Assembly: GCA_963721805.1 (NCBI GenBank)
Contig: CAVRJY010000001.1
Coordinates: 416,001-480,000, forward strand
Direction: 5' to 3'
DNA from: Nitrospirota bacterium
GTDB lineage: Bacteria > Nitrospirota > Thermodesulfovibrionia > Thermodesulfovibrionales > JdFR-86
DNA length: 64,000 nucleotides
Part shown: piece by piece, positions 1 to 64,000 of the stretch
How positions within the stretch are numbered: the stretch's first letter is position 1
Layout: every line of letters begins with the position of its first letter
Program-made: the position numbers and the translations under genes
Notes under the pieces: generated by a model
The model's input: only the letters and a program-made list of their open reading frames with translations
What the model was told of the DNA's origin: nothing
The model's database searches: none

Positions 1-48
1 CCTGACAAAATAGTATTGAATGGTTTGTCTTATCACTTACCTGTTTTT

Positions 49-225
49 AAAGCGCTCCGAATCGCTTGATACGTCGTTGGGCATCGAAGACTCGCCCTCT
101 ATGTACGTCACAGTACACCATCGGGCGGTCTTCTCGCCCTGCCTTGTCTGAAGACGATTTGGGCGCGCTTTCGGGGGTTGGTCGCGGCTCCGCCGCTGGA
201 CCCCCGCTTCCATAAGGTCAACGGT
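49..225 (-). repeat. Long-hairpin repeat copy R1 (subfamily A). Strand convention for all R copies: + = head GCCGTTGACC read first
   Basis: Near-identical to 821-1005, 48147-48326 and 63123-63303; AAAGCGC...GCGCTTT outer stem, GTAC-N6-GTAC apex, ends GGTCAACGG. Confidence 0.95.
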
Positions 226-235
226 TTGTGTTCTT

Positions 236-262
236 ATGTGATATAATGTACACAAGGAGGCA
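236..262 (+). promoter_or_regulatory. Extended -10 promoter (TGaTATAAT) and SD of the TA operon; TGTG...CACA may be an RHH operator
   Basis: TGTGATATAATGTACACAAGGAGG just upstream of ATG 269. Confidence 0.6.
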
Positions 263-268
263 CAAGCC

Positions 269-532
269 ATGCCACAGACCACCACGATGACCGTCAGGAT
301 TCCATCAGACGTAAAGGACAGGCTCGAGCGTCTGGCCCGATCCACGGACAGGACGAAGGCCTACATCGCGGGCCGGGCAATAGAGGATTACCTCGATGTG
401 CAGGAATGGCAGGTAAGCGCCATTAGCGACGCGGTGCGCGAGGCTGACTCTAAAAAAGCCGTCTTCCTGTCACACGCAGAAGTGGAGTCAAGGGTCAATA
501 AGAAGATCATCGCCACCGGAAAGCGTAAGTGA
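269..532 (+). CDS. CopG/ribbon-helix-helix antitoxin
   Basis: TMTVRIPSDVKDRLERLARSTDRTKAYIAGRAIEDYL RHH pattern; AGGAGG SD; overlaps the toxin gene. Confidence 0.85.
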   Translation: MPQTTTMTVRIPSDVKDRLERLARSTDRTKAYIAGRAIEDYLDVQEWQVSAISDAVREADSKKAVFLSHAEVESRVNKKIIATGKRK

Positions 533-810
533 GGGTTCAGTGGCTTACTAGCGCGGCGGATGACATGGAACAGCTCATTGACTACATTGCCGCTGATAAT
601 CCCTCAGCCGCCGCCACCGAGGCCCGGAAGGTCATGGAGGCCATAAGGCAACTTGCCGAGCATCCCGCTTCAGGCCGTACGGGCCGGGTGTTCGGCACGC
701 GTGAACTGGTCCTGCCTCCATATATTATTGCCTATAGGGTCAAGGGCGAGGCTGTCCAGATACTTCGCATACTCCACTCCGCCCGGAGATTTCCAAATAA
801 GCTGCCGTAG
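529..810 (+). CDS. RelE/ParE family toxin
   Basis: WLTSAADD...YIAADNP...GRTGRVFGTRELV..PYIIAYRV..ILRILHSAR signature. Confidence 0.9.
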   Translation: MRVQWLTSAADDMEQLIDYIAADNPSAAATEARKVMEAIRQLAEHPASGRTGRVFGTRELVLPPYIIAYRVKGEAVQILRILHSARRFPNKLP

Positions 811-820
811 CCCTCTTTTC

Positions 821-1005
821 AAAGCGCTCCAAATCGCTTGATACGTCGTTGGGCATAAAAGACTCGCCCTCTATGTACGTCTCAGTACACCATCGGGCGG
901 TCTTCTCGCCCTTCCTTGTCTGAAGACGATTTGGGCGCGCTTTCGGGGGTTGGTCGCGGCTCCGCCGCTGGACCCCCGCTCCCCTGTGGTCAACGGCATA
1001 GATTA
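821..1005 (-). repeat. Long-hairpin repeat copy R2 (subfamily A)
   Basis: Direct repeat of R1; starts about 10 nt after the toxin stop. Confidence 0.95.
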
Positions 1006-1034
1006 AAAGTTATGAGTGTGCAAGGCGGCGGGGT

Positions 1035-1085
1035 GCTTAAAATTCTCTGGCATGCGCAATGGGGTTGTGGTATCCTTGGCACATG
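1035..1085 (+). promoter_or_regulatory. Conserved motif P copy 1 (extended -10-like TGgTATCCT followed by ATG)
   Basis: 44/51 nt identical, by hand alignment, to the reverse complement of 63856-63906. Confidence 0.75.
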
Positions 1086-1105
1086 AAACTGCCAAGGTTC
1101 GGGAA

Positions 1106-1594
1106 ATGACAGGAACTACGCCTAAACGTCATGTTCTCCTCATTGTTGCCGTCTCGTTCACAATACTTCATTTCATCATAACCTCTCTTGTCGGGCATTA
1201 CATAGCAATTCAAGTTGGATCCATTGCCGGCCAGTCAGTTGCTAATATGTTGAAAGAATCCACTGGAAACACTTCGTCTTCAGATAATGAGATCAATGAT
1301 CGCCTTCAGGCAATGCGGAATAATATCGACGAACAAATATCCAGATGGAAGCTGCCAGTGATACTGATATCGTTACCGATCAGGCCGATAATCCAGCCCT
1401 TGCTTAGTGTTGCGCGTAAAGGTTGGATTTATGGGCCGGTTGTTTCTCATCAGCTTTCTAAGGAGCAGGCAGCTACGCGCCTTGTTATCATTGATACTGG
1501 CGTTAAAATCTTAAACTCACTTTCGTTTGGACTGTTGATTTATTTGGGCTGCTGGCTATTCTATAAACGTAAACGCGTAATGACAACAGAATAG
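1106..1594 (+). CDS. AT-rich hypothetical membrane protein (orphan-like)
   Basis: ORF track 1016..1594; ATG 1106 overlaps (ATGA) the stop of an 8-codon ORF starting in motif P; hydrophobic segments; lower GC than flanks. Confidence 0.7.
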   Translation: MTGTTPKRHVLLIVAVSFTILHFIITSLVGHYIAIQVGSIAGQSVANMLKESTGNTSSSDNEINDRLQAMRNNIDEQISRWKLPVILISLPIRPIIQPLLSVARKGWIYGPVVSHQLSKEQAATRLVIIDTGVKILNSLSFGLLIYLGCWLFYKRKRVMTTE

Positions 1595-1623
1595 ACGATT
1601 CAAAGTCCCCTACACAGATAACT

Positions 1624-1681
1624 CAAACAAGCCGTTGACCTTGGGGTGCGGGGTCCAGCGGCTGGGCCGCACTTAACCCCC
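1624..1681 (+). repeat. Long-hairpin repeat R3, head segment only
   Basis: GCCGTTGACCTTGGGGTGCGGGGTCCAGCGGCTGGGCCGC..TTAACCCC nearly duplicates the head of R4 (2111-2170). Confidence 0.9.
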
Positions 1682-1861
1682 TCAGCAGGCCCCGAGTTGC
1701 CTCCTGATAAGGTCGCAAAGCGTGTTTTTGATTTCCGCATGTCTTGGGATAGGGGCCTTGCGGCCATTGGTGGGGTTCAGATAAATGTCATGGTTCGCGC
1801 CATGCCTCTTAAGCACGCAGCCTTTATCCAGCAACTCCCGGATCAGTTCTCCGCGCTTCAA
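1682..1861 (-). CDS. hicA: HicA family toxin (59 aa, absent from the ORF track)
   Basis: Hand translation from TTG: MKRGELIRELLDKGCVLKRHGANHDIYLNPTNGRKAPIPRHAEIKNTLCDLIRRQLGAC; start overlaps the hicB stop. Confidence 0.9.
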   Translation of the reverse strand: MKRGELIRELLDKGCVLKRHGANHDIYLNPTNGRKAPIPRHAEIKNTLCDLIRRQLGAC

Positions 1862-2064
1862 ACCTCTACGCCTATCTCCTTGCGCTCGACGGCCCCTACC
1901 GGCGGGGCTTCTTCGTCATCCATCAGGAGCTGGTAGACCTCCCTGATGTTGTTTTCGAGTTCGTCGAGGCTCTCGCCCTGCGTGAATACGCCGGGGACCT
2001 CTTTGAGCCTGCCCACGTACCATGTGTCGTCCATCCAGTATTCAAGGGTAAAGTGCCTGAGCAT
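1858..2064 (-). CDS. hicB: HicB family antitoxin (short form)
   Basis: WYVGRLKEVPGVFTQGESLDELENNIREVYQL motif; AAGGAGG SD; TGtTATAAT upstream. Confidence 0.9.
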   Translation of the reverse strand: MLRHFTLEYWMDDTWYVGRLKEVPGVFTQGESLDELENNIREVYQLLMDDEEAPPVGAVERKEIGVEV

Positions 2065-2110
2065 CGCGCACCTCCTTAGTTGAATTATAACAGATGGCCG
2101 TCAGGCGCTT

Positions 2111-2293
2111 CTAATCAAGCCTTTGACCTCGGGGTGCGGGGTCCAGCGGCTGGGCCGCTATTAACCCCGCAAAGCGCGATAAATCGTGTCAGACTAGGAG
2201 CCTGCGAGGAAAACGTCCGACGGTGTACTGAGACGTACATCGAGGACGGATTTCCGAGCGGTGACAACGTATCACGCGACTTTAGCGCGCTTT
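2111..2293 (+). repeat. Long-hairpin repeat copy R4 (subfamily B)
   Basis: Same fold with covarying arms GGAAAACGTCC/GGACGGATTTCC; close to R6. Confidence 0.9.
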
Positions 2294-2306
2294 CAGAGAG
2301 CGTTCC

Positions 2307-2897
2307 CTATGGACATTTGGTTTCCGCGATCTCTCTGGCATACCACGCTATCGACTTGATACAGTCCAGCATCTCAATGAACAACCCCGACGCGACCGGC
2401 AGGCACAGCCCCTCGATCAGCCGGTCCTCGTGCGCCGTGGCCGCGTCGTCGGCCGCCTTCTCGACGACCGTCTCGGTCCTGATGACGTGCAGCGCCCCCA
2501 GGGCCGAGCCGGTCAGCACGTAGTCCTTCGTATGCACGATTATGTCCCTGAGGCGCTCCATGAGGTAGCCGAGTTCCTTATATGCCTTGTCGCTGAACAG
2601 TATCTGGCCCGAATGCTTGGCCGCGATGGCCGCCTCGATGCGCACCATATATCTGAGCATCTGCTCTAGCCGCGTGACGGTCGGGATCAGGCAGGCCACG
2701 TTGGGGTCCTTCCTGACGTCCTTGACCAGGGCCTCGACGAGCATGTGAAGCCCGCCCTGCATCTCGTCGAGCCTGGCCCTCGCCCCGGCGATCAGGGGGG
2801 CGTCGAACCTCTGCAGCGACTTGTGCGATGCGTCGAGCCCCTCGGTCAGGGCCGGGAAGAAATCCTCCATTATGGCGGCGAATGCGGTCTTGGCCAT
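2307..2897 (-). CDS. PhoU-like helical domain protein
   Basis: AGGAGG before MAKTAF; HEDRLIEGLC...SGLFIEMLDCIKSIAW resembles the PhoU-type tail of Na/Pi cotransporters. Confidence 0.6.
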   Translation of the reverse strand: MAKTAFAAIMEDFFPALTEGLDASHKSLQRFDAPLIAGARARLDEMQGGLHMLVEALVKDVRKDPNVACLIPTVTRLEQMLRYMVRIEAAIAAKHSGQILFSDKAYKELGYLMERLRDIIVHTKDYVLTGSALGALHVIRTETVVEKAADDAATAHEDRLIEGLCLPVASGLFIEMLDCIKSIAWYAREIAETKCP

Positions 2898-3131
2898 GGC
2901 TGCCTCCTGTACGCGGTTCGGTTCAAGTCCGGGCGTTTCTGCCCTCAGCCCGATCATATCAGATAACCCGCCGGGACGCAAAAACCCCCGCAAACGCCGG
3001 GGGCTGGCTGTCTATTAGGATCAATCATCTATCCATTAATATAATTTATTTGACCGCCGCGCGCTAGGTATATTAGGCTTAAACGCATTTTCCCCGCACA
3101 GATAATGCAAACAACTCATAAGGAGGATCGA

Positions 3132-4316
3132 ATGAAGAAGTACGACACGCCTCTTCTGGACGAACTGGAAAAGGGGCCCTGGCCGAGCTTCGTGACCGAG
3201 ATCAAAAAGGCCGCGAAGACTAACGAGGCGGCCAACGATGAGCTTGGCCAGCTCGAGAAGTCCTACAGGACGAAGCGCGGCTACTGGAAGCACGGTGGCA
3301 TCGTCGGCGTCCTCGGCTACGGCGGAGGCGTCATCGGCAGGTATTCCTCGCTCGGCGAGGAGTTCCCCGGCGTTGCACATTTCCATACCGTCCGTATCAA
3401 CCAGCCCAGCGGTTTCTACTACACCAGCGCCGCACTTCGCGAGATCTGCGACATATGGGACAAGTACGGCTCGGGCCTCACGAACATGCACGGCTCCACC
3501 GGTGACCTCGTGCTCCTCGGCACCAAGACCGACGCCCTCGAAGACATCTTCGCCGAGTACTCCTCGCGCGGATGGGACCTCGGGAGCTCAGGCTCCGCCA
3601 TGAGGACCCCGAGCTGCTGTCTCGGAAAGTCCCGCTGCGAGTGGGCCAACATCGACACCATGGACATCTGCAACCACTTCACCCAGGTGTTCCAGGACGA
3701 GATGCACAGGCCTTCCTTCCCCTACAAGTTCAAGATCAAGGTCGCCGGCTGCGCGGTTGACTGCGTGGCCTCGATAGCTCGTTCCGACTGCTCCATCATC
3801 GGCACCTGGAAGGGCACCATCGCCGTCGACCAGGCCGCCGTGGCGGACTATGCCAAGAAGGGCATGAACATCAAGGCCGAGATCATCGACATGTGCCCGA
3901 CGAGCTGCATGAGCTATGACGGCAAGACCATGACGATCAACGACAAGGAGTGCTCGCGCTGCATGCACTGCATCACCAAGATGACCAAGGCCCTCAAGGC
4001 CACCGGCGAGAAGGGCTGTTCGATCCTCGTGGGCTCCAAGGCCCCGATCGTCGTCGGCTCGCTCTTAAGCTGGGTCATCGTGCCGTTTATGAAGGCCGAG
4101 AAGCCCTACACCGAACTCGAGGACCTGATCAAGAAGATCATCGAGTGGTGGGATGAGCACGCCAAGCCGCGCGAGCGCATCGGCGAAGTCATCGAGGTAG
4201 AGGGCATGAGGAGCATGCTGGAGTTCATCGGCATACCGCCGATGCCGCAGCAGGTCAAGGCCCCGCGCAAGGACCCGTTCTTCTTCTGGAGCGAAGAAGA
4301 CCTCACGAAGTACTAA
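3132..4316 (+). CDS. dsrA: Dissimilatory sulfite reductase alpha subunit
   Basis: TPLLDELEKGPWPSFV, WKHGGIVGVLGYGGGVIGRY, CLGKSRCE, FPYKFKIKVAGCAVDC; AGGAGG SD. Confidence 0.98.
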   Translation: MKKYDTPLLDELEKGPWPSFVTEIKKAAKTNEAANDELGQLEKSYRTKRGYWKHGGIVGVLGYGGGVIGRYSSLGEEFPGVAHFHTVRINQPSGFYYTSAALREICDIWDKYGSGLTNMHGSTGDLVLLGTKTDALEDIFAEYSSRGWDLGSSGSAMRTPSCCLGKSRCEWANIDTMDICNHFTQVFQDEMHRPSFPYKFKIKVAGCAVDCVASIARSDCSIIGTWKGTIAVDQAAVADYAKKGMNIKAEIIDMCPTSCMSYDGKTMTINDKECSRCMHCITKMTKALKATGEKGCSILVGSKAPIVVGSLLSWVIVPFMKAEKPYTELEDLIKKIIEWWDEHAKPRERIGEVIEVEGMRSMLEFIGIPPMPQQVKAPRKDPFFFWSEEDLTKY

Positions 4317-4350
4317 TACATAAAATACCAATTCATATAGGAGGATTTGC

Positions 4351-5424
4351 ATGGCTACCACGGCTAAAAGGCAGACAGACGTCGGACCCCCGCATTACTC
4401 GAAGTTTCTTCCTCCGGTAATCGCGAAGAACTACGGCGACTGGAAGTACCACGAGGAGATTGACGGCGGCACGATGGTGCACGTCGCAAACAGCGGCGAC
4501 AAGATCTGGACCGTTCGCGTCGCATCGCCCAGGATCATGTCCACCGTAACGATCCGCGAGCTCCTTGACCTCGCCGACAAGTACACCGGCGGATACATCC
4601 GCTGGACCACCCGCAACAACGTCGAGTTCCTCATCTCCGACGAGAAGAACGTCGAGCCGCTGAAGGCCGACCTCAAGAGCAGGAAGTACCTCCTCGGCGG
4701 CATCGGCGACCGCATCTCCAACGTTGTGCACACCCAGGGCTGGGTGCACTGCCACAGCGCGTGCACCGACGCATCGGGCCTGGTCAAGTGCATCATGGAC
4801 GACGTGGCCGACTACTTCACCCACAAGACGCTCCCGGCCAAGGTGCGCCTTGCGGTCGCGTGCTGCGTCAACATGTGCGGCGCGGTCCACTGCTCCGACA
4901 TCGCGGTCGTCGCGGTGCACAGGAAAGTCCCTGTCATCAACCACGACCTCGTAAAGAACATGTGCGAGACCCCGACCACGATCTCCGCGTGCCCGACCCG
5001 CGCCATCAGCCCGGACCCGGCCAAGAAGTCCGTGAAGATCAACCCCGAGAAGTGCATGTACTGCGGCAACTGCTTCACCGTCTGCCCGCCGATCGACATC
5101 CACAACCCCGAGTTCGATGGCGTCGCCATCGTCGTCGGCGGCAAGATCGGTTCGCTCCGCAAGGGCCCGATGTTCTCGAAGCTCGCGATCCCGTACATCA
5201 AGAACGAGCCGCCGCGCTGGCCGTCCGTCGTCAAGGCCGTCCGCAACATCCTTGACACCTACGCCGCCAACGCGCTGAAGCACGAGCGCGTCGGCGAGTG
5301 GATCGACCGCATCGGCTGGGAGCGCTTCTTCTCCCTGACCGGCATCGAGTTCACTTTCCAGCACATCGACGACTTCACCTTCATGAGGGAGACGATGAGG
5401 ACCTCAGCCGCGTTTAAGTACTAA
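4351..5424 (+). CDS. dsrB: Dissimilatory sulfite reductase beta subunit
   Basis: RWTTRNNVEF, HTQGWVHCH, CCVNMCGAVHCSD, CMYCGNCFTVCP. Confidence 0.98.
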   Translation: MATTAKRQTDVGPPHYSKFLPPVIAKNYGDWKYHEEIDGGTMVHVANSGDKIWTVRVASPRIMSTVTIRELLDLADKYTGGYIRWTTRNNVEFLISDEKNVEPLKADLKSRKYLLGGIGDRISNVVHTQGWVHCHSACTDASGLVKCIMDDVADYFTHKTLPAKVRLAVACCVNMCGAVHCSDIAVVAVHRKVPVINHDLVKNMCETPTTISACPTRAISPDPAKKSVKINPEKCMYCGNCFTVCPPIDIHNPEFDGVAIVVGGKIGSLRKGPMFSKLAIPYIKNEPPRWPSVVKAVRNILDTYAANALKHERVGEWIDRIGWERFFSLTGIEFTFQHIDDFTFMRETMRTSAAFKY

Positions 5425-5440
5425 GACAGCGCATCGTTAT

Positions 5441-5473
5441 GCGGGCGGCGGCCCATCAAGGCCGCCGCCCGTT
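5441..5473 (+). terminator. GC-rich hairpin between dsrB and dsrD (terminator-like or mRNA-stabilising)
   Basis: GGGCGGCGGCC-loop-GGCCGCCGCCC with only a short T tail. Confidence 0.5.
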
Positions 5474-5509
5474 AACCATCCGCACACACACAATAAACGG
5501 AGGCAACCT

Positions 5510-5758
5510 ATGAGCAATGACGAGCTGAAAGAGAAGATTTTTGCTTTCGTCCAGGCCGCCAAGGGCAAGAAGAAACTCAAAGAGAAAGATATCATCAAGG
5601 GCATGTCCGCTGACGGCACCTACACGGCCGACGACGTAAAGAAGAACATGCGCGAGATGATCGACATAGGCCGCCTCATGTATTCCTACGGCGGCGGCGC
5701 CAGCTCCGTTGAGATCCCCAGCGATGAGTATCTCAGGGAGAAGGGCATGATCAAGTAG
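5510..5758 (+). CDS. dsrD: Dissimilatory sulfite reductase D protein
   Basis: Small basic winged-helix-like protein (KKKLKEKD...GRLMYSYGG) directly after dsrB. Confidence 0.85.
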   Translation: MSNDELKEKIFAFVQAAKGKKKLKEKDIIKGMSADGTYTADDVKKNMREMIDIGRLMYSYGGGASSVEIPSDEYLREKGMIK

Positions 5759-5812
5759 CACCCGCCCCGGGCGGCTAACGCCTGGAAGCGCGCAGCAGGG
5801 CGAAATCGCCCA

Positions 5813-7240
5813 ATGCATAAAAGGAAAGGCATTACCATACATACCGCAATACCAAGGGTAGTCGTTGCCGGGCTCAGGGGAGGCTCGGGAAAGACTACCC
5901 TTTCTATCGGCCTCATCGCCGCGCTCCGCCTGCGCGGGATGCGGGTCGCCGCGTTCAAGAAGGGCCCGGACTACATCGACGCCGGCTGGCTGAGCTCGGC
6001 CGCATCGTCGCCCTGCTACAACCTCGACCCCTTCCTGATAGGCGAGCCCCGCGCCCTCTATTCCTTCGTCTCGCATTCCCAGGGTGCGGACATCGCGGTG
6101 ATCGAGGGCAACCGCGGCCTGTTTGACGGCATGGACGCCGAGGGCACGCTGAGCACCTCGACGCTCGCCCGCCTGATAAAAAGCCCGGTCGTGCTCATCC
6201 TCGACTGCACGAAGGCCACCCGCAGCATGGCCGCGCTCGTGCTCGGCTCAAAGACGCTCGAGCGAGGGCTTCAGCTCGGGGGCGTCGTGCTAAATAATAT
6301 CGCCGGGGCCAGGCACGAGCGCATCACGCGCCAGTCGATAGAGTCCCTTACCGGGGTGCCTGTGCTCGGGGCGATACCCCGGATGGCGTCTATTGGCCTG
6401 CCGGAACGCCATATGGGCCTCACCCCGCGCGACGAGTACCCCGAGGTCTCCGAGGCCATCGAGGCGCTCGCGCGCCTGATCGAGACGCACGCCGACGTCG
6501 GCCGGATAATCGAGATCGCATCGAGCGCGCCGCGCATCGTTACTAAGCCTGCTGATGCCCCTGTGCAATTTAAACAGCCCGTGGCTGCCCCGCGCATCGG
6601 CGTGATCCGAGACAGCGCGTTTCAGTTCTATTACCCCGAGAACGTCGAGGAGCTCCGCCGCGCCGGGGCCGAGGTCGTCGAACTTAGCGCGCTTACGATG
6701 AAGCGCCTCCCCCCGATCGACGCGCTGTATATCGGCGGCGGCTTCCCCGAGACCCACTCGGTTGGCCTTTCCAAGAACAAGAATTTCAGGGCTGGCCTGC
6801 GCGATGCGGTCGAGGACGGCCTGCCGGTCTATGCCGAGTGCGGGGGGCTTATGTACCTCGGCTCGGGCCTGACCGTGGGAGGCAGGAGGTACGAGATGAG
6901 CGGCGTCCTGCCGCTGGAGTTTGAGATGCACGCGCGCCCGGCGGCGCACGGCTATACGGTCGTGAGCGTGGCCGGGGCCAACCCGTTTCTCAAAAAAGGC
7001 ACAGTGCTGCACGGCCACGAGTTTCATTACTCCGCGGTCAATCCGGGCTCTATTCCCAAGGGCAGCCGGTATGCCTACCGCAACAAGCGCGGGGGCGGCA
7101 TCAGCGCGGGCCGCGACGGGATCGTTTATAAAAACGTCGTCGCGACCTACACCCACCTGCACGCCTTGGGCGCGCCCGAATGGGTCGAGGGCATGATAAG
7201 GGCCGCGCTTCGGCATATGAAGCGGCGTGCGGCGCGGTAG
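5813..7240 (+). CDS. dsrN: Cobyrinate a,c-diamide synthase-like siroheme amidase
   Basis: GGSGKTT, FKKGPDYID, AFQFYYPEN, YAECGGLMYL, GHEFHYS; located in the dsr operon. Confidence 0.88.
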   Translation: MHKRKGITIHTAIPRVVVAGLRGGSGKTTLSIGLIAALRLRGMRVAAFKKGPDYIDAGWLSSAASSPCYNLDPFLIGEPRALYSFVSHSQGADIAVIEGNRGLFDGMDAEGTLSTSTLARLIKSPVVLILDCTKATRSMAALVLGSKTLERGLQLGGVVLNNIAGARHERITRQSIESLTGVPVLGAIPRMASIGLPERHMGLTPRDEYPEVSEAIEALARLIETHADVGRIIEIASSAPRIVTKPADAPVQFKQPVAAPRIGVIRDSAFQFYYPENVEELRRAGAEVVELSALTMKRLPPIDALYIGGGFPETHSVGLSKNKNFRAGLRDAVEDGLPVYAECGGLMYLGSGLTVGGRRYEMSGVLPLEFEMHARPAAHGYTVVSVAGANPFLKKGTVLHGHEFHYSAVNPGSIPKGSRYAYRNKRGGGISAGRDGIVYKNVVATYTHLHALGAPEWVEGMIRAALRHMKRRAAR

Positions 7241-7306
7241 CCGTATCCGCTTCCTTAGCGTCTCCCCGACGGCAGTCCATCCCGCGACATCCACGAGGTA
7301 TCCTGA

Positions 7307-8140
7307 TTGAGAATCCATCACCTGAACTGCGCGACGCTCTGCCCCTTGAGCGCAAGGCTCGTAAACGGCAGGGGAGGGCTGTTCTCGCTCGGCGAGATGG
7401 TCTGCCATTGCCTGCTGATAGAGACCGGCGATAAGTTGATCCTGGTCGATACCGGGCTCGGATCGCAGGACCTGAACCATCCCGAGGGCCTAGGCCATAT
7501 ATTCCGCACGGTCATCAGGCCCAGGCTGAGCATGGCCGAGACAGCGGCCGAGCAGGTCAGAAGGCTTGGCTTCAGCACCGATGACGTCCGGCATATTGTC
7601 TTGACCCACCTGGACCTCGACCATGCCGGAGGGCTGCCGGATTTCCCGCACGCGGAGGTCCATGTCTCGGGCCCCGAACATGGCGCGGCGATGGCAGCCA
7701 GATCGTTTCGGGACAGGTTTCGGTACCATCCATCCCACTGGGCTCATAGCCCCAAATGGAAGACACATGCGGTTGATGGCGAGAAGTGGTTTGGGTTCGA
7801 GGCGGTGCGCGCCATAGATAACGCTGAAACCGAGGTCTTGCTGGTCCCCTTGCGCGGGCATACCGAGGGGCATTGCGGTGTTGCGGTAAAGGTCTCGGAC
7901 AAGTGGGTGCTGGATTGCGGGGACGCGTATTTTTTCAATGCCGAAATGTCACTTGATAAGCCATCCTGCACGCTCGGCCTGAGCATGTATCAGGGCCTGA
8001 TGCAGAGCGACCACAAGGCTAGGGTGCATAACCAGTTCAGGCTCAGGGAACTGAAGCAAAACCATGGCAATGAGATACGGATGTTCTGCTCCCATGACCA
8101 TAGCGAGCTATGCAAATGCCAAGTAGGGGCCCCTTTGTAA
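7307..8140 (+). CDS. Metallo-beta-lactamase fold hydrolase
   Basis: THLDLDHAGG, GHTEGH, GDAYF, CSHD motifs. Confidence 0.9.
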   Translation: MRIHHLNCATLCPLSARLVNGRGGLFSLGEMVCHCLLIETGDKLILVDTGLGSQDLNHPEGLGHIFRTVIRPRLSMAETAAEQVRRLGFSTDDVRHIVLTHLDLDHAGGLPDFPHAEVHVSGPEHGAAMAARSFRDRFRYHPSHWAHSPKWKTHAVDGEKWFGFEAVRAIDNAETEVLLVPLRGHTEGHCGVAVKVSDKWVLDCGDAYFFNAEMSLDKPSCTLGLSMYQGLMQSDHKARVHNQFRLRELKQNHGNEIRMFCSHDHSELCKCQVGAPL

Positions 8141-8230
8141 ATGAGCGAAGCGAATAGTTAAGGGGGCTAGTCGGCCCCCTTTGTAGGTGAGCGCATAGCG
8201 CGAATATTTGCCGGGGGGCGCTGCCCCCTA
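8122..8230. repeat. Cluster of short REP-like hairpins with TGAGC..GCGAATA linkers between convergent genes
   Basis: GTAGGGGCCCCT, GGGGGCTAGTCGGCCCCC and GGGGGCGCTGCCCCC with two linker copies. Confidence 0.75.
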
Positions 8231-9295
8231 CGCCGCTCTGACCTTTCCGGCCGCGCCGGCCTTGCCCTCCGAGGGCTCCTTCTTGATCTGGAACGTGACG
8301 CGCGTGCCTATGTCGACCACGTCCCAGCGTATGTCCTCGAGGTCCGAGAGGTGGAAGAAGTACTGCCGCCCGTTGTCGGCGTTGATGAACCCGTAGCCCT
8401 TCTCGATCTTCTTGTCGCAGATCTCGCCCGAGAGGGCCGCGCCCTCGGGGTCCTTGATGATGTTGCCGGCCATGTCCTCGTCCTCGTCGGCCTCGCCTGA
8501 CGGGGTGGCGACTGCGGTCTGTGCGAGGTCGCGGTGGGTCGCGGCCTTCTGCTCGCTGAACCGTTTACGGCAGTCGTCGCAGAAAAACGGCATCCCGCGG
8601 CGGGGCCTGAAGGTCGTCCATTCCTTGCGCTCCCCGACATGCAGCGGCGACTGGCAGTCCAGCTGCCGCCGCTCGTACTTAAGCTCGATGTCCGGGATGA
8701 TGTCGTTGATCCATATGATCGAGGTGTCCTTGACGCGCTTTGGGTCAAGCGGGTCTGAGTACTCCGGGGGGCAGCTGTTTTTGATGCTCGCTATCACGAT
8801 GCGCTTCCCGATCCTGCGGACGCTCTGGAGCACCGGGACGTAGTCGCGGTCCCCGATGACCACTATCGCGAGGTCGAAGGCGTCTATCGCGGCGTTAAAG
8901 AGCAGCGAGGTCGCAAGCGCGATGTCCACGCACTTCTCCTTGGGCTCGAACTCGTCGCTCTCGGGCCGGTCCTTCTTCTTGAGCCGCCTGCCGTGGAAGT
9001 TTATCGGGAAGATCTCGACCTCGTAGTTGTATTCCTCGCGCAGGCGGTCGAAGAAGTCCTGCCGCCGCTGCACCGCGTCGTCGTCCAGCACGTTGTGGTT
9101 GGCCGCGATGCTCCCGAAGAGGTGCGTGCGCACTATGTCCAGATCCGGGATGCTCATGTACTCGCTGACCTTCGCCCCGAGCACCTTGGGCAGCAGGCCG
9201 TAGTCGATGTGGTACTCCTGGTCCTGTTCGGTTGCGAGCTTTGAGGTGTTGAGGTAGAGCCAGGTGCCGTCGATGAATACCATTACCTTAATCAC
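8228..9295 (-). CDS. NYN (LabA/DUF88, PIN-like) domain protein with putative Zn site and C-terminal cold-shock domain
   Basis: VFIDGTWL, KEKCVDIALA, GDRDYVP; C..H...CDDC; KGYGFI...YFFHLSDL; AAGGAGG before GTG 9295. Confidence 0.85.
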   Translation of the reverse strand: MIKVMVFIDGTWLYLNTSKLATEQDQEYHIDYGLLPKVLGAKVSEYMSIPDLDIVRTHLFGSIAANHNVLDDDAVQRRQDFFDRLREEYNYEVEIFPINFHGRRLKKKDRPESDEFEPKEKCVDIALATSLLFNAAIDAFDLAIVVIGDRDYVPVLQSVRRIGKRIVIASIKNSCPPEYSDPLDPKRVKDTSIIWINDIIPDIELKYERRQLDCQSPLHVGERKEWTTFRPRRGMPFFCDDCRKRFSEQKAATHRDLAQTAVATPSGEADEDEDMAGNIIKDPEGAALSGEICDKKIEKGYGFINADNGRQYFFHLSDLEDIRWDVVDIGTRVTFQIKKEPSEGKAGAAGKVRAA

Positions 9296-9416
9296 TTTGA
9301 AATCCTCCTTGTGCGTGCGCACCAATAACGCGTTATTCAGCTTGTGATCAACTGTGACCTCTAATTATACATCAATATCCGGCCGGCCGCAAAGCGAAAT
9401 TTGCAGCCTTGCAGGC

Positions 9417-10145
9417 TCAGTCGGCCGCCTTGCCCTCGGCCACCGCGCGAAGCGACGAGGCGAATTCGGCCGTCCCGTCCCTGGCCAGCCGCGAGAGCGC
9501 CTCGGCGGTCTGGGCCGTAAATACCGGGTTTTGGGCCGGGGCGCTCCTGTACGTCGTCACGTTGTAGAGCACGGCCCCGTTTGCGTCATACATTATCCAG
9601 TCGAGCCTGAGCAACATCATGTATTTCTTTTTAAACATTATGTATTCGGTCGAGCCGTCCACCGTCAGAGCGGCGTCCAGGGAGTTGGCCTCCACGAAGG
9701 CCGCGACCTTCGGCACGCCCGGCTCCGGGAGCTCGAGCATCAGGAACTTGCCCCCCTTGCCCCTGCCGGTCCTCTGAAGCGCGATGGGGGGGATTACCGT
9801 GAGCTTGCTGTCTATGAGCGCGAAGACCGAGGCCCTCCTGAGCGTCTGAGCGATGTTGCCCCGAAAACGCGCGCCGAAGGTCTTGGCCCGCTCGTCAATC
9901 GCCTCGGACCTTGCCTTGTCCATCTCGCCCATCGCCTTGACGTAGTGGTATCTGGCATGTATCAGTCCGACCTTCATCGTCTTCAACGCGCCGGGCGTAA
10001 GCCCCTTAAACGCGTTTGCGTGCCTGTCGAGGTAATCGATCGAATACGACCCGGGCTTCGCTACCTGCGCCGGGCCGCGGCAGCCGAGCAGCCAAGGCGC
10101 GGCAAGCAGGGCCAATATGATTATGAACACCCGTGCGGACATCAT
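9417..10145 (-). CDS. Hypothetical lipoprotein
   Basis: Hydrophobic leader with LLGC lipobox. Confidence 0.7.
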   Translation of the reverse strand: MMSARVFIIILALLAAPWLLGCRGPAQVAKPGSYSIDYLDRHANAFKGLTPGALKTMKVGLIHARYHYVKAMGEMDKARSEAIDERAKTFGARFRGNIAQTLRRASVFALIDSKLTVIPPIALQRTGRGKGGKFLMLELPEPGVPKVAAFVEANSLDAALTVDGSTEYIMFKKKYMMLLRLDWIMYDANGAVLYNVTTYRSAPAQNPVFTAQTAEALSRLARDGTAEFASSLRAVAEGKAAD

Positions 10146-10188
10146 ACTATGCTACCTATCGGTCACATTTCGGTCAAGGGGCCAAGTG

Positions 10189-10342
10189 AAAGCGCGCCAA
10201 ATCGCTTGGGGCCGACTGGCCCCCCTCCTTCAGGTGGCTCCGCCCCCTTGGCCCTCGTGGGCTATTGAAAGCCACTGTGCCGCCTGGAAAAGTGAGCGTG
10301 GCCAGATGGCCACGCGAATAGGGAAAGGGGCCATCCGGTCCC
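10189..10342. repeat. R5 (20-nt tail fragment of the long repeat) fused to REP-like hairpins and a TGAGC-stem-GCGAATA unit
   Basis: AAAGCGCGCCAAATCGCTTG, then GGGGCCGACTGGCCCC; GTGAGCGTGGCCAGATGGCCACGCGAATA at 10292-10320. Confidence 0.75.
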
Positions 10343-10442
10343 ATTGACAGCTCCCGGAACTCGCGGTAGACTTCACTCAGGGAACACGTTGGCGAGAAAT
10401 ATCACAACCTAACGCGTGGCTGGGATCCGGAGGTGACGGGCT

Positions 10443-10724
10443 ATGGGACGCTATCTGGTGCTGAGCAACCTTACCGAAGAGGGCCGCAAGACGATACAGA
10501 AGAACCCCGAACGCATACTGGCCGTCAACAAGGAACTCGAAAAGATGGGCGTAAAGGTGGTGGAGCAGTACGCGCTGCTGGGGCCCTATGACTTCGCGAG
10601 CGTAATCGAGTGCCTCGACAACGAGACCGTGATGCGCATGATCGTGGAACTCGGCGCGCGCGGCACCCTGAACCTCATGAGCCTCCCGGCCATCCGCGTC
10701 GAAGACCTGATAAAAACCCTCTAG
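10443..10724 (+). CDS. GYD domain protein
   Basis: YLVLSNLTEEG...YALLGPYDF pattern; GGAGG SD. Confidence 0.8.
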   Translation: MGRYLVLSNLTEEGRKTIQKNPERILAVNKELEKMGVKVVEQYALLGPYDFASVIECLDNETVMRMIVELGARGTLNLMSLPAIRVEDLIKTL

Positions 10725-10769
10725 GGGTGCCACGGGCACCTCTCCCCCGCATAGCAGGAGGTCACGGCG

Positions 10770-11597
10770 ATGGAAAGCGCGATCTGCCCGGTCGCCTCGG
10801 CGCACCGCGGAGTGATGGTCACGGACGGCGCTGGCGTCAGGATCAACCGCATAATCGGCACCCGCTCGCTCGACCACGTAGACCCGTTCGTCCTGCTGGA
10901 CGAGATCCGAAGCGATGACCCCGACGACTACGTCCTGGGGTTCCCGACCCATCCGCACCGCGGCATCGAGACGATCACATACATGATCCACGGCGCGTTC
11001 CGCCACCGCGACTCAAGGGGCGGCGGCGGGCTCCTCACCGCCGGATGCACGCAGTGGATGACCGCCGGGGGCGGCATCCTGCATAGCGAGATGCCGGAGT
11101 CCCCGGACGGCGTATGGGGCTATCAGCTCTGGCTGAGCCTCCCGCGCAGGCACAAGATGGTCCCGCCCCGATACCAGCACATCGCGCCGGCCGACATGAA
11201 GGTCTCCGAGTCCGGCGGCGTGCGAGTGCAGATCATCTCGGGCCGGTACGGCGGCCTCGAAGGCCCGGCCTCAAACTGGGTCAGGACCGATTACTTCGAC
11301 GTAAGGCTCGGCGCTGGCGCTACGTTCAGCCACAACCTTCCGGCCGGGATGGAAGGGTTTTTCTACGTCCACAGCGGGACCGTCAGCGTGTGCGGCGAGG
11401 AGGTCCCGGAACGCGTGCTTGCGAGGCTCGGCCCCGGAGACCGCGTCGAGCTAAAGGCCATAGCGGAGGCCGGGCTGCTCTTCGTGGCCGGAGTGCCCAA
11501 CAGGGAGCCTATCGCGCGCGGCGGCCCATTTGTCATGAACACCTGGGCCGAGATCGAAAAGGCCTTCGAGGATTACCGAAACGGAACCTTGTTTTAG
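10770..11597 (+). CDS. Pirin family protein
   Basis: DPFVLLD, GFPTHPHRGIETITY, QWMTAGGGILHSE, GPFVMNT. Confidence 0.95.
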   Translation: MESAICPVASAHRGVMVTDGAGVRINRIIGTRSLDHVDPFVLLDEIRSDDPDDYVLGFPTHPHRGIETITYMIHGAFRHRDSRGGGGLLTAGCTQWMTAGGGILHSEMPESPDGVWGYQLWLSLPRRHKMVPPRYQHIAPADMKVSESGGVRVQIISGRYGGLEGPASNWVRTDYFDVRLGAGATFSHNLPAGMEGFFYVHSGTVSVCGEEVPERVLARLGPGDRVELKAIAEAGLLFVAGVPNREPIARGGPFVMNTWAEIEKAFEDYRNGTLF

Positions 11598-11659
11598 GGC
11601 GCCACGGGCACCCTTTCCATTTACGCCGAACGGGGGTAGGGACGCGTAGGGGGGTGGGA

Positions 11660-11735
11660 TGGTGGGCAGTCGCAGAATCGAACTGCGGACACGTAGCTTT
11701 TCAGGCTACTGCTCTACCGGCTGAGCTAACTGCCC
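11660..11735 (-). tRNA. tRNA-Phe (GAA)
   Basis: Reverse complement GGGCAGTTAGCTCAGCCGGTAGAGCA-GTAGC-CTGAAAA-GCTAC-GTGTCCGCAGTTCGATTCTGCGACTGCCCACCA; 76 nt with encoded CCA. Confidence 0.97.
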
Positions 11736-11817
11736 GTCCTCCCGATAAGAAACCGTAGTTTAACCGTTCAGCCCCAACAGTTGTCAAGGCGCCACGGGGG
11801 GCCGACTGGCCCATCTT

Positions 11818-11994
11818 CTAAAAGCCGTTGACCGCGAGGCGCGGAGGCAGCGGTTGGGCCGCGCACTTCGCAAAGCGCGATAAATCGCGTCAGACTAGGA
11901 ACGGCGAGGAAAACGTCCGACGACGTACTGAGACGTACTTCGAGGACGGATTTCCGAAGCCGTGACAACGTATCACGCGACTTTGGCGCGCTTT
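11818..11994 (+). repeat. Long-hairpin repeat copy R6 (subfamily B)
   Basis: Similar to R4; tail overlaps the TGA of the nitroreductase gene. Confidence 0.92.
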
Positions 11995-12644
11995 CATTCC
12001 ATCCACTTCATAATTTCGCCAAGCGGTGCCCGTTCGGTGCGGAACTGGTTCATGGGGTGCCCCATGTCCGCGTACCCGACCGAGAGCCCGAGGCAGAGCC
12101 GCTTTGAGGCGTCGATGCCGAGGACCTCTTTCACGATGGCCGAGTAGTCGGTCAGGAATGCCTGCGGGACCGAGCCCACGCCGTGGGCGAATGCGGCGAG
12201 CATCAGGGTTTGGGCGAACAGGCCCATGTCGAAGAGAGACCACGCGCCGAGGGCCGAGTCCTGAAAAAGGTATATCCCGTGCGGGGCGCCGTAGAACCTG
12301 AAGTTGGCCTCCTTCGACTTGCGCGCGAGATCGGGGTCCGAGGCGTTTATGCCGCGCCTGCTAAACAGGGCGTCGATGCGGGTCTGGTTGACCGCGGGCC
12401 ACGAAGTGGCGGCCGGGATGTCGGGGGTGGGCGGAAACCCGGCGGCAAGGGCCTCGACGAGCCGCGCGCTTAACGCCTCCTTGGCCGCGCCGCTTAGTAT
12501 GATGGCCTCCCAGGGCTGGGTGTTTTTGTATGACGGGCTTCTGAGCGCGGCCTCTACAATGGCCTCGAGGGTCGCGCGAGGTACTGGGTCGGGCCTGAAC
12601 TTCCGTACGCTCCACCTGCCTTTGATGCACTCGATAGCGTCCAT
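11994..12644 (-). CDS. Nitroreductase family protein
   Basis: RWSVRKF, SPSYKNTQPW, FYGAPH, DMGLFAQTLMLAA. Confidence 0.93.
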   Translation of the reverse strand: MDAIECIKGRWSVRKFRPDPVPRATLEAIVEAALRSPSYKNTQPWEAIILSGAAKEALSARLVEALAAGFPPTPDIPAATSWPAVNQTRIDALFSRRGINASDPDLARKSKEANFRFYGAPHGIYLFQDSALGAWSLFDMGLFAQTLMLAAFAHGVGSVPQAFLTDYSAIVKEVLGIDASKRLCLGLSVGYADMGHPMNQFRTERAPLGEIMKWME

Positions 12645-12650
12645 GGGTGT

Positions 12651-13103
12651 CTACCTCCTGAGTTTGATGACTACCTTGGTTACCTGGCCGGGGCCGCCCG
12701 AGATGAGCTGCGGCATGTGGCCGTCGCTTGGAGCGAAGAGCGCGAAGAGGCCGGGCCTGAGCGTGACGATGCCTTCGGGGACATCGGGCCGTTCGTAAAA
12801 CGCTATATCGCGTGTCGCGTCATACGGGGTGCGCTCCTCGAGCCTGTATAATGTGAACCACTCGATGGCCTCGGCGCCCGCGAGCAGCAGCTGCACGTCG
12901 GTGTATACGAGGTGGGCCTCGGGGTATGCCTCGTCCCTGGGCTTGGTCTCATAGTTCGATACGCTTGCGTAGATCTCGCGGCCCCGGATCTCGTATTCGC
13001 CTTGGGGCGTGGCGGACGTGAGGGTCAGGATGAACTCGGTCACCGCGCGGTCCTCGCGCTCGGTGAGGTGCAGCGACAGCCTGTCGATGGTATCGCAGAT
13101 CAT
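12651..13103 (-). CDS. YhcH/YjgK/YiaL family protein
   Basis: EAHLVYTDVQLLLAGAE, FALFAPSDGHMP, KVVIK; ATGA overlap with the upstream gene. Confidence 0.88.
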   Translation of the reverse strand: MICDTIDRLSLHLTEREDRAVTEFILTLTSATPQGEYEIRGREIYASVSNYETKPRDEAYPEAHLVYTDVQLLLAGAEAIEWFTLYRLEERTPYDATRDIAFYERPDVPEGIVTLRPGLFALFAPSDGHMPQLISGGPGQVTKVVIKLRR

Positions 13104-14644
13104 GATGATGCCTCCCGGGTGTCGGCCTCCACCCTGTTTCTGCCGTTGGTCTTGGCCCTGTACAGGGTCTCGTCGGCCCGATTTGTGAAGCTTTCGAGCG
13201 AGTCGCCGGGCCCGAACTCCGCGACCCCGAAGCTGCATGTCACGCGCCCGGCGCCCTCGAATTCGCTCTCGCCGATCAGGGCGCAGAGCTTCCCTGCCAT
13301 GACGAGCGCGCCCTGGCGCGGGGTGTCCGGCGCAAGCAGCATAAATTCCTCCCCTCCCCAGCGCGCGAAGGTATCCGGCAGCCTCTTGTTTGCGCTCACG
13401 AGCCGCGCCAGCTCCCTCAGCACGCTGTCACCGATCTGGTGGCCGTAGGTATCGTTGACCGCCTTGAAGCGGTCGATGTCCAGCATGATCAGCGACAGCG
13501 GCGTGCCGTAGCGCCGCGCGCGGCTTATCTCGCTCAGGAGGACCTCGGAGAACTTCAGCCTGTTGCAGACGCCGGTGAGGACGTCCGTCGTGGCCTGGCG
13601 TTCGAGTATCCTGTTTACGTACTGCAGCGAGTCCTGCGCCCGCTTGCGCTCGGTGATGTCCATGAAGGTGCCGATTATGCCCCCAACACGCCCGTTTTCG
13701 TCCATGAAGACGTTCTTATTATAGACCACGTCGAGGGTCTCGCCCGAATGTGAGTTCACCTTGAAGTCATAGACCTGATGGGCCGGATTTTTCAGGAGCT
13801 CCATGTCGTGCTGGTGGTAGGTGCGCGAGAGCTCGCCCGGCCACAGGTCAAAGACGGTCTTGCCCGCGACCTCGGCGGACGTGACTCCCATGACCCTCGA
13901 GAACTCCTCGTTGCACCCCAGGTACCGGCCCTCCGAGTCCTTGTAGAAAACCGCCACCGGGATCGTGCTTAAGAGAGTTTCAAGAAACCGCAGCTGGCGC
14001 TTCAGGGCGTCCTTGGTTCTCTTGCTTTCGGAGATGTCCGAAAACGCGGCTACGGACGCCACCACGGCCCCGCCTTGTATTATGGGGGTCGCGACTATCG
14101 AGACAGGCACCATTACGCCATCTTTGCGCGTGAAGGTCTCCTCATCGATGCGGCACGGTCTGGCGGCCTGCACCAGCTTGTGTATCGGGCACTCGGATTG
14201 GAACACCTTCCAGCCGTCAGCGCATTGAAAGTGTACGGTGTCATGGAAGTTCCTGCCGAGCAGTTCCGAGGCCTGCCATCCGAGGATGCGTTCGGCCTCG
14301 GGGTTCATAAACGTAAGGAGGCCCTCAGCGCTAACGACGTAGACCCCCTCGCCGAGCACCGAGGTGATCGAGCTCAGATGCCCCTCGCTGTCGGCGAGCG
14401 CGCGGCCGGACTCGCGCAGCCGTTCAAGGAGCATTATAAAGAGGGAAAACACAAGCGTCCCAACCAGCGCGGCCGTGACGAAGCCGGTTATCATAAAGTC
14501 AGGGGTGACCCTGCCGTGGAAGAATACGCACAGCGGGGCTACGACTATCTCGACGAGGAATATGGTCAGGCCTAAGGAAATCAGCAGGAGGTATGAGGAC
14601 CTGATCTTCAGCAGATAAGAAAACGCTCTGTCTTTGAAGTCCAT
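13100..14644 (-). CDS. Membrane-anchored PAS-PAS diguanylate cyclase
   Basis: Two N-terminal TM segments, two PAS domains, DIDRFKAVND and RWGGEEF. Confidence 0.93.
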   Translation of the reverse strand: MDFKDRAFSYLLKIRSSYLLLISLGLTIFLVEIVVAPLCVFFHGRVTPDFMITGFVTAALVGTLVFSLFIMLLERLRESGRALADSEGHLSSITSVLGEGVYVVSAEGLLTFMNPEAERILGWQASELLGRNFHDTVHFQCADGWKVFQSECPIHKLVQAARPCRIDEETFTRKDGVMVPVSIVATPIIQGGAVVASVAAFSDISESKRTKDALKRQLRFLETLLSTIPVAVFYKDSEGRYLGCNEEFSRVMGVTSAEVAGKTVFDLWPGELSRTYHQHDMELLKNPAHQVYDFKVNSHSGETLDVVYNKNVFMDENGRVGGIIGTFMDITERKRAQDSLQYVNRILERQATTDVLTGVCNRLKFSEVLLSEISRARRYGTPLSLIMLDIDRFKAVNDTYGHQIGDSVLRELARLVSANKRLPDTFARWGGEEFMLLAPDTPRQGALVMAGKLCALIGESEFEGAGRVTCSFGVAEFGPGDSLESFTNRADETLYRAKTNGRNRVEADTREASS

Positions 14645-14665
14645 GCTTTTATTACCCCGCGATGT

Positions 14666-15568
14666 CTAACTCACAACCCCGGACTCGGCCTCCACCCTGT
14701 TCCTGCCGCCGGACTTGGCCTTGTAGAGGGCCTCGTCGGCCCGTCCGGTAAAGCTCTCAAGCGTATCGCCCGCTCTGTAGGCGGCGACCCCGAAGCTGCA
14801 GGTCACGCGGCCCGCCCCCTCAAACGCGCTTTCCTGGACGATCGCGCGGAGTTTTCCGGCCAGTGCGGCGGCGTTTTCCAGCGAGTCGTTCGGCGCAAGC
14901 AGCATGAACTCCTCGCCGCCCCAGCGCGCGAAGGAATCGTAGTTTCTTATGTTCGCGCTGATGAGCCGCGCCAGCTCCCTCAGCACGCTGTCGCCCGCCT
15001 GGTGGCCATAGGCGTCGTTGACCTCCTTGAAGTGGTCGATGTCCAGCATGACCAGAGAGAGCGGCGCGCCGTAGCGCTCGGCCCTGCCGATCTCGGCCGA
15101 GAGGACCTCGGAGAACTTGAGTCTGTTATATATTCCCGTGAGCGTGTCCGTCGTGGCCTGGCGTTCGAGTTCCTCCTCGACCAGCCGCTTTTCGCGCAGC
15201 GACTCTATCATCGCGTTAAAGGCGGCCGAGAACTCCCCGAGGAACGTGACCCTCTGGCTCAGGTCCCCCTTGGCTATCTGCTGCGTCTGCCAGGTGAGGT
15301 GCCTGAGGTTGGCGTGAAGCTGCTTGAACCGCGAGACAAGGAAGTTGCGGGCCGGAGGGTCCGCGTCGAGGTTGCCCTTCGAGAGCGAGGCGATGAACTC
15401 GTTGGACTCGTTAAACGCGCGCAGGAGCCTGTCTATCGAGGCATGAAGGCGCGAGAGTCCCTCGTCGTCGCATCTGGCTGCATCGAGGCGCGGCGGCGGC
15501 TGGCCCGCAAGGAGCATCTCGACCGCCTCGTTCAGCCCCGCGACGGCCGATACGTCGGCCTGCGTCAT
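14666..15568 (-). CDS. HAMP-containing diguanylate cyclase
   Basis: QQIAKGDLSQRV..GEFSAAFNAM HAMP; RWGGEEF; ATGA overlap with the V4R gene. Confidence 0.92.
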   Translation of the reverse strand: MTQADVSAVAGLNEAVEMLLAGQPPPRLDAARCDDEGLSRLHASIDRLLRAFNESNEFIASLSKGNLDADPPARNFLVSRFKQLHANLRHLTWQTQQIAKGDLSQRVTFLGEFSAAFNAMIESLREKRLVEEELERQATTDTLTGIYNRLKFSEVLSAEIGRAERYGAPLSLVMLDIDHFKEVNDAYGHQAGDSVLRELARLISANIRNYDSFARWGGEEFMLLAPNDSLENAAALAGKLRAIVQESAFEGAGRVTCSFGVAAYRAGDTLESFTGRADEALYKAKSGGRNRVEAESGVVS

Positions 15569-16089
15569 GCCTGGCTGGCCTTCGCGCTGAACCGGCATAT
15601 CCTCTCTCCAGAGGCCCAGCAATCGACCTCTCTCACCTTAAACTCCCTGCCGGTGTAGCAGCCCAGGACGCCGGAGAGGAAGCCCTCGTCGTAGTCACAG
15701 ACGGTCTCGTCCGTCACGGGCAGGCCCGAGCAGTCGAGGTCCTCCTCCATCGTGAGTACGCATTCCATCTTCTCGAGGTCGGCCTTCTCGACGCGGAGCA
15801 CCCCTATATTGAGGTCGAGCATCTTCTGGTGGAAGTCGGCCATGAAGCGGTCGAAGTCCAGCCCGGTGTCCAGGACGTTGAGGCAGAACTGCGTCCCGGC
15901 CAGCCGGCCGGCCTCGTAGAGGATATCGCCGGCGGCCTCGGGGCCGTATTTTGATATAAGGACGCTTCGCAGGGTGTACTGCATCAGGCGGTAGACCGCG
16001 ACGTCGGTCAGCTGGCCGAGGTTAGGCCTCCCCAGGCGTATGTCGCCCAGGTCGCTCCAGCGAAAACCGTGCCGCTCACGCTCTTCCAT
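15565..16089 (-). CDS. V4R domain protein
   Basis: GRPNLG..YRLMQY, EDLDCSGLP, CDYDEGFLSG, EVDCWASGERICRF. Confidence 0.9.
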   Translation of the reverse strand: MEERERHGFRWSDLGDIRLGRPNLGQLTDVAVYRLMQYTLRSVLISKYGPEAAGDILYEAGRLAGTQFCLNVLDTGLDFDRFMADFHQKMLDLNIGVLRVEKADLEKMECVLTMEEDLDCSGLPVTDETVCDYDEGFLSGVLGCYTGREFKVREVDCWASGERICRFSAKASQA

Positions 16090-16141
16090 GACAAATACTA
16101 TCACGATTTCCGGAATGTAAAAAGCTGTTATTATAAGAGCT

Positions 16142-16969
16142 GTGAGGGCCGGGGCAATAGACCTGCACGTGCACGGCACGGGCAAACACGACACGCGCGG
16201 CGGCGAGCGCGACATCCTCGCGATGTCCCGCAGCCTGGGGCGCGCCGGGCTGGCCGCTTTCCTGCCGACGGTATACCCGGCCCCTGTCGCCGAGATGCAC
16301 CGGGCGATGGGCGAGGTGCGCGCTGCGATGGCCCGCGGGGCCGAGCCCGGAAGCGCCCGCATACTGGGCGTGCACCTCGAGGGCCCGTTTCTGAACCCCG
16401 CGCGCCAGGGCGCCCTCGATAAGGACAGCCTGATCGTCCGCCCGCACATGATGGATTTCAGGCGGCTCGTTGACGGCTTTGATGACATCATCCGCATCAT
16501 CACGATTGCCCCGGAGCTCCCCGGGGCGCTGAAAATAATCGAGGCCGCCTCGAACCTCGGCATCCGCGTGAACATGGGCCACACCGACGCGACATACCGC
16601 CAGGCGCTGGACGGCAAGAAGGCCGGGGCCACCGGGGTCACGCACCTGTTTAACGCGATGAGGCCCCTGCACCACCGCGAGCCCGGACTGGTCGGCCTCG
16701 CGCTTACGGACCCCGAACTCTACGTCGAGCTCATCGCGGACGGCGAGCACGTATCGGCCGAGGTCGTGCGCATGGTGTTCGCCCTGAAGCCCAGGGACCG
16801 CATAATAGCGGTCTCGGACTCGGTGATTGGGCCGCACCTGCGCGAGGGCGTCCTGCAGGGCAGCAACATAACGCTCGGCGAGGGCGTCAGGAGGCTGATA
16901 ATGATGGGCATACCCGGCTCGGCCGTCGCGCGCGCGGTGCGCGCAAACCCGCTGGCTTACCTGGGCTGA
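16142..16969 (+). CDS. nagA: N-acetylglucosamine-6-phosphate deacetylase-like amidohydrolase (short)
   Basis: IDLHVHG, GVHLEGPFLN, TIAPEL, GHTDA, THLFNAM, IADGEH. Confidence 0.85.
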   Translation: MRAGAIDLHVHGTGKHDTRGGERDILAMSRSLGRAGLAAFLPTVYPAPVAEMHRAMGEVRAAMARGAEPGSARILGVHLEGPFLNPARQGALDKDSLIVRPHMMDFRRLVDGFDDIIRIITIAPELPGALKIIEAASNLGIRVNMGHTDATYRQALDGKKAGATGVTHLFNAMRPLHHREPGLVGLALTDPELYVELIADGEHVSAEVVRMVFALKPRDRIIAVSDSVIGPHLREGVLQGSNITLGEGVRRLIMMGIPGSAVARAVRANPLAYLG

Positions 16970-17033
16970 TTGCGCGTCCCGGAGTTCTGCGGTATAGTTT
17001 CGGTATGGCTGGGCTGAATACAGAGGCATACGC

Positions 17034-17735
17034 ATGAGGCACATTTGCGCCATAATTTTGATCATCCTCGCCCTCGCCGCGCAGGCGGCATGGGCGGGCG
17101 AAGGGGGTACGGCGGCCTTGATGAAAGACATACACTGGCTCGGGCACGATACGTTTAAGATCACCTCCGGAGGGAAGGTCATATACACCGACCCCTTCAG
17201 GCTCAAACACGGCGATGCGGCCGACATCATCCTGATCACCCACGAGCACTACGACCACTGCTCCCCGGAGGACGTGGCGCGCATCCAGAAGAGCAATACC
17301 GTGATCGTCACGGTAGCGGACTGCGCGGCGAAGCTCTCGGGCAACGTAAAGACCGTCCGCCCCGGCGATAAGCTGGTAGTCGGGGGCGTCTCGATCGAGG
17401 CCGTCCCCGCGTACAACATCGGCAAGAAGTTCCACCCGCAGGCGAATAAATGGGTCGGTTACATATTCAGCGCGGGCGACAGGCGCATATACATAGCCGG
17501 GGACACGGACCGCATCCCTGAGATGAAGTCGATCAGGTGCGACATAGCGCTGCTGCCCGTGGGCGGGACGTATACGATGACGGCCGAGGAGGCCGCGCTC
17601 GCCGCGCTCGATATCAAGCCGAAGGTCGCGGTGCCGATGCACTACGGCACGCTCACCGGCACGCCGGACGATGCCAAACGCTTCGCCGCCGCGCTGAAGG
17701 GCAAGATCGATGTCGTCATCCTCCCGCAAGAGTAA
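17034..17735 (+). CDS. Exported MBL-fold metal-dependent hydrolase
   Basis: Signal peptide; WLGHDTF, THEHYDH, YIAGDT, PMHYGT. Confidence 0.88.
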   Translation: MRHICAIILIILALAAQAAWAGEGGTAALMKDIHWLGHDTFKITSGGKVIYTDPFRLKHGDAADIILITHEHYDHCSPEDVARIQKSNTVIVTVADCAAKLSGNVKTVRPGDKLVVGGVSIEAVPAYNIGKKFHPQANKWVGYIFSAGDRRIYIAGDTDRIPEMKSIRCDIALLPVGGTYTMTAEEAALAALDIKPKVAVPMHYGTLTGTPDDAKRFAAALKGKIDVVILPQE

Positions 17736-18717
17736 TAAACCCGCCGGCAGCCGGGGGACCGCGTTAGTTCGCTCGCTGCTTGCGTCCGATGCGCTCTCGG
17801 GCGAGCTTATGGCCCGCAAGCTCGGCGTCACGCGCGCTGCGCTCTGGAAGCAGATCTCGGCGCTCCGCGAGCGGGGCTTTTCAATCGAGGGCGCGCGAGG
17901 CGAGGGCTACAGGCTCATCGGCATGCCGGAACTCAGCGCCGAGGGGATCATGGCCTCGGTGAGCGGCCCTATAGGGCGCGAAGTCATATGCCTGGATAAG
18001 ACCGAATCGACCAACGACGTGGCGATGGGGCTGGCCTCGGAGGGCGCGGCGCATGGCACGGCCGTGGTCGCGGACTCACAAGCGCACGGCCGGGGCAGGC
18101 GCGGGAGGCCGTGGATCTCGGCCCCCGGCGCGGGGCTCCTGATGAGCGTAATTCTGCGCCCGGCGATCTTCCCCGAGGACGCCCCGATACTGACATATAT
18201 CTGCTCACTTGCCGCTGCCGAGGCCTTGCGTAAGGCCACCGGGATCGAGGTCACGCTCAAGTGGCCCAACGACCTTATGGTGAACGACAAGAAACTCGGC
18301 GGCCTCCTGATCGAGATGCGCACCGAGCCCGGCGCGGTGCTGTACGCCGTGGCAGGCTTCGGCATCAACGCAAGCACCAGGCGCGCCGCGATGCCCGCCT
18401 CGATACGCCAGAGCGCTACCTCGCTCTGGCTGGAGTCCCGCAGGAAGTTCACGCGGACCGCCCTGGCCTCGGCCATACTCGATGCCCTATCAAACGAACT
18501 CGACTCTTATACCTGCTTCGGGCCGGACGCGATCATGGCGCGCTGGCGGCTGCTGTGCGGCACGCTCGGGCGCAAGGTCACGGTGCTCGGGCCGCAGGGC
18601 GCGATTAGCGGCATCGCGAGCGATATAGACCGCCTCGGAAGGCTCGTGCTCGTCACGCCGGACGGCGCGAAGCACGCGCTTAGTTCGGGCGACGTGACGA
18701 TAGGCGGGGCAGCCTGA
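17710..18717 (+). CDS. birA: Bifunctional biotin-[acetyl-CoA carboxylase] ligase/repressor
   Basis: N-terminal HTH, STND, GRGRRGRPW, KWPND, KLGGLL; start uncertain. Confidence 0.93.
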   Translation: MSSSSRKSNKPAGSRGTALVRSLLASDALSGELMARKLGVTRAALWKQISALRERGFSIEGARGEGYRLIGMPELSAEGIMASVSGPIGREVICLDKTESTNDVAMGLASEGAAHGTAVVADSQAHGRGRRGRPWISAPGAGLLMSVILRPAIFPEDAPILTYICSLAAAEALRKATGIEVTLKWPNDLMVNDKKLGGLLIEMRTEPGAVLYAVAGFGINASTRRAAMPASIRQSATSLWLESRRKFTRTALASAILDALSNELDSYTCFGPDAIMARWRLLCGTLGRKVTVLGPQGAISGIASDIDRLGRLVLVTPDGAKHALSSGDVTIGGAA

Positions 18718-18718
18718 T

Positions 18719-19480
18719 ATGCTGGTCGCTATCATCATAGGCAACTCCTCGATCAGGCTGGGGTTCTTCCATGGCGCCGAGCTCCTGCATTCCGATAGGG
18801 TAGACGCGGCGGAACTGCTCTCGTCGTCATGGTATGCCGAGCGGATAAAAGCGCTGATGAAGGAGCACGGGGCGGAAGGCCCACAGGTGGTGATCGGCTC
18901 GGTCGTGCCTGCGCTTACGGGCGTCGTTGCCGAGGGGGCCGGGATTGCTACCGGCACGATGCCGTTTATGGCTTCATACGCGCACGCCGCGCCGATGAGG
19001 ATAGACCTCGAGAGCCCCGAACTGCTCGGGGTGGACCGCATCGCGGTGGCGCGGGCGGCATATGACAGGGGAGGGGGCCCGGTGGCGGTCGTGGATTTCG
19101 GGACCGCTACGACGGTGAACTTCGTGGACGAGGGGCAGGTGTTTCTGGGCGGCGCTATCCTACCGGGGCCGGGCCTGATGCTCCGGGCGCTTGGAAGCGG
19201 CACGGCCGCGCTGCCCGAGATCGAGCCCCGCGCCACGGACGACGCGCTCGGGCGCGATACCGCCTCCGCGATGCTTTCTGGTATCATTATCGGCAGCGCC
19301 GGCGCGGTTATGCGCATAATAGACGAGGTCGGCCGAAAGCGGGGCCGGGCGTTCCGCACCGAGGCCACCGGAGGCTATGCCGGGCTGGTCAGCCCGCACC
19401 TCGGCGCCGGGGTAACAACGGACCCTGTGCTTGCCCTTAGGGGGCTCAGGCTCATGTACGAGGGCCATGTGAATGCATGA
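18719..19480 (+). CDS. coaX: Type III pantothenate kinase
   Basis: IGNSSI, LGVDR, VDFGTATT, GGAILPG, ATGG; follows birA. Confidence 0.93.
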   Translation: MLVAIIIGNSSIRLGFFHGAELLHSDRVDAAELLSSSWYAERIKALMKEHGAEGPQVVIGSVVPALTGVVAEGAGIATGTMPFMASYAHAAPMRIDLESPELLGVDRIAVARAAYDRGGGPVAVVDFGTATTVNFVDEGQVFLGGAILPGPGLMLRALGSGTAALPEIEPRATDDALGRDTASAMLSGIIIGSAGAVMRIIDEVGRKRGRAFRTEATGGYAGLVSPHLGAGVTTDPVLALRGLRLMYEGHVNA

Positions 19481-20486
19481 ACTCAGAAAAGACCCGATAG
19501 TATCGCGCTGGGTCGTGGTATTGAAGGACTCCATAGGGCCCGAGGCATACGGCACCGAGGGCCACGAGCCCCCGTCATCCAGCCCTGCATCGGCAGGGGA
19601 ATGCCCGGTATGCTCGGCCTTCGACTCCACCCCGATACTCGACCTCCCCTCGCCCGTGGAGGAAAACCCCGGATGGCGCATAAAGGTGTACAAGAGCCCT
19701 GTCGGGCTCTTTCAGGACGACGGCGAGCTCAGCCGCAAGGGCCACGGGATGTATGACGAGATGAGCGCGCTCGGGCGTGACGAGGTCGTGGTCGAGAGCC
19801 CCGGGCACACCACCTGCTCCGAGGACCTCGGCGGGGAGCACATGGCCCGCATCTTCGGCGTGCACCGCATGCGCGTCGAGGCGCTCGAGGCCGACGAGCG
19901 GGCGCGCTACGTCATGGTCTCGAAAAACTCGGTCACGCACCAGGGCGGCCTGCTCGACCACCCGCACTCGCGGATCGTCGCCGCGCCGATCATCCCGCTG
20001 CGCGTGAAGGCCGAGCTCGACGGCGCGAAGCAGTACTACTCGTACAAGGACCGCTGCATATTCTGCGACGTCCTGACCGAGGAACTCCGCAACAAGACCC
20101 GCATAATCCGCGAGAGCGCGCACTTCGTCGCGTTCGCCCCGTTCGCCCCGCGCTATTCGTTCGAGTTCTGGGTGATGCCCAAGCGCCACTCCTGTGCGTT
20201 TAAGGACATTACGCCCGAGGAGACGGCCGACCTCGGCCGCCTGATGTCATGGGCCCTCGGGAGGTTCCGCCGCGTGCTCGGCGGGCCGTCATACAGCTAC
20301 GTCATCCACAACAGCCCGAACCGCATCCCCCGCCGCAACTACTGGCACACGCTGGGGGACGATTACCACTGGCACATAACCGTCATGCCCAGGCTCCGCA
20401 AGTTCACGGGGCTTGAGTGGAGTTCGGGTTTCTATGCGGTCGAGACCTCGCCCGAGGCAGCGGCGGGGTACCTGAGAGAGGAGTGA
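19473..20486 (+). CDS. galT: Galactose-1-phosphate uridylyltransferase (GalT-like) family protein
   Basis: ELRKDPI..WV, EVVVESP, HPH, CIFCD, YHWH. Confidence 0.8.
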   Translation: MHELRKDPIVSRWVVVLKDSIGPEAYGTEGHEPPSSSPASAGECPVCSAFDSTPILDLPSPVEENPGWRIKVYKSPVGLFQDDGELSRKGHGMYDEMSALGRDEVVVESPGHTTCSEDLGGEHMARIFGVHRMRVEALEADERARYVMVSKNSVTHQGGLLDHPHSRIVAAPIIPLRVKAELDGAKQYYSYKDRCIFCDVLTEELRNKTRIIRESAHFVAFAPFAPRYSFEFWVMPKRHSCAFKDITPEETADLGRLMSWALGRFRRVLGGPSYSYVIHNSPNRIPRRNYWHTLGDDYHWHITVMPRLRKFTGLEWSSGFYAVETSPEAAAGYLREE

Positions 20487-20494
20487 GAGGCGCC

Positions 20495-20932
20495 ATGAAG
20501 CTTGACAAGATCGTCTACGCCACGGACTTCACCGAGGGCTCGGAGGCAGCAGGCCGCTACGCGGTCGAGATGGCAAAGTGCTGTAGCGCGAAGCTCATCG
20601 TCCTAAACGTCGTGTTCGACATCGCGCGCACCGCGGGCTGGAACATATCGCACATCGACACCGACACGCTCTACGAGGCGATGGAGACGGCGGCGCGCAA
20701 GGACCTCGACCGCGTGGTCGCGGCCCTCAAGGCCGAGTACCCGGACGTCGAGGGCGCGATAGTGCGCGGCTTGCCCAACGACGACGTAATAAAATACGCG
20801 GTCGACCAGGGGGCCGGGATGATAGTGATCGGGACGCACGGAAGGCATGGACTGGACAGGCTGCTGTTTGGGAGCACTGCCTCGAAGGTCGTGCGCAACT
20901 CGCCTTGCCCGGTGCTGACAGTCAGGGGCTGA
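20495..20932 (+). CDS. Universal stress protein
   Basis: ATDFTEGS, IVIGTHGR..LFGSTASKVVRNSPCPVLTV. Confidence 0.93.
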   Translation: MKLDKIVYATDFTEGSEAAGRYAVEMAKCCSAKLIVLNVVFDIARTAGWNISHIDTDTLYEAMETAARKDLDRVVAALKAEYPDVEGAIVRGLPNDDVIKYAVDQGAGMIVIGTHGRHGLDRLLFGSTASKVVRNSPCPVLTVRG

Positions 20933-20960
20933 CCTGCGCACTCTAAGGACCCGCGCGCTC

Positions 20961-22049
20961 GTGATCGGAGGCGGTCCGGCCGGGACCTCGGCCAGCCGGG
21001 TGCTTGCGGCCTCGGGCATAGAGACCGTGCTGGTGGAGAAGGACCTCGCATTTAAAAAGCCCTGCGGCGGCGGGATGCCCCTGAGCGCGTTCGGCCCGCT
21101 CGGGATACCGGCCTCGCTCGCCGCGCGCACGGTGCGCGAATTCCGGCTAGTGGCCCCCTCGGGCCATACCGCGGTGACAAAACTCCCTGAGGCCGATGTC
21201 GTTGCGATAGTCGAGCGCGGCACGTTTGACGCCGCGCTGCGGGGGATCGCCGAGGCCGCTGGCGCGAGGGTCGTCGAGGCGCAATTCATGAGGTTCGCAG
21301 ATAAAGGCAGGACCACCGTGGCAGAGCTTCTAAGCCCCGGGGGCGAGGCGTTCTCCATAGAGGCCGATCACGTGATAGCCACGGACGGCGTAAACTCAAG
21401 GGCGGCTATCGGCATAGGCCGGGCGGATGCGGTATATACGATGAACATCAAAACCGCCGCGCTCCCCGCGGGCCGGAGCGATGCCTGCGAGTTCTGGTTC
21501 GGGATGGGGCATGCGCCGGGGTTTTACTCCTGGGTATTCCCGGCCCGCGATGGCGTATCGCTGGGCACGGGATGCGCCGAGGGCCGGGAGCTGCGCGGCC
21601 GCATGGCCGCGTTCCTGCGCAGGCTCGGGGCTGCCGATGATCCCATGGAGGGCGCGAGGGTATACAGGATACCCAGGTGGCGCTCCGGTGCGGTGCCGCT
21701 CAGGCACGGCGGGATACTTTTTGCGGGCGACGCGGCCGGGCACGTGATGCCGCTTACCTTCGAGGGGATATACTATGCCATGCGCTCCGGCGCGCTCGCC
21801 GCGAACTGCGTGGCAGGGGGACGGCCGGAAAAATACGAGAGGCAATGGAAGGCCGAGTTCGGCATGACCTTCGGCCTGATGCGCATGCTGCGCGGCTGGT
21901 TCCTGCGCTCCGACGACAGGATGGAGAAGTTCGTGAGGCTGTTTGAGAGGCCCGAGGTGATGAGCTTCGCCCTCGGCATATGGACTGACAAGCGCCTTCT
22001 AAACGGGCGCGGGCTGCGATGGTATGCAAATATACTTAGAAAGATATAA
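20961..22049 (+). CDS. Geranylgeranyl reductase family FAD oxidoreductase
   Basis: IGGGPAG, KPCGGG, YSWVFP, GDAAGHV..EGIYYA; true start may lie slightly upstream. Confidence 0.85.
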   Translation: MIGGGPAGTSASRVLAASGIETVLVEKDLAFKKPCGGGMPLSAFGPLGIPASLAARTVREFRLVAPSGHTAVTKLPEADVVAIVERGTFDAALRGIAEAAGARVVEAQFMRFADKGRTTVAELLSPGGEAFSIEADHVIATDGVNSRAAIGIGRADAVYTMNIKTAALPAGRSDACEFWFGMGHAPGFYSWVFPARDGVSLGTGCAEGRELRGRMAAFLRRLGAADDPMEGARVYRIPRWRSGAVPLRHGGILFAGDAAGHVMPLTFEGIYYAMRSGALAANCVAGGRPEKYERQWKAEFGMTFGLMRMLRGWFLRSDDRMEKFVRLFERPEVMSFALGIWTDKRLLNGRGLRWYANILRKI

Positions 22050-22899
22050 CCCCCTGCGCGGACCCTTCGCATGGTTCGTCGCGGCCTCGCTTGTGGCGCA
22101 TGCGCTGGCGCTCGTGCTCATAACACAGCTTGCGCACGAGGCTGTCCATAACCCCTCGGATTCCATGATCGTGCGCCTTCTGGACGCTCCCAGTCCTAAG
22201 CCCGCGCCTGTGCCAGCGGTTCCGGCGCGAAGGGCCGCGCCTGCCATGCCTCCGCATAGCAGGCCTATGCCGCGCCCCGCGGCCCCTATACCGGCAATCC
22301 CTTTGCCTTCGGCGCCCGCGCCGGGCGGGACCTTAAGGAGGGGGGCAGTTGCCCCCGCCCCCGCCCCAATGCCGTTTCCTCCTGACGCTCTGGCCCCATC
22401 GAGGCCCGAGGGTGCGGTCAGGCGAGGGGCCGCGCGCCCGAAGATCGACTTCTCGGACATCCCGCAGCCCTCGCGCGGGGCCGCTCACGAGGAGGCGAGG
22501 CTCGTGGACCCCGCGGTCATAGATCAGTATGCCGAGCGGGTCGAGCGCAAGGTGGAGGACCAGAAAAAGATCGGGATCACGACCGACGAGTTTAAATACC
22601 GCGACTACATGCGCAGGCTCAAGGCGCGCATCGAGGGCATCTGGGACTACCCGCGCGAGGCCGCGGAGCGAGGCATATCCGGCGACCTGGAGATAGAGTT
22701 CACGATCAACCGCGACGGGACGCTCGGCAAAGTCAGGCTTGCGCGGACCTCGGGGTTCCCGGACCTCGACGAGGCCGCGCTGCGCGCGGTGCGGGACGCT
22801 GCCCCGTACTGGCCGATGCCGGCCGACTGGGAGGAGAAGGGGATCATCATAATGGGGCACTTCATATATCACGGCCCCTCGGGCAAGTACATCAGATAA
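22024..22899 (+). CDS. TonB family protein
   Basis: SLVAH TM anchor, Pro-rich linker, YPREAAERGISG...SGFPDLDEAALRAV. Confidence 0.88.
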   Translation: MQIYLERYNPLRGPFAWFVAASLVAHALALVLITQLAHEAVHNPSDSMIVRLLDAPSPKPAPVPAVPARRAAPAMPPHSRPMPRPAAPIPAIPLPSAPAPGGTLRRGAVAPAPAPMPFPPDALAPSRPEGAVRRGAARPKIDFSDIPQPSRGAAHEEARLVDPAVIDQYAERVERKVEDQKKIGITTDEFKYRDYMRRLKARIEGIWDYPREAAERGISGDLEIEFTINRDGTLGKVRLARTSGFPDLDEAALRAVRDAAPYWPMPADWEEKGIIIMGHFIYHGPSGKYIR

Positions 22900-22953
22900 C
22901 GCGCCTGCGCTGCCGGAAGCTATTTTCAGACGGATTCAAATATAATCATCCCC

Positions 22954-23832
22954 ATGGATATCCTGGTGAATCTCGACAAGCCGCGCGGCATCACCTCTCA
23001 AGACGCCGTCACGCTCGTCAAGCGCATCCTCAAGGTTAAGAAGGCCGGCCACTGCGGCACGCTCGACCCGCTCGCCACCGGCGTGCTCGTCATTTGCACG
23101 GGCGAGGCCACGAAGATCGCGTCTCTCGTGACCGACGCGGACAAGGAATACTCGGCTGAGCTGAAGTTCGGCACGCGCACCGACACCTATGACTCCGAGG
23201 GCCGCGTGATCGCAACGGCCGATTTCTCGTGCGTGATGAAAGACGCTGTGCTCGCTGTGCTCGGGCGTTTTCGCGGCCGCATCATGCAGCGCCCTCCGAT
23301 GTACTCTGCCATAAAGGTTAAGGGAACTCCGCTGTACAAGCTCGCGCGCAAGGGGATCGAGCTCGAGGTCCCGGAGCGCGAGGTCGAGATCACGCGGCTT
23401 GAGCTTGCTTCGTTCGATCCGCCGCATGCGTCCATCCTCGTCGAATGCGGCAAGGGCACTTATATCCGCTCGCTCATAGACGACATCGGAACGGCGCTCG
23501 GATGCCTTGCGCACATGACCGGACTAAGAAGGCTGAGAGTAGGCCGCTTCAGGGCCGAGGATGCGGCACGGCCGGAGGAAATTTTATCGAAGCCATTTTC
23601 TTCTTGCACTATAGATAATGCTCTGTTACAATTGAGCGAGTTTGCAGTGGAGGGACCCGATCTGAAGCGGGCCTTAAACGGGGGAGCTGTAAGAGTTAGT
23701 GCTTGCGCGGGTTTCCGCGATGGGGGGCTTCTAAGAATCAAATCCCCAGATGGCGCGCTGATCGGCATAGGCGTATGCTCCGGCGGGCTGGTAAAAATGC
23801 AGAGAATGTTCAATTTGGGGGGCAAGACATGA
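22954..23832 (+). CDS. truB: tRNA pseudouridine(55) synthase
   Basis: GHCGTLDPLATGVL, PPMYSAIKVKG, CGKGTYIRSL. Confidence 0.97.
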   Translation: MDILVNLDKPRGITSQDAVTLVKRILKVKKAGHCGTLDPLATGVLVICTGEATKIASLVTDADKEYSAELKFGTRTDTYDSEGRVIATADFSCVMKDAVLAVLGRFRGRIMQRPPMYSAIKVKGTPLYKLARKGIELEVPEREVEITRLELASFDPPHASILVECGKGTYIRSLIDDIGTALGCLAHMTGLRRLRVGRFRAEDAARPEEILSKPFSSCTIDNALLQLSEFAVEGPDLKRALNGGAVRVSACAGFRDGGLLRIKSPDGALIGIGVCSGGLVKMQRMFNLGGKT

Positions 23833-23923
23833 AGCAGTTTGTAATGGTTCAAAACGCAAGAGGCCGATTTATCTCAAAAAAATACTTGACAATGCCGTTT
23901 AGATCTGTTAAACCATAAACGTT

Positions 23924-24976
23924 ATGTTTTTCGGATCTAAGGACACCATAGGTCTCGACATCGGGTCGAGCAACATAAAGCTCGTGCAGCTGCGCGAGCG
24001 CAAGGGCGGCTATGAGCTCGATGCGTTCGAGGTCATGCACCTGCCGCCTGACATCATCGTCGAGGGCTCGGTCATCGACTCCATGCGCCTTGCGGATTCG
24101 ATAAAGGAGATAGTAAGGAAGGCCAAGGTGCGAGCCAAGAACGTCGCGCTGGGCATTGCCGGAAACTCCTTCGTCATCATAAAGCGCATCACGCTGCCGG
24201 AGATGACCGACGAGGAACTGAGCGAGTCGATCAGGTTCGAGGCCGAGCAGTACGTGCCCTTCGACATCGACGACGTCAACATCGATTTCCAGATCATCGG
24301 CCCGAGGGACGAGCCCGGACAGATGGACGTCATCATCGTCGCGGTCAAGAAGGACATCATTAATGAATACATCAACGTCGTGCGCGACGCGGGCCTCTCG
24401 CCCGTGGTCGTCGACGTCAACGCATTCGCGCTCGGCAACATGTACGAGATCAACTACGAGGTCGAGCCGAACCGCAACGTGGCGCTGGTCAACATCGGGG
24501 CCAATACGATCAACATAAACGTCTTGAAGGGCGGCGAGACCGTATTTACGCGCGACGCCTCCATCGGCGGCAACCTGCAGAGCGAGGCGCTTCAGAAGGC
24601 CCTCGGCATCACGTTTGAGAACGCCGAGCGCGTAAAGCGCGGCGGCGCTGTAGATGGCGTGGTCGAGGCCGAGGCCGAGCAGGCCCTCGCTTCCGCTTCC
24701 GAGGACCTCATAGCCGAGATCAGCCGTTCGCTGGACTATTTCAGGAGCACGGCCTTCCACGAGGAGATCAACGAGGTCATACTCTCAGGCGGCGGGGCGC
24801 TCGTGAAGGGCTTTGCAGACCAGCTCAGCAACCACATGGGCATACAGGTCAGGCGCTCCGAGCCGTTTAAGAACATCCACATACCCGCGAGGTTCGACTT
24901 GTCCTCCATCGAGGAGACCGGCTGCATAGCGGCCGTGGCGGTGGGGCTCGCGATCAGGAGGGCCGGCGACAGATGA
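23924..24976 (+). CDS. pilM: Type IV pilus assembly protein PilM
   Basis: GLDIGSS, EAEQYVPF, ILSGGGA, AVGLAIR; TTGACA at 23886. Confidence 0.96.
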   Translation: MFFGSKDTIGLDIGSSNIKLVQLRERKGGYELDAFEVMHLPPDIIVEGSVIDSMRLADSIKEIVRKAKVRAKNVALGIAGNSFVIIKRITLPEMTDEELSESIRFEAEQYVPFDIDDVNIDFQIIGPRDEPGQMDVIIVAVKKDIINEYINVVRDAGLSPVVVDVNAFALGNMYEINYEVEPNRNVALVNIGANTININVLKGGETVFTRDASIGGNLQSEALQKALGITFENAERVKRGGAVDGVVEAEAEQALASASEDLIAEISRSLDYFRSTAFHEEINEVILSGGGALVKGFADQLSNHMGIQVRRSEPFKNIHIPARFDLSSIEETGCIAAVAVGLAIRRAGDR

Positions 24977-25518
24977 TGATCCGTATCAACCTGATCCCGA
25001 CCAAACGGAAGAAAAAGGCCAAGCCGGTCCCCTCGTTCGTCGTCTGGGCGGTGCTGATCCTGGTGCTCTCGGCGGCCGGGACGGCCTATACCGCATATTT
25101 TATGAAGTCCAGGATCTCGGCCCTGAACGCCCAGAAGGCCGCAAACGACAAGAAGCTCGCGGACCTCAAGGAGCGCATAAAGGCGGTGAGCAACTTCGAG
25201 GCCCTCAACAAGGCGTTCACCGCCAAAAAGCAGCTGATCGAGAAGCTCCGGGCCAACCAGAGCATTCCGGTCAGGCTGCTTACCGAGATCAACAAGTACC
25301 TCACCGAGGGCATATGGTTTAACTCGCTCACGATGAAGGGCGATTCGATCGAGATCGAGGGCGCGGGTTTTTCGAACTCTGACATCGTGGCCTTCATCCA
25401 GAGCCTGAAGGGCTCGCAGATGCTCGGCGACGCGGTGCTTCAGGAGACCCACATGAACAAGCAAGACGGGGTCGACGTATACATCTTCAAGCTTATCATC
25501 AAGATGAAGGCGGGCTGA
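24973..25518 (+). CDS. pilN: Type IV pilus assembly protein PilN
   Basis: IRINLIP N-terminus, TM segment, operon position. Confidence 0.93.
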   Translation: MMIRINLIPTKRKKKAKPVPSFVVWAVLILVLSAAGTAYTAYFMKSRISALNAQKAANDKKLADLKERIKAVSNFEALNKAFTAKKQLIEKLRANQSIPVRLLTEINKYLTEGIWFNSLTMKGDSIEIEGAGFSNSDIVAFIQSLKGSQMLGDAVLQETHMNKQDGVDVYIFKLIIKMKAG

Positions 25519-25522
25519 AAAC

Positions 25523-26203
25523 ATGGCTCCGAACCTTAAAAACCTGAAACTGAATATCGATTTCAACGCCATCCCGAAGGCGGCGAGGGTCGCTATAGCG
25601 GTCCTCCCCTCGGCCATCCTGATCGGCGCGTTCCTATTCCTCTCGGTCGTGCCGAACAAAAAGACGATCGCCACCCTCAGGGGGCAGATAGCGGCCCAGG
25701 AGGCCGAGATCTCAAAGAGCCAGAGCATGGCCGACAGGCTCGAAGACCTGATCAAGCAAAACGAGATCCTCAAGCAGAGGCTGATAGAGCTCCAGAAGCA
25801 GCTCCCGGAAGAGAGGGAGATATCGGTGCTTCTAAAGCAGGTCTCGGACCTCGGCATCGAAAACGGGCTTGAGATACTCAGCTGGAAGCCCGCTGCGCGC
25901 AAGACCCACCCCAGCGGCATTGTGTACGAGATCCCGGTGGGCATCGAGTTCAAGGGCTCGTACCATCAGCTCGGGCACTTCTTTTCGAGCCTGACCTCGC
26001 TGGACCGCATAGTCAATGTCGCGGACCTGAAGCTCAGCTCGCCCGCGATGGTGGGCGACAGCGTCCGCCTCAACATTTCGTTCACGGCGAACACGTATAC
26101 GGCCGTCGCGTCGGGCGGCCTCACAGACACCGGCGAGAAGGCGGGCGTGACGAATGCGCCTGCGGCCAAAGCGCCTGCGGCGAATCCGGGGGAGAAGAAA
26201 TGA
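25523..26203 (+). CDS. pilO: Type IV pilus assembly protein PilO
   Basis: QLPEEREI, GSYHQLGHFF..LDRIVNV. Confidence 0.93.
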   Translation: MAPNLKNLKLNIDFNAIPKAARVAIAVLPSAILIGAFLFLSVVPNKKTIATLRGQIAAQEAEISKSQSMADRLEDLIKQNEILKQRLIELQKQLPEEREISVLLKQVSDLGIENGLEILSWKPAARKTHPSGIVYEIPVGIEFKGSYHQLGHFFSSLTSLDRIVNVADLKLSSPAMVGDSVRLNISFTANTYTAVASGGLTDTGEKAGVTNAPAAKAPAANPGEKK

Positions 26204-26727
26204 TCCCACGCATAGCGATTAAGCTGGCCATCATGCTTGCGCTCGCGCTTGCCGGCCCCGCGGCCTTCGCAGCCGGTATGCCCGCTCCCGCCGCACCCGC
26301 AGCCGCACCCGCAGCGGCCAGCGCTCCAGCCCCGGGCCGGACCGTCGCCGCAGCGCCGCTGCCCGAGGTCACGCCTTATAACTCCGAGGGCGTGCGCGAC
26401 CCCTTCCTCTCGATAGTGAAGGCCGCAAAGCACGCCCGCGAATCCAAGAAGCTCAATGCGGGCTCGCCGCTCGAGAGCTACGACCTGCACCAGATAGAAA
26501 ACGGCCTTGTTGCGATAATATGGGACGCTAAGATGAGTTACGCGCTAATGCGCCTGCCTGACGGCAAGTTCTACACGGTGCGCGAGGGGATGCCGCTTGG
26601 CATACACGGCGGCAAAGTTTACAAGATACTAAAGGACAGGATCGTCGTCCGCGAAATGCTCCGAGACTTCCGGGGTCAGATGAAACCGCAGGACACGATC
26701 ATCATGCTCCATAAAGAGGAGGGGTAA
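26200..26727 (+). CDS. pilP: Type IV pilus assembly protein PilP
   Basis: RDPF, PLESYDL, position between pilO and pilQ. Confidence 0.88.
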   Translation: MIPRIAIKLAIMLALALAGPAAFAAGMPAPAAPAAAPAAASAPAPGRTVAAAPLPEVTPYNSEGVRDPFLSIVKAAKHARESKKLNAGSPLESYDLHQIENGLVAIIWDAKMSYALMRLPDGKFYTVREGMPLGIHGGKVYKILKDRIVVREMLRDFRGQMKPQDTIIMLHKEEG

Positions 26728-28841
26728 TGAGCACGAGGGTTCCCAGACTGATATTTATGCTGATGCTTATGGCGCTCGCGCTTTCCGCCTGCGCCACGGG
26801 CCAGATGAAAACCGCCGAGAAGCAGGAGACGCTCATCACCGGCTATGCGTTTTCCGATGGCGCTCTCACCCTCGCGATGAACAACCCCTACTCAGATTCG
26901 TACACGATCTACAAGCCGGGCGACCCCTTCACTGCGGTGGTCGAGATCCCCGGCGTCGGGCTCGGCAATGTCGCCGCCAGCGCCGCATCCAGCAAGGGCG
27001 GGATCACCGAGGCCAAGTTCACCGTGATCAATACGCCGAAGCTCATGACCCGCGTCGAGGTCTCGATGGATTCGCCCTCTGACCTCGTGGCCGAGCGCAC
27101 GGGCAACACGCTCAGGCTCCGCGTGGTGAAGGCCGAGGAGCCCAAGGCCCCGGCGGCAGAGGCTGCACCGGCGGCACCGGCGCAAGAGACCGCCCCGGCG
27201 GCATCCGCGCCAGCGGGCGAGGTCACCAGCATCAGGTTTGAGCCCGGCGCTGGAGACACGCTGAACCTTGTAATCCAGGGCGACGGAGCTATCACGCCCC
27301 AAGTGTACGCCATGGGCGGGAAGGTCATCCTCGACTTCCCCGGCATCAAGATGTCCGCGATGGTCCCGATGAAGGCCGTCCCTCCGGTGCTCGGCATACG
27401 CAAGGGCCTCTACGAGGGCAGCCCGAGGCTCATACTGGATCTGGACCGCGACAGCAGGTTTGACGTCGCGTCGGTGGGCAACTCGGTCGTCCTGACGTTC
27501 AAGAGCTCCTCGGCCGGCAGGTCAGCCGCCACGGCCAGTGAGGCCGCCGAAGGCACCGAGGTCGTCACCGGCACAGCCGCCCCCACAGAGGAACTCAAGG
27601 CGCCTCACGCGAAATACACCGGCAAGATTATCTCCCTGGATTTCCAGGATGCCGACATAGTGCCGATCTTCAGGTTCATAGGCGAGGTGGCCGGGCTGAA
27701 CGTCGTCATACACCCAGACGTGAAGGGCAAGATAACCCTCAAGCTCCTCAACGTGCCTTGGGACCAGGCCCTGGACATAATCCTCAAGCTCTCCGGGCTC
27801 GGAGATTCCATTGACGGCAACATACTCACCATCGCGCCTACCAAGGTCTTCACGGAACAGAAGGAAGATGCGCGCAAGCTGCAGGAGGCCTCAGCGAAGG
27901 CCGCCGATATCGTGCAGGCGACCGTACACCTCGACTATATCGAGGCCGCCGACTTCCAGGCCAAGCTCAAGGAGGCCAGCGTGTTCAGCGACCGCGGCAA
28001 GTCCCGCATCGACCCGCGCACGAACACCCTGATCGTCAACGACACAGAGGACGTCATCAACAGGATCATAAACGAGGAGCGGCCCTACTGGGATACCCCC
28101 GAGCACGGCAAGTTGCAGGTCATGATCGAGGCCCGCATGGTCGAGGTCGACAGCTCGCTTAACCGCACGCTCGGCGTAGCCTGGGGCGGCAACGCCACGA
28201 ACGACAACTTCAGCTTCATACATGACGCGTCCTCGTATGACGTTTCGGTGAATACGCCGGTAGTGCCTGCGGGGCCAAACGTCAACATCGGCGGCCCCGG
28301 AGGGGTCCTGTCAATCGGATATACCGAGACCTTTAAAGCCAACCTGTCCATACAGGCGCTCGAGTCGGTCGACGAGGCGAGGAGCCTCGCCAACCCCAAG
28401 GTGCTGACGATGGACGGCCATGCGGCCAAGATCGAGCAGGGCGCGCAGATACCGTACCAGACAGTCAGCTCAAACGGCACGCAGACGCAGTTCGTCAGCG
28501 CCACGCTGAGCCTCGAGGTGACGCCTGAGATACAGCCCAACGGGATAATCAAGATGAAGATCAAGGCCAAGAACGACTCGCCTACGACGGTGCAGGGGGC
28601 CTCGGCGCCCGCCATCAACACACAGAACGTTGAGACCAGCGCCCTGATCCGCGACGGCGAGACGCTCGTACTGGGCGGCATCTACAAGCAGAAGAACGAG
28701 GATACCGAGGGCGGCATTCCGTACCTGCACAATATACCGTTCCTCGGCTGGCTTTTCAAGACGAGAGGGACGATCAACAACCAGACGGAGCTGCTGATAT
28801 TCATAACGCCGACCATCGTCAACCGCACGGCCAGCAGGTAA
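26727..28841 (+). CDS. pilQ: Type IV pilus secretin PilQ
   Basis: ISLDFQDAD, NVPWDQAL, QVMIEAR, LGWLFK..ELLIFITP; LSAC lipobox. Confidence 0.96.
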   Translation: MSTRVPRLIFMLMLMALALSACATGQMKTAEKQETLITGYAFSDGALTLAMNNPYSDSYTIYKPGDPFTAVVEIPGVGLGNVAASAASSKGGITEAKFTVINTPKLMTRVEVSMDSPSDLVAERTGNTLRLRVVKAEEPKAPAAEAAPAAPAQETAPAASAPAGEVTSIRFEPGAGDTLNLVIQGDGAITPQVYAMGGKVILDFPGIKMSAMVPMKAVPPVLGIRKGLYEGSPRLILDLDRDSRFDVASVGNSVVLTFKSSSAGRSAATASEAAEGTEVVTGTAAPTEELKAPHAKYTGKIISLDFQDADIVPIFRFIGEVAGLNVVIHPDVKGKITLKLLNVPWDQALDIILKLSGLGDSIDGNILTIAPTKVFTEQKEDARKLQEASAKAADIVQATVHLDYIEAADFQAKLKEASVFSDRGKSRIDPRTNTLIVNDTEDVINRIINEERPYWDTPEHGKLQVMIEARMVEVDSSLNRTLGVAWGGNATNDNFSFIHDASSYDVSVNTPVVPAGPNVNIGGPGGVLSIGYTETFKANLSIQALESVDEARSLANPKVLTMDGHAAKIEQGAQIPYQTVSSNGTQTQFVSATLSLEVTPEIQPNGIIKMKIKAKNDSPTTVQGASAPAINTQNVETSALIRDGETLVLGGIYKQKNEDTEGGIPYLHNIPFLGWLFKTRGTINNQTELLIFITPTIVNRTASR

Positions 28842-28977
28842 TGCCGGCGTCGGATCATGGCATCGGCGGGTGCAGCGGCACCACAGGTGGCACAAGCGCG
28901 CGCGAGCGCCGTAATAGCTACGTGGCCGGACAGCTGCCCGGCACTTACAGACCTATCGTGATGAGGGGACAACTGAA

Positions 28978-31726
28978 ATGATACGCAAGAACGCTTCATT
29001 CATAGGCATACTGATGCTCCTGCTAATGCCCTCGCTGATGGCGGCTGTTTTCACGGGCTGCGGCGGCTCGGGCAACAGCGCCTCGTCGGGCGGCTCCTCG
29101 GCTGCGGTCAGCTCCGCGTCGCTGGGCAAGATCGGTATCCAGGGCCTCGTCAACTCAGCGTCCGACCTCCTCATCACGAACGCTGCGGGCGACCAGTCCG
29201 AGCCGGACGTCGCCTATGACACGAAACACCCGCAGTATTTCATCGTATGGACCGACAACAGATTAGGTGCATCTCGAACAGCGACATATACGGCGCTCTG
29301 GTTAACGGCCTCGACAATTCCGTATCGATGGACCCTTTCATTATCTCGGACGACGCTTCAACGGCCGACCAGGTCCACCCCGCAGTTGCTATAACAGCGG
29401 ATACGCACAAGTTCCTCGTCGTATGGGAGACAGCAGAAACGGCTATTCCCAGATATAGCGGCCAGTTCGTCGACGGCCTGACCGGGACAAGCGGCGAGGG
29501 CGCCAACTTCCCGGTAACCTCGGCTTATACTGCTGACCAGGACGAAACATATCTAGAACCGATTGACGGCAGCGGTATCACAAACGCTTTGACCGGCACC
29601 GTCACAAACACCACGACCTACCAGGCCCAGCATACGCCGTCGGTTACTTACAACACTGTAAAGTCCAAGTTCATGGTGGCATGGCAGGAGAGCACGGACG
29701 CCGACTATCAGTATTTGTATGTAACAGATGTGTGCACCGAATTCGCATTGTTCCCTGAGAAGTATCTCAGGGCTGCCACGGCAGACAATATCATGGTGCG
29801 CTACGCGGTGCTCAATCGTCCTCAGACATAGAGCTGCCAGACGGCAATGGTGACCTTCCAAGGGCCAATTTCAGCTCGCTTGTCATTACTGACGGCCCAC
29901 ATATACAGACAGCTGCTCCGCGACATCAAAAGCAGGCAGACCGTTATAAAATTACGACGCTCATGGGCAGCGAGTCCTCTCCGAGGATAGGTTTCCACCC
30001 CACAGACGGCGTCCCTATCATTATGTGGTCGGGCAAGAAGAAAGCAGTTACATACACAGTCAAGTTCGCTGGCACTTATGACAGCTGGGACCGACAGTTG
30101 GAAATGGACGGAAACCGGCCCTACGTTCACAACGAGCGACGCGGATACCTACAGGAATATCTATCTCAGGAAGGACACTCTTGGGCTCGTTACTGATCTG
30201 GCCCTTACGCCGGATTCTACTAATTTCTATAATCCGTCCTTCGCGCCAGCGGTCGACAGGCTGCTCGTTGTTTGGGAAGCTGCTTCAACTAACAGAGATA
30301 TCTATGGCGAGTTTGTAGACTATGACCATTAGTCCGCTGAGCTTCACGCCTCTCGATCTCTACCGCGCAGGGCAACCAGACCAACCCGAAGGTTGCTTAC
30401 GAATCCAGCAATGACAGGTTCTTCGTGATCTGGGAGGACGGCCGCAATCTCTCGGTCAACCCCTCGAACATGGACGTATACGGCCAATTCATAGACTCGA
30501 GCGATACGCTCTCGGGTGCGAACTTCATTCTTGACCACGAATACGAGCAACCAGTCCCAACCGGCCCTCTCGTTCGCGACGACACGGAGTCACAGAAGTT
30601 CCTGGTAGGCTGGAAGGACGGCCGCAACGCCTCGCTTCCGGGCTCACCGACCGGGCAGTCGGACTTGTACGCCAACCTTTGGAGTGGCTCAACCGCACCG
30701 AACCTCGTTGTGGCGGACAACGCCACCCCTGCGTGCCGCTTTATACGCAGTCACACGACTTCGGCGGGCTCGTAAACGGGGCCGCCCGTTACGTTTCGTC
30801 ATCAGGATATACAATAACGGCAACGCCCCCTTAACATACGGAACCTTTACGGGCGAGCGCAATCGTAAATGTCGGAGTGGCCAACAGCGCCAGTGCCGTT
30901 TAATATCGACGAGCACGATCCCGACAATGATCCTCGCCGGTGAGCTACACCACCATAGGCGTGCAGTTTCAGCCCGGCCGGTCGGCCCCAATCTACAGCG
31001 GCATCGCTCACGATCAACAGCGACGGCGGCACAACAGTGCTCCAGTTCACCGGCTCGCTGATCTCGGGCACCGCAAGTCCGATCTCATCAACGTAGCCTC
31101 ATCATCCGTCCCAACCGGTACGTAGAACACGACCTATACTGGCACTGTTGTGGCTAGCGGTGGGGTTATCCCCTATACTTTCAGCATAAGCTCGGGCACG
31201 CTACCTAACGGTCTTTCAATCGAAGGCTCAAGCGGCGTGATCAGCGGCACACCTACAGCGAATGGCACGAACAATTTCACAGTAATGGTGACTGACGCAA
31301 TAGCTGCCCATGCCAGCCAGTCAATTCAGCGTCACGATCACCGGTGCACCTTCTGGCGGCGGTGGTGGCGGCGGCGGCGGTGGCGGTGGCGGCGGAGGCA
31401 GCAGTAGCGGCGGGAAAGAGGCGTGCTTCATAGCCACGGCTGCGTACGGGAGCTACCTTGACCCGCACGTCATGGCGCTGCGCGTGTTCCGCGACAGGTA
31501 TCTGCTAACGAACCCGGCAGGCCGCGAGTTCGTAGCGTTCTACTACCGCAACTCGCCGCCCATAGCGGACTTCATATCACAGCACGAGGCGCTCAGGACG
31601 GCCACGCGCATGGCCCTGACGCCCATCGTATACGGCGTCCAGTACCCGCTGTTCGGCTTCGGCATGATCGCCGCCGCCGGAGCGGCCCCGCTGATAAGGC
31701 GGCGTCTCAGGAAGCGCCAGAAGTAA
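28978..31726 (+). pseudogene. Fragmented large surface lipoprotein with repeated W(E/K)DGRN-type units, a He_PIG/Ig-like domain, a Gly linker and a CFI-box-CTERM domain
   Basis: Coherent protein text spread across frames: FTGC lipobox, [61 protein letters not shown]. Confidence 0.75.
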
Positions 31727-31744
31727 GACTCCAGTCCAAAACCT

Positions 31745-31780
31745 GCGGGCCGGGTCGCGCGTAAGCGCCCCGGCCCGCTT
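31745..31780 (+). terminator. Hairpin after the CFI-box gene
   Basis: GCGGGCCGGG...CCCGGCCCGC followed by TT. Confidence 0.5.
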
Positions 31781-32024
31781 GCACGTTCAGCCCCCCGCTT
31801 ATCACGCTTGCAGCAAGAGAAGGGCCTGTGGCCCCCCGGCCCGCTTGCACGTTATTTATCACGCTTGCGGTAGGGGAAGGGGGCAGTCGCCCCCCGGCCC
31901 GCTTGCACGTTCAGCCCCCCGCTTATCACGCTTGCAGCAAGGGAAGGGGCCTGTGGCCCCCCGCCCGCTTGCACGTTAGTTATTTATCACGCTTGCGGTA
32001 GGGGAAGGGTGCAACTGCCCCTTC
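31772..32024. repeat. A-B-A-B tandem repeat (AB period 124 bp)
   Basis: GCCCGCTTGCACGTT units starting near 31772, 31838, 31896 and 31963, each followed by TTATCACGCTTGC and a G/C hairpin. Confidence 0.9.
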
Positions 32025-32056
32025 CAGATCGCCAACGCGCTATGCTATATTATCGG

Positions 32057-32848
32057 ATGAAATTCCTGAGCATTGTGGTTGCATGTCTGCTCGCAATTTC
32101 CTGCGGCGGCGGGGGTGCGGGCTCCGGCGGCGGTGGCGGCAACGGCGGCTCGAGCGACACCGGCACGGTCGTGACCGCGAGCGTGGTGCCCGGCTCCGTC
32201 AACGTGGACTACTGCTCTGACGAGGGTGAGACCGCCTCGGCCACGCTTACGGCCGACCTCATCAACTCCTCCCTGCCCTCAAACACGCTCACGACCGAGA
32301 GCTACCGCGTCACGTTCACGCCTCTGACGCACGGCGCGCCGGTCATAAACGGCGGCGTATTTTCGGACAGCCGCACGCTGCCCGCAAGCGAATTCCCAGT
32401 CTCATTCATCGGTTCGTCCGATAAGCTTGCGCTAAGGGCGGCCCTGGCGAACTCCGGGGCGGCGTATTCGTACACCGCGAGGTACAGGTTTTCGGGCGAG
32501 GACCTTTACGGCACCTCATGGAGCGCGGTCGGGAGCTTCGCGTTCAACCTTGGCAAGTTCTCGGCCTGCCCGCTTTCGATATATCCGCCCGCGGCTACGG
32601 TCACAGGCATCAACAACCCGGACTCCGACCTGGGTGACGACGTCCTCTTTAGGGTCAGCGGCGGCACGCCGCCCTTTACGGTATTTTCCGACAGCGTGCT
32701 TCTAAACTCCCCCGGGACGCTCCCGGACGGGATAACGAGCTTCATCGCGGACCCCAATCAGGCTACCGAGCCCACCATGGTTACGCTCACCGTATCGGAC
32801 TCCCTCGGCGCCCTGAGCACGGCAACCCTCACGGTCACATCGCCCTGA
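32057..32848 (+). CDS. Hypothetical lipoprotein, beta-rich/Ig-like
   Basis: MKFLSIVVACLLAISC lipobox, Gly linker, VSGGTPPFTV...LTVSDS. Confidence 0.75.
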   Translation: MKFLSIVVACLLAISCGGGGAGSGGGGGNGGSSDTGTVVTASVVPGSVNVDYCSDEGETASATLTADLINSSLPSNTLTTESYRVTFTPLTHGAPVINGGVFSDSRTLPASEFPVSFIGSSDKLALRAALANSGAAYSYTARYRFSGEDLYGTSWSAVGSFAFNLGKFSACPLSIYPPAATVTGINNPDSDLGDDVLFRVSGGTPPFTVFSDSVLLNSPGTLPDGITSFIADPNQATEPTMVTLTVSDSLGALSTATLTVTSP

Positions 32849-32921
32849 GGGGGTGCCACGGGCACCTCTCCCTATTCGCGGGGTCATTGACCCCTCTCAC
32901 TATTCGCGCCACTGCGCTCAT
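32849..32921. repeat. REP-like hairpin plus two inverted TGAG..GCGAATA units
   Basis: GGGGTGCCACGGGCACC; TATTCGC...CTCA at 32873 and 32901. Confidence 0.75.
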
Positions 32922-32925
32922 CTTT

Positions 32926-33116
32926 TAATCAATGCCGTTGACCGCTCGCACGGTTACGCAGATGAAACTTAAAGCGCGAGAAATCGTCTTCAGACAAGGG
33001 GTGCCACGGGCACCTTTTACTTTAAAGGAGGGGCCCGTGACCCCCGCAGGTGTACTGAGACGTACTCCGAGGGAGATTTTCGGATGACGCAGTATGAAGC
33101 GATTTGGTGCGACTTT
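32926..33116 (+). repeat. Long-hairpin repeat copy R7, interrupted by REP-like hairpins
   Basis: TAATCAATGCCGTTGACC head, AAAGCGCG, CAGACAAGG, inserted GGGGTGCCACGGGCACC, GTACTGAGACGTAC apex. Confidence 0.85.
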
Positions 33117-33136
33117 CCAATGAGCAGCGAATGAGT

Positions 33137-34462
33137 TTACTCTCCTTTAAGGATTTTCCAGAGTGACGTACGGGATATGCCGAGTATTTCCGCCGCTCTC
33201 GTGCGGTTGCCGCCTAACGATTTCACGACCTTCTCGGCATACTCCTTCACTACCGTATCGACCGGCTTGATCTCGTCCGCGCGGAAGGTCTCGACCCGGT
33301 GCATCGTGATGCCCTGCGGCAGGCTCGACGGGGTTATCTGCGGCCCCTGCTCGACGATGATCGCGCGCTCGACGATGTTTTCGAGCTCGCGCACGTTACC
33401 CGGAAACGTATAGCCCATCAGCACGCGCATCGCATCTTCAGAGATGGCCGTGATCTTCTTGCTGTACTTTGGCAGGTGTTTTTTTAGGAAGAACCTGCAC
33501 AGCGGGTCGATGTCCTCGGTGCGCTCCCTTAGCGGCGGGATGAAGATCTCCATCGTGTTGAGGCGGTAGTAGAGGTCCGCGCGGAACCCGCGCTCGGCGA
33601 TGAGCTGCTTGATGTTCTGGTTTGTCGCTGCGATGAACCGCACGTCGGCCCTCATCGCCCTGGTGCCGCCGACGCGCATGAACTCGCAGTCTTCGAGCAC
33701 GCGCAGGAGCTTGGCCTGAAGCGCCGGGGACATCTCGGAGATCTCGTCCAGAAACAGCGTGCCGGTGTCGGCGACCTCGATCAGGCCGGGCTTGGCGTTG
33801 ACCGCCCCGGTAAACGCGCCGCGCTCGTAACCGAAAAGCTCGCTCGCGAGCAGCTCCTCGGTGAACGTGGCGCAGTTGACCGCGAGGAACGGCTTGTCCC
33901 TGCGCGGGCCGGTGAAGTGTATGGTGCGGGCGACGAGCCCCTTGCCCACGCCGGTCTCGCCCGTGAGCAGGACATTGAACTGCGAGTCCCTGATCTGCTC
34001 TATGGTCTTAACGATGTGCTTCATGCCGGGGCTGGCCGCGACCATATTGATGTCGTTTTCGAAATTGAAGTAGGTCTTAAGCGCGATGTTTTCTTTCCTT
34101 AGGGCGTTGCGCTCCTCTATCTTGCGGACGCGCACGGCGAGGTCGTCCAGGTCGAAGGGCTTGGTGATGTAGTCGGCCGCGCCCTTGCGCATGGCCTCCA
34201 CCGCGGAGCTCACGCTGCCGTAGCCGGTGATGACGATGGCGAGCATCTCGGGCCATTTGGCGCGCGCATCCTCAAGCAGCTCCATGCCGCCGAGGCCCGG
34301 CATCTTGAGGTCCGTGATCAGCAGGTCGAACCGCTCGCGCTCGAGCGCCTCTGTGGCCTCGCGGCCGTCGCGCGCGCCCGTGGCCGAGTGGCCCTCCTCG
34401 GCGAGGGACTCGATGATGTTGTCGCGCGTGATGTCCTCGTCTTCGGCTACCAGAATCCTCAT
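33137..34462 (-). CDS. Sigma-54-dependent response regulator (NtrC family)
   Basis: REC domain, GETGVGK, ELFGYERGAFTGA, PGNVRELEN, Fis HTH. Confidence 0.96.
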   Translation of the reverse strand: MRILVAEDEDITRDNIIESLAEEGHSATGARDGREATEALERERFDLLITDLKMPGLGGMELLEDARAKWPEMLAIVITGYGSVSSAVEAMRKGAADYITKPFDLDDLAVRVRKIEERNALRKENIALKTYFNFENDINMVAASPGMKHIVKTIEQIRDSQFNVLLTGETGVGKGLVARTIHFTGPRRDKPFLAVNCATFTEELLASELFGYERGAFTGAVNAKPGLIEVADTGTLFLDEISEMSPALQAKLLRVLEDCEFMRVGGTRAMRADVRFIAATNQNIKQLIAERGFRADLYYRLNTMEIFIPPLRERTEDIDPLCRFFLKKHLPKYSKKITAISEDAMRVLMGYTFPGNVRELENIVERAIIVEQGPQITPSSLPQGITMHRVETFRADEIKPVDTVVKEYAEKVVKSLGGNRTRAAEILGISRTSLWKILKGE

Positions 34463-36024
34463 GCCTTGCGGTCGTCCTCCATCGTGGCACCGGGCAGGGT
34501 GATCGTGAAGATCGTCCCCTCCTCCTCGGCGCTCGCGGCGCGGATCTCGCCGCCGTGCTTGGTTATTATACTGTAAACGACGGCCAGACCGAGCCCGGTG
34601 CCCTTGTCCTTGGTGCTGTAGAACGGCTCGAATATGCGCTCCAGTAGCTTGTCCGGGATGCCGCGGCCGCTGTTGGCCACCTCCACGCTCACGCGGTCCC
34701 CGGCCGGTTCGACCGTCACGGTGATCGAGCCGCGGCCCCCCATGGCCTCGACCGCGTTCGTAAACAGGTTGATGAAGACCTGTTCCATCTGCGTCGGGTC
34801 GGCATGGATGCAGCGGGGCGCCTCAGGGGCGACCATGAGCGCGAACTCCACCTCCCGGACGTCCATGGAGTTTACGATGTAGTTATACGAGGTGCGGATG
34901 AGGGCCTCGAGCTCGATGTCCTCGAGGTGCGGCGCACGGGTGCGTGCGAACTCCAGCAGGTCGCCTACGATCTTCTTGACCCGCAGCGTCTGGCCGAAGA
35001 TGTCCTGCAGGCCCTTTTTCAGGACGGGGTCGCTCTCGAGGTCGATCTTTTTGTTGAGCCGCTGCGCGGTCGTGTAGATGTTGTTCAGAGGGTTGTTGAG
35101 CTCGTGCGCCACCCCGGAGGCAAGCGTGCCGATGGCCGAGAGCTTCTTGCTTTGAAGGAGCGCCTCTTCGTGCTCGGCGAGCTGCGACTCCATCTGGCGG
35201 TACTTGCGGATTATCACGTCGATCTCGTCGCGGTCCCCAGGCGCCTTTGCGGCCTCGTCCGAGCCGGAGGCGATATTAAAGCCCTTGCTGGTCTTCTCAA
35301 TCTGGCGCGCGAGCTCCGCGAGCCTCCGGGCGATGCTGCGGCCCATCAGCAGCGAGGCCCCGATGCCGAGGGCGAGGAAGGTGGGGAGGAAGATGCGCGC
35401 GGCGATCCGCGTGCGGAAGACCGCGCCCTCGGCCTCGGCGCGCGAGGCGCGGTCGAACTCGTTCGTGAGCGACAGGAGCGTCTCGCCTATCTTGCGCAGC
35501 TGCTGGACCTTGCTGCCGAGGGCGTCGCTAAGGCGCACGGCGGGGTCCGCGTCCGAGAGGCCGAGCCGGAGCTGAAGGACGTGCGCGGAGGCCGGCGGGT
35601 CTTCGAGGAACGTGCCCTCGACGTACTCGATCAGCGGGATCTCGCCGGGGCTCTGGCGCTTCAGGCTGTCCAGCGCGACGTGTATCGTCGAGGCCAGGGT
35701 GACGATCTCGCCAAACAGCGTATGGTACTCGGCCGTCTTTAAAGATATCGCGCGGAACCGCTGCTCCTCGCTTTTTGATAGCGCGGCCTCAAGCTCGGCG
35801 AGCGTGGCCTCGACCGCGCTGAGGTCGCTCTGCCTGCGGTAGAGGAAGAAGTTCTTCTCGTGGCGGCGCAGCTCCAGCGCGGTGTTGCGGACGGTGTCGG
35901 AGAGTTCGAGCGTGTATATCTCGCGGTCGATCTTCCCGATCTGCGCGAGGCTGAAAAATACGAGCGCGGTCGCAAGCGCCGCACCGGCGGAAAACGTTAC
36001 GAGCAGTTTCCTTCTCAGCGTCAT
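34459..36024 (-). CDS. Membrane sensor histidine kinase
   Basis: GVAHELNNPL H-box, NLFTNA, GTGLGL. Confidence 0.95.
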   Translation of the reverse strand: MTLRRKLLVTFSAGAALATALVFFSLAQIGKIDREIYTLELSDTVRNTALELRRHEKNFFLYRRQSDLSAVEATLAELEAALSKSEEQRFRAISLKTAEYHTLFGEIVTLASTIHVALDSLKRQSPGEIPLIEYVEGTFLEDPPASAHVLQLRLGLSDADPAVRLSDALGSKVQQLRKIGETLLSLTNEFDRASRAEAEGAVFRTRIAARIFLPTFLALGIGASLLMGRSIARRLAELARQIEKTSKGFNIASGSDEAAKAPGDRDEIDVIIRKYRQMESQLAEHEEALLQSKKLSAIGTLASGVAHELNNPLNNIYTTAQRLNKKIDLESDPVLKKGLQDIFGQTLRVKKIVGDLLEFARTRAPHLEDIELEALIRTSYNYIVNSMDVREVEFALMVAPEAPRCIHADPTQMEQVFINLFTNAVEAMGGRGSITVTVEPAGDRVSVEVANSGRGIPDKLLERIFEPFYSTKDKGTGLGLAVVYSIITKHGGEIRAASAEEEGTIFTITLPGATMEDDRKA

Positions 36025-36104
36025 GGGTTTATTGTACTAAATCCATCTTGAAATTGATTGGTAAATTAAGGGGGAACTTCCCGGGGCCCTGTTGCAAGGG
36101 GCCC

Positions 36105-36791
36105 CTATGGCCTTGTGACTTTGAGCATCTGAAACGCGCCTTTCTGAAACTCGTAGGGCACTCTCTCGACCGTACAGGAGAGCCCGCCCGCGCCAAGCGC
36201 GGCGATGACCCCGTCGAGGTGCCTCGACCTCTTGCCGCCTAATTCCAGCAGCGGGAATACCCTCGCCTCCGCCGCGACCCTCAAAATCTCGATCAGGGAC
36301 GCGACGTGAAATTCCAGCGAGAGGCGTTCGCTGTACAGAAACAGGAAGTGCGAGCACAGAGCGAGGCCGAACTCCCCGGCCTCAAACGGCAGCGACGGAA
36401 GGGCCGCCGCAACGTACCGGCCACGCGCCCCGCCTTCGTCGTAGTCGGCCAGAAACTCGTCCATAGCATCGGTGCGGAGCCTTATGAGCGCATCGAGCGA
36501 TGGGATGCGTTCGTCCCAGACGTAATCGCGCAGGTTGGCGCGCGTCTGCCCGATGACCTGCACGCGCGCCTCGTCGATCCTGCCGCGGATTTCTTTTGCG
36601 CTGAAGGCGTAGATCGGGTCGGCCGAGGCCGCGCGGCCTCCCGCGCGGCAGAGCGTGGCGGTGAAGCTCGATGGCCCGCCCCCGATATCGAGGATGCGCA
36701 AAGAGAGGTCACGGGCGGAGAGCGCGAACATCGCCGCGTACTCGTCGAAAGACCGGCCCCAGGGCACTACGTCTCGGAGCGTGAATGACAT
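36105..36791 (-). CDS. SAM-dependent methyltransferase-like protein
   Basis: ILDIGGGPSSF, LPF..F.LALCSHFLFLYS. Confidence 0.8.
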   Translation of the reverse strand: MSFTLRDVVPWGRSFDEYAAMFALSARDLSLRILDIGGGPSSFTATLCRAGGRAASADPIYAFSAKEIRGRIDEARVQVIGQTRANLRDYVWDERIPSLDALIRLRTDAMDEFLADYDEGGARGRYVAAALPSLPFEAGEFGLALCSHFLFLYSERLSLEFHVASLIEILRVAAEARVFPLLELGGKRSRHLDGVIAALGAGGLSCTVERVPYEFQKGAFQMLKVTRP

Positions 36792-36792
36792 G

Positions 36793-37710
36793 TTACGGCA
36801 GATGCAGGTCCAGCGCGAGCCTGACGGCCTCGTTCATGCTCGCCGGGTCGGCCTTGCCCTGCCATGCGATGTCGTACGCGGTGCCGTGGTCCGGCGAGGT
36901 GCGTATGATCGGCAGGCCGACCGTGACATTGACCCCCTGCTCGAACCCCACGAGCTTAAGCGGGATAAGGCCCTGGTCGTGATACATGCATACGACGAGG
37001 TCGAACTCGCCGCGGTGGGCGCGGAAAAATACCGTATCGGGCGGGTAGGGGCCGGTGCACGGGATGCCCTCGGTGCGCGCAAGCTCTATCGCCGGGGCGA
37101 TCTGCTCGCGCTCCTCCGAGCCGAACATCCCGGCCTCGCCCGCGTGCGGGTTAAGCGCGGCCACCGCGATGCGCGGGGCGTCTATGGACAGCATCCTCGC
37201 GGCGCGGGCCGCGAGCCTGATCGTGCGCAGGACGCTCTCTTTGGTTATGAGCTCCGGGACGTCCCTGAGCGCGCGGTGTATCGTGACGAGCACCACTCTT
37301 AGCCCGCCCCCTATCAGCATCATCCCGAAATCGGTTGCGCGGGTCAGTTCAGCGAGCATCTCGGTATGCCCCGGCCACGGGAGCCCGGCCATCCGGAGGG
37401 CCTCTTTGGATATGGGCGCGGTGACCACTGCCGAGACCTCGCCCGCGAGTGCCATCGAGGCCGCGCGCCTGATGGCCTCGTATGCGGCCGAGCCGCCTCC
37501 GGCCGAGGGTGCGCCCTTAGTAAATTCAGCCATGCCGGTATCGACTATCGGGATCTTCATGGGCTCGCCGAGCATGGAGGCGGCCTCGCGGAAGACCTCT
37601 GCCGAGCCGACGAGCACCGTATCGGCGTCCCGGGCCGTCAGGGCCGCCCTGACCGCTACCTCAGGCCCGATGCCTCCGGGCTCGCCCATGGTTATAGCGA
37701 TGCGCTTCAT
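36793..37710 (-). CDS. pdxA: 4-hydroxythreonine-4-phosphate dehydrogenase
   Basis: TMGEPGGIGPE, GHTE, LNPHAGE, MYHDQGLIP, RTSPDHGTA. Confidence 0.97.
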   Translation of the reverse strand: MKRIAITMGEPGGIGPEVAVRAALTARDADTVLVGSAEVFREAASMLGEPMKIPIVDTGMAEFTKGAPSAGGGSAAYEAIRRAASMALAGEVSAVVTAPISKEALRMAGLPWPGHTEMLAELTRATDFGMMLIGGGLRVVLVTIHRALRDVPELITKESVLRTIRLAARAARMLSIDAPRIAVAALNPHAGEAGMFGSEEREQIAPAIELARTEGIPCTGPYPPDTVFFRAHRGEFDLVVCMYHDQGLIPLKLVGFEQGVNVTVGLPIIRTSPDHGTAYDIAWQGKADPASMNEAVRLALDLHLP

Positions 37711-37817
37711 CCAAAAATTATACACCGGCCGCGGTTAATTTTTTAATTGAAGCAACCCTGTCAATTGGTTATACTACCGCGATGCGTTAAATTGCCGTTA
37801 AGCGGGGGCATTATATT

Positions 37818-39449
37818 ATGAAGAGGATTCACGACTGGAGCATCCGCACAAAGATACTAGCTTTTTCCATATTCATAAGTTTCTTCTGCATCCTGACGAT
37901 CCTGGGCGGCCTGCAGATGTTCCTTTACGGCAACATGATGGAGCAGAAGAAAAACGCCCTCAGAAACCTCGTCCAGACCGCTATCGGCATCATCGCGGAC
38001 TACGACGCGCGCGCCAAGGCCGGGCAGATGAGCCTCGATGACGCCAAGGAACGCGCCAAGCAGGCCATCAAGGGGCTCAGGTATAACAATGACGACTACT
38101 TCTGGATCAACGACCTCGACGCCGTAATCGTGATGCACCCGATCAAGCCCGAGCTCGACGGGAAGTCCGTCTATGACATGAAGGACCCCAACGGGAAGTA
38201 CCTCTTCCGGGAGTTCGTGCGCGTGGCGAAGGAAAAGGGCGAGGGGTTCGTGGACTATGAATGGCCCCGTCCGGGGAGCGCCAGGCCCGTGGCCAAGGCC
38301 TCCTACGTCATCCTCTACCAGCCCTGGGGCTGGGTCGTCGGCTCGGGGGTGTACATAGACGACGTCAAGAGCGCGCTCGTCTCGTTCGTGCTGAAGATCA
38401 TACTGATGTCCTCCGTGCCGCTGGTCATAACCCTGGTGCTCGCGCTCGTCATCTCGCGGCGGATAACGAAGCCGATGCAGGATGCCGTGGCAGTGCTCAA
38501 CGAACTCGCCGGCGGCAACATGGCCGTAGAGATCAGCTCCAACTCGGAGGACGAGACCGGAAAGCTGCTAGAGGCCATGGGCGCGATGGCGGGCCATCTG
38601 CGCGTGCTCGTGACCGAGGTGACGCGCGCGGCAGACAGCGTGGCCTCGGCCAGCAACCAGCTCAGCGCTGGCTCGGAGCAGATGAACCGGGGCCTCGAGC
38701 AGGAGAACTCGAGCGTCACCCAGATCGCGACGGCCGCGGCCCAGATGTCGCAGACCGTAATAGACATAGCCCAGAGCGCCTCGCACATGGCAACCTCGGC
38801 CGAGGAGGCCACCTCCAAGGCCCGCTCGAGCGGCGACGTCGTCGGCAAGTCCATAGGCGAGGTCAAGGCCATAGCCGACACCGTAAACGCCTCGGCCCGG
38901 ATGATAACCAGCCTCGGAGAGCGCTCCAAGCAGATAGGGGATATAGTCCAGGTCATCAAGGACATCGCCGACCAGACGAACCTGCTCGCGCTTAACGCCG
39001 CAATCGAGGCCGCGCGCGCCGGGGAGCAGGGGCGCGGCTTCGCGGTCGTGGCCGACGAGGTCAGGAAGCTCGCCGAGCGCACCGCAAAGGCAACCTCCGA
39101 GATCGGCGGGATGATAGACGCGATACAGCGCGAGGTGGGCGAAGCGGTCCGGGCGATGGATGACGGCACGCGGCGCGTCGAGACCGGCGTGCGGTACTCC
39201 GTCGAGGCCGGGACCGCCATAGACGGGATCGTTGCCACGGTGGACGAACTGCGGGGCGTCGTAGTCTCGGTCGCCACCTCCACGGAGGAGATGTCGAGCG
39301 TATCGGAGCAGATCAGCGGGGACATCGACCACATATCGACGATATCGAACCAGAATTCGGTCACGTCTTCGGAGGTCGCGCAGTCGGCATCGGAGCTCGC
39401 GAGGCTCTCGGCCGAACTGCAGCAGCTGGTCAGGCGGTTCAAGCTCTAG
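37818..39449 (+). CDS. Methyl-accepting chemotaxis protein (Cache sensor)
   Basis: TM-Cache-[43 protein letters not shown]. Confidence 0.97.
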
Positions 39450-39527
39450 GGGCCGACTGGCCCCTTTCCTTCCGGCAATCGATCGGGCTGGTTGTCAGAA
39501 GCGCGCGAGTTAAGGTATGCTTTTCGC

Positions 39528-40385
39528 ATGACGTCCGAACCACTTGGCCTCGGCCATAAAGAGCTGCTATGGGCGCGCCTCAAGGGCGTGGGCACCCCTT
39601 TGTCTGAGTACTGCTTCTCGAACCTGTACCTGTTCCGGCAGGCGCACGCCTACGAGGTCGTGACCGACCGCGATATCCTGATACGGGGCCGGACGTATGA
39701 CGGCCGCACCCATCTGATGCCCACGGCGGATATCCGCGAGATGGACATCGAGTACCTCGCCGGGATGATGGACTGCTGCGACTTCATATACCCGGTGCCC
39801 GAAGACAGGCTCGGGCTGTTCCCCCCGGAGCGCTTCAACGTGGAGTTCAACGAAGGGGACTCGGACTATATCTACCTGACCGAGAAGATGAGCTCTTACG
39901 CCGGGCGCCGCCTGCACAACAAGCGGAACCTGCTTAAGCAGTTCACGTCCTCATACCGCCACGAGGCCCTCCCGCTTACGAACGACCGCCTCGGCGACGC
40001 GGAGCTCGTCTTGCGCGACTGGCTCGCCAACTCAGGCTTGGGGGACGAGGAGTCGGACTTCGGCGCGTGCCTTGAGGCCATCGGGCTCTACGAGCAGCTA
40101 GTGCTGTGCGGCGGGATATACTACGCCGAGGGCGAGCCGGCCGGCTTCATCATCGGCGAGGAGGTCACGCGCGACACGTTCGTGCTGCACTTCGCCAAGG
40201 CGCGCACGAAGTTCAAGGGGATATACCAGTACATATTCAACAACTTCGCCTCGATACTGCCGGAGTTCTACACCTACATGAACCTCGAACAGGATCTGGA
40301 CAAGGCCACACTGCGAGAAGCGAAATCGTCGTACCTGCCGGAGAGGAAACTCCGAAAGGCGAGAGTGAGTCTGCGGGTGAAATAA
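39528..40385 (+). CDS. DUF2156 / aminoacyl-PG transferase-like domain protein
   Basis: SEYCFSNLYLF, DYIY, HFAKA, NLEQDL..LREAKSSYLP. Confidence 0.8.
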   Translation: MTSEPLGLGHKELLWARLKGVGTPLSEYCFSNLYLFRQAHAYEVVTDRDILIRGRTYDGRTHLMPTADIREMDIEYLAGMMDCCDFIYPVPEDRLGLFPPERFNVEFNEGDSDYIYLTEKMSSYAGRRLHNKRNLLKQFTSSYRHEALPLTNDRLGDAELVLRDWLANSGLGDEESDFGACLEAIGLYEQLVLCGGIYYAEGEPAGFIIGEEVTRDTFVLHFAKARTKFKGIYQYIFNNFASILPEFYTYMNLEQDLDKATLREAKSSYLPERKLRKARVSLRVK

Positions 40386-40397
40386 GAGCATTTTTTC

Positions 40398-40668
40398 AAA
40401 GCGCTCCAAATCGTTTGATACGTTGTTGGGCATCGAAGACTCGCCCTCGGAGTACGCCCAGATAAGAAGTGACCTTCTTCAAAGCGCGCCAAATCGCTTG
40501 ATACGTCGTTGGGCATCAAAGACTCGCCCTCGGAGTACGCCCAGATAAGAAGTGACCTTCTTCAAAGCGCTCCAAATCGCTTGATACTGCGTTGGGCATC
40601 GAAGACTCGCCCTCTATGTACGTCACAAGACGCCCCCCGCGCCCCACGAGGTCAAAGGCATTGATTAG
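40398..40668 (-). repeat. R8: three tandem half-copies (83-bp period) of the long repeat plus its head
   Basis: AAAGCGC at 40398, 40481 and 40564; ends GGTCAAAGGCATTGATTAG. Confidence 0.92.
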
Positions 40669-40685
40669 AGCTATATAAAAAGGAA

Positions 40686-40761
40686 AGGGGGCAGGGGCCC
40701 CCTTTCTAGGTGAGCATGGTTTATGCCATGCGAATATGTAGAGGTGCCCGTGGCACCCCTA
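40686..40761. repeat. REP-like doublet with TGAGC-stem-GCGAATA linker
   Basis: GGGGGCAGGGGCCCCC...GTGAGCATGGTTTATGCCATGCGAATA...GGTGCCCGTGGCACCCCTA. Confidence 0.75.
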
Positions 40762-41646
40762 CTTGTTGGTGGCTGCCTGTTTGAGGCTGTCTTCTATTGC
40801 GCCGGGCGCGCCGGAGATCTTCATGAACGTGCCCATCGTGAGGTCCGGGAAGTCAAGGGCGATGCGGAACTTGCCGTGAAGCATATAGACTGCGCCGTCT
40901 CTGACGAGCATCTCGTAGGGCAGGTGGGCGGTGTGCTTGAGTTCCGCGGTGTCGATGACCTTCATGATCGCGGCGTCCGCGCCGTCGCCCCTGGTGATCG
41001 AGACGCCGAAGACCGACTCGCTCTTGCCGGGGATGTCGATCCTGTAGACCTTCGAGACGCCTGACGTACCCGAGCTGAGGCCGGCCTCGACGGACTTCAG
41101 CGCGGCGTCCTGAGAGCCGAACGAGGCGAGCCTGACCTGGTCGGTGAAGTACGGCATCATGACCATGTAGTGGTATTTGCGGAGGTCCGAGGCGGGGATG
41201 CCGTCTTCGGAGCCGAACGCGGTCTTTGCGCCGAGGGCCTTCTGCAGCGCCGAGGACACGTCGGTCAGGCTGTCTTGCATGCGGTAGGCCTGCGCGTAGT
41301 AAAGCGGGTTGGTGTATGCGATCTGAAGCCCGGCCGGGGTCTCGGTGAGCGATATGCGCACGACAGCGCCGTAACCGCCGCTCTCGGAGCGGGCCGCGGC
41401 ACGCTTAAGCGCGTCGCTGGTCACCGCGAGCAAGTGCGCGCCCTTGTAAGGCGCGTACTCCCCTGCGACCTGAAACCCCTCGCGTACGAGCGCGGCCTTT
41501 ACCTCGGGCAGCTTTGCTGCTACAGTGCCCGGCCCGCTTGAGGCAAGCACGTATGGGCGCAGCGCGTCGGCCGCGAAGGCCGGGGCCGCGAAGCCCGCGA
41601 GCGATAAGGCGGTGAGAAGCATAAAGACGATCGTTCTGATTTTCAT
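40759..41646 (-). CDS. Hypothetical exported protein
   Basis: Signal peptide ending AFA; AAGGAGG SD; no family recognised. Confidence 0.8.
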   Translation of the reverse strand: MKIRTIVFMLLTALSLAGFAAPAFAADALRPYVLASSGPGTVAAKLPEVKAALVREGFQVAGEYAPYKGAHLLAVTSDALKRAAARSESGGYGAVVRISLTETPAGLQIAYTNPLYYAQAYRMQDSLTDVSSALQKALGAKTAFGSEDGIPASDLRKYHYMVMMPYFTDQVRLASFGSQDAALKSVEAGLSSGTSGVSKVYRIDIPGKSESVFGVSITRGDGADAAIMKVIDTAELKHTAHLPYEMLVRDGAVYMLHGKFRIALDFPDLTMGTFMKISGAPGAIEDSLKQAATNK

Positions 41647-41742
41647 GTGAGTCCTCCTTCGGGGCGGTCGCCCGGTTAAGCAGTATCGAAACTACGATAC
41701 TAGTTTACCAGAAAACTGATCTCCGCGCCCAATGCGGGGCCG

Positions 41743-42819
41743 TTATGGGGAGGGGCCAGCCGGCGTATTTACGAGAGAGGGGCCAGCCGGCGCATTTACA
41801 AGGGAGGGGGCAGCCGGCCCCCCGAGGATGCGCTGGTATTCCTCGAAGGGTATCTGCGACTGCCAGTGGCCGGTCGCGGCCCCTATGGCTATGATGAGGT
41901 AAAACACGAGCACGACGAGCGCCGGAAACGCGAGGCCGAGCCAGCGGCCGCGGCGCCGGAACCTGCCCACCCGCACCGAGAGCTGAAGCGCGCCCTGCTC
42001 GGGGCAGCGGCTCACGCAGGTAAGGCAGCCCGTGCACTCCGGGGAGTTGACCTCTGTCTCGTCGTGGACCTCGATCAGCGAGGGGCACGCGGCGGTGCAT
42101 GAGCGGCAGCCGGTGCATCTCGCGGGGTCGCGGCTGACCTTAAACGGGCTTAGGAGCCCCAGGAGCCCCAGCAGCGCGCCATAGGGGCAGAGATAGCGGC
42201 ACCAGAAGTTTTTGTAAACGACCGAGAGCGCGGCGATCAGGGCTATCACGCCAAGCGCGGTGGCCGATATGCCGGTGAAGAACTCAAGCATCCGCACGTC
42301 GGCGGTCTTGTAGTAATCGCCCATGAAAAAAAGCAGGAGTATGGTCGCGCTCATGACGATCCAGATCAGGAAGATAAACGCGAACATGAGGAAGTATTTT
42401 ATGCTCCTTAGCGCGATGTCCGCGCTCTGCGGGAGCGCCGGGTTGCGGCCGATGAGCTTGCGGCCGAGCTTCCAGCACCACTCCGATACCGTACCCACCG
42501 GGCATATCCAGCCGCAGAACGATTTTCTGAGGATAAGGCTCACCGCTATGGCCGCGACGAACACAATGAGCGCCGCCGGGTGCAGCGGCTCGATCTCCCC
42601 CGAGACGAGCCATACCTTCAGCGACATCAGCCCGCTGATCGGCAGGAAGGCGTCCACACCCGAGGGCCGCTCGAGCACAGGGGAGCCGGGATGGCTGAAC
42701 TGAGCGACGAAGCGGTAGAGCACCCAGCCGATCCAGACAGAGAGCGCGACGAACCACAGCTGCACGATGCGCCTCATCGCGCGCAGGCGGATGCCGGTGT
42801 ATGCGGGGTCGGACTTCAT
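41743..42819 (-). CDS. Membrane 4Fe-4S binding protein (NapH/MauN-like)
   Basis: FCGWICPVG, WCRYLCPYG, CTGCRSCTAACP, CTGCLTCVSRCP. Confidence 0.9.
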   Translation of the reverse strand: MKSDPAYTGIRLRAMRRIVQLWFVALSVWIGWVLYRFVAQFSHPGSPVLERPSGVDAFLPISGLMSLKVWLVSGEIEPLHPAALIVFVAAIAVSLILRKSFCGWICPVGTVSEWCWKLGRKLIGRNPALPQSADIALRSIKYFLMFAFIFLIWIVMSATILLLFFMGDYYKTADVRMLEFFTGISATALGVIALIAALSVVYKNFWCRYLCPYGALLGLLGLLSPFKVSRDPARCTGCRSCTAACPSLIEVHDETEVNSPECTGCLTCVSRCPEQGALQLSVRVGRFRRRGRWLGLAFPALVVLVFYLIIAIGAATGHWQSQIPFEEYQRILGGPAAPSLVNAPAGPSLVNTPAGPSP

Positions 42820-43006
42820 GGTGATATTATCGCACAGGGGGGGTATCCTCACGCTATGAGCCTTGTCATACAGGGGGCCCGGCAGCTCCCTGTAAAAAAA
42901 ACTATTTCAAATGAGAAACAAACATGATAGAATCTTGCTTAACCTTCAAGATTGCACTTGAAACAATATTGCACCGCCGCGCGTTGCCGCTCTATCGGGA
43001 GACCAA

Positions 43007-45280
43007 ATGGACGATGCCGTGAAGACGCAGGCCGCCTCAAATGGCGGCGGGAGGCCATCGCTGGCCGTCTCGCTGGCAATTTATCTTGCCTCGACCGCGC
43101 TCGTGGCCTATGTGCTGCTGTTTGTGTTCCGCGGGCAGTTTATCCCGCTATCATTCGGCCTTCCGCTGCTATTGTGCCTGTGGCACAAGGACGTGCGGCT
43201 GCTCTGGCTCATGGCCGCGACCTTTATCGGCATGGCCGCGTACAACACTTTTTGGGTCTTGCCAGTGATCTCCCCGAGCGAATATGACAGACCGGTCCGC
43301 TGGCTGATGCACGTAACGAACATCGTCGTGATAGCCTCGGTGGTGCATGCGGTCATCAAGATGACCGGGCGGCTGCGGGCGCAAAACGCGCGGCTCGAAT
43401 TCGCGAACGCGGCTGTTCAGGAGAAAGAGGAGCAGTACCGCGACCTCTTTGACAGCATGAACGAGGGTTTCTGCATCGTCGAGGTAATCTTCGACCAGCG
43501 GGAAAGGCCGGTCGATTACCGATTCCTTAAGGTAAATGCGGCGTTTGAGAGGCAGACCGGGCTGCATGATGCCGAGGGGAGGCTGATGCGCGAGCTTGCC
43601 CCTGCTCACGAGGCCCACTGGTTTGAGATATACGGGAGGATCGCGCTGACGGGCGAGCCGGCACGCTTTACGGACGAGGCCCGGGCGCTTAACCGCTGGT
43701 ACGATGTCTCGGCATACCGGGTCGGCAGGCCCAAGGACAGGCATGTCGCGATCATCTTCAACGATATCAGCGGTCACATGCGGGCGGAGTCGGAGTTAAT
43801 CGAGAGCCGGGAACACTACCGCTCGCTGTTTGAAAACATGCCAAACGGCTACGCATACTGCCAGATGACATATGAAGGCGGCGTCCCGGCCGACTTCATA
43901 TACCTCGAGGTGAACCCGGCCTTCGAGACCCTTACCGGACTGAGAGATGCGGCCGGCAAGCGGGTCAGCGAGGTGATCCCCGGCATACGGCAATCGAGCC
44001 CGGCCCTTATCGAGACGTATGGCAGGGTCGCCGCGACGGGCAAGGCCGAGCGGTTCGAGGTCTATCTGGACGCTCTGGGCATATGGCTCGATATCACTGT
44101 CTACAGCCCGAAGAAGGAGCACTTCGTCGCGATATTCGACAATGTCACCGAGCGCAAGCTGGCCGAGGAGGCCCTGCGCGAGAGCGAGCAGCGGCTGCGG
44201 TATCACGTCGAGAACACGCCGCTTGCGGTCGTCGAGTGGGACGCCGGTTTCATAGTGACGCGCTGGGCGGGCGAGGCCGAAAATATCTTCGGCTGGAGCG
44301 CGGCCGAGACCGTCGGCAGGCCGATAATGGACCTGCATATGATCCTCGAAGACGACCTCCCCATCGTGCGAAATACTATGGAGAAGCTCACGGACGGCGT
44401 ATCGAGGCATGTCGTCTCGACCAACCGCAATTACACGAAGGACCGCAGGGTGATCCACTGCACGTGGTACAACACCGTGATGCCGGACGCCGCCGGGAAG
44501 ATGAAATCGGTCATGTCGCAGGTCCTGGACATCACCGAGCGAAAGAAGACCGAGGAGGCCATGCTGAGGATGAGCGGGGACCTTGCCCTGCGCAACGTGG
44601 AACTCGAGGCGATGAACAGGGAGATGGAATCCTTCATCTACTCGGTCTCGCACGACCTGCGCGCGCCGCTGCGGACGATCTCGGGGTTCATAAAGATCCT
44701 GACCCAGGACTGCGCCGCGCAGCTCGACCCCCAGGCCAGGGGCCATATGGCGCGGATCTACGGCGCCTCGGAAAAGATGAGCAGGCTGATCGAGGGCCTC
44801 CTGTACCTCTCGCACATATCCCGGCAGGAGGTCAGCCGCATCGGGCTTGACATGGGCAAGCGGGCATCGGCGATCATCGAAGGGCTGCGGGCCGCTGAGC
44901 CCGGCAGGCGCGTGGAGGCGAGCATTCAGGATGGCATGCTGGTCTCGGCCGACCCCGGGCTGGCCGATATCCTGCTTGCAAACCTGCTCGGCAATGCCTG
45001 GAAGTTCACCTCGAAGACCGAGGGCGCCACGATTGAGTTCGGCGCTGAAATCAAGGATGGCAAGACCGTGTACTATGTCAGGGACAACGGCGCGGGCTTT
45101 GACCAGGAGTATGCGGGCAAGCTGTTCAGGCCGTTTCAGCGCCTGCATTCCGCCGATGAGTTCGAGGGCACGGGGATAGGCCTCAGCATAGTGGAGCGGA
45201 TCATCCGGAGCCACGGCGGAAAGATCTGGGCCGAGGGCGAGCCCGGCAAGGGAGCCACGTTCTTCTTCACGCTGGATTGA
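43007..45280 (+). CDS. Multi-PAS sensor histidine kinase
   Basis: TM region, three PAS domains, SVSHDLRAPLR, NAWKF, GTGIGL. Confidence 0.95.
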   Translation: MDDAVKTQAASNGGGRPSLAVSLAIYLASTALVAYVLLFVFRGQFIPLSFGLPLLLCLWHKDVRLLWLMAATFIGMAAYNTFWVLPVISPSEYDRPVRWLMHVTNIVVIASVVHAVIKMTGRLRAQNARLEFANAAVQEKEEQYRDLFDSMNEGFCIVEVIFDQRERPVDYRFLKVNAAFERQTGLHDAEGRLMRELAPAHEAHWFEIYGRIALTGEPARFTDEARALNRWYDVSAYRVGRPKDRHVAIIFNDISGHMRAESELIESREHYRSLFENMPNGYAYCQMTYEGGVPADFIYLEVNPAFETLTGLRDAAGKRVSEVIPGIRQSSPALIETYGRVAATGKAERFEVYLDALGIWLDITVYSPKKEHFVAIFDNVTERKLAEEALRESEQRLRYHVENTPLAVVEWDAGFIVTRWAGEAENIFGWSAAETVGRPIMDLHMILEDDLPIVRNTMEKLTDGVSRHVVSTNRNYTKDRRVIHCTWYNTVMPDAAGKMKSVMSQVLDITERKKTEEAMLRMSGDLALRNVELEAMNREMESFIYSVSHDLRAPLRTISGFIKILTQDCAAQLDPQARGHMARIYGASEKMSRLIEGLLYLSHISRQEVSRIGLDMGKRASAIIEGLRAAEPGRRVEASIQDGMLVSADPGLADILLANLLGNAWKFTSKTEGATIEFGAEIKDGKTVYYVRDNGAGFDQEYAGKLFRPFQRLHSADEFEGTGIGLSIVERIIRSHGGKIWAEGEPGKGATFFFTLD

Positions 45281-45283
45281 GCG

Positions 45284-45685
45284 ATGGGGCCGCTGACAGC
45301 ACATAAGATACTGGTAGCCGACGACGACCCGGCCGACCTGGAGATGACGCGGATCGCGATCTCGAGGGCGGGCCTGGAGCTGAGGGTCGAGACGGTCGAC
45401 TGCGGGGAGGCCGCGCTCGATGCGCTCCGAAGGGGCGGCGAGCCGCCCGCGCTCGTAATGCTCGACCTCAAGATGCTCGGTATGAGCGGCATCGACACCG
45501 TGCTTAGGATGCGCGCCGACGAGCGCCTCAGGGATATCAAGGTGGTCATATTGACGAACTCCGTGCTGGACTCCGACAGGAACGCGGCCTACGCAGCCGG
45601 AGCGGACGGGTATATCCATAAGGCATTCGACATAGACAAGTTCGCGCGGGAGGTCAGGGCCGCCCTGCAGCGCTGGCTGCGGTAG
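45284..45685 (+). CDS. Single-domain response regulator
   Basis: ILVADDD, MLDLKM, ILTNS, YIHK. Confidence 0.92.
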   Translation: MGPLTAHKILVADDDPADLEMTRIAISRAGLELRVETVDCGEAALDALRRGGEPPALVMLDLKMLGMSGIDTVLRMRADERLRDIKVVILTNSVLDSDRNAAYAAGADGYIHKAFDIDKFAREVRAALQRWLR

Positions 45686-45710
45686 CAGAGAGAGTCGCCC
45701 GTGGCGCCCC

Positions 45711-46979
45711 CTAGAGCTTCGTCACCTTCAGCTTCAGGATCTTGCGCTCCTCCATCTCCATGACCAGGAACTTCAGGTCATGGAACCGTATCTGCTCCCC
45801 GACCTTCGGCAGCCGGCCGAACATCCCGAAGACGAGCCCGCCGATGGTGTTGAAGTCCTCGCTGCTTATGTCCGCCCCGACGAGGTCGTTGAACTCGTCA
45901 AGCGCGGTCTGCCCGGCGACGATGAACGTGTGCTCGTCGATGATCTCGACGTCCTTCTGGGCCTCGATAGCCTCGAACTCGTCCTGCAGGCCGCCGACGA
46001 TCTCCTCCATGATGTCCTCGAGCGTCACGAGCCCGGCCGTGCCGCCGTACTCGTCCACGACCACCGCGATATGGAACTTGCGCTTCTGCATCTCGTCCAG
46101 CAGCTCGGTGGCCATCTTGCTTTCCGGGATGTAGTAGGCCTCGCGCATGAACTTCGAGACCGTGTGGTCCTCGATGTCCGAGCCGGCCATGATCTTGATG
46201 AGGTCCTTGATATAGAGGATGCCGGTCACGTTGTCGATGGACTCGTGTATCACGGGGTAGCGCGAATACCCGTGCTCGCGCACGAGGGCTATCGCGTCGT
46301 GCACGGTAGCGCTCTCCTCGACGACCTTCATCTCGGTGCGCGGGACCATCATCTCAGAGACCTCCGTGTCGCCGAACTCGAATACGCGGTGCAGGAGCTT
46401 TTTTTCGTCCTCCTCGATGTTGCCCGTCTCCTCGCCGAGGTTGATCATCGTGCGGATCTCCTCCTCGGTGACGTTCGGCGCGCCGTGGCGCACCTTCAGC
46501 CCCACCGCGCGCAGGAAGAGCCCGGCCGTGGCGTCGAATATCCAGACCAGGGGGGTTATGAGCTTTATGTAAAACTGAAAGGCGCGCGCTATCTTCAGCG
46601 CGTAGCGGTCGGCGTGCGTCACGCCGATGGTCTTGGGGATCAGCTCCGCGAAGACGACTGTGATGAACGTCAGGACGGCGGTCGAGGCGAAGATGCCCCA
46701 CTGCTTGCCCACGTACTGGATCGCTATCGCTGCCGCAAGCGAGGAGGCGAGCACCGTAAACAGGCTCTGCGAGAGCGTAACCACGCCGAATATGCGCGTA
46801 AGCTGCTCGAGTATCGCGAGCACCGCCTGCGCGGCGGGGTTGCCCTTGTCCGCGAGCCCGCGGATGCGGATGCGGTTTGCGGCGATAAACGCGCTCTCGA
46901 TGCCGCTAAAGACCGCGACCGCCACAAGGCAGGCGGCGATCGCCAGAAACGAATAAATACCGGGAGGTTCCGTGGTCAC
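45711..46979 (-). CDS. Hemolysin/CNNM (CorC/TlyC-like) CBS domain protein
   Basis: [41 protein letters not shown]. Confidence 0.93.
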
Positions 46980-48061
46980 TCCTGTTTCATCTTCCCGATC
47001 ACGGCCTCGGCCACGCGGGTGGTCGATACCGCGGTCGGGTCGTCGGGCATGGGCTTCATGTCGTATGTCACGTCTTTGCCCTCGGCGATGACAGCGGCTA
47101 TCGCGCCTTCCATCCTCGCCGCGGCCTGCATCTCGCCTATGTGGCGCAGCATCATGACGCCGCTGAGCATCATCCCGAAGGGGTTCATCTTGTTGAGGCC
47201 CTTATACTTGGGCGCGCTTCCGTGCGTTGGCTCGAACACAGCCATATTATCCCCTATGTTGGCCCCCGGCGCAAGCCCGAGCCCGCCGATCAGACCGGCC
47301 GCGAGGTCCGAGACGATGTCGCCGTAGAGGTTCGGCAGCACGAGGACGTCGTACAGCTCCGGCTTCTGCACGAGCTGCATGCACATGTTGTCTATGATGC
47401 GGTCCTCAAACTCGATGTCAGGGTAGTTCTTCGCGACCTCGCGCGCGACCTCCAGAAACAGCCCGTCTGAGTGCTTCATGATGTTGGCCTTGTGCACAGC
47501 CGTGACCTTCTTGCGCTTGTTGCGGCGCGCGTACTCAAACGCGAAGCGGACTATGCGCTCGGTGCAATGCACTGAAATGGGTTTGATACTGATGCCGCTG
47601 TCCTCGGAGATGACCTTCCCCGATGCGTTCTTGACGTAATCGATCAGGCCGAGCGCTCCGGGCGTGCCCTTCTGGAATTCGATCCCGGCGTAGAGGTCCT
47701 CGGTGTTCTCGCGCACGATCACGATGTCGATGTCCTCGTACCGCGTGCGCGCGCCCTTGAAGCTCCGGCACGGCCGCAGGCAGCTATACAAATCCAGCGC
47801 CTGGCGCAATGTCACGTTTACGCTCCTGAAGCCGGTGCCGACAGGGGTGGTGACAGGGCCCTTGATAGCGAGCTTGTTGCGCCTGATCGACTCGATCACG
47901 CGGTCCGGCATGGGGTTGCCTTCGGCCTTGAAGACGTCCTCGCCGGCCTCCTGCACTTCCCAGTTGAAAACCACGCCGGTCGCGTCGAGGACCATTCTAG
48001 TAGCTGATGCAATCTCCGGACCTACTCCATCACCCGGTATCAAAGTTACGTTATAAGCCAT
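46976..48061 (-). CDS. Isocitrate/isopropylmalate dehydrogenase family protein (likely isocitrate dehydrogenase)
   Basis: [48 protein letters not shown]. Confidence 0.92.
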
Positions 48062-48146
48062 GGTGAATAACCCTCCATCTTTTGGTTTAAATTGAACTCC
48101 AATTATCGCTTACAACCCCTTGGCATTTCAAGGTCGCGCACAGATG

Positions 48147-48326
48147 AAAGCGCGCCAAATCGCTTGATACTGCGTTGGGCTTCAAAGACTCGCCCTCTAT
48201 GTACGTCACAGTACACCATCGGGCGGTCTTCTCGCCCTGCCTTGTCTGAAGACGATTTGGGCGCGCTTTCGGGGGGCACGGAAGAAGTTCGCCCCCCGCG
48301 CCCCACGAGGTCAACGGCTTTGATTT
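48147..48326 (-). repeat. Long-hairpin repeat copy R9 (subfamily A)
   Basis: Core near-identical to R1. Confidence 0.95.
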
Positions 48327-48700
48327 GAGGCACGTTCGGATGCGCGGCTTAGGTATAGTTATGCATTCCGCGCGCGTGCGCGCGCATTTTTTTTAGAGCG
48401 TTCAAATGAACAAACAAAACAAGCTTTAACCCTGCGGAATTTCATTGCTTTTTGGCGACCTCCGTGTTCATGCGTTCAGAAACAGTTTTCACTCTGTCCA
48501 TCGGTCACTGTCGTTACTTTCAGCGCCATCAAAATGAGCATATCAGCCTCATCCCGTATTGAAGCACATCGAAATGAAAAATGCGATAACCTATGGTTTA
48601 TATATAAACCGAAGTTCATAGGAAAAATTGTCCCCCGTGCGTTTTCTATTAACTTTCGATTAACTGTGGTTAATGAGGGCGGAAACCACTGTGATAAATA

Positions 48701-48740
48701 TCTGGAATACTCTAGGCGGTTGTGGTATCTTTGAAGCATG
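48701..48740 (+). promoter_or_regulatory. Conserved motif P copy 2
   Basis: TCTGGAATACTCTAGGCGGTTGTGGTATCTTTGAAGCATG; 36/40 identical to copy 3. Confidence 0.75.
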
Positions 48741-48874
48741 TTATTAATTAGCGCAGCGGAAGAAATTATCCTGCTTCTATGAGAGCCAGTCATCCATAAT
48801 TATGTCGATTGGAACAATCAATCTATCCTCGCTGAAGATATTTTTTAAATCACAGTTATTTGAGGAAATAACTC

Positions 48875-49114
48875 ATGCTTATGGGTTTTGCGACTTTTTT
48901 TGGCTATGGTACATACATGCCAGCAGCGCTTGTTAATCTTCCATATACTTGGCAATACGTGATGTTTTGCTTATCAGGCATGATACCCGGGTTGATTTGC
49001 ATGATTAAACCAAAGACAGTTTGGTTTGTGATAACACTTCCTTTTACAATTTTTATAGTCGCACTCGACATCAGGGTTGGGATTTATGCGATAAGTGAAT
49101 ATTTGCACCGTTGA
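48875..49114 (+). CDS. AT-rich small hydrophobic hypothetical protein
   Basis: GAGGA SD; hydrophobic; lies between motif P2 and R10. Confidence 0.5.
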   Translation: MLMGFATFFGYGTYMPAALVNLPYTWQYVMFCLSGMIPGLICMIKPKTVWFVITLPFTIFIVALDIRVGIYAISEYLHR

Positions 49115-49174
49115 TTTATCACGTGTAACATTGCCATCAAGTATCAAAAATTAGAAAAAGCGACTGAAGATTAT

Positions 49175-49343
49175 CTAATCATGCCGTTGACCGTTCGCAC
49201 GATTAGACAGAAGTTAAACTAAAGCGCGATAAAGCGCGTCAGACAAGGAAGGGCGAGAAAACCGCCCGACGGTGTACTTGGGCGTACTCCGAGGGCGCGT
49301 CTTTGAAGCCATGACGCAGTATCACGCGACTTTAGCGCGCTTT
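49175..49343 (+). repeat. Long-hairpin repeat copy R10 (A/B mosaic)
   Basis: CTAATCATGCCGTTGACC head; B-type outer arms with A-type inner arms. Confidence 0.9.
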
Positions 49344-49351
49344 AAAAAAGC

Positions 49352-49927
49352 CTACGAATTCAGCTTCTTCAAGACCCACGCGAAATTGTCGCCCAGATTG
49401 CGCATCGTTTCGATGCCTTCCGTGTCATTGGAGACCTCGCCGGGATTCCTGCCCACGCCGATGTTCCAGTACGACGAGCCCGGCATCACCATCTGAGCCT
49501 GCAGGAAGAAGAAGTTCATCGAACTAAGCACGGTCGTGGCACCGGCCCTGCGCTCCGCGCATATCGACGCGCCGACCTTGCCCTTGAACATCCAGTCGTT
49601 GGCGCGCGAGACCATCCCGGCCCGTTCGATTAACGCCTTCATACCGGCCGACATGTCCGCGAAGTAAGAGGGCGACCCTAGTATTATGCCGTCCGCGGAG
49701 AGCATCGCCTCTATGCACTCGTTTACGATGTCGCCCTTTACGGCGCAGCGTTTGTCCTTGTGCTCGAAGCACTTAAAACATCCTATGCAGCCGCCCGGAG
49801 CCCGGCCCGCGAGTTCCAGCAGTTCTGTCTCTATGCCATTGACGCTTAACCGCTCGAATACCGTGTTTATCATCGTCGCGGTGTTGCCGCCCTTGCGCGA
49901 GCTTCCGTTGATAGCTATAACCTTCAT
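49352..49927 (-). CDS. Iron-sulfur flavoprotein (flavodoxin-like)
   Basis: INGSSRKGGNT, CIGCFKC-X7-C, LGSPSYF; AAGGAGG SD. Confidence 0.92.
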   Translation of the reverse strand: MKVIAINGSSRKGGNTATMINTVFERLSVNGIETELLELAGRAPGGCIGCFKCFEHKDKRCAVKGDIVNECIEAMLSADGIILGSPSYFADMSAGMKALIERAGMVSRANDWMFKGKVGASICAERRAGATTVLSSMNFFFLQAQMVMPGSSYWNIGVGRNPGEVSNDTEGIETMRNLGDNFAWVLKKLNS

Positions 49928-49992
49928 GTATAGTCCTCCTTGGTAGGATTATTCTCGCACATTTTAAGGGATGATGCTACGGGGGCTTCAAA

Positions 49993-50169
49993 CTAATGCC
50001 GTTGACCTTGTGGGGCGCGGGGGGCGTCCTTCGGCCGTGCCCCCCGAAAGCGCGCCCAAATCGGCTTCAGACAAGGCAGGGCGAGAAGACCGCCCGATGG
50101 TGTACTGTGACGTACATGGAGGGCGAGTCTTTGAAGCCCAACGCAGTATCAAGCGATTTGGAGCGCTTT
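49993..50169 (+). repeat. Long-hairpin repeat copy R11 (subfamily A)
   Basis: Reverse complement of an R9-like sequence. Confidence 0.95.
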
Positions 50170-50220
50170 CAGAGAAGCCAACAAGCAGGTTTAAGTGAAA
50201 CTCGTGGTATACTAGTTGTT

Positions 50221-50472
50221 ATGGATTTCTACGCCCGACTGGCACTGATAGTGGCCCTGTTCTCGTTCGCGTTCATACTGAACGTGCCGATGGGCTATCT
50301 GAGGACGAAGACCCGCAAGCTCTCGCTCAACTGGTTCCTCTGCGTGCACGCCACGATACCGGTGATAATCGTCAGCCGCCTAAGGTCCGAGCTCGACCTG
50401 AGGTACATACCTGTCTTCATCCTAGCCGCCATCGTCGGACAGGTCTTCGGCGGCCGCATCGAGCTGATATAG
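50221..50472 (+). CDS. Small hypothetical membrane protein
   Basis: LNVPMGYLR..KLSLNWFLCVHATIPVII; TGgTATACT 7 nt before ATG 50221; the longer ORF-track start lies inside R11. Confidence 0.8.
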   Translation: MDFYARLALIVALFSFAFILNVPMGYLRTKTRKLSLNWFLCVHATIPVIIVSRLRSELDLRYIPVFILAAIVGQVFGGRIELI

Positions 50473-50475
50473 CCT

Positions 50476-51492
50476 ATGCGACAGTGCCTGCTGATGAAGC
50501 CCGGAAAGATCGAACTCACCGACATCCCCCTGCCTGCGCCCGCCGACGGAGAGCTTTTAATCAAGGTGCGCGCAGCCCTTACCTGCGGCACCGACCTGAA
50601 GGCATACCAGCGCGGACACCCGATCATCCCGATGCCCGGCCCGTTCGGCCACGAGTTCTCCGGGACGGTCGTGAAGAAGGGCCGCGGCGTGCGGAACTTC
50701 CGCGAGGGCGACGAGATCATGGCCGCGCACAGCGCGCCGTGCCTGAAGTGCCCGTACTGCAAGAAGCGCATCTACAACCTCTGCGAAAACATAATGAAGA
50801 CGAAGGTCATGGGCGCGTTCGCCGAATACGTCCTGCTGCCTGCGGCCATCGTCAAGCAAAACGTATTTCACAAGCCCTCGACGCTCGGGTTCGAGGAGGC
50901 CGCGCTGCTTGAGCCGGTCGCGTGCGTCGTGCACGGTATCTCGCCGCTCGGCATCCGCAAGGGCATGAGCGCGGTGATCGTGGGCGCGGGCCCGATAGGG
51001 CTCATCCACCTGATGCTGCTTAAGGCCGTGGGCGCGAAGGTCATCATCGCAGACCCGCACAAGGAGCGGCTCGCGATGGCCGTGGAGCTCGGCGCGGACG
51101 TCGCGTGCGATTCAAAGGGCATCGCCGAGGCGGTCAAGAAGCTCACCGGCGGCATAGGCGCGGACTACGCCTTTGAGTGCACCGGCAGGCCGGACGTCTG
51201 GCAGTCCGCGGTCGCGCATGTCAGGCGCGGCGGGACGCTAACCCTCTTCGGGGGCTGCCCCACAGGAACCTCCGTCACGTACGACGCGCACCGCCTGCAT
51301 TATGACGAGATCACGCTGCGCGGCGTGTTTCACTTCACCCCGGCCGACGTGCGGCGCGCGTTTAAGCTCCTCGCCAGCGGGCGGATGAAGACTTCCGCGC
51401 TGATCTCGGGCCGCTATCCCCTCAACGAACTCGGCAAGGCCTTTGACAAGCTCGCCAAGGGACAAGGCATCAAGTACGCGATAATTCCGTAA
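50476..51492 (+). CDS. Zn-dependent alcohol/polyol dehydrogenase
   Basis: CGTD, GHEFSG, CLKCPYC..C, GAGPIG. Confidence 0.93.
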   Translation: MRQCLLMKPGKIELTDIPLPAPADGELLIKVRAALTCGTDLKAYQRGHPIIPMPGPFGHEFSGTVVKKGRGVRNFREGDEIMAAHSAPCLKCPYCKKRIYNLCENIMKTKVMGAFAEYVLLPAAIVKQNVFHKPSTLGFEEAALLEPVACVVHGISPLGIRKGMSAVIVGAGPIGLIHLMLLKAVGAKVIIADPHKERLAMAVELGADVACDSKGIAEAVKKLTGGIGADYAFECTGRPDVWQSAVAHVRRGGTLTLFGGCPTGTSVTYDAHRLHYDEITLRGVFHFTPADVRRAFKLLASGRMKTSALISGRYPLNELGKAFDKLAKGQGIKYAIIP

Positions 51493-52516
51493 ATGAAGGT
51501 CGCCCGCCTCTACTCTTTCACTGACATCCGAATCGAAGAAATGCCGATACCCGTGCCCGGAGAAGGCGAGGCCCTCCTGCGCACGCGCGCCTCGGGGATA
51601 TGCTCGGGCGACGTCATGCCCTGGTACATCGAGCGGAAGGCCCCGCTAGTGCTCGGCCACGAGCCCTCGGGCGAGATCGTGCAAGTCGGCCCCGGAGTGA
51701 GCGCGTTTAAGCCCGGAGACCGAGTCGCGGTGCACCACCACGCCCCGTGCGGCAGCTGCCGCCACTGCCTTCGCGGCGATACCGTGCAGTGCCCCACATG
51801 GCGCGCTACGCGGATCGTCCCCGGCGGTATGGCCGAGTATATCCTTATCCCTGCGATCAACCTCGCTAACGACACCCTGAAGCTCCCCGACGGCGTGAGC
51901 TTCGAGGACGGCACGCTCGTAGAGCCTCTGGGGTGCGTGATGAAGTCCATCGGACGCTCGGGAGCGCACGGCCGGGGACACCGTGCTCGTGATCGGCCTT
52001 GGGGTGATGGGCATGCTGCACCTGCTCGCGTTTAAGGCCCTCGGAGCCGGGCGCATCATAGGTGCCGACATGGTGCCGTACCGGCTTGCCAAGGCGCTGC
52101 AGCTCGGGGCCACGGACGTGATCGACGCCTCGAAGATGCCGACTCCAGAGGCGCTCAGGGAGCTGACCTCGGGCCGGATGGCTGATATCGTGATAGTCGG
52201 GCCGAACAGCGCCGGTGCGCTCGAAGATGGATTGAGTTGCGCCGCGCCGGGCGGGACGGTCGTGATGTTCACCCCTGTCAGGCCGGGCGAGAAGATCACG
52301 CTCGACCCCAACGAGCTTTATTTCAGGGACGTAAGCCTCGTCACGTCATACTCGACCGGGCCGGCCGAGACGCGCGCCGCGCTAGGGCTGATAGAGCGCG
52401 GGGCTGTGCGCGCGGAGATGGTTGTCACGCACCGCTTTGCGCTTGAGCGGACGGCCGAGGCATACCGCATCACGGCCGTGGCCGGAGAATCGCTTAAGTG
52501 CCTCGTAATTTTTTAG
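51493..52516 (+). pseudogene. Second Zn-dependent dehydrogenase with one frameshift near 51965 (possibly a sequencing error)
   Basis: N-half (CSGD, GHE, CGSCRHC) and C-half (GDTVLVIGLGVMG) lie in different frames. Confidence 0.8.
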
Positions 52517-52950
52517 GTGATTTTCCCGCTGCGTTCTGATAGACTTAAATCCATCAGGTCCGTGATCTTCTGTCCTTGGGGGTAGTATATTTTGGAGATC
52601 GAGGGGTCGGCTACAGGTCTGCTTGAGATGTCTGCCCAGGCCACGGCTGCGTCCGCGCGCCGAGCCCGGCATCGATCCCCGCCGAGACCGGAGAGTTCCA
52701 GCGCGGCCGCACCACCAAAGACGGCGTAATCGACCTTACCAACCAGGACGGCGTCTGGGTCGAGGACGCGCAGGGACAGCCGGAGGGCACGACGTCGGCG
52801 CAGGGCAGACCCAGCAGCCTCGGGGCTGCGGCCAAGCAGCTGATCTACGACTGGCGCGGCAAGCCGGTCGAGATGAAAAAGACCTTCGCAGGCTCGCTCC
52901 TGAGCGTATACGCCTAGTCCCCCCTCGTTTGCCAGCCGGCGATAAACGCA

Positions 52951-53830
52951 TCACTTCGCGAGCCGCAGTCCCACCATCCCGGTTCTGTCGTCAGGGCTCA
53001 TCCACAGGCGGCTGGTCGTGCGCGCGTCTTTCGCGGGGCTGGCCCAGGAGCCGCCCCTGTAGAGGCGGTCAGTGCCCGATGAAGCGGGCCTCTGGGGTCA
53101 TACATGGTCGCCTTGGTGTAATAGCCGCGTTCGTACCAGTCCCACACCCATTCCGATACGTTGCCGGTCATGTCATACAGCCCCAGCCCGTTGGGTTTTT
53201 TCTGCCCGACCGGGTGCGTTGCGGACGAGGAGTTCTCCCAGTACCAGGCGAATGAGTCGATGTCCCCGTGTATGCCTGCCCCGGCGAATTTTTCCTTGTT
53301 GCCGCGGCCTCTGGCCGCGTATTCCCACTCCGCCTCGGTCGGGAGCCGATAGGCGTGTTGGGGCCGTTGCCGGTAGTGCGGTTGATCCTCCTGAGGAACT
53401 CCTGGGCGTCGTTGAAGCTTACGTTCTCCACCGGGCAGTCATCGCCGCAGTCGGAGAAGGCCGACGGGTTATCGCCCATCACCTCGCGCCACTGCCTCTG
53501 CGTCACCTCGTAGCGGCCGATCGAAAAATCCGAGACGCAGACCTTGTGGCTGGGCCTTTCGCTCTCGCGGCCTATGCCATAGACGTCGCCCATCTCGAAG
53601 CACCCGCCGCGGACGAACACCATCCCGCTGTAATAGGGGTCCGGCGGCCTGGTCTCGGTCGGGGCGAGGGCCGGGGAGTAGTCCTGGGGCTCGCTCAAGG
53701 GCTGGGGGTTGAGGACGCTCGATGGAGCGGTCTTGTGAGCGCCGCCGGACTCGGACTCGGCAAGAAGCTCAGGGGCGCAGAGGGCGAGGGAGGCCACGAT
53801 ACACAACACGATAAACGACAGCCTCCCCAT
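52951..53830 (-). pseudogene. Formylglycine-generating enzyme (SUMF1/FGE-sulfatase) domain protein with two frameshifts
   Basis: FEMG, YEVTQRQW, PVENVS; then RLPTEAEWEYAAR, NGLGLYDMTGNVSEW; then RGGSW...GLRLAK in shifted frames. Confidence 0.85.
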
Positions 53831-54032
53831 ATGTCTCCCGCATCCCCTCATGACCGGATTAATCATATCCATACGGGCAACCCTAATGCAAGGGGCGGGG
53901 CCCCCTGATGAAGTGCCGCCCGCTGCGCAATTGACGGAGAGCCTGCGCTGGACGTATGATGAGATCACTGTATATAAGCTCCGAGTCGATATCTCACTGG
54001 ACCTAGGCGACGCGCTCACATACCGGCCATAA

Positions 54033-55106
54033 ATGGACAAAGAATACTGGATAAGCCTCGACGGGCTGCGGGCCGTCGCCGTAATGATTGTTTTGGCGGG
54101 ACATGCCGAACTGTCGTTTCCGCGCAGCGGAGGGGTCGGCGTGGACGTCTTCTTCGTCCTGAGCGGATTCCTTATCACTTCGATCCTGAGCGCCGAGGCG
54201 CAACGGTTCGGGCGCATCGGGCTGAGGAACTTTTATATCAGGCGGGCCCTGCGCCTCATGCCGTGCCTGCTGCTGACCTGCGGATTGTTCGCCCTTTGGT
54301 CCGTTATTATCGAGGGGCATTTCCCGGGGCAGGAGCTGGCGTATTCGCTCACGTATACCTCGAATTGGGCCAGGGCGCTTTACGATGCCAAACTCTCGGG
54401 CCTCACGCACACCTGGTCGCTCTCGGCCGAGGAGCAGTATTACCTGCTCTGGCCATGGGTGATCGTCGGCCTGGAGCGGCTCTACAGCAGGCCGCTTGCG
54501 AAGGGGGCGGCTCTTTTGAGCCTGGCCGCCGCGCTTGCATTGTACCGCTACGGCATGGTCGGCACGTACAGCGCTCCGAGGATATATTTCGGCCTCGACA
54601 CGCACATGGACGGGCTCGTGCTGGGCTCCGCGCTCAGCTATGGCGTCAGGGCGCTCGGCGGCGAGGTCTCGGGGTCCGGCAGCAGGCTGTTGGGCCGGGT
54701 CCTCGCACCCGCCTCGGTCGCCACGCTGCTTGCCATCATCTATTCGATCACGTGGAGGAGCCCGTGGATGGGCAGGGTCGGGTATGCCTTGGCCGCGGGC
54801 GCTTCGGCCCTGATCATCCTGGACCTTGTCGCGGGCCGCCACAGCATAATAAAAAAGCCCCTCTCCCTTAAACCCCTGGTGTTCATCGGAAAGATCTCAT
54901 ACGGCATCTATCTGATCCACTTCCCCGTCTATCACGCGATCGAGCATTTAATGCCGGACGCGAGGCCCCTTATCGGCCTTCCGCTGAAGGCCTCGCTCAG
55001 CATCGCCGCGGCCTCGCTGTCATACTTCCTGCTGGAGAGGAGGTTTCTGAGCCTGAAGGGGAGGTTCCGGGCCGGCGGCCCGCAGAGCGTCAGCACCCCG
55101 GATTGA
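54033..55106 (+). CDS. Acyltransferase family 3 (OafA-like O-acyltransferase)
   Basis: LDGLRAVAV, GVDVFFVLSGFLIT, FYIRRALRL, HTWSLSAEEQYY. Confidence 0.93.
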   Translation: MDKEYWISLDGLRAVAVMIVLAGHAELSFPRSGGVGVDVFFVLSGFLITSILSAEAQRFGRIGLRNFYIRRALRLMPCLLLTCGLFALWSVIIEGHFPGQELAYSLTYTSNWARALYDAKLSGLTHTWSLSAEEQYYLLWPWVIVGLERLYSRPLAKGAALLSLAAALALYRYGMVGTYSAPRIYFGLDTHMDGLVLGSALSYGVRALGGEVSGSGSRLLGRVLAPASVATLLAIIYSITWRSPWMGRVGYALAAGASALIILDLVAGRHSIIKKPLSLKPLVFIGKISYGIYLIHFPVYHAIEHLMPDARPLIGLPLKASLSIAAASLSYFLLERRFLSLKGRFRAGGPQSVSTPD

Positions 55107-55520
55107 TCACTCCGCCTCGACCCTGGAGCGCATGGTTTTTTTCTCGGCGGTGCGGTGTTTGGCCTCGAGGACCTTCTCCTTGGCGCGCTTCGAGCGCTTG
55201 CGCTTCTGGCGGCGGAGCTTCTCGATCTTCTGCTGCTGCTCGGACGCCGCGCCGCGCAGGAGCGTGTCGAGCTTCTTTATCAGGATCTGGCGGGCGTGGT
55301 AGCGGTTCAGGGCCTGTGTGCGCGTGAGCTGGCACTTGACCTCGAGCCCGGTCGGGATGTGGCGCAACTGCACGCAGGTCGAGACCTTGTTGACGTTCTG
55401 GCCACCGTGGCCGCCGGAGCGTATGAAGGTCTCCTCGATGTCCTCGTCGCGGATGCCGAGTTCGGCCATGCGCGCAAGCAGCGCGGCCTCTTTCTCGGCG
55501 CTTACGGGGAACAGGCCCAT
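55107..55520 (-). CDS. Peptide release factor-like GGQ protein (ArfB-like)
   Basis: [17 protein letters not shown] and a long basic C-terminal tail. Confidence 0.88.
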
Positions 55521-55523
55521 GAC

Positions 55524-56018
55524 CTAGAGCTTGTTTAGGGCGCGCTCGAGCATGCGCTGTTTCTTGGATGCCTTGTGCGGGTTGCCCTTGCGCGGGGAAT
55601 CGTAATCGTCATCGTCGCCGTCCTCCTCCGAGCCGCCCCCCGCCATAGCGGAGTGCATCCTGCGGTCGAACGTCTCGCTGTCTATCGCGACCGCGCCCTG
55701 GCCCCATGCGTGGGCCTGCACCTCGCGGTCCGAGGTGATGACTATCGGGGGCTCTCCGGCACGGGGGGCAGAGACGATGCGCTTGATGACCTCGTCCGCG
55801 CGCTCGCCAAGGGGTGAATAGATGATGACCACACCGCCCTTGACCTCGCGGTGCTCAGGGCCCATGCCTTCGCGCCAGCCGTCGAAGACGACCGTCACGT
55901 CGTGGCCCTTGAGCTTTCGGTACTCGATCAGTTCAGAGATCAGGCGTTCGCGCGCGGCCGCGATGTCGCGGTGCTGGGTGCCGATCAGGTTATAGCCGTC
56001 TATGAGTATAGACGCCAT
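55524..56018 (-). CDS. YacP/Rae1-like NYN domain protein
   Basis: ILIDGYNL, VVFDG, ADEVI, VITSDREV. Confidence 0.88.
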   Translation of the reverse strand: MASILIDGYNLIGTQHRDIAAARERLISELIEYRKLKGHDVTVVFDGWREGMGPEHREVKGGVVIIYSPLGERADEVIKRIVSAPRAGEPPIVITSDREVQAHAWGQGAVAIDSETFDRRMHSAMAGGGSEEDGDDDDYDSPRKGNPHKASKKQRMLERALNKL

Positions 56019-56030
56019 AGCTGCTGTGGG

Positions 56031-56642
56031 TTAGTCTTCTTGCGGTTCTGCGTCTTCGGATTCCGGCGGCTCGAAGTCTCCGGACATTTCCATCAGCATC
56101 TCGGCCGTGGTCTTTGAGTACCTGCCGCCACCGGCGCCGATGCGCATGCGGCATTCCATCTCGAGCTTCGCCATCTCGGGGTAGAACAGGCCGCGCTCCA
56201 GCCTGATGTCGGGCTCGGGGTGCAGGGCCGTAAAGCGCGCGCAGCCCTCGCCGAGCTGCTCGCCCTCTCTGGATGGGGCCTGAAACGGCATCCCGTGCAG
56301 GCGGCAGGTCATCGGACGGTGCTCGTAGAGCATGCAATCGCCGCCCTCGTTTACGGGGCACATCAGAGGCAGGAGTTCACCGGCCTCCAGTTCCTTCATG
56401 TACGCGCTGACGACCATGTTTGCGCGGCCGAAGATGCGCTCGCGGAGCTGGGGGTCGGCGTGGGTCATGCCCTCTTTGAGCATCATGTATTCGATGTGCG
56501 TGTAGTGGAAGAACCTCTGCACGCAGCAGTTATCCTTGCAGCCCTCGCAGCTGAAGCCGTAGTGGGCCGCAACCGCGTCGTAGGCCTTCTCCATCGCGTC
56601 GTACAGCCCGTGAGCCTTCTCTATCAGGTCCTCGTCAGCCAT
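56031..56642 (-). CDS. YkgJ-like CxxCxxxCC Zn/Fe-chelating protein
   Basis: CEGCKDNCC, CPVN..C.LYEHRPMTCR. Confidence 0.8.
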   Translation of the reverse strand: MADEDLIEKAHGLYDAMEKAYDAVAAHYGFSCEGCKDNCCVQRFFHYTHIEYMMLKEGMTHADPQLRERIFGRANMVVSAYMKELEAGELLPLMCPVNEGGDCMLYEHRPMTCRLHGMPFQAPSREGEQLGEGCARFTALHPEPDIRLERGLFYPEMAKLEMECRMRIGAGGGRYSKTTAEMLMEMSGDFEPPESEDAEPQED

Positions 56643-56645
56643 GTG

Positions 56646-57038
56646 TTACCTGCACCTTCCTGTGCGCCTGCCCTCGATGCGCTGGTTGATCCTGTCGGGC
56701 CTGGAATTAGCGTCCATCACGCTGAGCGTCATCTCGCCGTTTACGGCCTCGCCATCGTATACGAGCATGCCCTTGCTCTCGACCCCGTCACGGCACCGCT
56801 CGGCCCATCTGACCGTATCGCCCGAGACGACCTTGTACGTCACCGAGCACTTCGCGTCGTCGTCGATGCGGATGACGTCATGGCTGCACAGGCACTTTGA
56901 GACCTTAATCACGTGGCTGCCCGCGCCCTCGCCGGTCATCGTCATCGTAAGATCCCATATGCCGGAGCCTGCCGAGGCGGGGCCCGGGGCGGCCATGGCC
57001 GAAAACGAAAGCGCGGCTGCCAGGGCCAGGGTCTTCAC
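56646..57038 (-). CDS. Exported DUF3617-like protein
   Basis: Signal peptide, GIWDLTM, C-terminal GRRTGRC. Confidence 0.6.
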   Translation of the reverse strand: MKTLALAAALSFSAMAAPGPASAGSGIWDLTMTMTGEGAGSHVIKVSKCLCSHDVIRIDDDAKCSVTYKVVSGDTVRWAERCRDGVESKGMLVYDGEAVNGEMTLSVMDANSRPDRINQRIEGRRTGRCR

Positions 57039-59347
57039 GGGCTACGTTGCCTGTTCCTTGACGACTTCCTTGTGGCCGCACTCCTTGTCGAGGCATGCCT
57101 TGACGTATCGCCGGCCTTGTTGCGCGTGACGCTCATCAGCGGGGCCTTGCACTTGGGGCAGGGCTCCGCTATGGGGCGGCTCCATGTCGCGAAATCGCAC
57201 TTGGGGTAATTCGAGCAGCTCCAGAAGGGTTTTCCCTTTTTCGTCCGGCGCTCGATCAGGTCCCCGCCGTCTTTAGGGCACTTGACCCCGGTCGGGATCG
57301 GGCGCGTCCCCTTGCAGTCGGGGTATTTCGTGCAGGCCAGAAACCTGCCGAACCTCCCGGTCTTTATCACCATCGGCGCGCCGCACTTGTCGCAGACCTC
57401 GTCCGTGGGGACGTCGGCCTGCTGGGGCTTGTCGCCCTCGAGCGGGCGCGAGTTCTTGCAGTCGGGATAGCCTGAGCAGGCCAGGAAGCGTCCATGACGC
57501 CCCCAGCGGATGACCATCGGCTTTCCGCACTTCTCGCAGACCTCCTCGGTCGCGATGTCCTCGGGCTTGACCTTGCCGGTGGCCTCGGCGGCCTCGGTCA
57601 GGTCCTTCTTAAACGGGGCGTAGAACTCGCCGACGACCCCGACCCACTCGGCCTTCCCCTCCTCGATCCCGTCGAGCTGGTCTTCCATCTTGGCGGTAAA
57701 TCCCATATCGAGGAGCTCGGGGAACTTCTCGACGAGGTAGTCGTTCACGATCATCCCAAGCTCGGTCGGCGAGAACTTTCCTTCCAGCTTCTGGGCGTAT
57801 TTGCGGTCGGCGATGGTTGAAAGTATTGCGGCGTACGTGCTCGGCCGGCCGATGCCCTTGTCCTCGAGCGTCTTTATAAGCGTGGCCTCGGTGTAGCGCG
57901 GCGGGGGCGTGGTAAAGCTCTGCTTCGGATCGATAGACTTCATCGCGAGCGCGTCGCCCTCGTTAAGAGCGGGCAGCACTGCCTCCTCGGGCTCGGCCGG
58001 TTCGTCCTGCGGGGCGGCCTCTTCCTTCGTCTCCATGTAAAGGGCCATGAAGCCCGGAAACTTTACGACCGTGCCCGCGGCGCGCATCACTGACGGCGCT
58101 GCGGTGCCGCAGCCGATCTCAAACGTCGTCTGCTCGAGCTCGGCCGGCTTCATCTGGCTTGCCATAAAACGGTTCCAGATCAGGGTGTAGAGCTTCATCT
58201 GGTCTCTGGAGAGGTATGGCTTTACGGACTTCGGGTCGTATGCCATATCCGTCGGGCGGATGGCCTCGTGGCCCTCCTGAGCGGACGCCTTGCTCTTGTA
58301 TATCGGCGGGGCCTCGGGGACGTAGTCCGGCCCGAAGGTCTTCGCTATGACCTCGCGCGCCCATTCCTGCGCCTCGGTAGATACGCGCACCGAGTCGGTT
58401 CGCATGTAGGTGATGAGGCCGTGCGAGCCCTCCGCGCCTAGCTCGACGCCCTCGTAGAGCTCCTGCGCGAGCGACATGATCCTGCGCGCCGCGAAGCTGA
58501 GCTTTCTGGAGGCCTCCTGCTGGAGCGTGCTGGTTATAAACGGGGGCATCGGCGAGCGGCGGCGCTTCTGGCGCTCGATCTTGCTAAGCGTAAAATTGCC
58601 TGCGGTGATCTCGTCCGTGATGCGGCGCGCGGTGGCCTCGTCGCGGATCAGGAAGGTGCGCGACTCGCCGCCCTCCTCGCGCTTGATTACCGGGACGCCG
58701 CCGTAGCTGTGCAGCTTGGCGCTGAACTCAGGGGCCTTCGGACCGAGCAGCCTCGCGGTGATCGACCAGTACTCTTCGGTATTGAACGCCTGTATCTCAC
58801 GCTCGCGGTCGACCACGAGCCGGACCGCGACCGACTGGACGCGCCCGGCACTCAGGCCGCGGCGCACCTTGCGCCACAGAAGCGGGCTAAGGTTATACCC
58901 CACGAGGCGGTCGAGTATGCGGCGCGCCTGCTGGGCGTTTACGCGGTTTATGTCGACCTCGCGGGGATGCTCCATCGCGGCGCGGACGACCTTCGGCGTG
59001 ATCTCGTTGAAGGTCACGCGGGAGATCTTGCCCTCGATGCCCTTGGTCCCGGATATCTGCGTGGCTATGTGAAACGCTATCGCCTCGCCTTCGCGGTCAG
59101 GGTCGGTTGCGAGGTATACGTGGTCGGCCGACTTCGCGGCGGACTTCAGTTCGCGTATGACCTTGTCCTTGGCCGGGATCACTATGTACTCGGGCTTGAA
59201 GCCGTTTTCCACGTCCACGCCGATGGATTTTTCGGGGAGGTCCATGACATGGCCGACCGAGGCCAGGACCTTGAAGTCCTTGCCCAGGATCTTGTTGATC
59301 GTCTTGGCCTTGGCCGGGGATTCTACGATTACGAGTGAAGAGCCCAT
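57035..59347 (-). CDS. topA: DNA topoisomerase I
   Basis: VESPAKAKTI, ATDPDREGE, SAGRVQS, ITYMRTD, C-terminal Zn ribbons; apparent frameshift in the last ribbon, alternative stop at 57042. Confidence 0.97.
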   Translation of the reverse strand: MGSSLVIVESPAKAKTINKILGKDFKVLASVGHVMDLPEKSIGVDVENGFKPEYIVIPAKDKVIRELKSAAKSADHVYLATDPDREGEAIAFHIATQISGTKGIEGKISRVTFNEITPKVVRAAMEHPREVDINRVNAQQARRILDRLVGYNLSPLLWRKVRRGLSAGRVQSVAVRLVVDREREIQAFNTEEYWSITARLLGPKAPEFSAKLHSYGGVPVIKREEGGESRTFLIRDEATARRITDEITAGNFTLSKIERQKRRRSPMPPFITSTLQQEASRKLSFAARRIMSLAQELYEGVELGAEGSHGLITYMRTDSVRVSTEAQEWAREVIAKTFGPDYVPEAPPIYKSKASAQEGHEAIRPTDMAYDPKSVKPYLSRDQMKLYTLIWNRFMASQMKPAELEQTTFEIGCGTAAPSVMRAAGTVVKFPGFMALYMETKEEAAPQDEPAEPEEAVLPALNEGDALAMKSIDPKQSFTTPPPRYTEATLIKTLEDKGIGRPSTYAAILSTIADRKYAQKLEGKFSPTELGMIVNDYLVEKFPELLDMGFTAKMEDQLDGIEEGKAEWVGVVGEFYAPFKKDLTEAAEATGKVKPEDIATEEVCEKCGKPMVIRWGRHGRFLACSGYPDCKNSRPLEGDKPQQADVPTDEVCDKCGAPMVIKTGRFGRFLACTKYPDCKGTRPIPTGVKCPKDGGDLIERRTKKGKPFWSCSNYPKCDFATWSRPIAEPCPKCKAPLMSVTRNKAGDTSRHASTRSAATRKSSRNRQRSP

Positions 59348-59382
59348 AAGTGTATTTTTAGAACTCCTTTTTTACTTGATCT

Positions 59383-59556
59383 TCAATGCCAGACTATCCG
59401 GCGGCCCGAGGAAAACACCAGCGAGTAGACGAACTCGGCGTCGAGCTCGGTGGTGTCGATCAGCATCGAGGCCAGGGCCGAACGGAAACCGTCCAGCTCC
59501 TCCGGGTCCATGTAGTCTTCGATGTTATATGAGACCTTGTCAAAGCCGCGGGCCAT
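59383..59556 (-). CDS. Small 57-aa protein between dprA and topA (Smg/DUF494 position)
   Basis: Hand translation MARGFDKVSYNIEDYMDPEELDGFRSALASMLIDTTELDAEFVYSLVFSSGRRIVWH; purine-rich SD. Confidence 0.55.
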   Translation of the reverse strand: MARGFDKVSYNIEDYMDPEELDGFRSALASMLIDTTELDAEFVYSLVFSSGRRIVWH

Positions 59557-59568
59557 ACCGAGCCCCCC

Positions 59569-60672
59569 TTATGTCAGGTAAAACATCTTGCCCGGCATCT
59601 GCCGAACCGCGCCCTTAAGCTCCAGAGACAGAAGCAGCCCAAGCGCCCTTGCCGGCTCAAGCCCCGCACCCCGCGATATATCGTCTATGTGCTTGGGCTC
59701 GCGGGACATCGCTTTACAGAGGCCGTCCTCGTCTTCGGAGAGTGATATATTACACGTTCTGTCGGATTTTATAAAACCCCGGAGCACTGGGGCCAGCTCG
59801 AATAGTATGTCCTCGGCCTTCCCGGCCGGGTGCGCCCCGTCCTTTATAAGCAGGTTCGTACCCCCGGATGTGGGTGAAATCACGCTTCCGGGCACCGCGA
59901 ATACCTCCTTGCCCTGCTCTAGCGCGAACCGCGCGGTGATCAGCGCCCCGCTGCGCTCGGCTGCCTCGACAACCAGCACCCCAAGCGAGAGCGCGCTGAT
60001 GATCCGGTTGCGCCGGGGGAAGTTCTCCTTTAAAGGGGGCATCCCCGGCGGGAACTCGCTTACGACCGCGCCGTCGGCCTTGGCCATGCGCTCGATCAGC
60101 CCCCGGTTCTCGGCAGGGTACGCGACGTCTATGCCGCATCCGAGCACGCCGACCGTGCGGCCCCCGACCACTATAGCGGCCTTGTGGGAGACGGTGTCGA
60201 TCCCGCGCGCCAGGCCGCTTATCACGGTTATCCCGGCGCGGCCGAGGTCGCGAGCTATCGAGTCCGCGACCTGCAGCCCGTAATTGGAACAATTGCGCGA
60301 GCCGACGACCGCGATTGAGTACTTGTCTTCGGGGATCAGCGAGCCCTTGATATAGAGCACGAGCGGGGCGTCAGGCCCGAGGGCCAGCCTGAGCGCCTCG
60401 GGGTAGCCCTCATCTTCGTGGCTGATCAGCGCGACGCCGCTTTTAAGCAGCGCGTCTATCTTTCTCTTGAGCTCGTCCGCGCCGTTGAAGGCCGCGATGA
60501 ACTCGGCGCGGCGCTCAGATACGCCTTCGATGCCCGCAAGCTGCCGCGCATCGGCCCGAAGCACGGCCTTTGGATCGCCGCCGAACGCGCTAAGCAGCCT
60601 CCGGATCGTCACCGGCCCCACGGAGGCCACCGCCCCCAGCGCCGCAAGCTCAAACGTGCGCTCGGCGAGCAT
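59569..60672 (-). CDS. dprA: DNA-processing protein DprA
   Basis: AVVGSR, ISGLARGID, FPRRNRIISALS, SGALITA. Confidence 0.96.
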   Translation of the reverse strand: MLAERTFELAALGAVASVGPVTIRRLLSAFGGDPKAVLRADARQLAGIEGVSERRAEFIAAFNGADELKRKIDALLKSGVALISHEDEGYPEALRLALGPDAPLVLYIKGSLIPEDKYSIAVVGSRNCSNYGLQVADSIARDLGRAGITVISGLARGIDTVSHKAAIVVGGRTVGVLGCGIDVAYPAENRGLIERMAKADGAVVSEFPPGMPPLKENFPRRNRIISALSLGVLVVEAAERSGALITARFALEQGKEVFAVPGSVISPTSGGTNLLIKDGAHPAGKAEDILFELAPVLRGFIKSDRTCNISLSEDEDGLCKAMSREPKHIDDISRGAGLEPARALGLLLSLELKGAVRQMPGKMFYLT

Positions 60673-60680
60673 AACCGGGG

Positions 60681-61886
60681 CTACTTCGCCCCTTTTCCCT
60701 TACCCTTGCTCAGGCTGCGTATGCGAAGCCTGAGCGAGTTTAGGCGTATAAAGCCCTCGGCATCGGCCTGCTTATAGACCGAATCCTTCTCGAAGGTCGC
60801 GAAACCGCTGTGATAGAGCGTGACCGGAGACTTCCTCCCGACCACGCTCAGGCCGCCCTTATATAGCTTGAGCCTGGCGGTTCCGGTGACGCCTTCCTGT
60901 ATCTTGTCCATCATCGTCTGAAGCGCCTCGCGCTCGGGCGCGAACCAGTAGCCGTAGTAGACCATCTCGGCGTAGCGGGGGATCAGGGAGTCGCGCAGGT
61001 GCAGCGTCTCACGGTCCAGCGTGATCGACTCCACCGCGCGGTGCGCCGCGTGCAGCACCGTCCCTCCGGGCGTCTCGTATACCCCGCGCGACTTCATCCC
61101 GACATACCGGTTTTCGACCATGTCGAGCCGCCCGACGCCGTTTCTGCCCGCGATGCCGTTGAGCGCGGCCAATAATTTAGCTGGTGATAGCTTCTTGCCG
61201 TTTACGCTAACGGGATTTCCCTTCTCGTAGCCGATCTCGAGGTACTCGGGCTTGTTGGGGGCCTTCTCGGGCGCGACCATCAGGGTGTACATATCCGCCG
61301 GGGGCTCGGCCCACGGGTCTTCGAGTATGCCGCCCTCGTAGCTTAGGTGAAACAGGTTCATGTCCGTGGAATAAGGCTTTTTCTTCGTGACCGGCACCGC
61401 GATGCCGTGCTTCTTGGCGTAATCTATAAGCGACTCGCGGGAGTTCAGGTCCCATTCGCGCCACGGCGCGATCACCTTAATGCCCGGCTCTAGCGCGTAA
61501 TATGTGAGCTCAAACCGCACCTGATCGTTGCCCTTGCCGGTCGCGCCGTGCGAGACAGCGTCCGCGCCGACGGCGCGCGCGATCTCGATCTGGCGCTTCG
61601 CGATCAGGGGGCGGGCTATAGAGGTGCCCATCAGGTATCCGCCCTCGTATACCGCGTTGGCGCGGAGCATCGGGAATACGTACTCCGAGACGAACTCCTC
61701 TGTTATGTCCTCGACGACCGCCTTTGTGCAGCCCATCCTGAGGGCCTTGGCCTTGATCGCGGCGAGGTTTTCCTTCTGGCCCAGGTCGGCGCAGAACGCG
61801 ACGATCTCGGCGTTGTAGACTTCCTGGAGCCACCTTAATATCACGGACGTATCCAAGCCACCTGAATAGGCAAGCACTACCTTCAT
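60681..61886 (-). CDS. argG: Argininosuccinate synthase
   Basis: [34 protein letters not shown]. Confidence 0.98.
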
Positions 61887-61975
61887 ATGAATATTCTCCT
61901 TACAGTTTAGGCTGTGCGCATAAACTGAAACATATCACGCGCACCGCCCAACAATCAAGGGGTGGCCGCTTTTTC

Positions 61976-62050
61976 AAAGCGAGCCAAATCGCTTGATACG
62001 TCGTTGGGCTTCAATTTTACCAAGCGGGACTCGCCCTCTAATCACGTCTC
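61976..62050 (-). repeat. Degenerate partial long-hairpin repeat R12
   Basis: AAAGCGAGCCAAATCGCTTGATACGTCGTTGGGCTTCAA..GACTCGCCCTCTA. Confidence 0.8.
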
Positions 62051-62081
62051 GTTTGCGTGAGGGTTTGCCCCTTCATTGGCC

Positions 62082-62115
62082 ATAGTTAATCCAAAGTTAG
62101 TAGAAAACGCACGCC
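62082..62115. repeat. 34-bp direct repeat, copy 1
   Basis: 32/34 identical to 63928-63961. Confidence 0.85.
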
Positions 62116-62222
62116 CCTTAACTTGCAATAGCGGTCAGCATATTACTATGATGGTAAATTAAAACGCTCTGTGCTTCAATGCAAAAGATTATCAGGTCTC
62201 GGAAGGCGCGGTGAAGTTAATC

Positions 62223-63083
62223 ATGAAAAAAATCTTCATACTCGGAGTCGGCTGCCAAAAAGGCGGCACAACATGGTTGCATAATTATCTTTCAAAGCAC
62301 CCGAGCTCCAATATGGGGTTCACAAAAGAGTACCATATATTCGACGCCCTCTACCTGCCTGAGTATGAGCGTTACCGTCACAGGACAACCGAGTATGCCA
62401 GCGCACTCATAAGAAAGTCAGAAAAATCCCTGCGCAGGCGCTTGCTGGAAATCAGGCTCCGTAAATTATTCCAGAGCGATATCAACAGATATTTCGACTA
62501 TTTCGCTAAAAAAGTCAACTCGTCGGATGAATTTACTTTTACAGGGGATATCACGCCGGAATATGCCGGTCTGTCGTCGGAAGTTTATGGGATCATTAAA
62601 AACGGGGCCGAATCAAGAGGGTTTGACGTGAAGGCCGTATTTATAATGAGGGACCCGGTCGAGCGCTGCATATCAGCCATGAAAATGCGGAGAAAACAGA
62701 TGAGATTGGACCTGACGGATGATGAAAACGCCTCGCTTATCAAGGTGTATTCCACGAGAGATTTTCAGTATCTTACGCGGTACGAAAGGACAATGAATAA
62801 CTTGGAGAGCGTATTTCCCGCCAAAGACATTTACTATAATTTTTATGAGAATCTTTTTAACCCGTCAACCATGGAAGAGATTACGGATTTATTGTCAGTG
62901 CCTTTCGTGCAACCGAATTTCAATAAGCGCAAAAATGCGTCGAAAACCAGCTTTCAGATCGATGAAAGCATTCGAAAAAGAGTTTTTGACTTTTACGGCG
63001 ATACGTATGATTTCATGGCCGGCCGCTACGGGAAAGATTACATTTCAAGCATATGGCCAAACTACCGGAACCTCTCAACCTGA
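62223..63083 (+). CDS. Sulfotransferase family protein (AT-rich)
   Basis: GCQKGGTTWL PAPS loop, KEYHIFD, GDITPEY, MRDPVERCIS. Confidence 0.88.
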   Translation: MKKIFILGVGCQKGGTTWLHNYLSKHPSSNMGFTKEYHIFDALYLPEYERYRHRTTEYASALIRKSEKSLRRRLLEIRLRKLFQSDINRYFDYFAKKVNSSDEFTFTGDITPEYAGLSSEVYGIIKNGAESRGFDVKAVFIMRDPVERCISAMKMRRKQMRLDLTDDENASLIKVYSTRDFQYLTRYERTMNNLESVFPAKDIYYNFYENLFNPSTMEEITDLLSVPFVQPNFNKRKNASKTSFQIDESIRKRVFDFYGDTYDFMAGRYGKDYISSIWPNYRNLST

Positions 63084-63122
63084 TTCTCATTCCCCGTCTG
63101 CTGCGCCGCGCCTAACCCCCGC

Positions 63123-63303
63123 AAAGCGTGCGAAATCGCTTGATGCTGCGTTTGGGCTTCAAAGACTCGCCCTCGAAGTACGTATCAGTACGTCGTCGGG
63201 CGTTCTTCTCGCCCTGCCTTGTCTGAAGACGATTTGGGCGCGCTTTCGGGGGGAGAGGATAACGGAAGCCCCCCGCGCCCCACAAGGTCAACGGCTTGAT
63301 TAG
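63123..63303 (-). repeat. Long-hairpin repeat copy R13 (subfamily A)
   Basis: Same core; ends GGTCAACGGCTTGATTAG. Confidence 0.93.
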
Positions 63304-63348
63304 AAAGGGCTACGCCGAATTAAATAGAACAGCCCCCCATTATTTAAG

Positions 63349-63783
63349 TTAGTAGCTTGGAGGCTTATCTGTACAAAAAACGGAAGGCGTTGCTTTAAAT
63401 ATATCTTTGACATCAATAGGCAGCGCAAGTGTAAAGGGCTGATGACTAAGATCCTTTGCGTAATTCTCAAGAACAGTATATGTATATACGCCGCCTTGCG
63501 TGTTCGCGATATCTAATATGACGCTTGAATTTACTATATCAACTTTAGCAGCATTTACGGCTCTTCCCCGACGAAAATCAAAAATCATGCTCTTTCTTCC
63601 GTTAAGGCTGAAAATTAATACCGCTTTGCCCGAAGCTGTTGCACATGCTGTATAAAAAACAGGCGTCTTGGTTTGTTGTAGCTCAGCAAGGTAATTATCA
63701 GCAACAATATTAAACACTTCATCCTGTCCAAGTGACACACCTGTTGCAAGAAACATGAACACCAAAGCTATGAGAGATTTCAT
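63349..63783 (-). CDS. AT-rich hypothetical exported protein (orphan-like); in-frame upstream ATG at 63858 within motif P
   Basis: MKSLIALVFMFLATGVSLG signal peptide; low GC. Confidence 0.7.
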   Translation of the reverse strand: MKSLIALVFMFLATGVSLGQDEVFNIVADNYLAELQQTKTPVFYTACATASGKAVLIFSLNGRKSMIFDFRRGRAVNAAKVDIVNSSVILDIANTQGGVYTYTVLENYAKDLSHQPFTLALPIDVKDIFKATPSVFCTDKPPSY

Positions 63784-63855
63784 AACAAAAGGTGACGGGT
63801 CTATTTTTCTATTGCCCTTTAAATGGCGCAAGCCAGTCATCATCCCATTGCGCAT

Positions 63856-63906
63856 CATGCTCCAAAGATACCACAACCGCATTGAGTATGCCAGAGAATT
63901 TAAAGC
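63856..63906 (-). promoter_or_regulatory. Conserved motif P copy 3
   Basis: Reverse complement GCTTTAAATTCTCTGGCATACTCAATGCGGTTGTGGTATCTTTGGAGCATG. Confidence 0.75.
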
Positions 63907-63927
63907 GAATGCCCCTATTTATTAACT

Positions 63928-63961
63928 ATAGTTAGTCGAAAGTTAGTAGAAAACGCACGCC
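63928..63961. repeat. 34-bp direct repeat, copy 2
   Basis: ATAGTTAGTCGAAAGTTAGTAGAAAACGCACGCC. Confidence 0.85.
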
Positions 63962-64000
63962 TACAAAATAATTTGCCAGATATAAACCAAAGTTTGGTGG

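Follow-up and report, generated by a model that had tools for sequence, protein, structure and literature searches.

Repeat R, a non-coding, multi-copy and intergenic sequence of ~185 nt (175–190), is probably a non-autonomous mobile DNA repeat that is centred on a hairpin and needs this hairpin for its spread. Among the options that an earlier note on this DNA had listed for the family, a non-autonomous mobile element is the best backed, with 238 dispersed matches, homology between the rod of R and a MITE, and nesting of copies in its favour. It should be noted that we infer the mobility of R and do not demonstrate it, because no filled-versus-empty pair of sites was found among the contigs compared.

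Copies in the window and across the assembly

A full copy of R begins with a head (CTAATCAA-GCCGTTGACC), followed by a variable GC hairpin and a ~120-nt rod with internal loops and an apex. A search of the window (the whole 64,000-nt stretch of DNA that was analysed) with a profile made from 9 window copies returned 14 matches at 12 loci, namely 9 full copies and 3 partial loci. The dispersed family described earlier is therefore present, at 12 loci by this profile and not at the 13 that had been claimed. Its motifs are strongly over-represented in the window: there are 23 occurrences of AAAGCGCG where 5.06 are expected, 9 of GTAC-N6-GTAC where 0.23 are expected, and 21 of GCCGTTGACC with at most one mismatch where 5.72 are expected. 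The features are as follows.

48143..48329 (−): reference full copy of R, subfamily A, from motif counts, folding and profile match
48309-48318, within 48143..48329 (−): its head GCCGTTGACC
about 48270-48305, within 48143..48329 (−): its GC hairpin
48147-48269, within 48143..48329 (−): its rod
48201-48214, within 48143..48329 (−): its apex GTAC-N6-GTAC
48326..48705 (−): module U (~370 nt), upstream of the reference copy and joined to its head
45..232 (−): full copy, subfamily A, profile match
817..1009 (−): full copy, subfamily A; tail 7-10 nt past the stop of a ParE-like ORF (529..810)
1623..1682 (+): remnant with head and GC hairpin only, rod lost or degenerate
2109..2297 (+): full copy, subfamily B; about 10 nt between its tail and the stop of an ORF at 2307..2993 (minus strand)
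11813..11998 (+): full copy, subfamily B; overlap between its tail and the stop codon of a nitroreductase ORF (11994..12644, minus strand)
32922..33119 (+): full copy, the 5' arm of its rod being interrupted by an additional small hairpin
40394-40634 (−): three tandem 83-nt units, each a rod tail half plus 3' flank
40631-40670, in locus 40394..40670 (−): head remnant after the three tandem 83-nt tail halves
49172..49347 (+): full copy, a short AT-richer hairpin replacing the GC hairpin; 5 nt between its tail and the stop of an ORF at 49352..49927 (minus strand)
49986..50173 (+): full copy, subfamily A, profile match
61972..62050 (−): lone rod tail half, profile match
62072..62115 (+): module U represented by its left end only (CATTGGCCATAGTTAATCC...AAAACGCACG)
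63122..63307 (−): full copy, subfamily A, profile match; tail 39 nt past the stop of a sulfotransferase-like ORF (62211..63083)
63918..64000 (+): left end of module U, continuing beyond the window end into a U+R unit
480263-480442 of contig C1: R copy of the U+R unit that begins at 63918

The earlier note had proposed a genome-wide count. In the whole assembly (2.78 Mb) there are 238 matches, 173 of them full copies and about 65 partial, which make up 1.39% of all bases and are dispersed over six of the nine contigs with no array. All rods differ, no two being identical, and the median identity of nearest neighbours is 96%. Partial matches are lopsided: 51 keep the tail and have lost the head side, against 10 with the reverse, and removal of IS30-split halves and of six MITE-type rods leaves about 40 tail-only versus 6 head-only matches. 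Copies were also found nested within other repeats and adjoining them. The host is an uncultured sulfite-reducing Nitrospirota bacterium.

Fold and ancestry of the rod

Folding of two window copies gave minimum free energies of −90.7 kcal/mol (z = −6.3) and −85.2 (z = −5.9) and reproduced the anatomy that had been read from the letters (head, GC hairpin, rod, internal loops, apex), the consensus fold being concordant. The head is unpaired in these folds and has no inverse partner at the opposite end, while the GC hairpin differs in sequence from copy to copy. In an alignment of 84 copies that was fitted to the model, 95.9% of the cells are base-paired versus 89.1% in shuffles, 28 of the 41 pairs are changed on both sides, and 186 cells are double-changed where shuffles give 34.2 (none of 500 shuffles reaches 186), although such cells are not independent events because the copies are paralogues. 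Sliding of the partner column, used as a control, brings pairing down to 29–43%. The compensatory base changes with pairing kept, asserted in the earlier note from the window loci, are thus borne out. Selection on a folded single strand, RNA or DNA, is backed by this covariation together with the asymmetry in folding energy between the strands, that carrying CAGACAAGG being the better folder in 129 of 153 R rods and 14 of 17 MITE rods. Within pairs, G-T is found 91 times and A-C 42 times. Two asymmetric internal-loop motifs (CAGACAAGG opposite ACGnnGTAT) are invariant across genera, and the stems around them covary.

The division into subfamilies A and B also extends genome-wide: of 173 full copies, 81 have both sides of the inner stem of type A, 26 have both of type B and only one is mixed, while the remaining 65 match neither set of stem motifs completely. 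Between nearest-neighbour copies the change rate is 0.046 per stem column versus 0.093 per unpaired column, with 41 double changes that preserve the pair and 86 pair changes that break it in one of the two copies. Broken pairs and non-identical rods represent decay of single copies, as expected of a selfish element.

Beyond this genome, the conserved part is the ~120-nt rod only. Relatives have it as the body of an element of ~177 bp, which is bounded by terminal inverted repeats (TIRs) and TA flanks and whose TIR pairs are spaced 150–220 nt apart, and 5–6 copies of this MITE form are present in the genome studied here as well. TIRs of the MITE form are 17–27 nt long (GAACCTRTCTCAAAAT...), and TA flanks it on the left in 17/30 cases, on the right in 21/30 and on both sides in 14/30. 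The rods of R and of the MITE are homologous by covariance-model alignments, by pairwise alignment and in a 24-sequence alignment. Four of the 11 genomes of the family contain the rod, its model matches 13 of the 151 genomes of the order, and pattern matches come to 33 loci, solely in records titled as Nitrospirae or Nitrospirota MAGs. The best reading is that R would have branched off, in this lineage only, from a small family of MITEs that belongs to this Nitrospirota order.

In R, the rod is fused to a new 5' module made of the head and the variable GC hairpin. R was rejected as a classical MITE, since TIRs and target duplication are both absent; a partner transposase was looked for as well and not found. 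Only 3 of 223 copies, no more than chance gives, have an inverted head <200 nt from their tail, the flank logos contain little information, and in 144 copies no direct repeat of 3–8 nt rises above shuffled controls at any fixed offset. Both parts of the check on insertion sites proposed earlier, target duplications and filled/empty pairs, thus came out negative. No IS630-type transposase scores above the cut-off in this genome and four rod-bearing relatives (incomplete assemblies); the search gave one truncated fragment, the ends of which do not match. Repeated coding elements here belong to the IS200 type, the IS30 family and the IS481 family, all with ends that differ from R, and the genome search found no IS110. 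The search for PF04986 (IS91-type Y2 HUH) gave no match and was likewise silent in all 14 control genomes. A SINE-like, retroelement-derived repeat was also discarded, as reverse transcriptase PF00078 has no match in this genome, which is 94% complete. An IS30-family element was found inserted at one fixed position of the rod; R is the preferred landing site of this element, and other repeat families also serve as landing pads for elements.

Spread of the repeat and competing readings

We suggest that during copying a protein would recognise the CAGACAAGG strand in its folded form, constant loops included, and therefore only copies that keep the fold would leave descendants. Such copying would have a fixed 3' end, the tail, and would reach variably far on the 5' side, so that copies may end at the apex, at the rod base or at the head, or may continue into module U, which is common to 44–54 copies in the genome. 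The imbalance between tail and head partials fits constant-tail copying, and so do the variants of the U+R junction, where a 12-nt piece is present or absent exactly between ...ATGCC and GTTGACC, and the left end of U, which resembles the R head (both are small inverted repeats). Once inserted, most copies lie just past stop codons or shortly before start codons, where they are tolerated and may affect transcripts. A bolder version seems quite unlikely to us: the rod would be a protein-recognised fold that has outlived its transposon, with one-ended copying, free of TIRs and target duplications, from a fixed 3' end up to a head-like stop, carrying upstream DNA such as U along, and with uptake by the host as a UTR element at core-gene stop and start codons. 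If this is true, such one-ended copying would add a way of spreading that has not been described among bacterial repeats.

Placement relative to genes bears on another reading, which we regard as rather unlikely: R could chiefly act in cis as an RNA module, one that mobile DNA has distributed and that is retained for its role in transcripts. It could then act as a long 5' or 3' UTR hairpin that sets mRNA stability, processing or termination, and the U+R unit could serve as a portable upstream cassette (promoter or leader). No copy in the window lies within a Pfam-supported ORF, and the claim that all copies are intergenic has one exception, a tail and a stop codon with a few bases of overlap. 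Of the 10 tail-bearing loci assessable in the window, 7 have the tail 0–39 nt away from the stop of a convergent gene, in agreement with the earlier estimate of about seven tails beside gene 3' ends. Genome-wide, solo copies have the tail towards a gene 3' end in 67 of 98 cases (median 13 nt), and U+R units have it towards the start of a co-directional gene in 33 of 44 (median 57 nt). The 20 nearest genes behind U+R are unrelated housekeeping genes, 15 of them with Pfam matches; those behind U+R include BipA, MscL, YchF and aconitase-family proteins. On its reverse strand U has a GC hairpin and then T8 (48369-48395), a further point in favour of an RNA role. Constant loops between covarying stems, strand asymmetry and gene-end placement suit a host-level RNA function equally well, and an effect on mRNA that depends on orientation has been reported for ERIC, where it concerns neighbouring mRNA, and for Correia repeats (PMC2229807). 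However, a convergent gene abutted by the tail would have the worse-folding strand in its mRNA, all four gene-end contexts are used (51, 46, 44 and 32 of the 173 full copies), and the 86 pair-breaking events leave many single copies with broken pairs. A promoter consensus was found neither in the R head nor in U. The Rfam search proposed in the earlier note also returned no family for the repeat: with gathering thresholds the whole window gives tRNA only, and one U+R unit has no match even at E up to 5.

More doubtful than either of these is the idea that R is a substrate of single-strand DNA recombination or HUH-type transposition, with either a recombinase or the resident IS200-type TnpA cutting the folded strand at or beside the head (between GCC and GTTGACC), as in IS200/IS605-derived elements, REPINs or integron attC sites. 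R has a hairpin near each end and neither TIR nor target duplication, and the inverted repeats of the head and of the left end of U would suit such a substrate. The genome holds six identical IS200-type copies with a Y1 transposase; at the left end of these copies, too, ...CCATGCC stands a few bases ahead of a GC hairpin, a likeness judged by eye. IS200/IS605-type elements are expected to follow the direction of replication, but R copies on contig C1 are 56 plus and 55 minus, evenly in nearly every 50-kb bin, while GC skew has one sign in most bins and its cumulative curve climbs all along the contig. The variable GC hairpin of R is moreover unlike the IS200 end hairpin CCCCGTGGCAAGCCACGGGG, and R as an IS200/IS605-derived element (PATE) or REPIN was rejected on these two grounds.

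The attC sites share with R an imperfect hairpin, selection of structure over sequence, strand specificity and a frequent position past gene 3' ends. Their core is GTTRRRY, from which the GTTGACC in the R head is one base away, and they are shorter than R. In this genome the best score for the integron integrase (TIGR02249) is 68.8 bits against a cut-off of 265, the copies are dispersed and form no cassette array, and the head has no inverse core to pair with, so R was rejected as an attC site too. For the recombination substrate put forward in the earlier note, the U/R junction variants argue weakly in favour and the missing integrase argues against.

Known repeats and meaning for the lineage

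To return to the mobile, hairpin-centred repeat that we favour, its closest parallels are other small bacterial repeats. The ancestral ~177-bp rod MITE resembles Correia/NEMIS of Neisseria in its TIRs, TA flanks, size of 100–200 bp and whole-length hairpin, and in that no partner transposase was found in the same genomes. The sequences are unrelated, however; the rod has constant asymmetric internal loops with stems that covary across genera, and the abundant R form has lost both TIR and TA. The enterobacterial ERIC/IRU (about 127 bp) is, like R, an intergenic, non-coding, multi-copy, long imperfect hairpin of similar length. It is described with short TIRs, TA termini and target duplication (PMC2229807, in the part drawn on), whereas R has none of these, adds the 5' head and GC hairpin, and has no sequence or Rfam match to it. 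The CIR repeats of Caulobacter and Brucella are characterised in the same part of PMC2229807 as two stem-loops with a linker, without TIR, phylogenetically conserved in structure and having TA termini and a conserved GANTC methylation motif in the loop. R likewise has two hairpin parts, GC hairpin and rod, but lacks the GANTC loop motif and the TA termini, and it is present in more copies, with 173 full ones in 2.78 Mb.

RUP of Streptococcus pneumoniae (PMC2229807) is TA-flanked, has TIRs, is thought to be moved in trans and interacts with insertion sequences. The rod element of the relatives has the same TA signature. RUP has a matching IS630 element (IS630-Spn1), whereas none was found for the rod family, and here it is an IS30-family element that inserts into the repeat and not the reverse. 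REPINs are similar to R in being hairpin-forming, free of TIR/TSD and vertically persistent in a lineage. REP units are described as 20–40 bp long and accompanied by a single-copy RAYT gene, while the only Y1-family matches here are the six identical IS200-type copies.

Bacteria commonly carry hairpin repeats (ERIC, Correia, CIR and REP among them), whose spread and persistence are mostly unsettled. Hairpin repeats as such are already known; what is new here is a derivative form without the TIR/TA hallmarks. One hairpin core exists in two states in the same genome, as a classical TIR/TA element and as a far more successful derivative, and it becomes testable whether the ends or the fold are selected and whether a repeat can switch its way of spreading. 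R occupies 1.4% of the genome, lies at the ends of core genes and provides the preferred landing site of an IS30-family element, and therefore likely shapes expression and rearrangement in this lineage.

Anatomy and copies of the repeat

The abundant ~185-nt repeat of this Nitrospirota genome (G000), here called R, runs from a 5' head through a GC hairpin of variable sequence into a ~120-nt rod, whose 3' end we call the tail; in some copies a further module, U, lies upstream of the head (joined copies are U+R units, copies lacking it solo). This layout, proposed in the earlier note, was recovered both by repeat finding and in an alignment of nine copies, with a head that reads loosely CTAATCAA and then GCCGTTGACC. 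Motifs which that note had singled out are enriched in the window: AAAGCGCG is present 23 times (5.06 expected), the GTAC-N6-GTAC apex 9 times (0.23 expected) and GCCGTTGACC, at no more than one mismatch, 21 times (5.72 expected). Single copies take the predicted fold and reach –90.7 kcal/mol (z = –6.3) and –85.2 kcal/mol (z = –5.9), far below shuffles. A profile built from the nine window copies gives 14 matches at 12 loci, so that the repeat family stands while the exact number of 13 loci does not.

Window loci of R by type
Full copies: 9
Array of three tandem tail halves: 1
Isolated tail half: 1
Head-only remnant: 1

The window, G000:C1:416001-480000, has a core chromosomal gene content (a dissimilatory sulfite reductase-like pair, pilMNOPQ, topA, dprA, argG). 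Two R copies of the same orientation (window 45-232 and 817-1009) bracket a small antitoxin-like ORF and a ParE-family toxin ORF (PF05016) at window 269-810. Further repeats, at window 31331-31418, 31765-32021 and 32093-32156, consist of GGC-rich runs and near-tandem units of 62 to 124 nt with CCCGCTTGCACGTT...ATCACGCTTGC. Two adjacent GGDEF-domain genes (window 13114-13607 versus 14677-15170) are 74–83% identical over stretches, which indicates a local gene duplication.

Across the assembly of G000 (2.78 Mb, 9 contigs, ~60% G+C) the profile matches 238 times on six contigs, covering 38.5 kb or 1.39% of the sequence.

Profile matches in G000 by class
Full copies: 173
Tail kept, head side absent: 51
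Head side kept, tail absent: 10
Internal: 4

Five of the 51 tail-keeping and four of the 10 head-keeping partial matches are halves of copies that an insertion sequence has split, and another six of the 51 are a different rod, of the type found in a related MITE (described below). With these set aside, truncations amount to ~40 that keep the tail versus 6 that keep the head, and their breakpoints concentrate at the rod base (18) and the apex (22). A search for solo heads with a 10-mer was dominated by chance matches. No two rods are identical, the median identity being 96% between nearest neighbours and 77% over all pairs, hence the family is old and diverse in its lineage and not the product of a single recent burst. 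Whole contig C3 matches C1:1327954-1347918, whole contigs C7 and C8 match C1:798234-807494, and C6:1-3447 matches C1:1541799-1545246, each at 90% identity or more; such matches to parts of C1 stem from redundancy of the assembly or from variant strains binned together.

Pairing and the folded strand

A covariance model made from the window copies aligned 84 copies, drawn from the window plus twenty genomic stretches of 20 kb (E up to 1e-20). Standard pairs fill 95.9% of cells versus 89.1% in shuffles, and the compensatory change that had been claimed is borne out: both sides are altered in 28 of 41 pairs, with 186 such cells versus 34.2 in shuffles, counts which come from an alignment fitted to the covariance model and from paralogous copies, whose pair cells are thus not independent events. 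None of 500 shuffles reached any observed pairing measure, and sliding the partner column by 1–3 positions lowers pairing to 29–43%. The two proposed subfamilies, A and B, are confirmed by the inner stem of the full copies (A/A in 81, B/B in 26 and mixed in 1 of 173). Comparing copies with their nearest neighbours (68 pairs) gives 0.046 differences per paired column versus 0.093 per unpaired one; of the pair changes, 83 leave both copies paired, 41 through a double change, and 86 have cost one copy its pairing.

The strand can be addressed as well. In paired cells G-T outnumbers A-C (91 versus 42, a single column supplying 33 of the G-T). Folded as RNA, the strand reading CAGACAAGG has the lower energy in 129 of 153 R rods (means –56.6 versus –52.6 kcal/mol) and in 14 of 17 from the related MITE (–53.8 versus –46.1). 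These data favour one strand as the form that folds and is under selection, and both RNA and single-stranded DNA are compatible with them. A known RNA family is ruled out by the absence of any Rfam match: the window gave tRNA only, and one U+R unit nothing at E up to 5.

The related MITE and the resident insertion sequences

R itself appears confined to its genome. BLAST with one 198-nt copy found it in G000 only among 41 related genomes, an R-specific pattern had 0 matches in a large genome-contig collection and 0 in a metagenome-contig collection, and neither R nor the related MITE has a match in a plasmid collection. The rod travels further. The covariance model matches 3 of 10 other genomes of the family, and its alignments show that only the rod is common to these relatives. 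The loop motifs CAGACAAGG and ACGnnGTAT are invariant between the rod of R and theirs, while the stems differ yet still pair (outer AAAGAGAG...CCTCTTT, apex GCGCAGC...GCTGCG). In the relatives the rods lie within ~177-bp elements that bear terminal inverted repeats, the ends of this ancestral MITE form being GAACCTRTCTCAAAAT. A pattern for that form finds 33 loci, every one in records titled Nitrospirae or Nitrospirota MAGs; both inverted repeats could be located at 30 of them, with TA immediately outside the left end in 17, the right end in 21 and both in 14. Inverted-repeat matches number 136 in one MITE-bearing genome and 42 in the relative G002, whose apparent singletons, considered as a possible partner IS of the MITE, proved to be short elements with a more diverged second repeat. 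A second model, built on 24 rods of all forms (E up to 1e-5), is positive in 13 of 151 genomes of the order, copy numbers per genome being lower bounds in this search.

Rod-positive genomes by family of the order
f1: 3 of 10, besides G000
f4: 7 of 12
f2: 1 of 15
f6: 1 of 15

G000 itself carries five or six MITE-type elements, whose rod aligns with that of R end to end and in the same strand sense; R is about thirty times commoner there. Where this type occurs in other Nitrospirota MAGs (stretches L073, L075, L076, L079, L081, L083, L085, L087, L090, L093, L096 and L101), the small palindrome GTCCCGCC-nn(n)-GGCGGGAC takes the place of either the apex or a section of the outer stem; it has the look of another, very small hairpin repeat lodged inside the first.

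R is best filed with the hairpin-forming, non-autonomous bacterial repeats, a known class. Elements of the Correia/ERIC/RUP type have terminal inverted repeats, TA termini, a length of 100–200 bp and a long stem-loop transcript, all of which the ancestral MITE form of the rod element matches, while R resembles CIR in its two stem-loops and its absence of terminal inverted repeats (both comparisons by PMC2229807). The accessible parts of the literature on MITEs and repeats of Nitrospirota/Thermodesulfovibrionia and on repeats and hairpins of sulfate reducers do not describe the family; the supplements of the MITE census PMC11602168 may list it.

The ends of R carry little of a classical transposon. 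At 144 copies neither direct repeats of 3–8 nt, at any offset pair, nor inverted flank repeats rise above shuffled controls, and just 3 of 223 tails have an inverted copy of the head 200 nt away or less. No filled/empty site pair was found in contigs of two DNA runs, as these are short and have no joint skipping a repeat. Integron, IS110 bridge-RNA element and retroelement are all dismissed, since searches of G000 found no integron integrase, IS110 transposase or reverse transcriptase. No IS630-type transposase exceeds the cut-off in G000 or four rod-bearing relatives; an IS630-like fragment in the relative G041, considered as the partner of the MITE, is truncated and lacks matching ends. A search for an IS91-type enzyme gave no match in G000, its control being silent too.

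The repeated coding elements of G000 are of IS200 type (6 identical), IS30 family (7) and IS481 family (10), with ends all unlike R. What separates the two halves of split R copies, over ~1.1 kb between head and tail, is not an autonomous parent but the IS30-family element with its own ends (transposase of 326 aa, NF033563 at 279 bits). It sits at the identical rod position in 4 of 7 copies, both rod halves being retained, and a fifth copy has one half adjoining; R thus appears to be a preferred target of this element. An IS200-type parent is rejected as well, for this is a compact unit of 610–620 nt with its own boundaries that has inserted twice in the left end of U (144-aa Y1 transposase, hairpin CCCCGTGGCAAGCCACGGGG at both ends, GTTAA or GTTAG adjoining one side). 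The IS481-family element, at G000:C1:669389-670939 and nine further sites, encodes a 344-aa transposase (270 bits to NF033577) and has TGTAAAAGT...ACTTTACA-like ends. It is rejected as a parent too, being located in GGAACYRGTTCC arrays and not at R ends; these palindrome arrays, which flank most of its copies, belong to a variant of U.

Copies of resident insertion sequences in G000 (for the IS30 family, the five with rod halves)
L001:340-1460 (C1:387169-388444), IS30 family
C1:649218-650494, IS30 family
C1:759536-760797, IS30 family
C2:397025-398251, IS30 family
C2:367077-368295, IS30 family
C1:42194-42868, IS200 type
C1:366464-367070, IS200 type
C1:1251868-1252487, IS200 type
C1:1452017-1452630, IS200 type
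C4:138451-139057, IS200 type
C4:146403-147075, IS200 type

Gene context, module U and the reading of the repeat

The earlier note had placed about seven tails beside gene 3' ends, and this holds by our own crude calling of genes from ORFs: 7 of 10 judgeable window tails lie 0–39 nt from a convergent stop codon. Genome-wide, 67 of 98 solo copies have their tail towards a gene 3' end (median 13 nt), and the head side is ~170–200 nt from the next gene. U+R units are placed differently: by the same crude call, 33 of 44 are directed at the start of a co-directional gene (median 57 nt), and the 20 nearest of these genes are unrelated housekeeping genes (15 with Pfam matches), the usual arrangement being U, R and housekeeping gene in one direction.

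U (~370 nt) stands upstream of 44–54 R copies, and among 151 genomes was found at length in G000 only, with a 37-nt match in one other. Within it are an alternating GC hairpin beside an A/T run, the perfect palindrome GGTTTATATATAAACC and a repeated unit, either ATCCGAAC or its TGAAC variant; its reverse strand has a GC hairpin followed by T8. Its left end (CAYTAACYATAGTTAATCG) is head-like and in the same orientation, and at the U-R junction a 12-nt piece is present or absent precisely between ...ATGCC and GTTGACC. We found no convincing sigma-70-type promoter site in head or U. The module may serve as a promoter or leader that is moved as a cassette, or may be the end of a transposon. A short unit, CTCACTATTCGCG with a small GC hairpin and TCATCT, recurs directly before R heads, sometimes in tandem (e.g. 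G000:C1:495046-495180), and may be another REP-like piece of the mosaic.

Occurrences of U in the window
48326-48705, minus strand
62072-62115, plus strand
63918-64000, plus strand

An RNA function in cis, at the ends of genes, competes with the reading of R as mobile DNA, and the two are compatible. A role in single-strand recombination, for which a folded DNA strand would serve, is weaker, because R is unbiased in orientation (56 plus and 55 minus on C1, even in nearly all 50-kb bins, with cumulative GC skew rising throughout) and the search of G000 found no suitable enzyme. For R as a mobile element, the folded strand would be the substrate recognised during its copying, a view that agrees with the preserved pairing, with asymmetric loops that do not vary and with the bias towards one strand; copies may then decay after insertion. 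The tail is constant, truncation falls at structural boundaries, the longer U+R units end in a head-like site and target duplications are absent, which together suggest that copying would hold the 3' end fixed and stop at variable points on the 5' side. The truncation bias could partly reflect selection against deletions that enter the gene adjoining the tail.

R is a genuine feature, far from random and under structural constraint. Its rod forms the conserved centre of a small family of mobile elements in the order, and in R, a derivative, that rod has acquired a new 5' module and no longer has the classical ends.

Follow-up and report, generated by a model that had tools for sequence, protein, structure and literature searches.

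Introduction

Genes that arrive from elsewhere are often not expressed, for want of signals readable by the new host. REP/BIME, REPIN-RAYT, Correia and ERIC sequences are abundant intergenic hairpin repeats with mosaic modules. Promoter reuse in prokaryotes was described by Nijveen, Matus-Garcia and van Passel in 2012 (PMC3575422), for whom putative mobile promoters are non-coding sequences of high similarity that stand immediately before non-homologous genes of a single genome; the formal definition asks for at least 50 nt at no less than 80%, between -150 and -50. Their mechanism of spread is unknown, and some cases ride on Correia, ERIC or REPIN repeats (PMC3575422). In class 1 integrons, as set out in an extract of PMC8876359, ORF-11 of attI1 runs across the cassette junction to a stop codon supplied by the cassette, whose translation it drives by coupling. 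The dif modules of Acinetobacter plasmids hold accessory genes, including toxin-antitoxin pairs, between inversely oriented short sites (extracts of PMC6449649 and PMC13141974), and in mobile insertion cassettes or MITE-bounded composite units the passenger genes are flanked by inverted repeats and have no transposase among them (extract of PMC3913671).

Here we analyse a 64,000-nt stretch of a Nitrospirota genome (the window), in which a short motif, P, and a structured repeat, R, recur around low-GC genes. P probably acts as a reused core promoter that ends in a start codon, and it heads seven unrelated accessory genes. Promoter reuse itself is already known, but the reuse of P before seven unrelated acquired genes is a new observation; a literature search by topic rather than by repeat sequence, covering such repeats in Nitrospirota and mobile or leaderless promoters, returned nothing specific.

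Results

Repeat R and the islets that it bounds

R is an abundant intergenic structured repeat of 170–200 nt with 225 copies in the 2.78-Mb genome, built as a mosaic of modules and showing compensatory changes that preserve its stem. It folds into a long hairpin and a small hairpin, with an unpaired head decamer (GGTCAACGGC) at one end only that hardly varies from one diverged R subfamily to another; the DNA fold of copy R2 has an energy of -42.3 kcal/mol (z -4.8). R is strongly polar. Its tail abuts the stop codons of core genes, low-GC cargo of defence and toxin-antitoxin type lies on the side of its head, and neighbouring copies form 40 head-to-head, 26 tandem and 5 tail-to-tail pairs. Low-GC cargo, with genes for toxin-antitoxin pairs, abortive infection and restriction-modification among it, occupies the head-to-head intervals and core genes the tail-to-tail ones; the two types of interval alternate along the DNA. 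Genome-wide there are at least 52 such R-bounded islets, counted as units of inverted R less than 4.5 kb apart.

At the left end of the window R1 (44–227, + strand) is a full repeat with long hairpin B, small hairpin A and head GGTCAACGGT, its tail towards the upstream gene. Between R1 and R2 lies a toxin-antitoxin pair (269–810, +) of parD-like (269–532) and parE (529–810) genes, matching Pfam RHH_1 and ParE_toxin. R2 (816–999, +) is also full; its tail begins 6 nt past the parE stop and its head (988–997) faces the cassette of the first P copy. That cassette is closed by the inverted R3 (1631–1681, -), beyond which a second toxin-antitoxin pair (1682–2064, -), hicA (1682–1861) and hicB-like (1858–2064), is bounded by R4 (2117–2298, -), a full inverted repeat with its tail against the stop of a 228-aa core gene (2307–2993). 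dsrA lies at 3105–4316. Metagenome contigs queried with the 228-aa neighbour protein gave one distant locus only, at 44% identity.

The left arm of the second islet consists of R9 (48142–48320, +), a full repeat continued by module S (48334–48533, +), with GTTCGGATG repeats and a terminator-like hairpin directed towards U and P, and by module U (48534–48676, +), which is AT-rich with two palindromes; the islet is closed by the inverted R10 (49181–49348, -). The third islet is closed by R13 (63118–63297, +), downstream of a minus-strand gene, and on its other side a further U (63920–64000, -) continues beyond the window end to S and an inverted R at C1:480206–480440. U, a 135-nt repeat module with 34–35 genome copies, precedes P at the second and third loci and was overlooked in the initial annotation, which had also placed an inverted upstream R at two of the three loci; those two are present, but the third locus has one as well, just past the window end. 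The same annotation had a repeat head following each gene closely in the same relative orientation, and so it does, the head GCCGTTGACC starting 36, 68 and 53 nt past the gene stop at the three loci. Its attribution of these heads to a long-hairpin repeat needs correction at R3, where only the head and the A part are present.

Among 40 relatives R-S-U DNA was found in none, save for a 37-nt GC hairpin in one (G013), and an exact-pattern scan of genome contigs for the R core motif, own genome left out, gave 0 matches. Rfam returned tRNA alone at the gathering threshold, and no match at E up to 1 over 1–2400 and 48100–49400. An empty dimer at C5:25199–25212 has a 13-nt gap giving a 10-12-10 palindrome, only suggestive of an Xer-type site.

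Motif P and its restriction to islets

Motif P (TGGNAT-N7-GNGGNTGTGGTATC...CATG) is about 45 nt long (40–52 nt; -38 to +3), has ATG as its 3' end and occurs in seven copies in this genome, six strict and one diverged. Three lie in the window: P1 (1041–1085, +; TGGCAT...GGTTGTGGTATCCTTGGCACATG) with TGG at 1048 and ATG at 1083–1085; P2 (48696–48740, +), about 25 nt past U, with TGG at 48703 and ATG at 48738–48740; and P3 (63856–63901, -) with TGG at 63893 and ATG at 63858. The initial annotation had reported the same motif before three unrelated low-GC genes, and all three loci were confirmed, BLAST identities of 40/45 for P1/P3 (45/52 with a longer extension) and 36/40 for P2/P3 being near the hand counts of 44/51 and 36/40. 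Between loci identity is 83–96%, and the ATG is invariant in 7/7 copies. A strict pattern of 27 nt with 17 fixed bases gave 6 genome matches against 0 for the pattern read backwards, and a weight-matrix scan returned 7 matches above 14 bits, the lowest real one at 28.2 with no weaker tail, and 0 in the reversed genome; a chance origin of the matches is excluded. P is absent by pattern search from 389 other genomes of the class, and an exact-pattern scan of species-representative genomes, own genome left out, gave 0 matches.

The claim that similarity stops exactly at CATG stands in part. The edge is sharp in at least five independent junctions, but P3 and a fourth copy (P4, contig C2) are 88.7% alike over a 62-nt block that reaches about 45 nt beyond the ATG. 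An 8-nt pair of terminal inverted repeats seen by eye around the P3 block was discounted, as it is missing in P4.

All seven P copies (7/7) lie inside head-to-head R pairs, intervals that make up 4.0% of the genome, and the naive chance of this placement is 2e-10. The oriented order of P, unrelated low-GC gene and repeat head recurs at 6/6 islet-edge copies, so that the genome-wide co-occurrence of P and R in fixed orientation that the initial annotation had proposed to test is borne out. P cassettes are a subset of the genome-wide R-islet architecture: P occurs in 7/57 head-to-head intervals and is not a general feature of islets, and because so few carry it P is unnecessary for islet function.

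P follows R or U in fixed orientation at 6/7 loci; P6 is 3–4 kb away from either R. The head-to-P distance is variable (17, 47 or 50 nt, or via S-U), and P lies downstream of only 3/35 U modules. P is independent of its arm: the S-U arms that carry it belong to two distinct subfamilies, both well supported, and other loci have P without any S-U. The linkers of 22–26 nt between U and P are unalike between loci whereas P is conserved, which would point to selection on P itself and is counted in favour of a promoter reading. The fixed orientation and an edge at one exact nucleotide may alternatively reflect a small non-autonomous mobile element, an R-S-U arm or a shorter piece, that has an outward promoter at its end and was inserted upstream of pre-existing genes like IS or Correia-type elements; promoter-carrying repeats are already known (PMC3575422). 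However, because the U-P linker is unrelated between loci, U and P do not make up a single continuous element, and P sits on arms of two subfamilies and at loci without arms. No target-site duplication of at least 7 nt was detected around 52 R-bounded units in a test whose resolution does not reach duplications of 2–4 nt, the longest shared outer-flank strings matching those of a shuffled-pair control, and no transposase with matching ends was found in an autonomous-partner comparison that covered IS481-like and IS200 elements. Such an element terminus is very unlikely to account for P.

Cargo genes and reading-frame geometry

The passenger genes of the three window loci are unrelated, as had been stated, with no mutual DNA or protein similarity, and across the seven cargo loci similarity is confined to the S, U and P modules, with none beyond in DNA or protein. 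Six cargo proteins matched no family in Pfam or PADLOC, and PHROGs gave one marginal match only (P4 cargo, E 0.006, unknown function).

At P1 the ATG opens a uORF of 8 codons (1083–1109, +); the TGA that ends this uORF shares bases with the start codon of the cargo gene (ATGA). This gene (1106–1594, +; GC 0.44) encodes a 162-aa protein with three hydrophobic segments and no Pfam, PADLOC or PHROG family, and its start is confirmed because four metagenomic homologues, 54–60% identical, begin at the same Met. At P2 the ATG opens a 14-codon uORF (48738–48782, +) ahead of, and uncoupled from, a gene (48875–49114, +; GC 0.39) for a 79-aa hydrophobic protein of no family. The cargo gene of P3 (63349–63858, -) is a 169-aa ORF starting at P's own ATG, with a signal-peptide-like segment from residue 26; a homologue search found none. 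The main ORF is likewise opened by P's ATG at P5 (92 aa) and P6 (an 822-aa P-type ATPase), and P4 and P7 resemble P1, with uORFs of 31 and 9 codons in ATGA overlap with 186- and 252-aa genes. Where the uORF stop overlaps the cargo ATG in this way, translation of the cargo would be coupled. To judge from this geometry P's ATG looks to be used for initiation, although no Shine-Dalgarno sequence was seen by eye at a usable distance before it.

The divergent intergenic region at P6 is 130 nt long and has P6 as its final 38 nt; no Shine-Dalgarno sequence was seen in it by eye, and this arrangement, which leaves no room for another promoter, is counted in favour of the promoter reading. Within the family the P6 ATPase has orthologues in only 2/10 genomes, and at 42–46% identity they are too distant and too few for P6 promoters to be compared.

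A probable reused promoter with a start codon

Because its ATG opens the main gene or an ATGA-coupled uORF, P is best read as a reused promoter with a start codon. We consider it probable that P is such a 'mobile' promoter within R-bounded islets and that ribosomes start at its ATG; P reads best as something other than a recombination site. Transcription, judged from sequence, would begin at the ATG or up to about 10 nt upstream, and ribosomes would initiate there, at the gene's own start or that of a short uORF. The putative core promoter may be read in two ways. In the first, a -10-like TAT..T hexamer ending 6 nt ahead of the ATG would yield a leaderless mRNA; by eye, the hexamer is present at this position in 7/7 copies and a TG stands two bases ahead of it in 6/7. 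A sigma-70 consensus scan (-35 and -10 hexamers 16–18 nt apart) left P unlisted at all three window loci because the -35 hexamer, TGGCAT, fits at only 2/6 positions. In the second, P would carry a sigma-54-like GG-N10-GC element with the GC 20 nt ahead of the ATG. In promoters of the sigma-54 type (TGGCAC-N5-TTGC) 10 nt separate the GG from the GC, and rpoN is present in the genome; the analysis picked out no activator and no upstream activator site. The element occurs in 6/7 copies; P1 has GG in place of GC. The sigma-54 reading thus fails at P1, and its start site would lie unusually near the ATG, both of which count against it.

Further points weigh against the promoter reading, among them the uncoupled uORF at P2 and the small share of islets with P. 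At CATG the right edge is sharp in five or more independent junctions, as would also be expected of a recombination joint or an element terminus. To our knowledge, promoters are also rarely 80–90% conserved over 38 nt before unrelated genes without recent copying or an extra binding protein, neither of which was found here. Conservation of this length exceeds a usual core promoter, and P might instead be conserved as a 5' leader of the RNA: a structured switch, or a site for processing or for the binding of a regulator, with the promoters lying further upstream, for example in U. The failure of the sigma-70 scan to flag P would fit, as would the extra 45 nt of P3 and P4, in which a hairpin can form over the AUG codons and one of its pairs is compensatory (GCGC/GCGC versus GCAC/GUGC). 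Rfam, however, is without a match even at E up to 1, U is missing upstream of P1, P5, P6 and P7, the terminator-like hairpin in S points towards U and P, and P's ATG lacks a usable Shine-Dalgarno sequence by eye, yet frame geometry indicates its use. We hold an RNA leader to be quite improbable.

Cargo replacement and the search for an enzyme

Cargo swap between related sequences, suggested as a check in the initial annotation, was found at one locus. Contig C9 is 80–88% (about 85%) identical to C1:844383–857787 with both R arms kept, and its islet holds 1,479 nt of different cargo instead of the 1,618 nt in C1; homology breaks 20–21 nt beyond the head and at the U edge. The same R arms with different cargo make cargo replacement real at this one comparable locus, and show that the cargo between two heads can be replaced.

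At the read level, no RNA run was found among the sequencing runs that contain the stretch. Contigs of run X1, possibly the source sample, include exact low-depth pieces of 1–4300, among them 1057–1207, which spans the P1-cargo joint. In runs X2–X4 the toxin-antitoxin genes and the P1 cargo are without cover, and one X2 contig joins 999 to 2222 with a shorter side of 37 nt, too short to place.

The search of the genome for an integron integrase gave a best TIGR02249 score of 68.8 bits against a cut-off of 265. A tyrosine recombinase flanked by the repeats, which the initial annotation had suggested, did not appear: of 7 PF00589 genes one comes as near as 3.2 kb to an R, while the rest lie 13–81 kb away. 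Its other suggestion, an HUH/Y1 (RAYT-like) gene, fared no better, as PF01797 gives only six identical IS200-type tnpA copies; a RAYT/REPIN partner was rejected accordingly, and the IS200 element has ends unlike R. An IS481-like element (1,200 bp, about 10 copies) was also rejected as R's autonomous partner, having its own ends, unlike R.

These searches bear on the proposal of integron-like capture, in which P would be an attI-like platform with crossover just after CATG, R heads would be attC-like, and a recombinase encoded elsewhere would insert and excise single-gene cassettes. The sharp edge at CATG, compact single-gene cassettes ending 36–68 nt before an R head, a head decamer that barely varies between diverged subfamilies and cargo replaced between conserved arms are as such a system would have them, and the uORF that crosses the junction resembles attI1 ORF-11 as portrayed in the extract of PMC8876359. 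Yet the genome yielded no integron integrase, and R has no tyrosine recombinase nearby. Because the R copies around a cassette are inverted, R-R recombination would invert it rather than excise it. The head-to-P distance is unfixed, P6 is kilobases from either R, P is in 7/57 islets, and paired R''/R' ends like those of attC are missing from every single R. We judge integron-like capture distinctly unlikely. Without IntI, with R copies inverted rather than direct and with one P per cassette, the integron kinship originally claimed is not upheld; the expression-platform part of that claim survives, in that P would act as an expression signal joined to varied cargo exactly at the start codon. 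Under our preferred reading of P as a reused promoter with a start codon, the joining of P to cargo could come about by homologous exchange through the repeated arms or by a putative head-specific enzyme.

Discussion

Our results suggest a cassette-style installing and switching-on of acquired genes via P in repeat-bracketed islets. One short promoter with its start codon would serve seven unrelated foreign genes, and the reading frames would hand ribosomes on to the cargo. This expression logic resembles an integron platform, though an integron is absent, while a polar structured repeat divides core genes from replaceable islets. Speculatively, the invariant R head could be where a recombination system acting in trans docks to exchange single-gene cassettes, at dozens of places in the chromosome beside core-gene stops, with P as its expression adaptor for leaderless mRNA, the ATG as the joint and the cargo completing a short coupling ORF as in attI1 ORF-11; such a dispersed integron analogue without integrase we consider unlikely. 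If a dedicated mechanism does exist, it would be a new gene-capture route in an uncultured sulfur-cycling lineage (dsrA is nearby), and P would be a compact natural expression adaptor. If there is none, P would be a clean natural case of promoter reuse whose origin is traceable by strain comparison.

Like putative mobile promoters, P is a closely similar upstream sequence with seven copies before unrelated cargo in one genome. Unlike them it includes the start codon, stays within repeat-bounded islets and is tied to its cargo by an ATGA-coupled uORF at three loci. P (40–52 nt) is shorter than the mobile promoters of PMC3575422 and, because it lies at -38 to +3, falls outside their formal definition.

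The likeness to class 1 integrons, on the portions of PMC8876359 drawn on here, lies at the junction. As with Pc and ORF-11, P would provide a fixed promoter and start codon there, the cargo supplying the remainder of the short ORF and its stop, and cassette translation in both cases would proceed by termination-reinitiation coupling. The P loci differ in being without IntI, attI and attC, in having their own P copy per cassette at dispersed sites rather than one platform promoter for an array, and in the inversion of the flanking repeats. Whereas attC sites in arrays share one orientation, the R copies around cargo are inverted, with head-to-head pairs outnumbering tandem ones.

Inverse sites that bracket accessory genes, with a recombinase presumed to be encoded elsewhere, recall the dif modules as depicted in the extracts of PMC6449649 and PMC13141974, and module types alternate in both, here as head-to-head islets and tail-to-tail core blocks. 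The dif sites of those extracts are 28-bp XerC/XerD sites on plasmids, whereas R is a 170–200-nt structured repeat with a 10-nt invariant head, and its loci are chromosomal, adjoin core-gene stop codons and have no Xer-type core that we recognised. With the mobile insertion cassettes of the PMC3913671 extract the 52 R units share terminal inverted repeats as boundaries, less than 4.5 kb apart; they differ from them in lacking a detected target-site duplication or an autonomous element with the same ends, and in a strongly polar orientation with heads inward (40 head-to-head against 5 tail-to-tail pairs).

R resembles REP/BIME, Correia and ERIC sequences, being likewise an abundant intergenic hairpin repeat, a modular mosaic with stem-preserving compensatory changes. 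Unlike in REPIN-RAYT systems no RAYT gene was found for R in the genome, and unlike REP the R unit is far longer and has a polar association with foreign DNA.

Results

Seven copies of motif P, a promoter-like signal of about 45 nt ending in ATG, are present in the assembly (2.78 Mb in nine contigs, C1 to C9; GC about 0.60), extending the observation to seven from the three loci of the initial annotation, all in the window (C1:416001-480000). They lie at C1:417048 (P1), C1:464703 (P2), C1:479893 (P3, minus strand), C2:66212 (P4, minus), C4:139539 (P5, minus), C2:283516 (P6, minus) and C1:72607 (P7). At the first, a full copy of the structured repeat R (R2, window 816-999) is followed by P1 (window 1041-1085), by its cargo, a low-GC gene of 162 aa (window 1106-1594), and by the head part of an inverted R copy (R3, window 1631-1681). 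The same order of repeat, P, low-GC gene and repeat head had been proposed for three window loci and is borne out at P2 and P3. P1 and P3 agree at 40 of 45 positions, P2 and P3 at 36 of 40.

With up to three mismatches the 17-nt core of P matches 12 times, six of these belonging to the whole motif, and the pattern TGGNATNNNNNNNGNGGNTGTGGTATC has six matches in the genome, none when read backwards as a control, and none in 389 other genomes of the class. A weight matrix made from the six copies recovers all of them and the diverged P7 (28.2 bits); nothing besides the seven exceeds 14 bits in the genome, nor does anything in the reversed genome. A longer exact P pattern found no match in the species-representative genome collection, own genome excluded. 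Given these pattern, matrix and collection searches, P is real, rare and, as far as the searched collections show, private to this lineage.

P1-P5 and P7 each mark one border of a low-GC segment of 0.6-1.2 kb (GC 0.39-0.47), and an R copy with its head (GGTCAACGGC) turned inward bounds the segment at either end. The left head is 17 nt (P7), 47 nt (P5) or 50 nt (P1) from P, while P2-P4 follow by about 22-26 nt the 135-nt module U, part of an R-S-U arm in which modules S and U continue the repeat. From cargo stop to right head there are 36 (P1), 68 (P2), 53 (P3), 63 (P4) and about 260 nt (P7); at P5 an IS200 element is inserted between gene stop and right head. P6 heads an 822-aa P-type ATPase gene with a GC of 0.67; its interpretation as a native gene was rejected, as it sits within a 7.7-kb head-to-head R pair that also holds a sensor gene and an IS481-like copy. 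Head-to-head R intervals shorter than 8 kb number 57 and make up 4.0% of the genome, and all seven P copies fall inside them (naive chance 2e-10).

P is an independent module. Whereas U and P are each 83-96% alike between loci, the sequences that link them show no relationship. In a tree of 34 S-U arms, those of P2 and P4 belong to one well-supported clade and that of P3 to a second, which forces at least two changes. Downstream of 35 U copies, P is the sole common module (three loci) besides an IS200 insertion (two loci), and within 52 islets, the R-bounded segments, no short non-coding module recurs other than P and palindromes derived from the IS481-like element. Upstream of TGG, conservation of P fades into an A/T-rich stretch. 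At the other end, the statement that similarity stops at CATG holds generally, with conservation ending at ATG, but not for P3 and P4, which have in common a 62-nt block (88.7%) reaching about 45 nt beyond it. Within this extension (window 63858-63810; C2:66177 onward) a hairpin can form that takes in the AUG codons and shows one compensatory change; the stretch could be a translational switch.

The genes behind P had been described as unrelated, and among the first five loci only S, U and P are common at the DNA level; motif-region translations aside, no protein pair scores better than E 0.01. The six islet cargo proteins had no match in Pfam or PADLOC, and in PHROGs the sole match was that of the P4 cargo, marginal (E 0.006) and to a family of unknown function. 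Four metagenomic homologues of the P1 protein were found (54-60% identity), and none of the P3 protein. Hydrophobic segments occur in the P1, P2, P3, P6 and P7 products by a simple hydropathy window, and the P5 product is plainly hydrophobic by eye.

The ATG at the 3' end of P is invariant. It starts a long ORF in P3, P5 and P6, and elsewhere opens a short upstream ORF (uORF) of 8 codons (P1), 31 (P4) or 9 (P7), whose stop TGA overlaps the cargo ATG as ATGA; P2 has a 14-codon uORF, with a 79-aa gene beginning 137 nt beyond that ATG. The Met that opens the coupled ORF is also the first residue of all four P1 homologues, so the true P1 gene start is 1106. As the ATGA overlap recurs in three of four uORF cases, which is unlikely by chance, the ATG of P looks to be used by ribosomes for initiation. 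Inspection by eye showed no suitably spaced Shine-Dalgarno sequence before it, and GGAG, where present, is 1 nt away; this fits a transcript that begins at the ATG or shortly upstream. Two sigma readings are possible. One draws on a TAT..T hexamer, seen by eye in all seven copies with its end 6 nt short of the ATG and, in six of them, with a TG lying two bases before it. The other draws on GG-N10-GC in six of seven copies and on rpoN in the genome. A sigma-70 consensus scan did not list P at any of the three window loci. At P6 the divergent intergenic region is 130 nt long and P takes up its final 38 nt, which leaves little space for another core promoter. We infer promoter activity for P.

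Three parts make up R: the 125-nt hairpin B, the small and variable hairpin A, and the head decamer. Its folding energy as DNA is -42.3 kcal/mol (z -4.8), and compensatory changes occur in 6 of 23 predicted pairs among 72 aligned copies; Rfam searches over window 1-2400 and 48100-49400, at E up to 1, gave no match. A profile search found 225 copies of B, 191 of full length, of which 157 carry the head. The sequence 3' of the heads is a BIME-like mosaic, either S-U (41 copies) or small REP-like hairpins (GCGAATAGTGAGAGGGGCC-N4-GGCCCC) in tandem (25 copies genome-wide; for example window 10717-10746 and 32843-33020). Module S (window 48334-48533; 56 genome copies) always lies between R head and U and has repeated GTTCGGATG motifs and a GC hairpin with a T run, flagged as terminator-like by scan (48369-48385). 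The AT-rich module U (window 48534-48676; 35 genome copies, two subfamilies) has two near-perfect palindromes, GGTTTATATATAAACC and TTAACTATAGTTAA, and may be an operator or upstream activator site. Window 40396-40632 holds an unusual partial-repeat array, three tandem 83-nt copies of the 5' half of B followed by one A/head part. Unrelated to R are GGC-rich triplet repeats at window 31331-32156, with 62-nt tandem units (31765-32021).

Consecutive heads less than 4 kb apart are head-to-head in 40 cases, tandem in 26 and tail-to-tail in 5. Median GC is genome-like on the tail side (0.603) and 0.50 on the head side, 88 of 157 copies have an ORF of at least 100 codons ending no more than 45 nt from the tail, and ordinary core genes occupy the tail-to-tail intervals. 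Islet cargo includes restriction-modification genes of NgoMIV, MmeI and Mrr type, KAP NTPase, protein kinase, Abi_C, HEPN/HepT, several toxin-antitoxin genes, GNATs, SRAP and insertion sequences; two R pairs, whose heads are 13 and 69 nt apart, are nearly empty. Just past the P1 cassette cluster lies a gene that by eye resembles dsrA (dissimilatory sulfite reductase alpha subunit; window 3105-4316), which makes a sulfur-cycling lifestyle probable for this bacterium.

IS200-type tnpA is present in six identical copies, including C1:42862, C4:147069, C4:138498-138929 and C1:1252007-1252438. The first two elements are inserted in module U directly 3' of TAAC; two others lie within islets, and one of these separates the P5 gene from its R head. 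The 1,200-bp IS481-like element, set in GGAACYGGTTCC palindromic repeats, is found at C2:405488-407122, C1:669362-672152, C1:960875-964634 and in about seven further copies; three copies lie within R-bounded islets, and solo palindrome blocks in others.

Four small contigs, C9 over its whole length and also C7, C8 and C3, are 80-95% identical to parts of C1 (C1:844383-857787, C1:798234-810559, C1:1327954-1347918). They are probably a co-binned sister lineage or strains, an old segmental duplication being possible, and are usable as built-in strain comparisons; none of them spans a P locus. C9 is 80-88% identical to C1:844383-857787 and has three elements in the same places: a solo R, an islet's left R, and the U-S-A-B arm on the right of that islet. 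The interval bounded by the arms measures 1,618 nt in C1 (DUF5677, HepT and others) and 1,479 nt, with different genes (DUF4019 and others), in C9; both are of GC 0.44, with only a 60-nt patch in common. Homology breaks 20-21 nt past the head and returns at the U edge. The strain-type comparison called for in the initial annotation thus finds cargo swapped between conserved arms, but at a single islet without P. It shows that the space between R arms is replaceable at this P-less islet, and is compatible both with homologous recombination in the repeated arms and with a site-specific enzyme.

Discussion

Our results are best read as a promoter and start-codon module that is reused to switch on foreign genes in repeat-bounded, replaceable islets, a reading we consider reasonably probable. 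The initial annotation had tentatively placed these loci in an integron-like, dispersed capture system. They are not an integron, since none of three defining integron features tested was found, among them an integron integrase, for which the genome was searched. Integron-like capture fails as a family assignment, and as a mechanism it is possible though improbable. The recombinase or RAYT sought beside the repeats was likewise missing, with no tyrosine recombinase within 3.2 kb of any R and no RAYT in the genome.

R has abundance and hairpins in common with REP/BIME/REPIN sequences but lacks a RAYT. With MIC/MITE units (PMC3913671) it has inverted repeats in common, whereas no target-site duplication of 7 nt or more flanks the 52 R-bounded units examined and neither the IS481-like nor the IS200 element qualifies as a partner transposase, their ends being unlike R. 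The dif modules of Acinetobacter plasmids (PMC6449649, PMC13141974) resemble the islets in their bracketing by inverted sites and in a recombinase presumed to be encoded elsewhere. The expression logic of the P cassettes is strikingly like that of class 1 integron Pc with attI1 ORF-11 (PMC8876359), a short reading frame that begins within the platform, ends at a stop codon supplied by the cassette and provides translational coupling. Putative mobile promoters (PMC3575422) are upstream sequences that resemble one another although the genes behind them are not homologous, and that spread by an unknown mechanism; the pattern of P in this genome fits that description.

Follow-up and report, generated by a model that had tools for sequence, protein, structure and literature searches.

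A repeat-bracketed accessory-gene slot with a probable leaderless promoter motif in a Nitrospirota genome

The DNA analysed here (the window) is a stretch of 64,000 nt, C1:416001-480000, from a 2.78-Mb assembly of 9 contigs with approximately 60% GC. The GC fraction is 0.44-0.45 across window positions 62001-64000, and in an Rfam search of the window tRNA was the sole match. Near the window end the minus strand carries a passenger gene (63349..63783) encoding a small protein of 144 aa, predicted to be exported, with the hydrophobic N-terminus MKSLIALVFMFLATGVSLG. On the same strand the gene is preceded by a 51-nt conserved block ending in ATG (motif P, copy P3, 63856..63906), and its 3' end faces the head (…GGTCAACGGCTTGATTAG) of the repeat copy R13 (63122..63306, plus strand). 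The earlier note had described this minus-strand order, motif P3 (63906-63856), gene and R13 head, and had placed the ATG of the motif in frame with the gene. Sequence matches bear out the order, and the ATG (63858-63856, minus strand) does share the reading frame of the ORF and precedes MKSLIALVFMFLATGVSLG by exactly 25 codons, leaving an open bridge of 25 codons (63784..63858, minus strand) between the motif's ATG and the native start. The conserved block around P3 reaches upstream to 63959, further than first described, as the terminus of an AT-rich module X. P-a, the 40-nt terminus of X (CGTGCGTTTTCTACTAACTTTCGACTAACTATAGTTAAT), occupies 63921..63959 and the final 80 nt of the module 63921..64000 (both minus strand), while X as a whole, 29 ends of which were aligned, runs on to ~64261. 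The remainder of X and another repeat copy, R14, lie past the window end in the genome sequence (C1:479921-480443, minus strand), and R14 (~64262-64443, minus strand) is the opposing R copy for which a search beyond the window had been suggested. R13 and R14 (C1:480264-480438, minus strand) are inverted partners, 84% identical over ~175 nt, and the whole unit reads R14 > module X > P > gene < R13 within ~1.3 kb.

The repeat R, of ~185 nt, combines a core that folds as a long imperfect hairpin with a GC hairpin and a head; it has 209 BLAST matches in the genome and 137 heads counted by pattern. The full R copy at 63122-63306 is opened by the 18-mer CTAATCAAGCCGTTGACC (63303-63286, minus strand, 0 mismatches), which has 4 matches in the window at ≤3 mismatches against 0.04 expected, and the R13 DNA folds better than its shuffles (z = -2.57). 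No flanking direct repeat (target duplication) was seen when the outer tails of R14 and R13 were inspected by eye, and in the comparison with IS200-like ends no matching parent IS emerged for R. When R, X, P and the passenger were sought in 30 genomes of the same family or order, argG alone gave matches. The TnpA of an IS200-like element was considered as the mobiliser of R and was ruled out because the ends of the element are unrelated to R. The element is 602 bp long and present in six identical copies (C1:42213-42814, 366468-367069, 1251879-1252481 and 1452027-1452629; C4:138455-139057 and 146420-147020), with a 144-aa Y1 transposase (PF01797), CCCCGTGGCTTGCCACGGGG hairpins at both ends and a left flank that is always TAAC. 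Two of its copies are found within cargo slots, one of them in the C4 cassette bearing motif P. Two more repeat families of IS size were noted, one with a length of ~1200 bp and ten or more copies at ≥99% (e.g. C1:81095-82306) and one of ~1096 bp with at least 7 copies (e.g. C1:626589-627684).

The neighbouring slot (61962-63121) is irregular, with a low-GC sulfotransferase-family gene (62211..63083, plus strand; Pfam PF13469, 5.9e-11) in place of X. It also contains a solo P-a copy (62062..62113, minus strand), from which the rest of X is absent and which points at a truncated R core; of this core the first 53 nt remain (61962..62014, plus strand), closing a 2.5-kb low-GC island on the argG side. 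By-eye comparison with R copies revealed a degenerate second head (CGGGGGTTAGGCGCGGCGCAGCAGACGGGG…GGTTGAGAGG, 63075..63121, minus strand) on the opposite side of the R13 core, overlapping the 3' end of the sulfotransferase ORF, so that one core seems to serve two adjacent slots. Elsewhere in the window (40381-40629), three tandem 83-nt units equivalent to the first half of the R core and 78-100% identical stand before a head. In at least 13 cases the sequence after an R head is not X but a chain of short units, each GAGATGAGCGC…GCGCGAATAGTGAGAGGGG with a small GC hairpin (e.g. C1:383084+, C1:1052012- and C4:110459+), and these chains resemble a separate modular repeat.

Module X is 341 nt long, AT-rich, carries GTTCGGAT iterons and ends in P-a, in which there are three TTAAY repeats. 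Its R-proximal start consists of a GC hairpin, CGCGCGCATGCGCGCGCG, followed by TTTTT (L001 5129-5112, minus strand), a terminator-like site that would face transcription entering from R. P-a is present in 29 copies genome-wide, 3 of them in the window (0 in shuffles); a same-orientation R lies 290-390 nt upstream of at least 23 of the 29 copies, and the next downstream R copy is inverted in 23 of the 29. The cargo at the other X ends is of typical accessory and defence types, namely an MmeI-type restriction enzyme, HepT/MNT pairs, MazF, ParE, HicA, Gp49/HTH, KAP NTPase, HNH, AbiU2, SIR2-like, SRAP and DUF559 proteins.

The passenger, which the earlier note took for an orphan, turned out to belong to a family: an exhaustive HMMER search returned 66 cluster representatives of ~140 aa at E≤1e-3, 16 of them at E≤1e-10, the best homologues being 41-46% identical and 140-146 aa long. 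An alignment of 27 of the 66 homologues (the 31 best-scoring rows minus four of odd length) contains proteins mostly of 137-166 aa, a few with up to ~14 extra N-terminal residues, in which C47, G97, G98 and C137 are invariant. The N-terminus MKSLIALVFMFLATGVSLG|QDE is a candidate signal peptide of n-h-c type, and the 27 aligned homologues have like hydrophobic N-termini. A word-based search recovered the passenger itself alone, with a public call of 169 aa, and a profile word search added 5 further proteins on short contigs. The family is uncharacterised and gave no match in Pfam, it was not found in a sample of 400 other genomes of the same phylum, and a comparison with plasmids and phages gave no match. 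The AlphaFold model is an alpha+beta fold with a pLDDT of 90.3. Foldseek found nothing significant in the PDB (best E 0.38); the wide VIA comparison gave best Z scores of 4.8 (ToxS periplasmic domain), 4.3 (Ivy) and 3.2 (PliC), all below a meaningful level; and the best ESM Atlas score was 0.87, to Bacteroidota clusters. The family combines a confident predicted structure with the lack of a significant solved-structure match in the searches run, and it may for that reason represent an undescribed small periplasmic fold. From these comparisons the passenger appears to be a horizontally acquired small protein with predicted export.

Motif P recurs beyond this locus. Within the window GGTTGTGGTATCYTWGRNNCATG is matched 3 times, with 0 matches in 100 shuffles, and in the genome it occurs five times, at window positions 1063-1085(+), 48718-48740(+) and 63878-63856(-) (P1 to P3), at C2:~66177(-) and at C4:~139504(-). 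P3 aligns with the first of these copies at 87% over 52 nt (63855-63906 with 1035-1086) and with the second at 87% over 45 nt (63856-63900 with 48696-48740). Three of the five exact copies follow P-a by 20-25 nt and two directly follow an R head, with no X. A profile of the five copies finds a degenerate sixth just after an R head (C1:72593-72645), which is followed by an AT-rich membrane-protein gene and then by an inverted R head. The order R > P > co-oriented gene(s) > inverted head is present at all five exact copies and the degenerate one, on either strand. The earlier note had held the polarity P > gene > head to be intrinsic to the unit; it recurs at all six P copies but is not intrinsic to the platform, since the nearest ORF at X ends is co-oriented at 15 of 21 loci and opposite at 6 (mechanical ORFs of ≥70 aa; two of the 21 loci have host-like GC), and the platform itself therefore imposes no gene polarity. 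Polarity belongs to P, not to the platform.

The only other profile match in the genome below E 0.01 is a look-alike (nhmmer E 0.003) found directly before a GC-rich native gene for a P-type ATPase, in a place where no repeat is close. The ATPase ORF starts exactly on the look-alike's ATG, a TGA lies two codons upstream, and Cation_ATPase_N begins at residue 19. A P look-alike before a native gene without the repeat argues that P is a type of host promoter rather than a platform-specific element. In contigs of other genomes, exact P was found at 2 loci in one Nitrospinota MAG, in a duplicated region with no similarity to R or X. A relaxed P pattern gave 29 loci in metagenome contigs, with only the 23-nt pattern in common; by a rough guess of the collection size these could be at about chance level. 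Several of the relaxed matches open plausible ORFs at the ATG, but the pattern itself forced that spacing. Eight soil-type metagenome contigs (L011, L012, L017, L027 and L029-L032) share an identical stretch of ~70 nt ending in GGTTGTGGTATCATCGGAGCATGAAAAAG, upstream of which their sequences are unrelated, as at the end of a mobile element, and the first gene begins 6 nt after a TATCAT -10.

Sigma-70 promoters have the -35 consensus TTGACA and a spacer of 17±1 nt, and an extended -10 carries TGn before a TANNNT hexamer. The layout of P is cTGGCA-N18-TGgTATCTT-N6-ATG; in P3, on the minus strand, CTGGCA lies at 63894-63889, followed by the 18-nt spacer, TG (63873-63872), TATCTT (63870-63865), 6 nt and the ATG (63858-63856). 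CTGGCA agrees with TTGACA at 4 of 6 positions. The combination of TGn and TANNNT is kept as TGgTATCTT in all five exact copies and in the ATPase look-alike, and the degenerate copy at C1:72593 reads cGgTATGAT, with TG lost, a better -10 (TATGAT) and the same spacing. P was not listed by a sigma-70 scan because its hexamers score 8/12, under the threshold of 9/12. The distance between the -10 and the ATG was compared with a survey of 2794 first ATGs in the same genome, taken from ORFs of 200 codons or more. TANNNT peaks 5-8 nt before these ATGs at 16-31 per 1000 (31 at gap 6, a value that could be due in part to in-frame TAA/TAG stops, although the out-of-frame gaps 5, 7 and 8 are also raised), against a background of ~10 per 1000 further away and 2-7 at internal ATGs. 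Similarly, TGNTANNNT occurs at 4-9 per 1000 at gaps 5-9 before first ATGs versus ≤1. The 6-nt gap of P sits on the genome's own positional peak. A reading of P as a structured RNA was ruled out, as the motif in RNA form folds less well than its shuffles (z +2.3).

We conclude from the motif's layout that P is most likely a sigma-70 extended -10 promoter for leaderless mRNA. With the -10 only 6 nt before the ATG, the transcript start should fall at or beside the ATG, and the mRNA would be leaderless or nearly so; a start on the ATG would explain why a conserved non-coding block ends in ATG. At three copies (P2, C2 and C1:72593) the downstream gene has its own GGAG-type Shine-Dalgarno motif, and leaderless translation is not needed there.

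Evidence on how the cargo is delimited came from contig C9 (13.7 kb), which aligns collinearly, at 80-85% identity, with C1:844383-857787. Only the slot differs between them, with 1617 nt in one version and 1478 nt of unrelated DNA in the other; the swapped DNA is 44% GC in both versions and the flanks are 62-63% GC. Homology ends within 1-2 nt of the last base of P-a and returns ~15 nt before the inverted R head, both junctions being from this one slot pair. The cargo is a HepT-family gene and DUF5677 in C1, and DUF4019 with two unknowns in C9. By analogy these junctions would put the P3 cassette at ~63920 to ~63320, with motif P on the cargo side. Exchange of cargo between the P-a terminus and the inverted R head is shown for this other slot, and would apply to the P3 locus by its equivalent arrangement. 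Because the breakpoints coincide exactly with the end of X and the head of R, what was a loose association of repeats with nearby foreign genes becomes a slot defined by two mapped junctions, which provide information for seeking an enzyme or for testing whether plain homologous recombination between repeats suffices. No other intragenomic copies of cassettes were found except the IS. Four small contigs (C3, C7, C8 and C9) each run collinear with part of C1 but have diverged from it (80-95% identity), their counterparts being C1:1327954-1347918, 798234-809841 and 844383-857787. More than one related strain or species must therefore have contributed DNA to the assembly, and C9 may come from a co-binned relative rather than from the same organism. 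Among these pairs a swapped slot occurs in the C9 pair only. An indel between C1:807494-807611 and C8 is not repeat-related.

The conserved elements of P allow other interpretations. Sigma-54 promoters are built on GG and GC elements 10 nt apart with a -12 TGC, and P could be such a promoter (TGGCAT-N5-NNGC) working with an enhancer-binding protein, in which case transcription would start ~12 nt after the GC, inside GGTATC, and the leader would be very short. GG-N10-GC is present in six of seven copies (P3, P2, C2, C4, the degenerate copy and the ATPase look-alike; not P1), and both sigma-54 (rpoN, PF04552) and sigma-54 activators (e.g. L043) are encoded in the genome. However, the T of the -12 TGC is present in only one of the seven copies, sigma-54 does not require the conserved spacer ACTCA or the downstream GGTTGTGGTATCTT, two or three P copies are without module X or an obvious upstream activator site, and the genome-wide -10-before-ATG signal suits sigma-70. 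The sigma-54 reading appears weaker than the sigma-70 reading and is, in our judgement, very unlikely. P might instead be a recombination or cassette-boundary site, a counterpart of integron attI/attC for a slot-loading enzyme, and its promoter appearance secondary. Its position 20-45 nt from an X terminus or R head, where it leads six different cargos, would fit such a role, as would the ~40 nt shared by P3 and C2 before an abrupt divergence, which shows joints between the module and different genes. In the one slot pair compared, however, homology breaks off at the P-a terminus rather than at anything resembling P; P is found in just 5-6 slots while other X ends are without it; the close look-alike belongs to a native gene that has no repeat near it; and no recombinase gene lies near the locus, the nearest PF00589 match on C1 being at C1:637283. 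We consider a boundary-site function unlikely.

A third interpretation concerns the stretch downstream of the ATG, which could be a real coding leader, the 169-aa fusion being the functional form and its first 25 residues a targeting or regulatory peptide. Public annotation gives the gene in its 169-aa form, and no Shine-Dalgarno motif can be seen ahead of MKSL at 63783. A leaderless 5' AUG would be the preferred start, and the basic character of the extension is compatible with a long n-region of a signal peptide. The extension is nevertheless absent from the homologues: the 27 aligned proteins start at or near the hydrophobic N-terminus, so the 25 codons are not ancestral, and the alignment points to MKSL at 63783 as the ancestral start of the family. 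The first ~40 nt of the bridge are common to P3 and C2:66177, which then diverge abruptly at …CCATTTAA, and every difference within the shared part is amino-acid-changing (MMRNGMMTGLRHLK vs MMHIGMRTGWCHLT), indicating that the stretch is not a conserved peptide. The in-frame fusion in the earlier note is present at P3 but is not a property of the unit, for the ATG of the other copies opens ORFs of 8 (P1), 14 (P2), 31 (C2) and 9 (C1:72593) codons and, at C4, a membrane ORF of 92 codons; at P1 the real gene already begins within the ATGA that closes the 8-codon ORF. Some 20% of shuffled bridges stay open before frame is counted, and an open in-frame bridge of 25 codons has a chance of ~0.067 per locus, which makes one fusion among six P copies unremarkable. 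A functional leader peptide is possible but doubtful, and we would say the same of use of the 5' AUG by the host, which may still yield a 169-aa precursor.

Taken together, it seems somewhat probable that we have here a single complete slot for accessory genes, part of a repeat system specific to the lineage, with P as its leaderless promoter. Read on the minus strand, the slot would consist of R14, module X, the cassette and the head of the inverted R13; cargo would be swapped in the interval from the P-a terminus to the inverted R head, motif P falling on the cargo side; transcription would begin at or next to the P ATG; and the 5'-terminal AUG would happen to be in frame with the horizontally acquired gene, the fusion being a by-product of the point at which gene and promoter module were joined rather than something built into the unit. 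If P does act as a portable leaderless promoter, it would account for the expression, in a host of 60% GC, of AT-rich foreign genes even where a usable ribosome-binding site is missing. More speculatively, and rather improbably, the R/X slots might form a chromosomal gene-capture and expression system of integron-like logic but unrelated to integrons. A putative recombinase would cut at the P-a terminus and R head, X would provide terminator insulation and iteron docking sites, and cassettes would bring the leaderless P, so that ORFs could be translated without their own ribosome-binding site by direct start, by in-frame fusion (P3) or by ATGA stop-start coupling (P1).

Several known systems resemble parts of this arrangement. 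An integron platform comprises intI, attI, the Pc promoter and attC-bounded cassettes, and the slots share with it small, mostly unrelated accessory genes in defined positions, a promoter at the leading edge and structured repeats of conserved fold bounding the cargo. Unlike an integron, the slots are scattered round the chromosome, the repeats are inverted pairs rather than same-orientation attC sites, and the cargo is of mixed orientation (15 vs 6). No integrase lies beside the slot: the 7 PF00589 matches are at C1:637283, at C2:24314, 301571, 306705, 332357 and 585118, and at C4:31944, and the locus is at C1:479-480 kb. REP/BIME/REPIN sequences with their RAYT, and the pdif modules of Acinetobacter plasmids, represent hairpin repeats at gene ends and modules between inversely oriented sites, respectively; R is likewise an abundant hairpin repeat, and accessory modules are bounded by its inversely oriented copies. 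A REP/REPIN-RAYT system has a single-copy Y1 transposase with the repeats on its flanks; this reading was rejected, as PF01797 finds only the six identical 144-aa IS200-like ORFs, whose ends are unrelated to R.

In the available portions of the literature on leaderless mRNA in Nitrospirota, on passengers of MITEs and insertion cassettes and on outward promoters of Correia elements, no such system was found. As far as the accessible part of the source describes them, mobile insertion cassettes and MITE-bounded passenger genes are transposase-less passengers between inverted short repeats (PMC5444012). The gene described here is similarly transposase-less and lies between inverted terminal repeats, R14 and R13; compared with those accounts, R differs in that it forms hairpins, is 185 nt long and found no matching parent in the IS200-like element compared with it; the extra 341-nt X on one side is a further difference. 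Leaderless mRNAs arising from a -10 directly upstream of the ORF are described, in the parts of the reports available, for Deinococcus-Thermus and Actinobacteria (PMC12340547, PMC4007540, PMC3898074, PMC3160421). P resembles the promoters in those accounts in its TANNNT-type -10 a few nt before the start, with no Shine-Dalgarno motif, and in the genome-wide positional peak seen here; it differs from them, to the same extent, in lineage and in that one version of ~50 nt recurs as a portable module at slot edges. Nothing about the promoter itself is unusual; the novelty lies in its repeated occurrence as a portable module in slots bracketed by repeats, and in the mapping of two cargo junctions.
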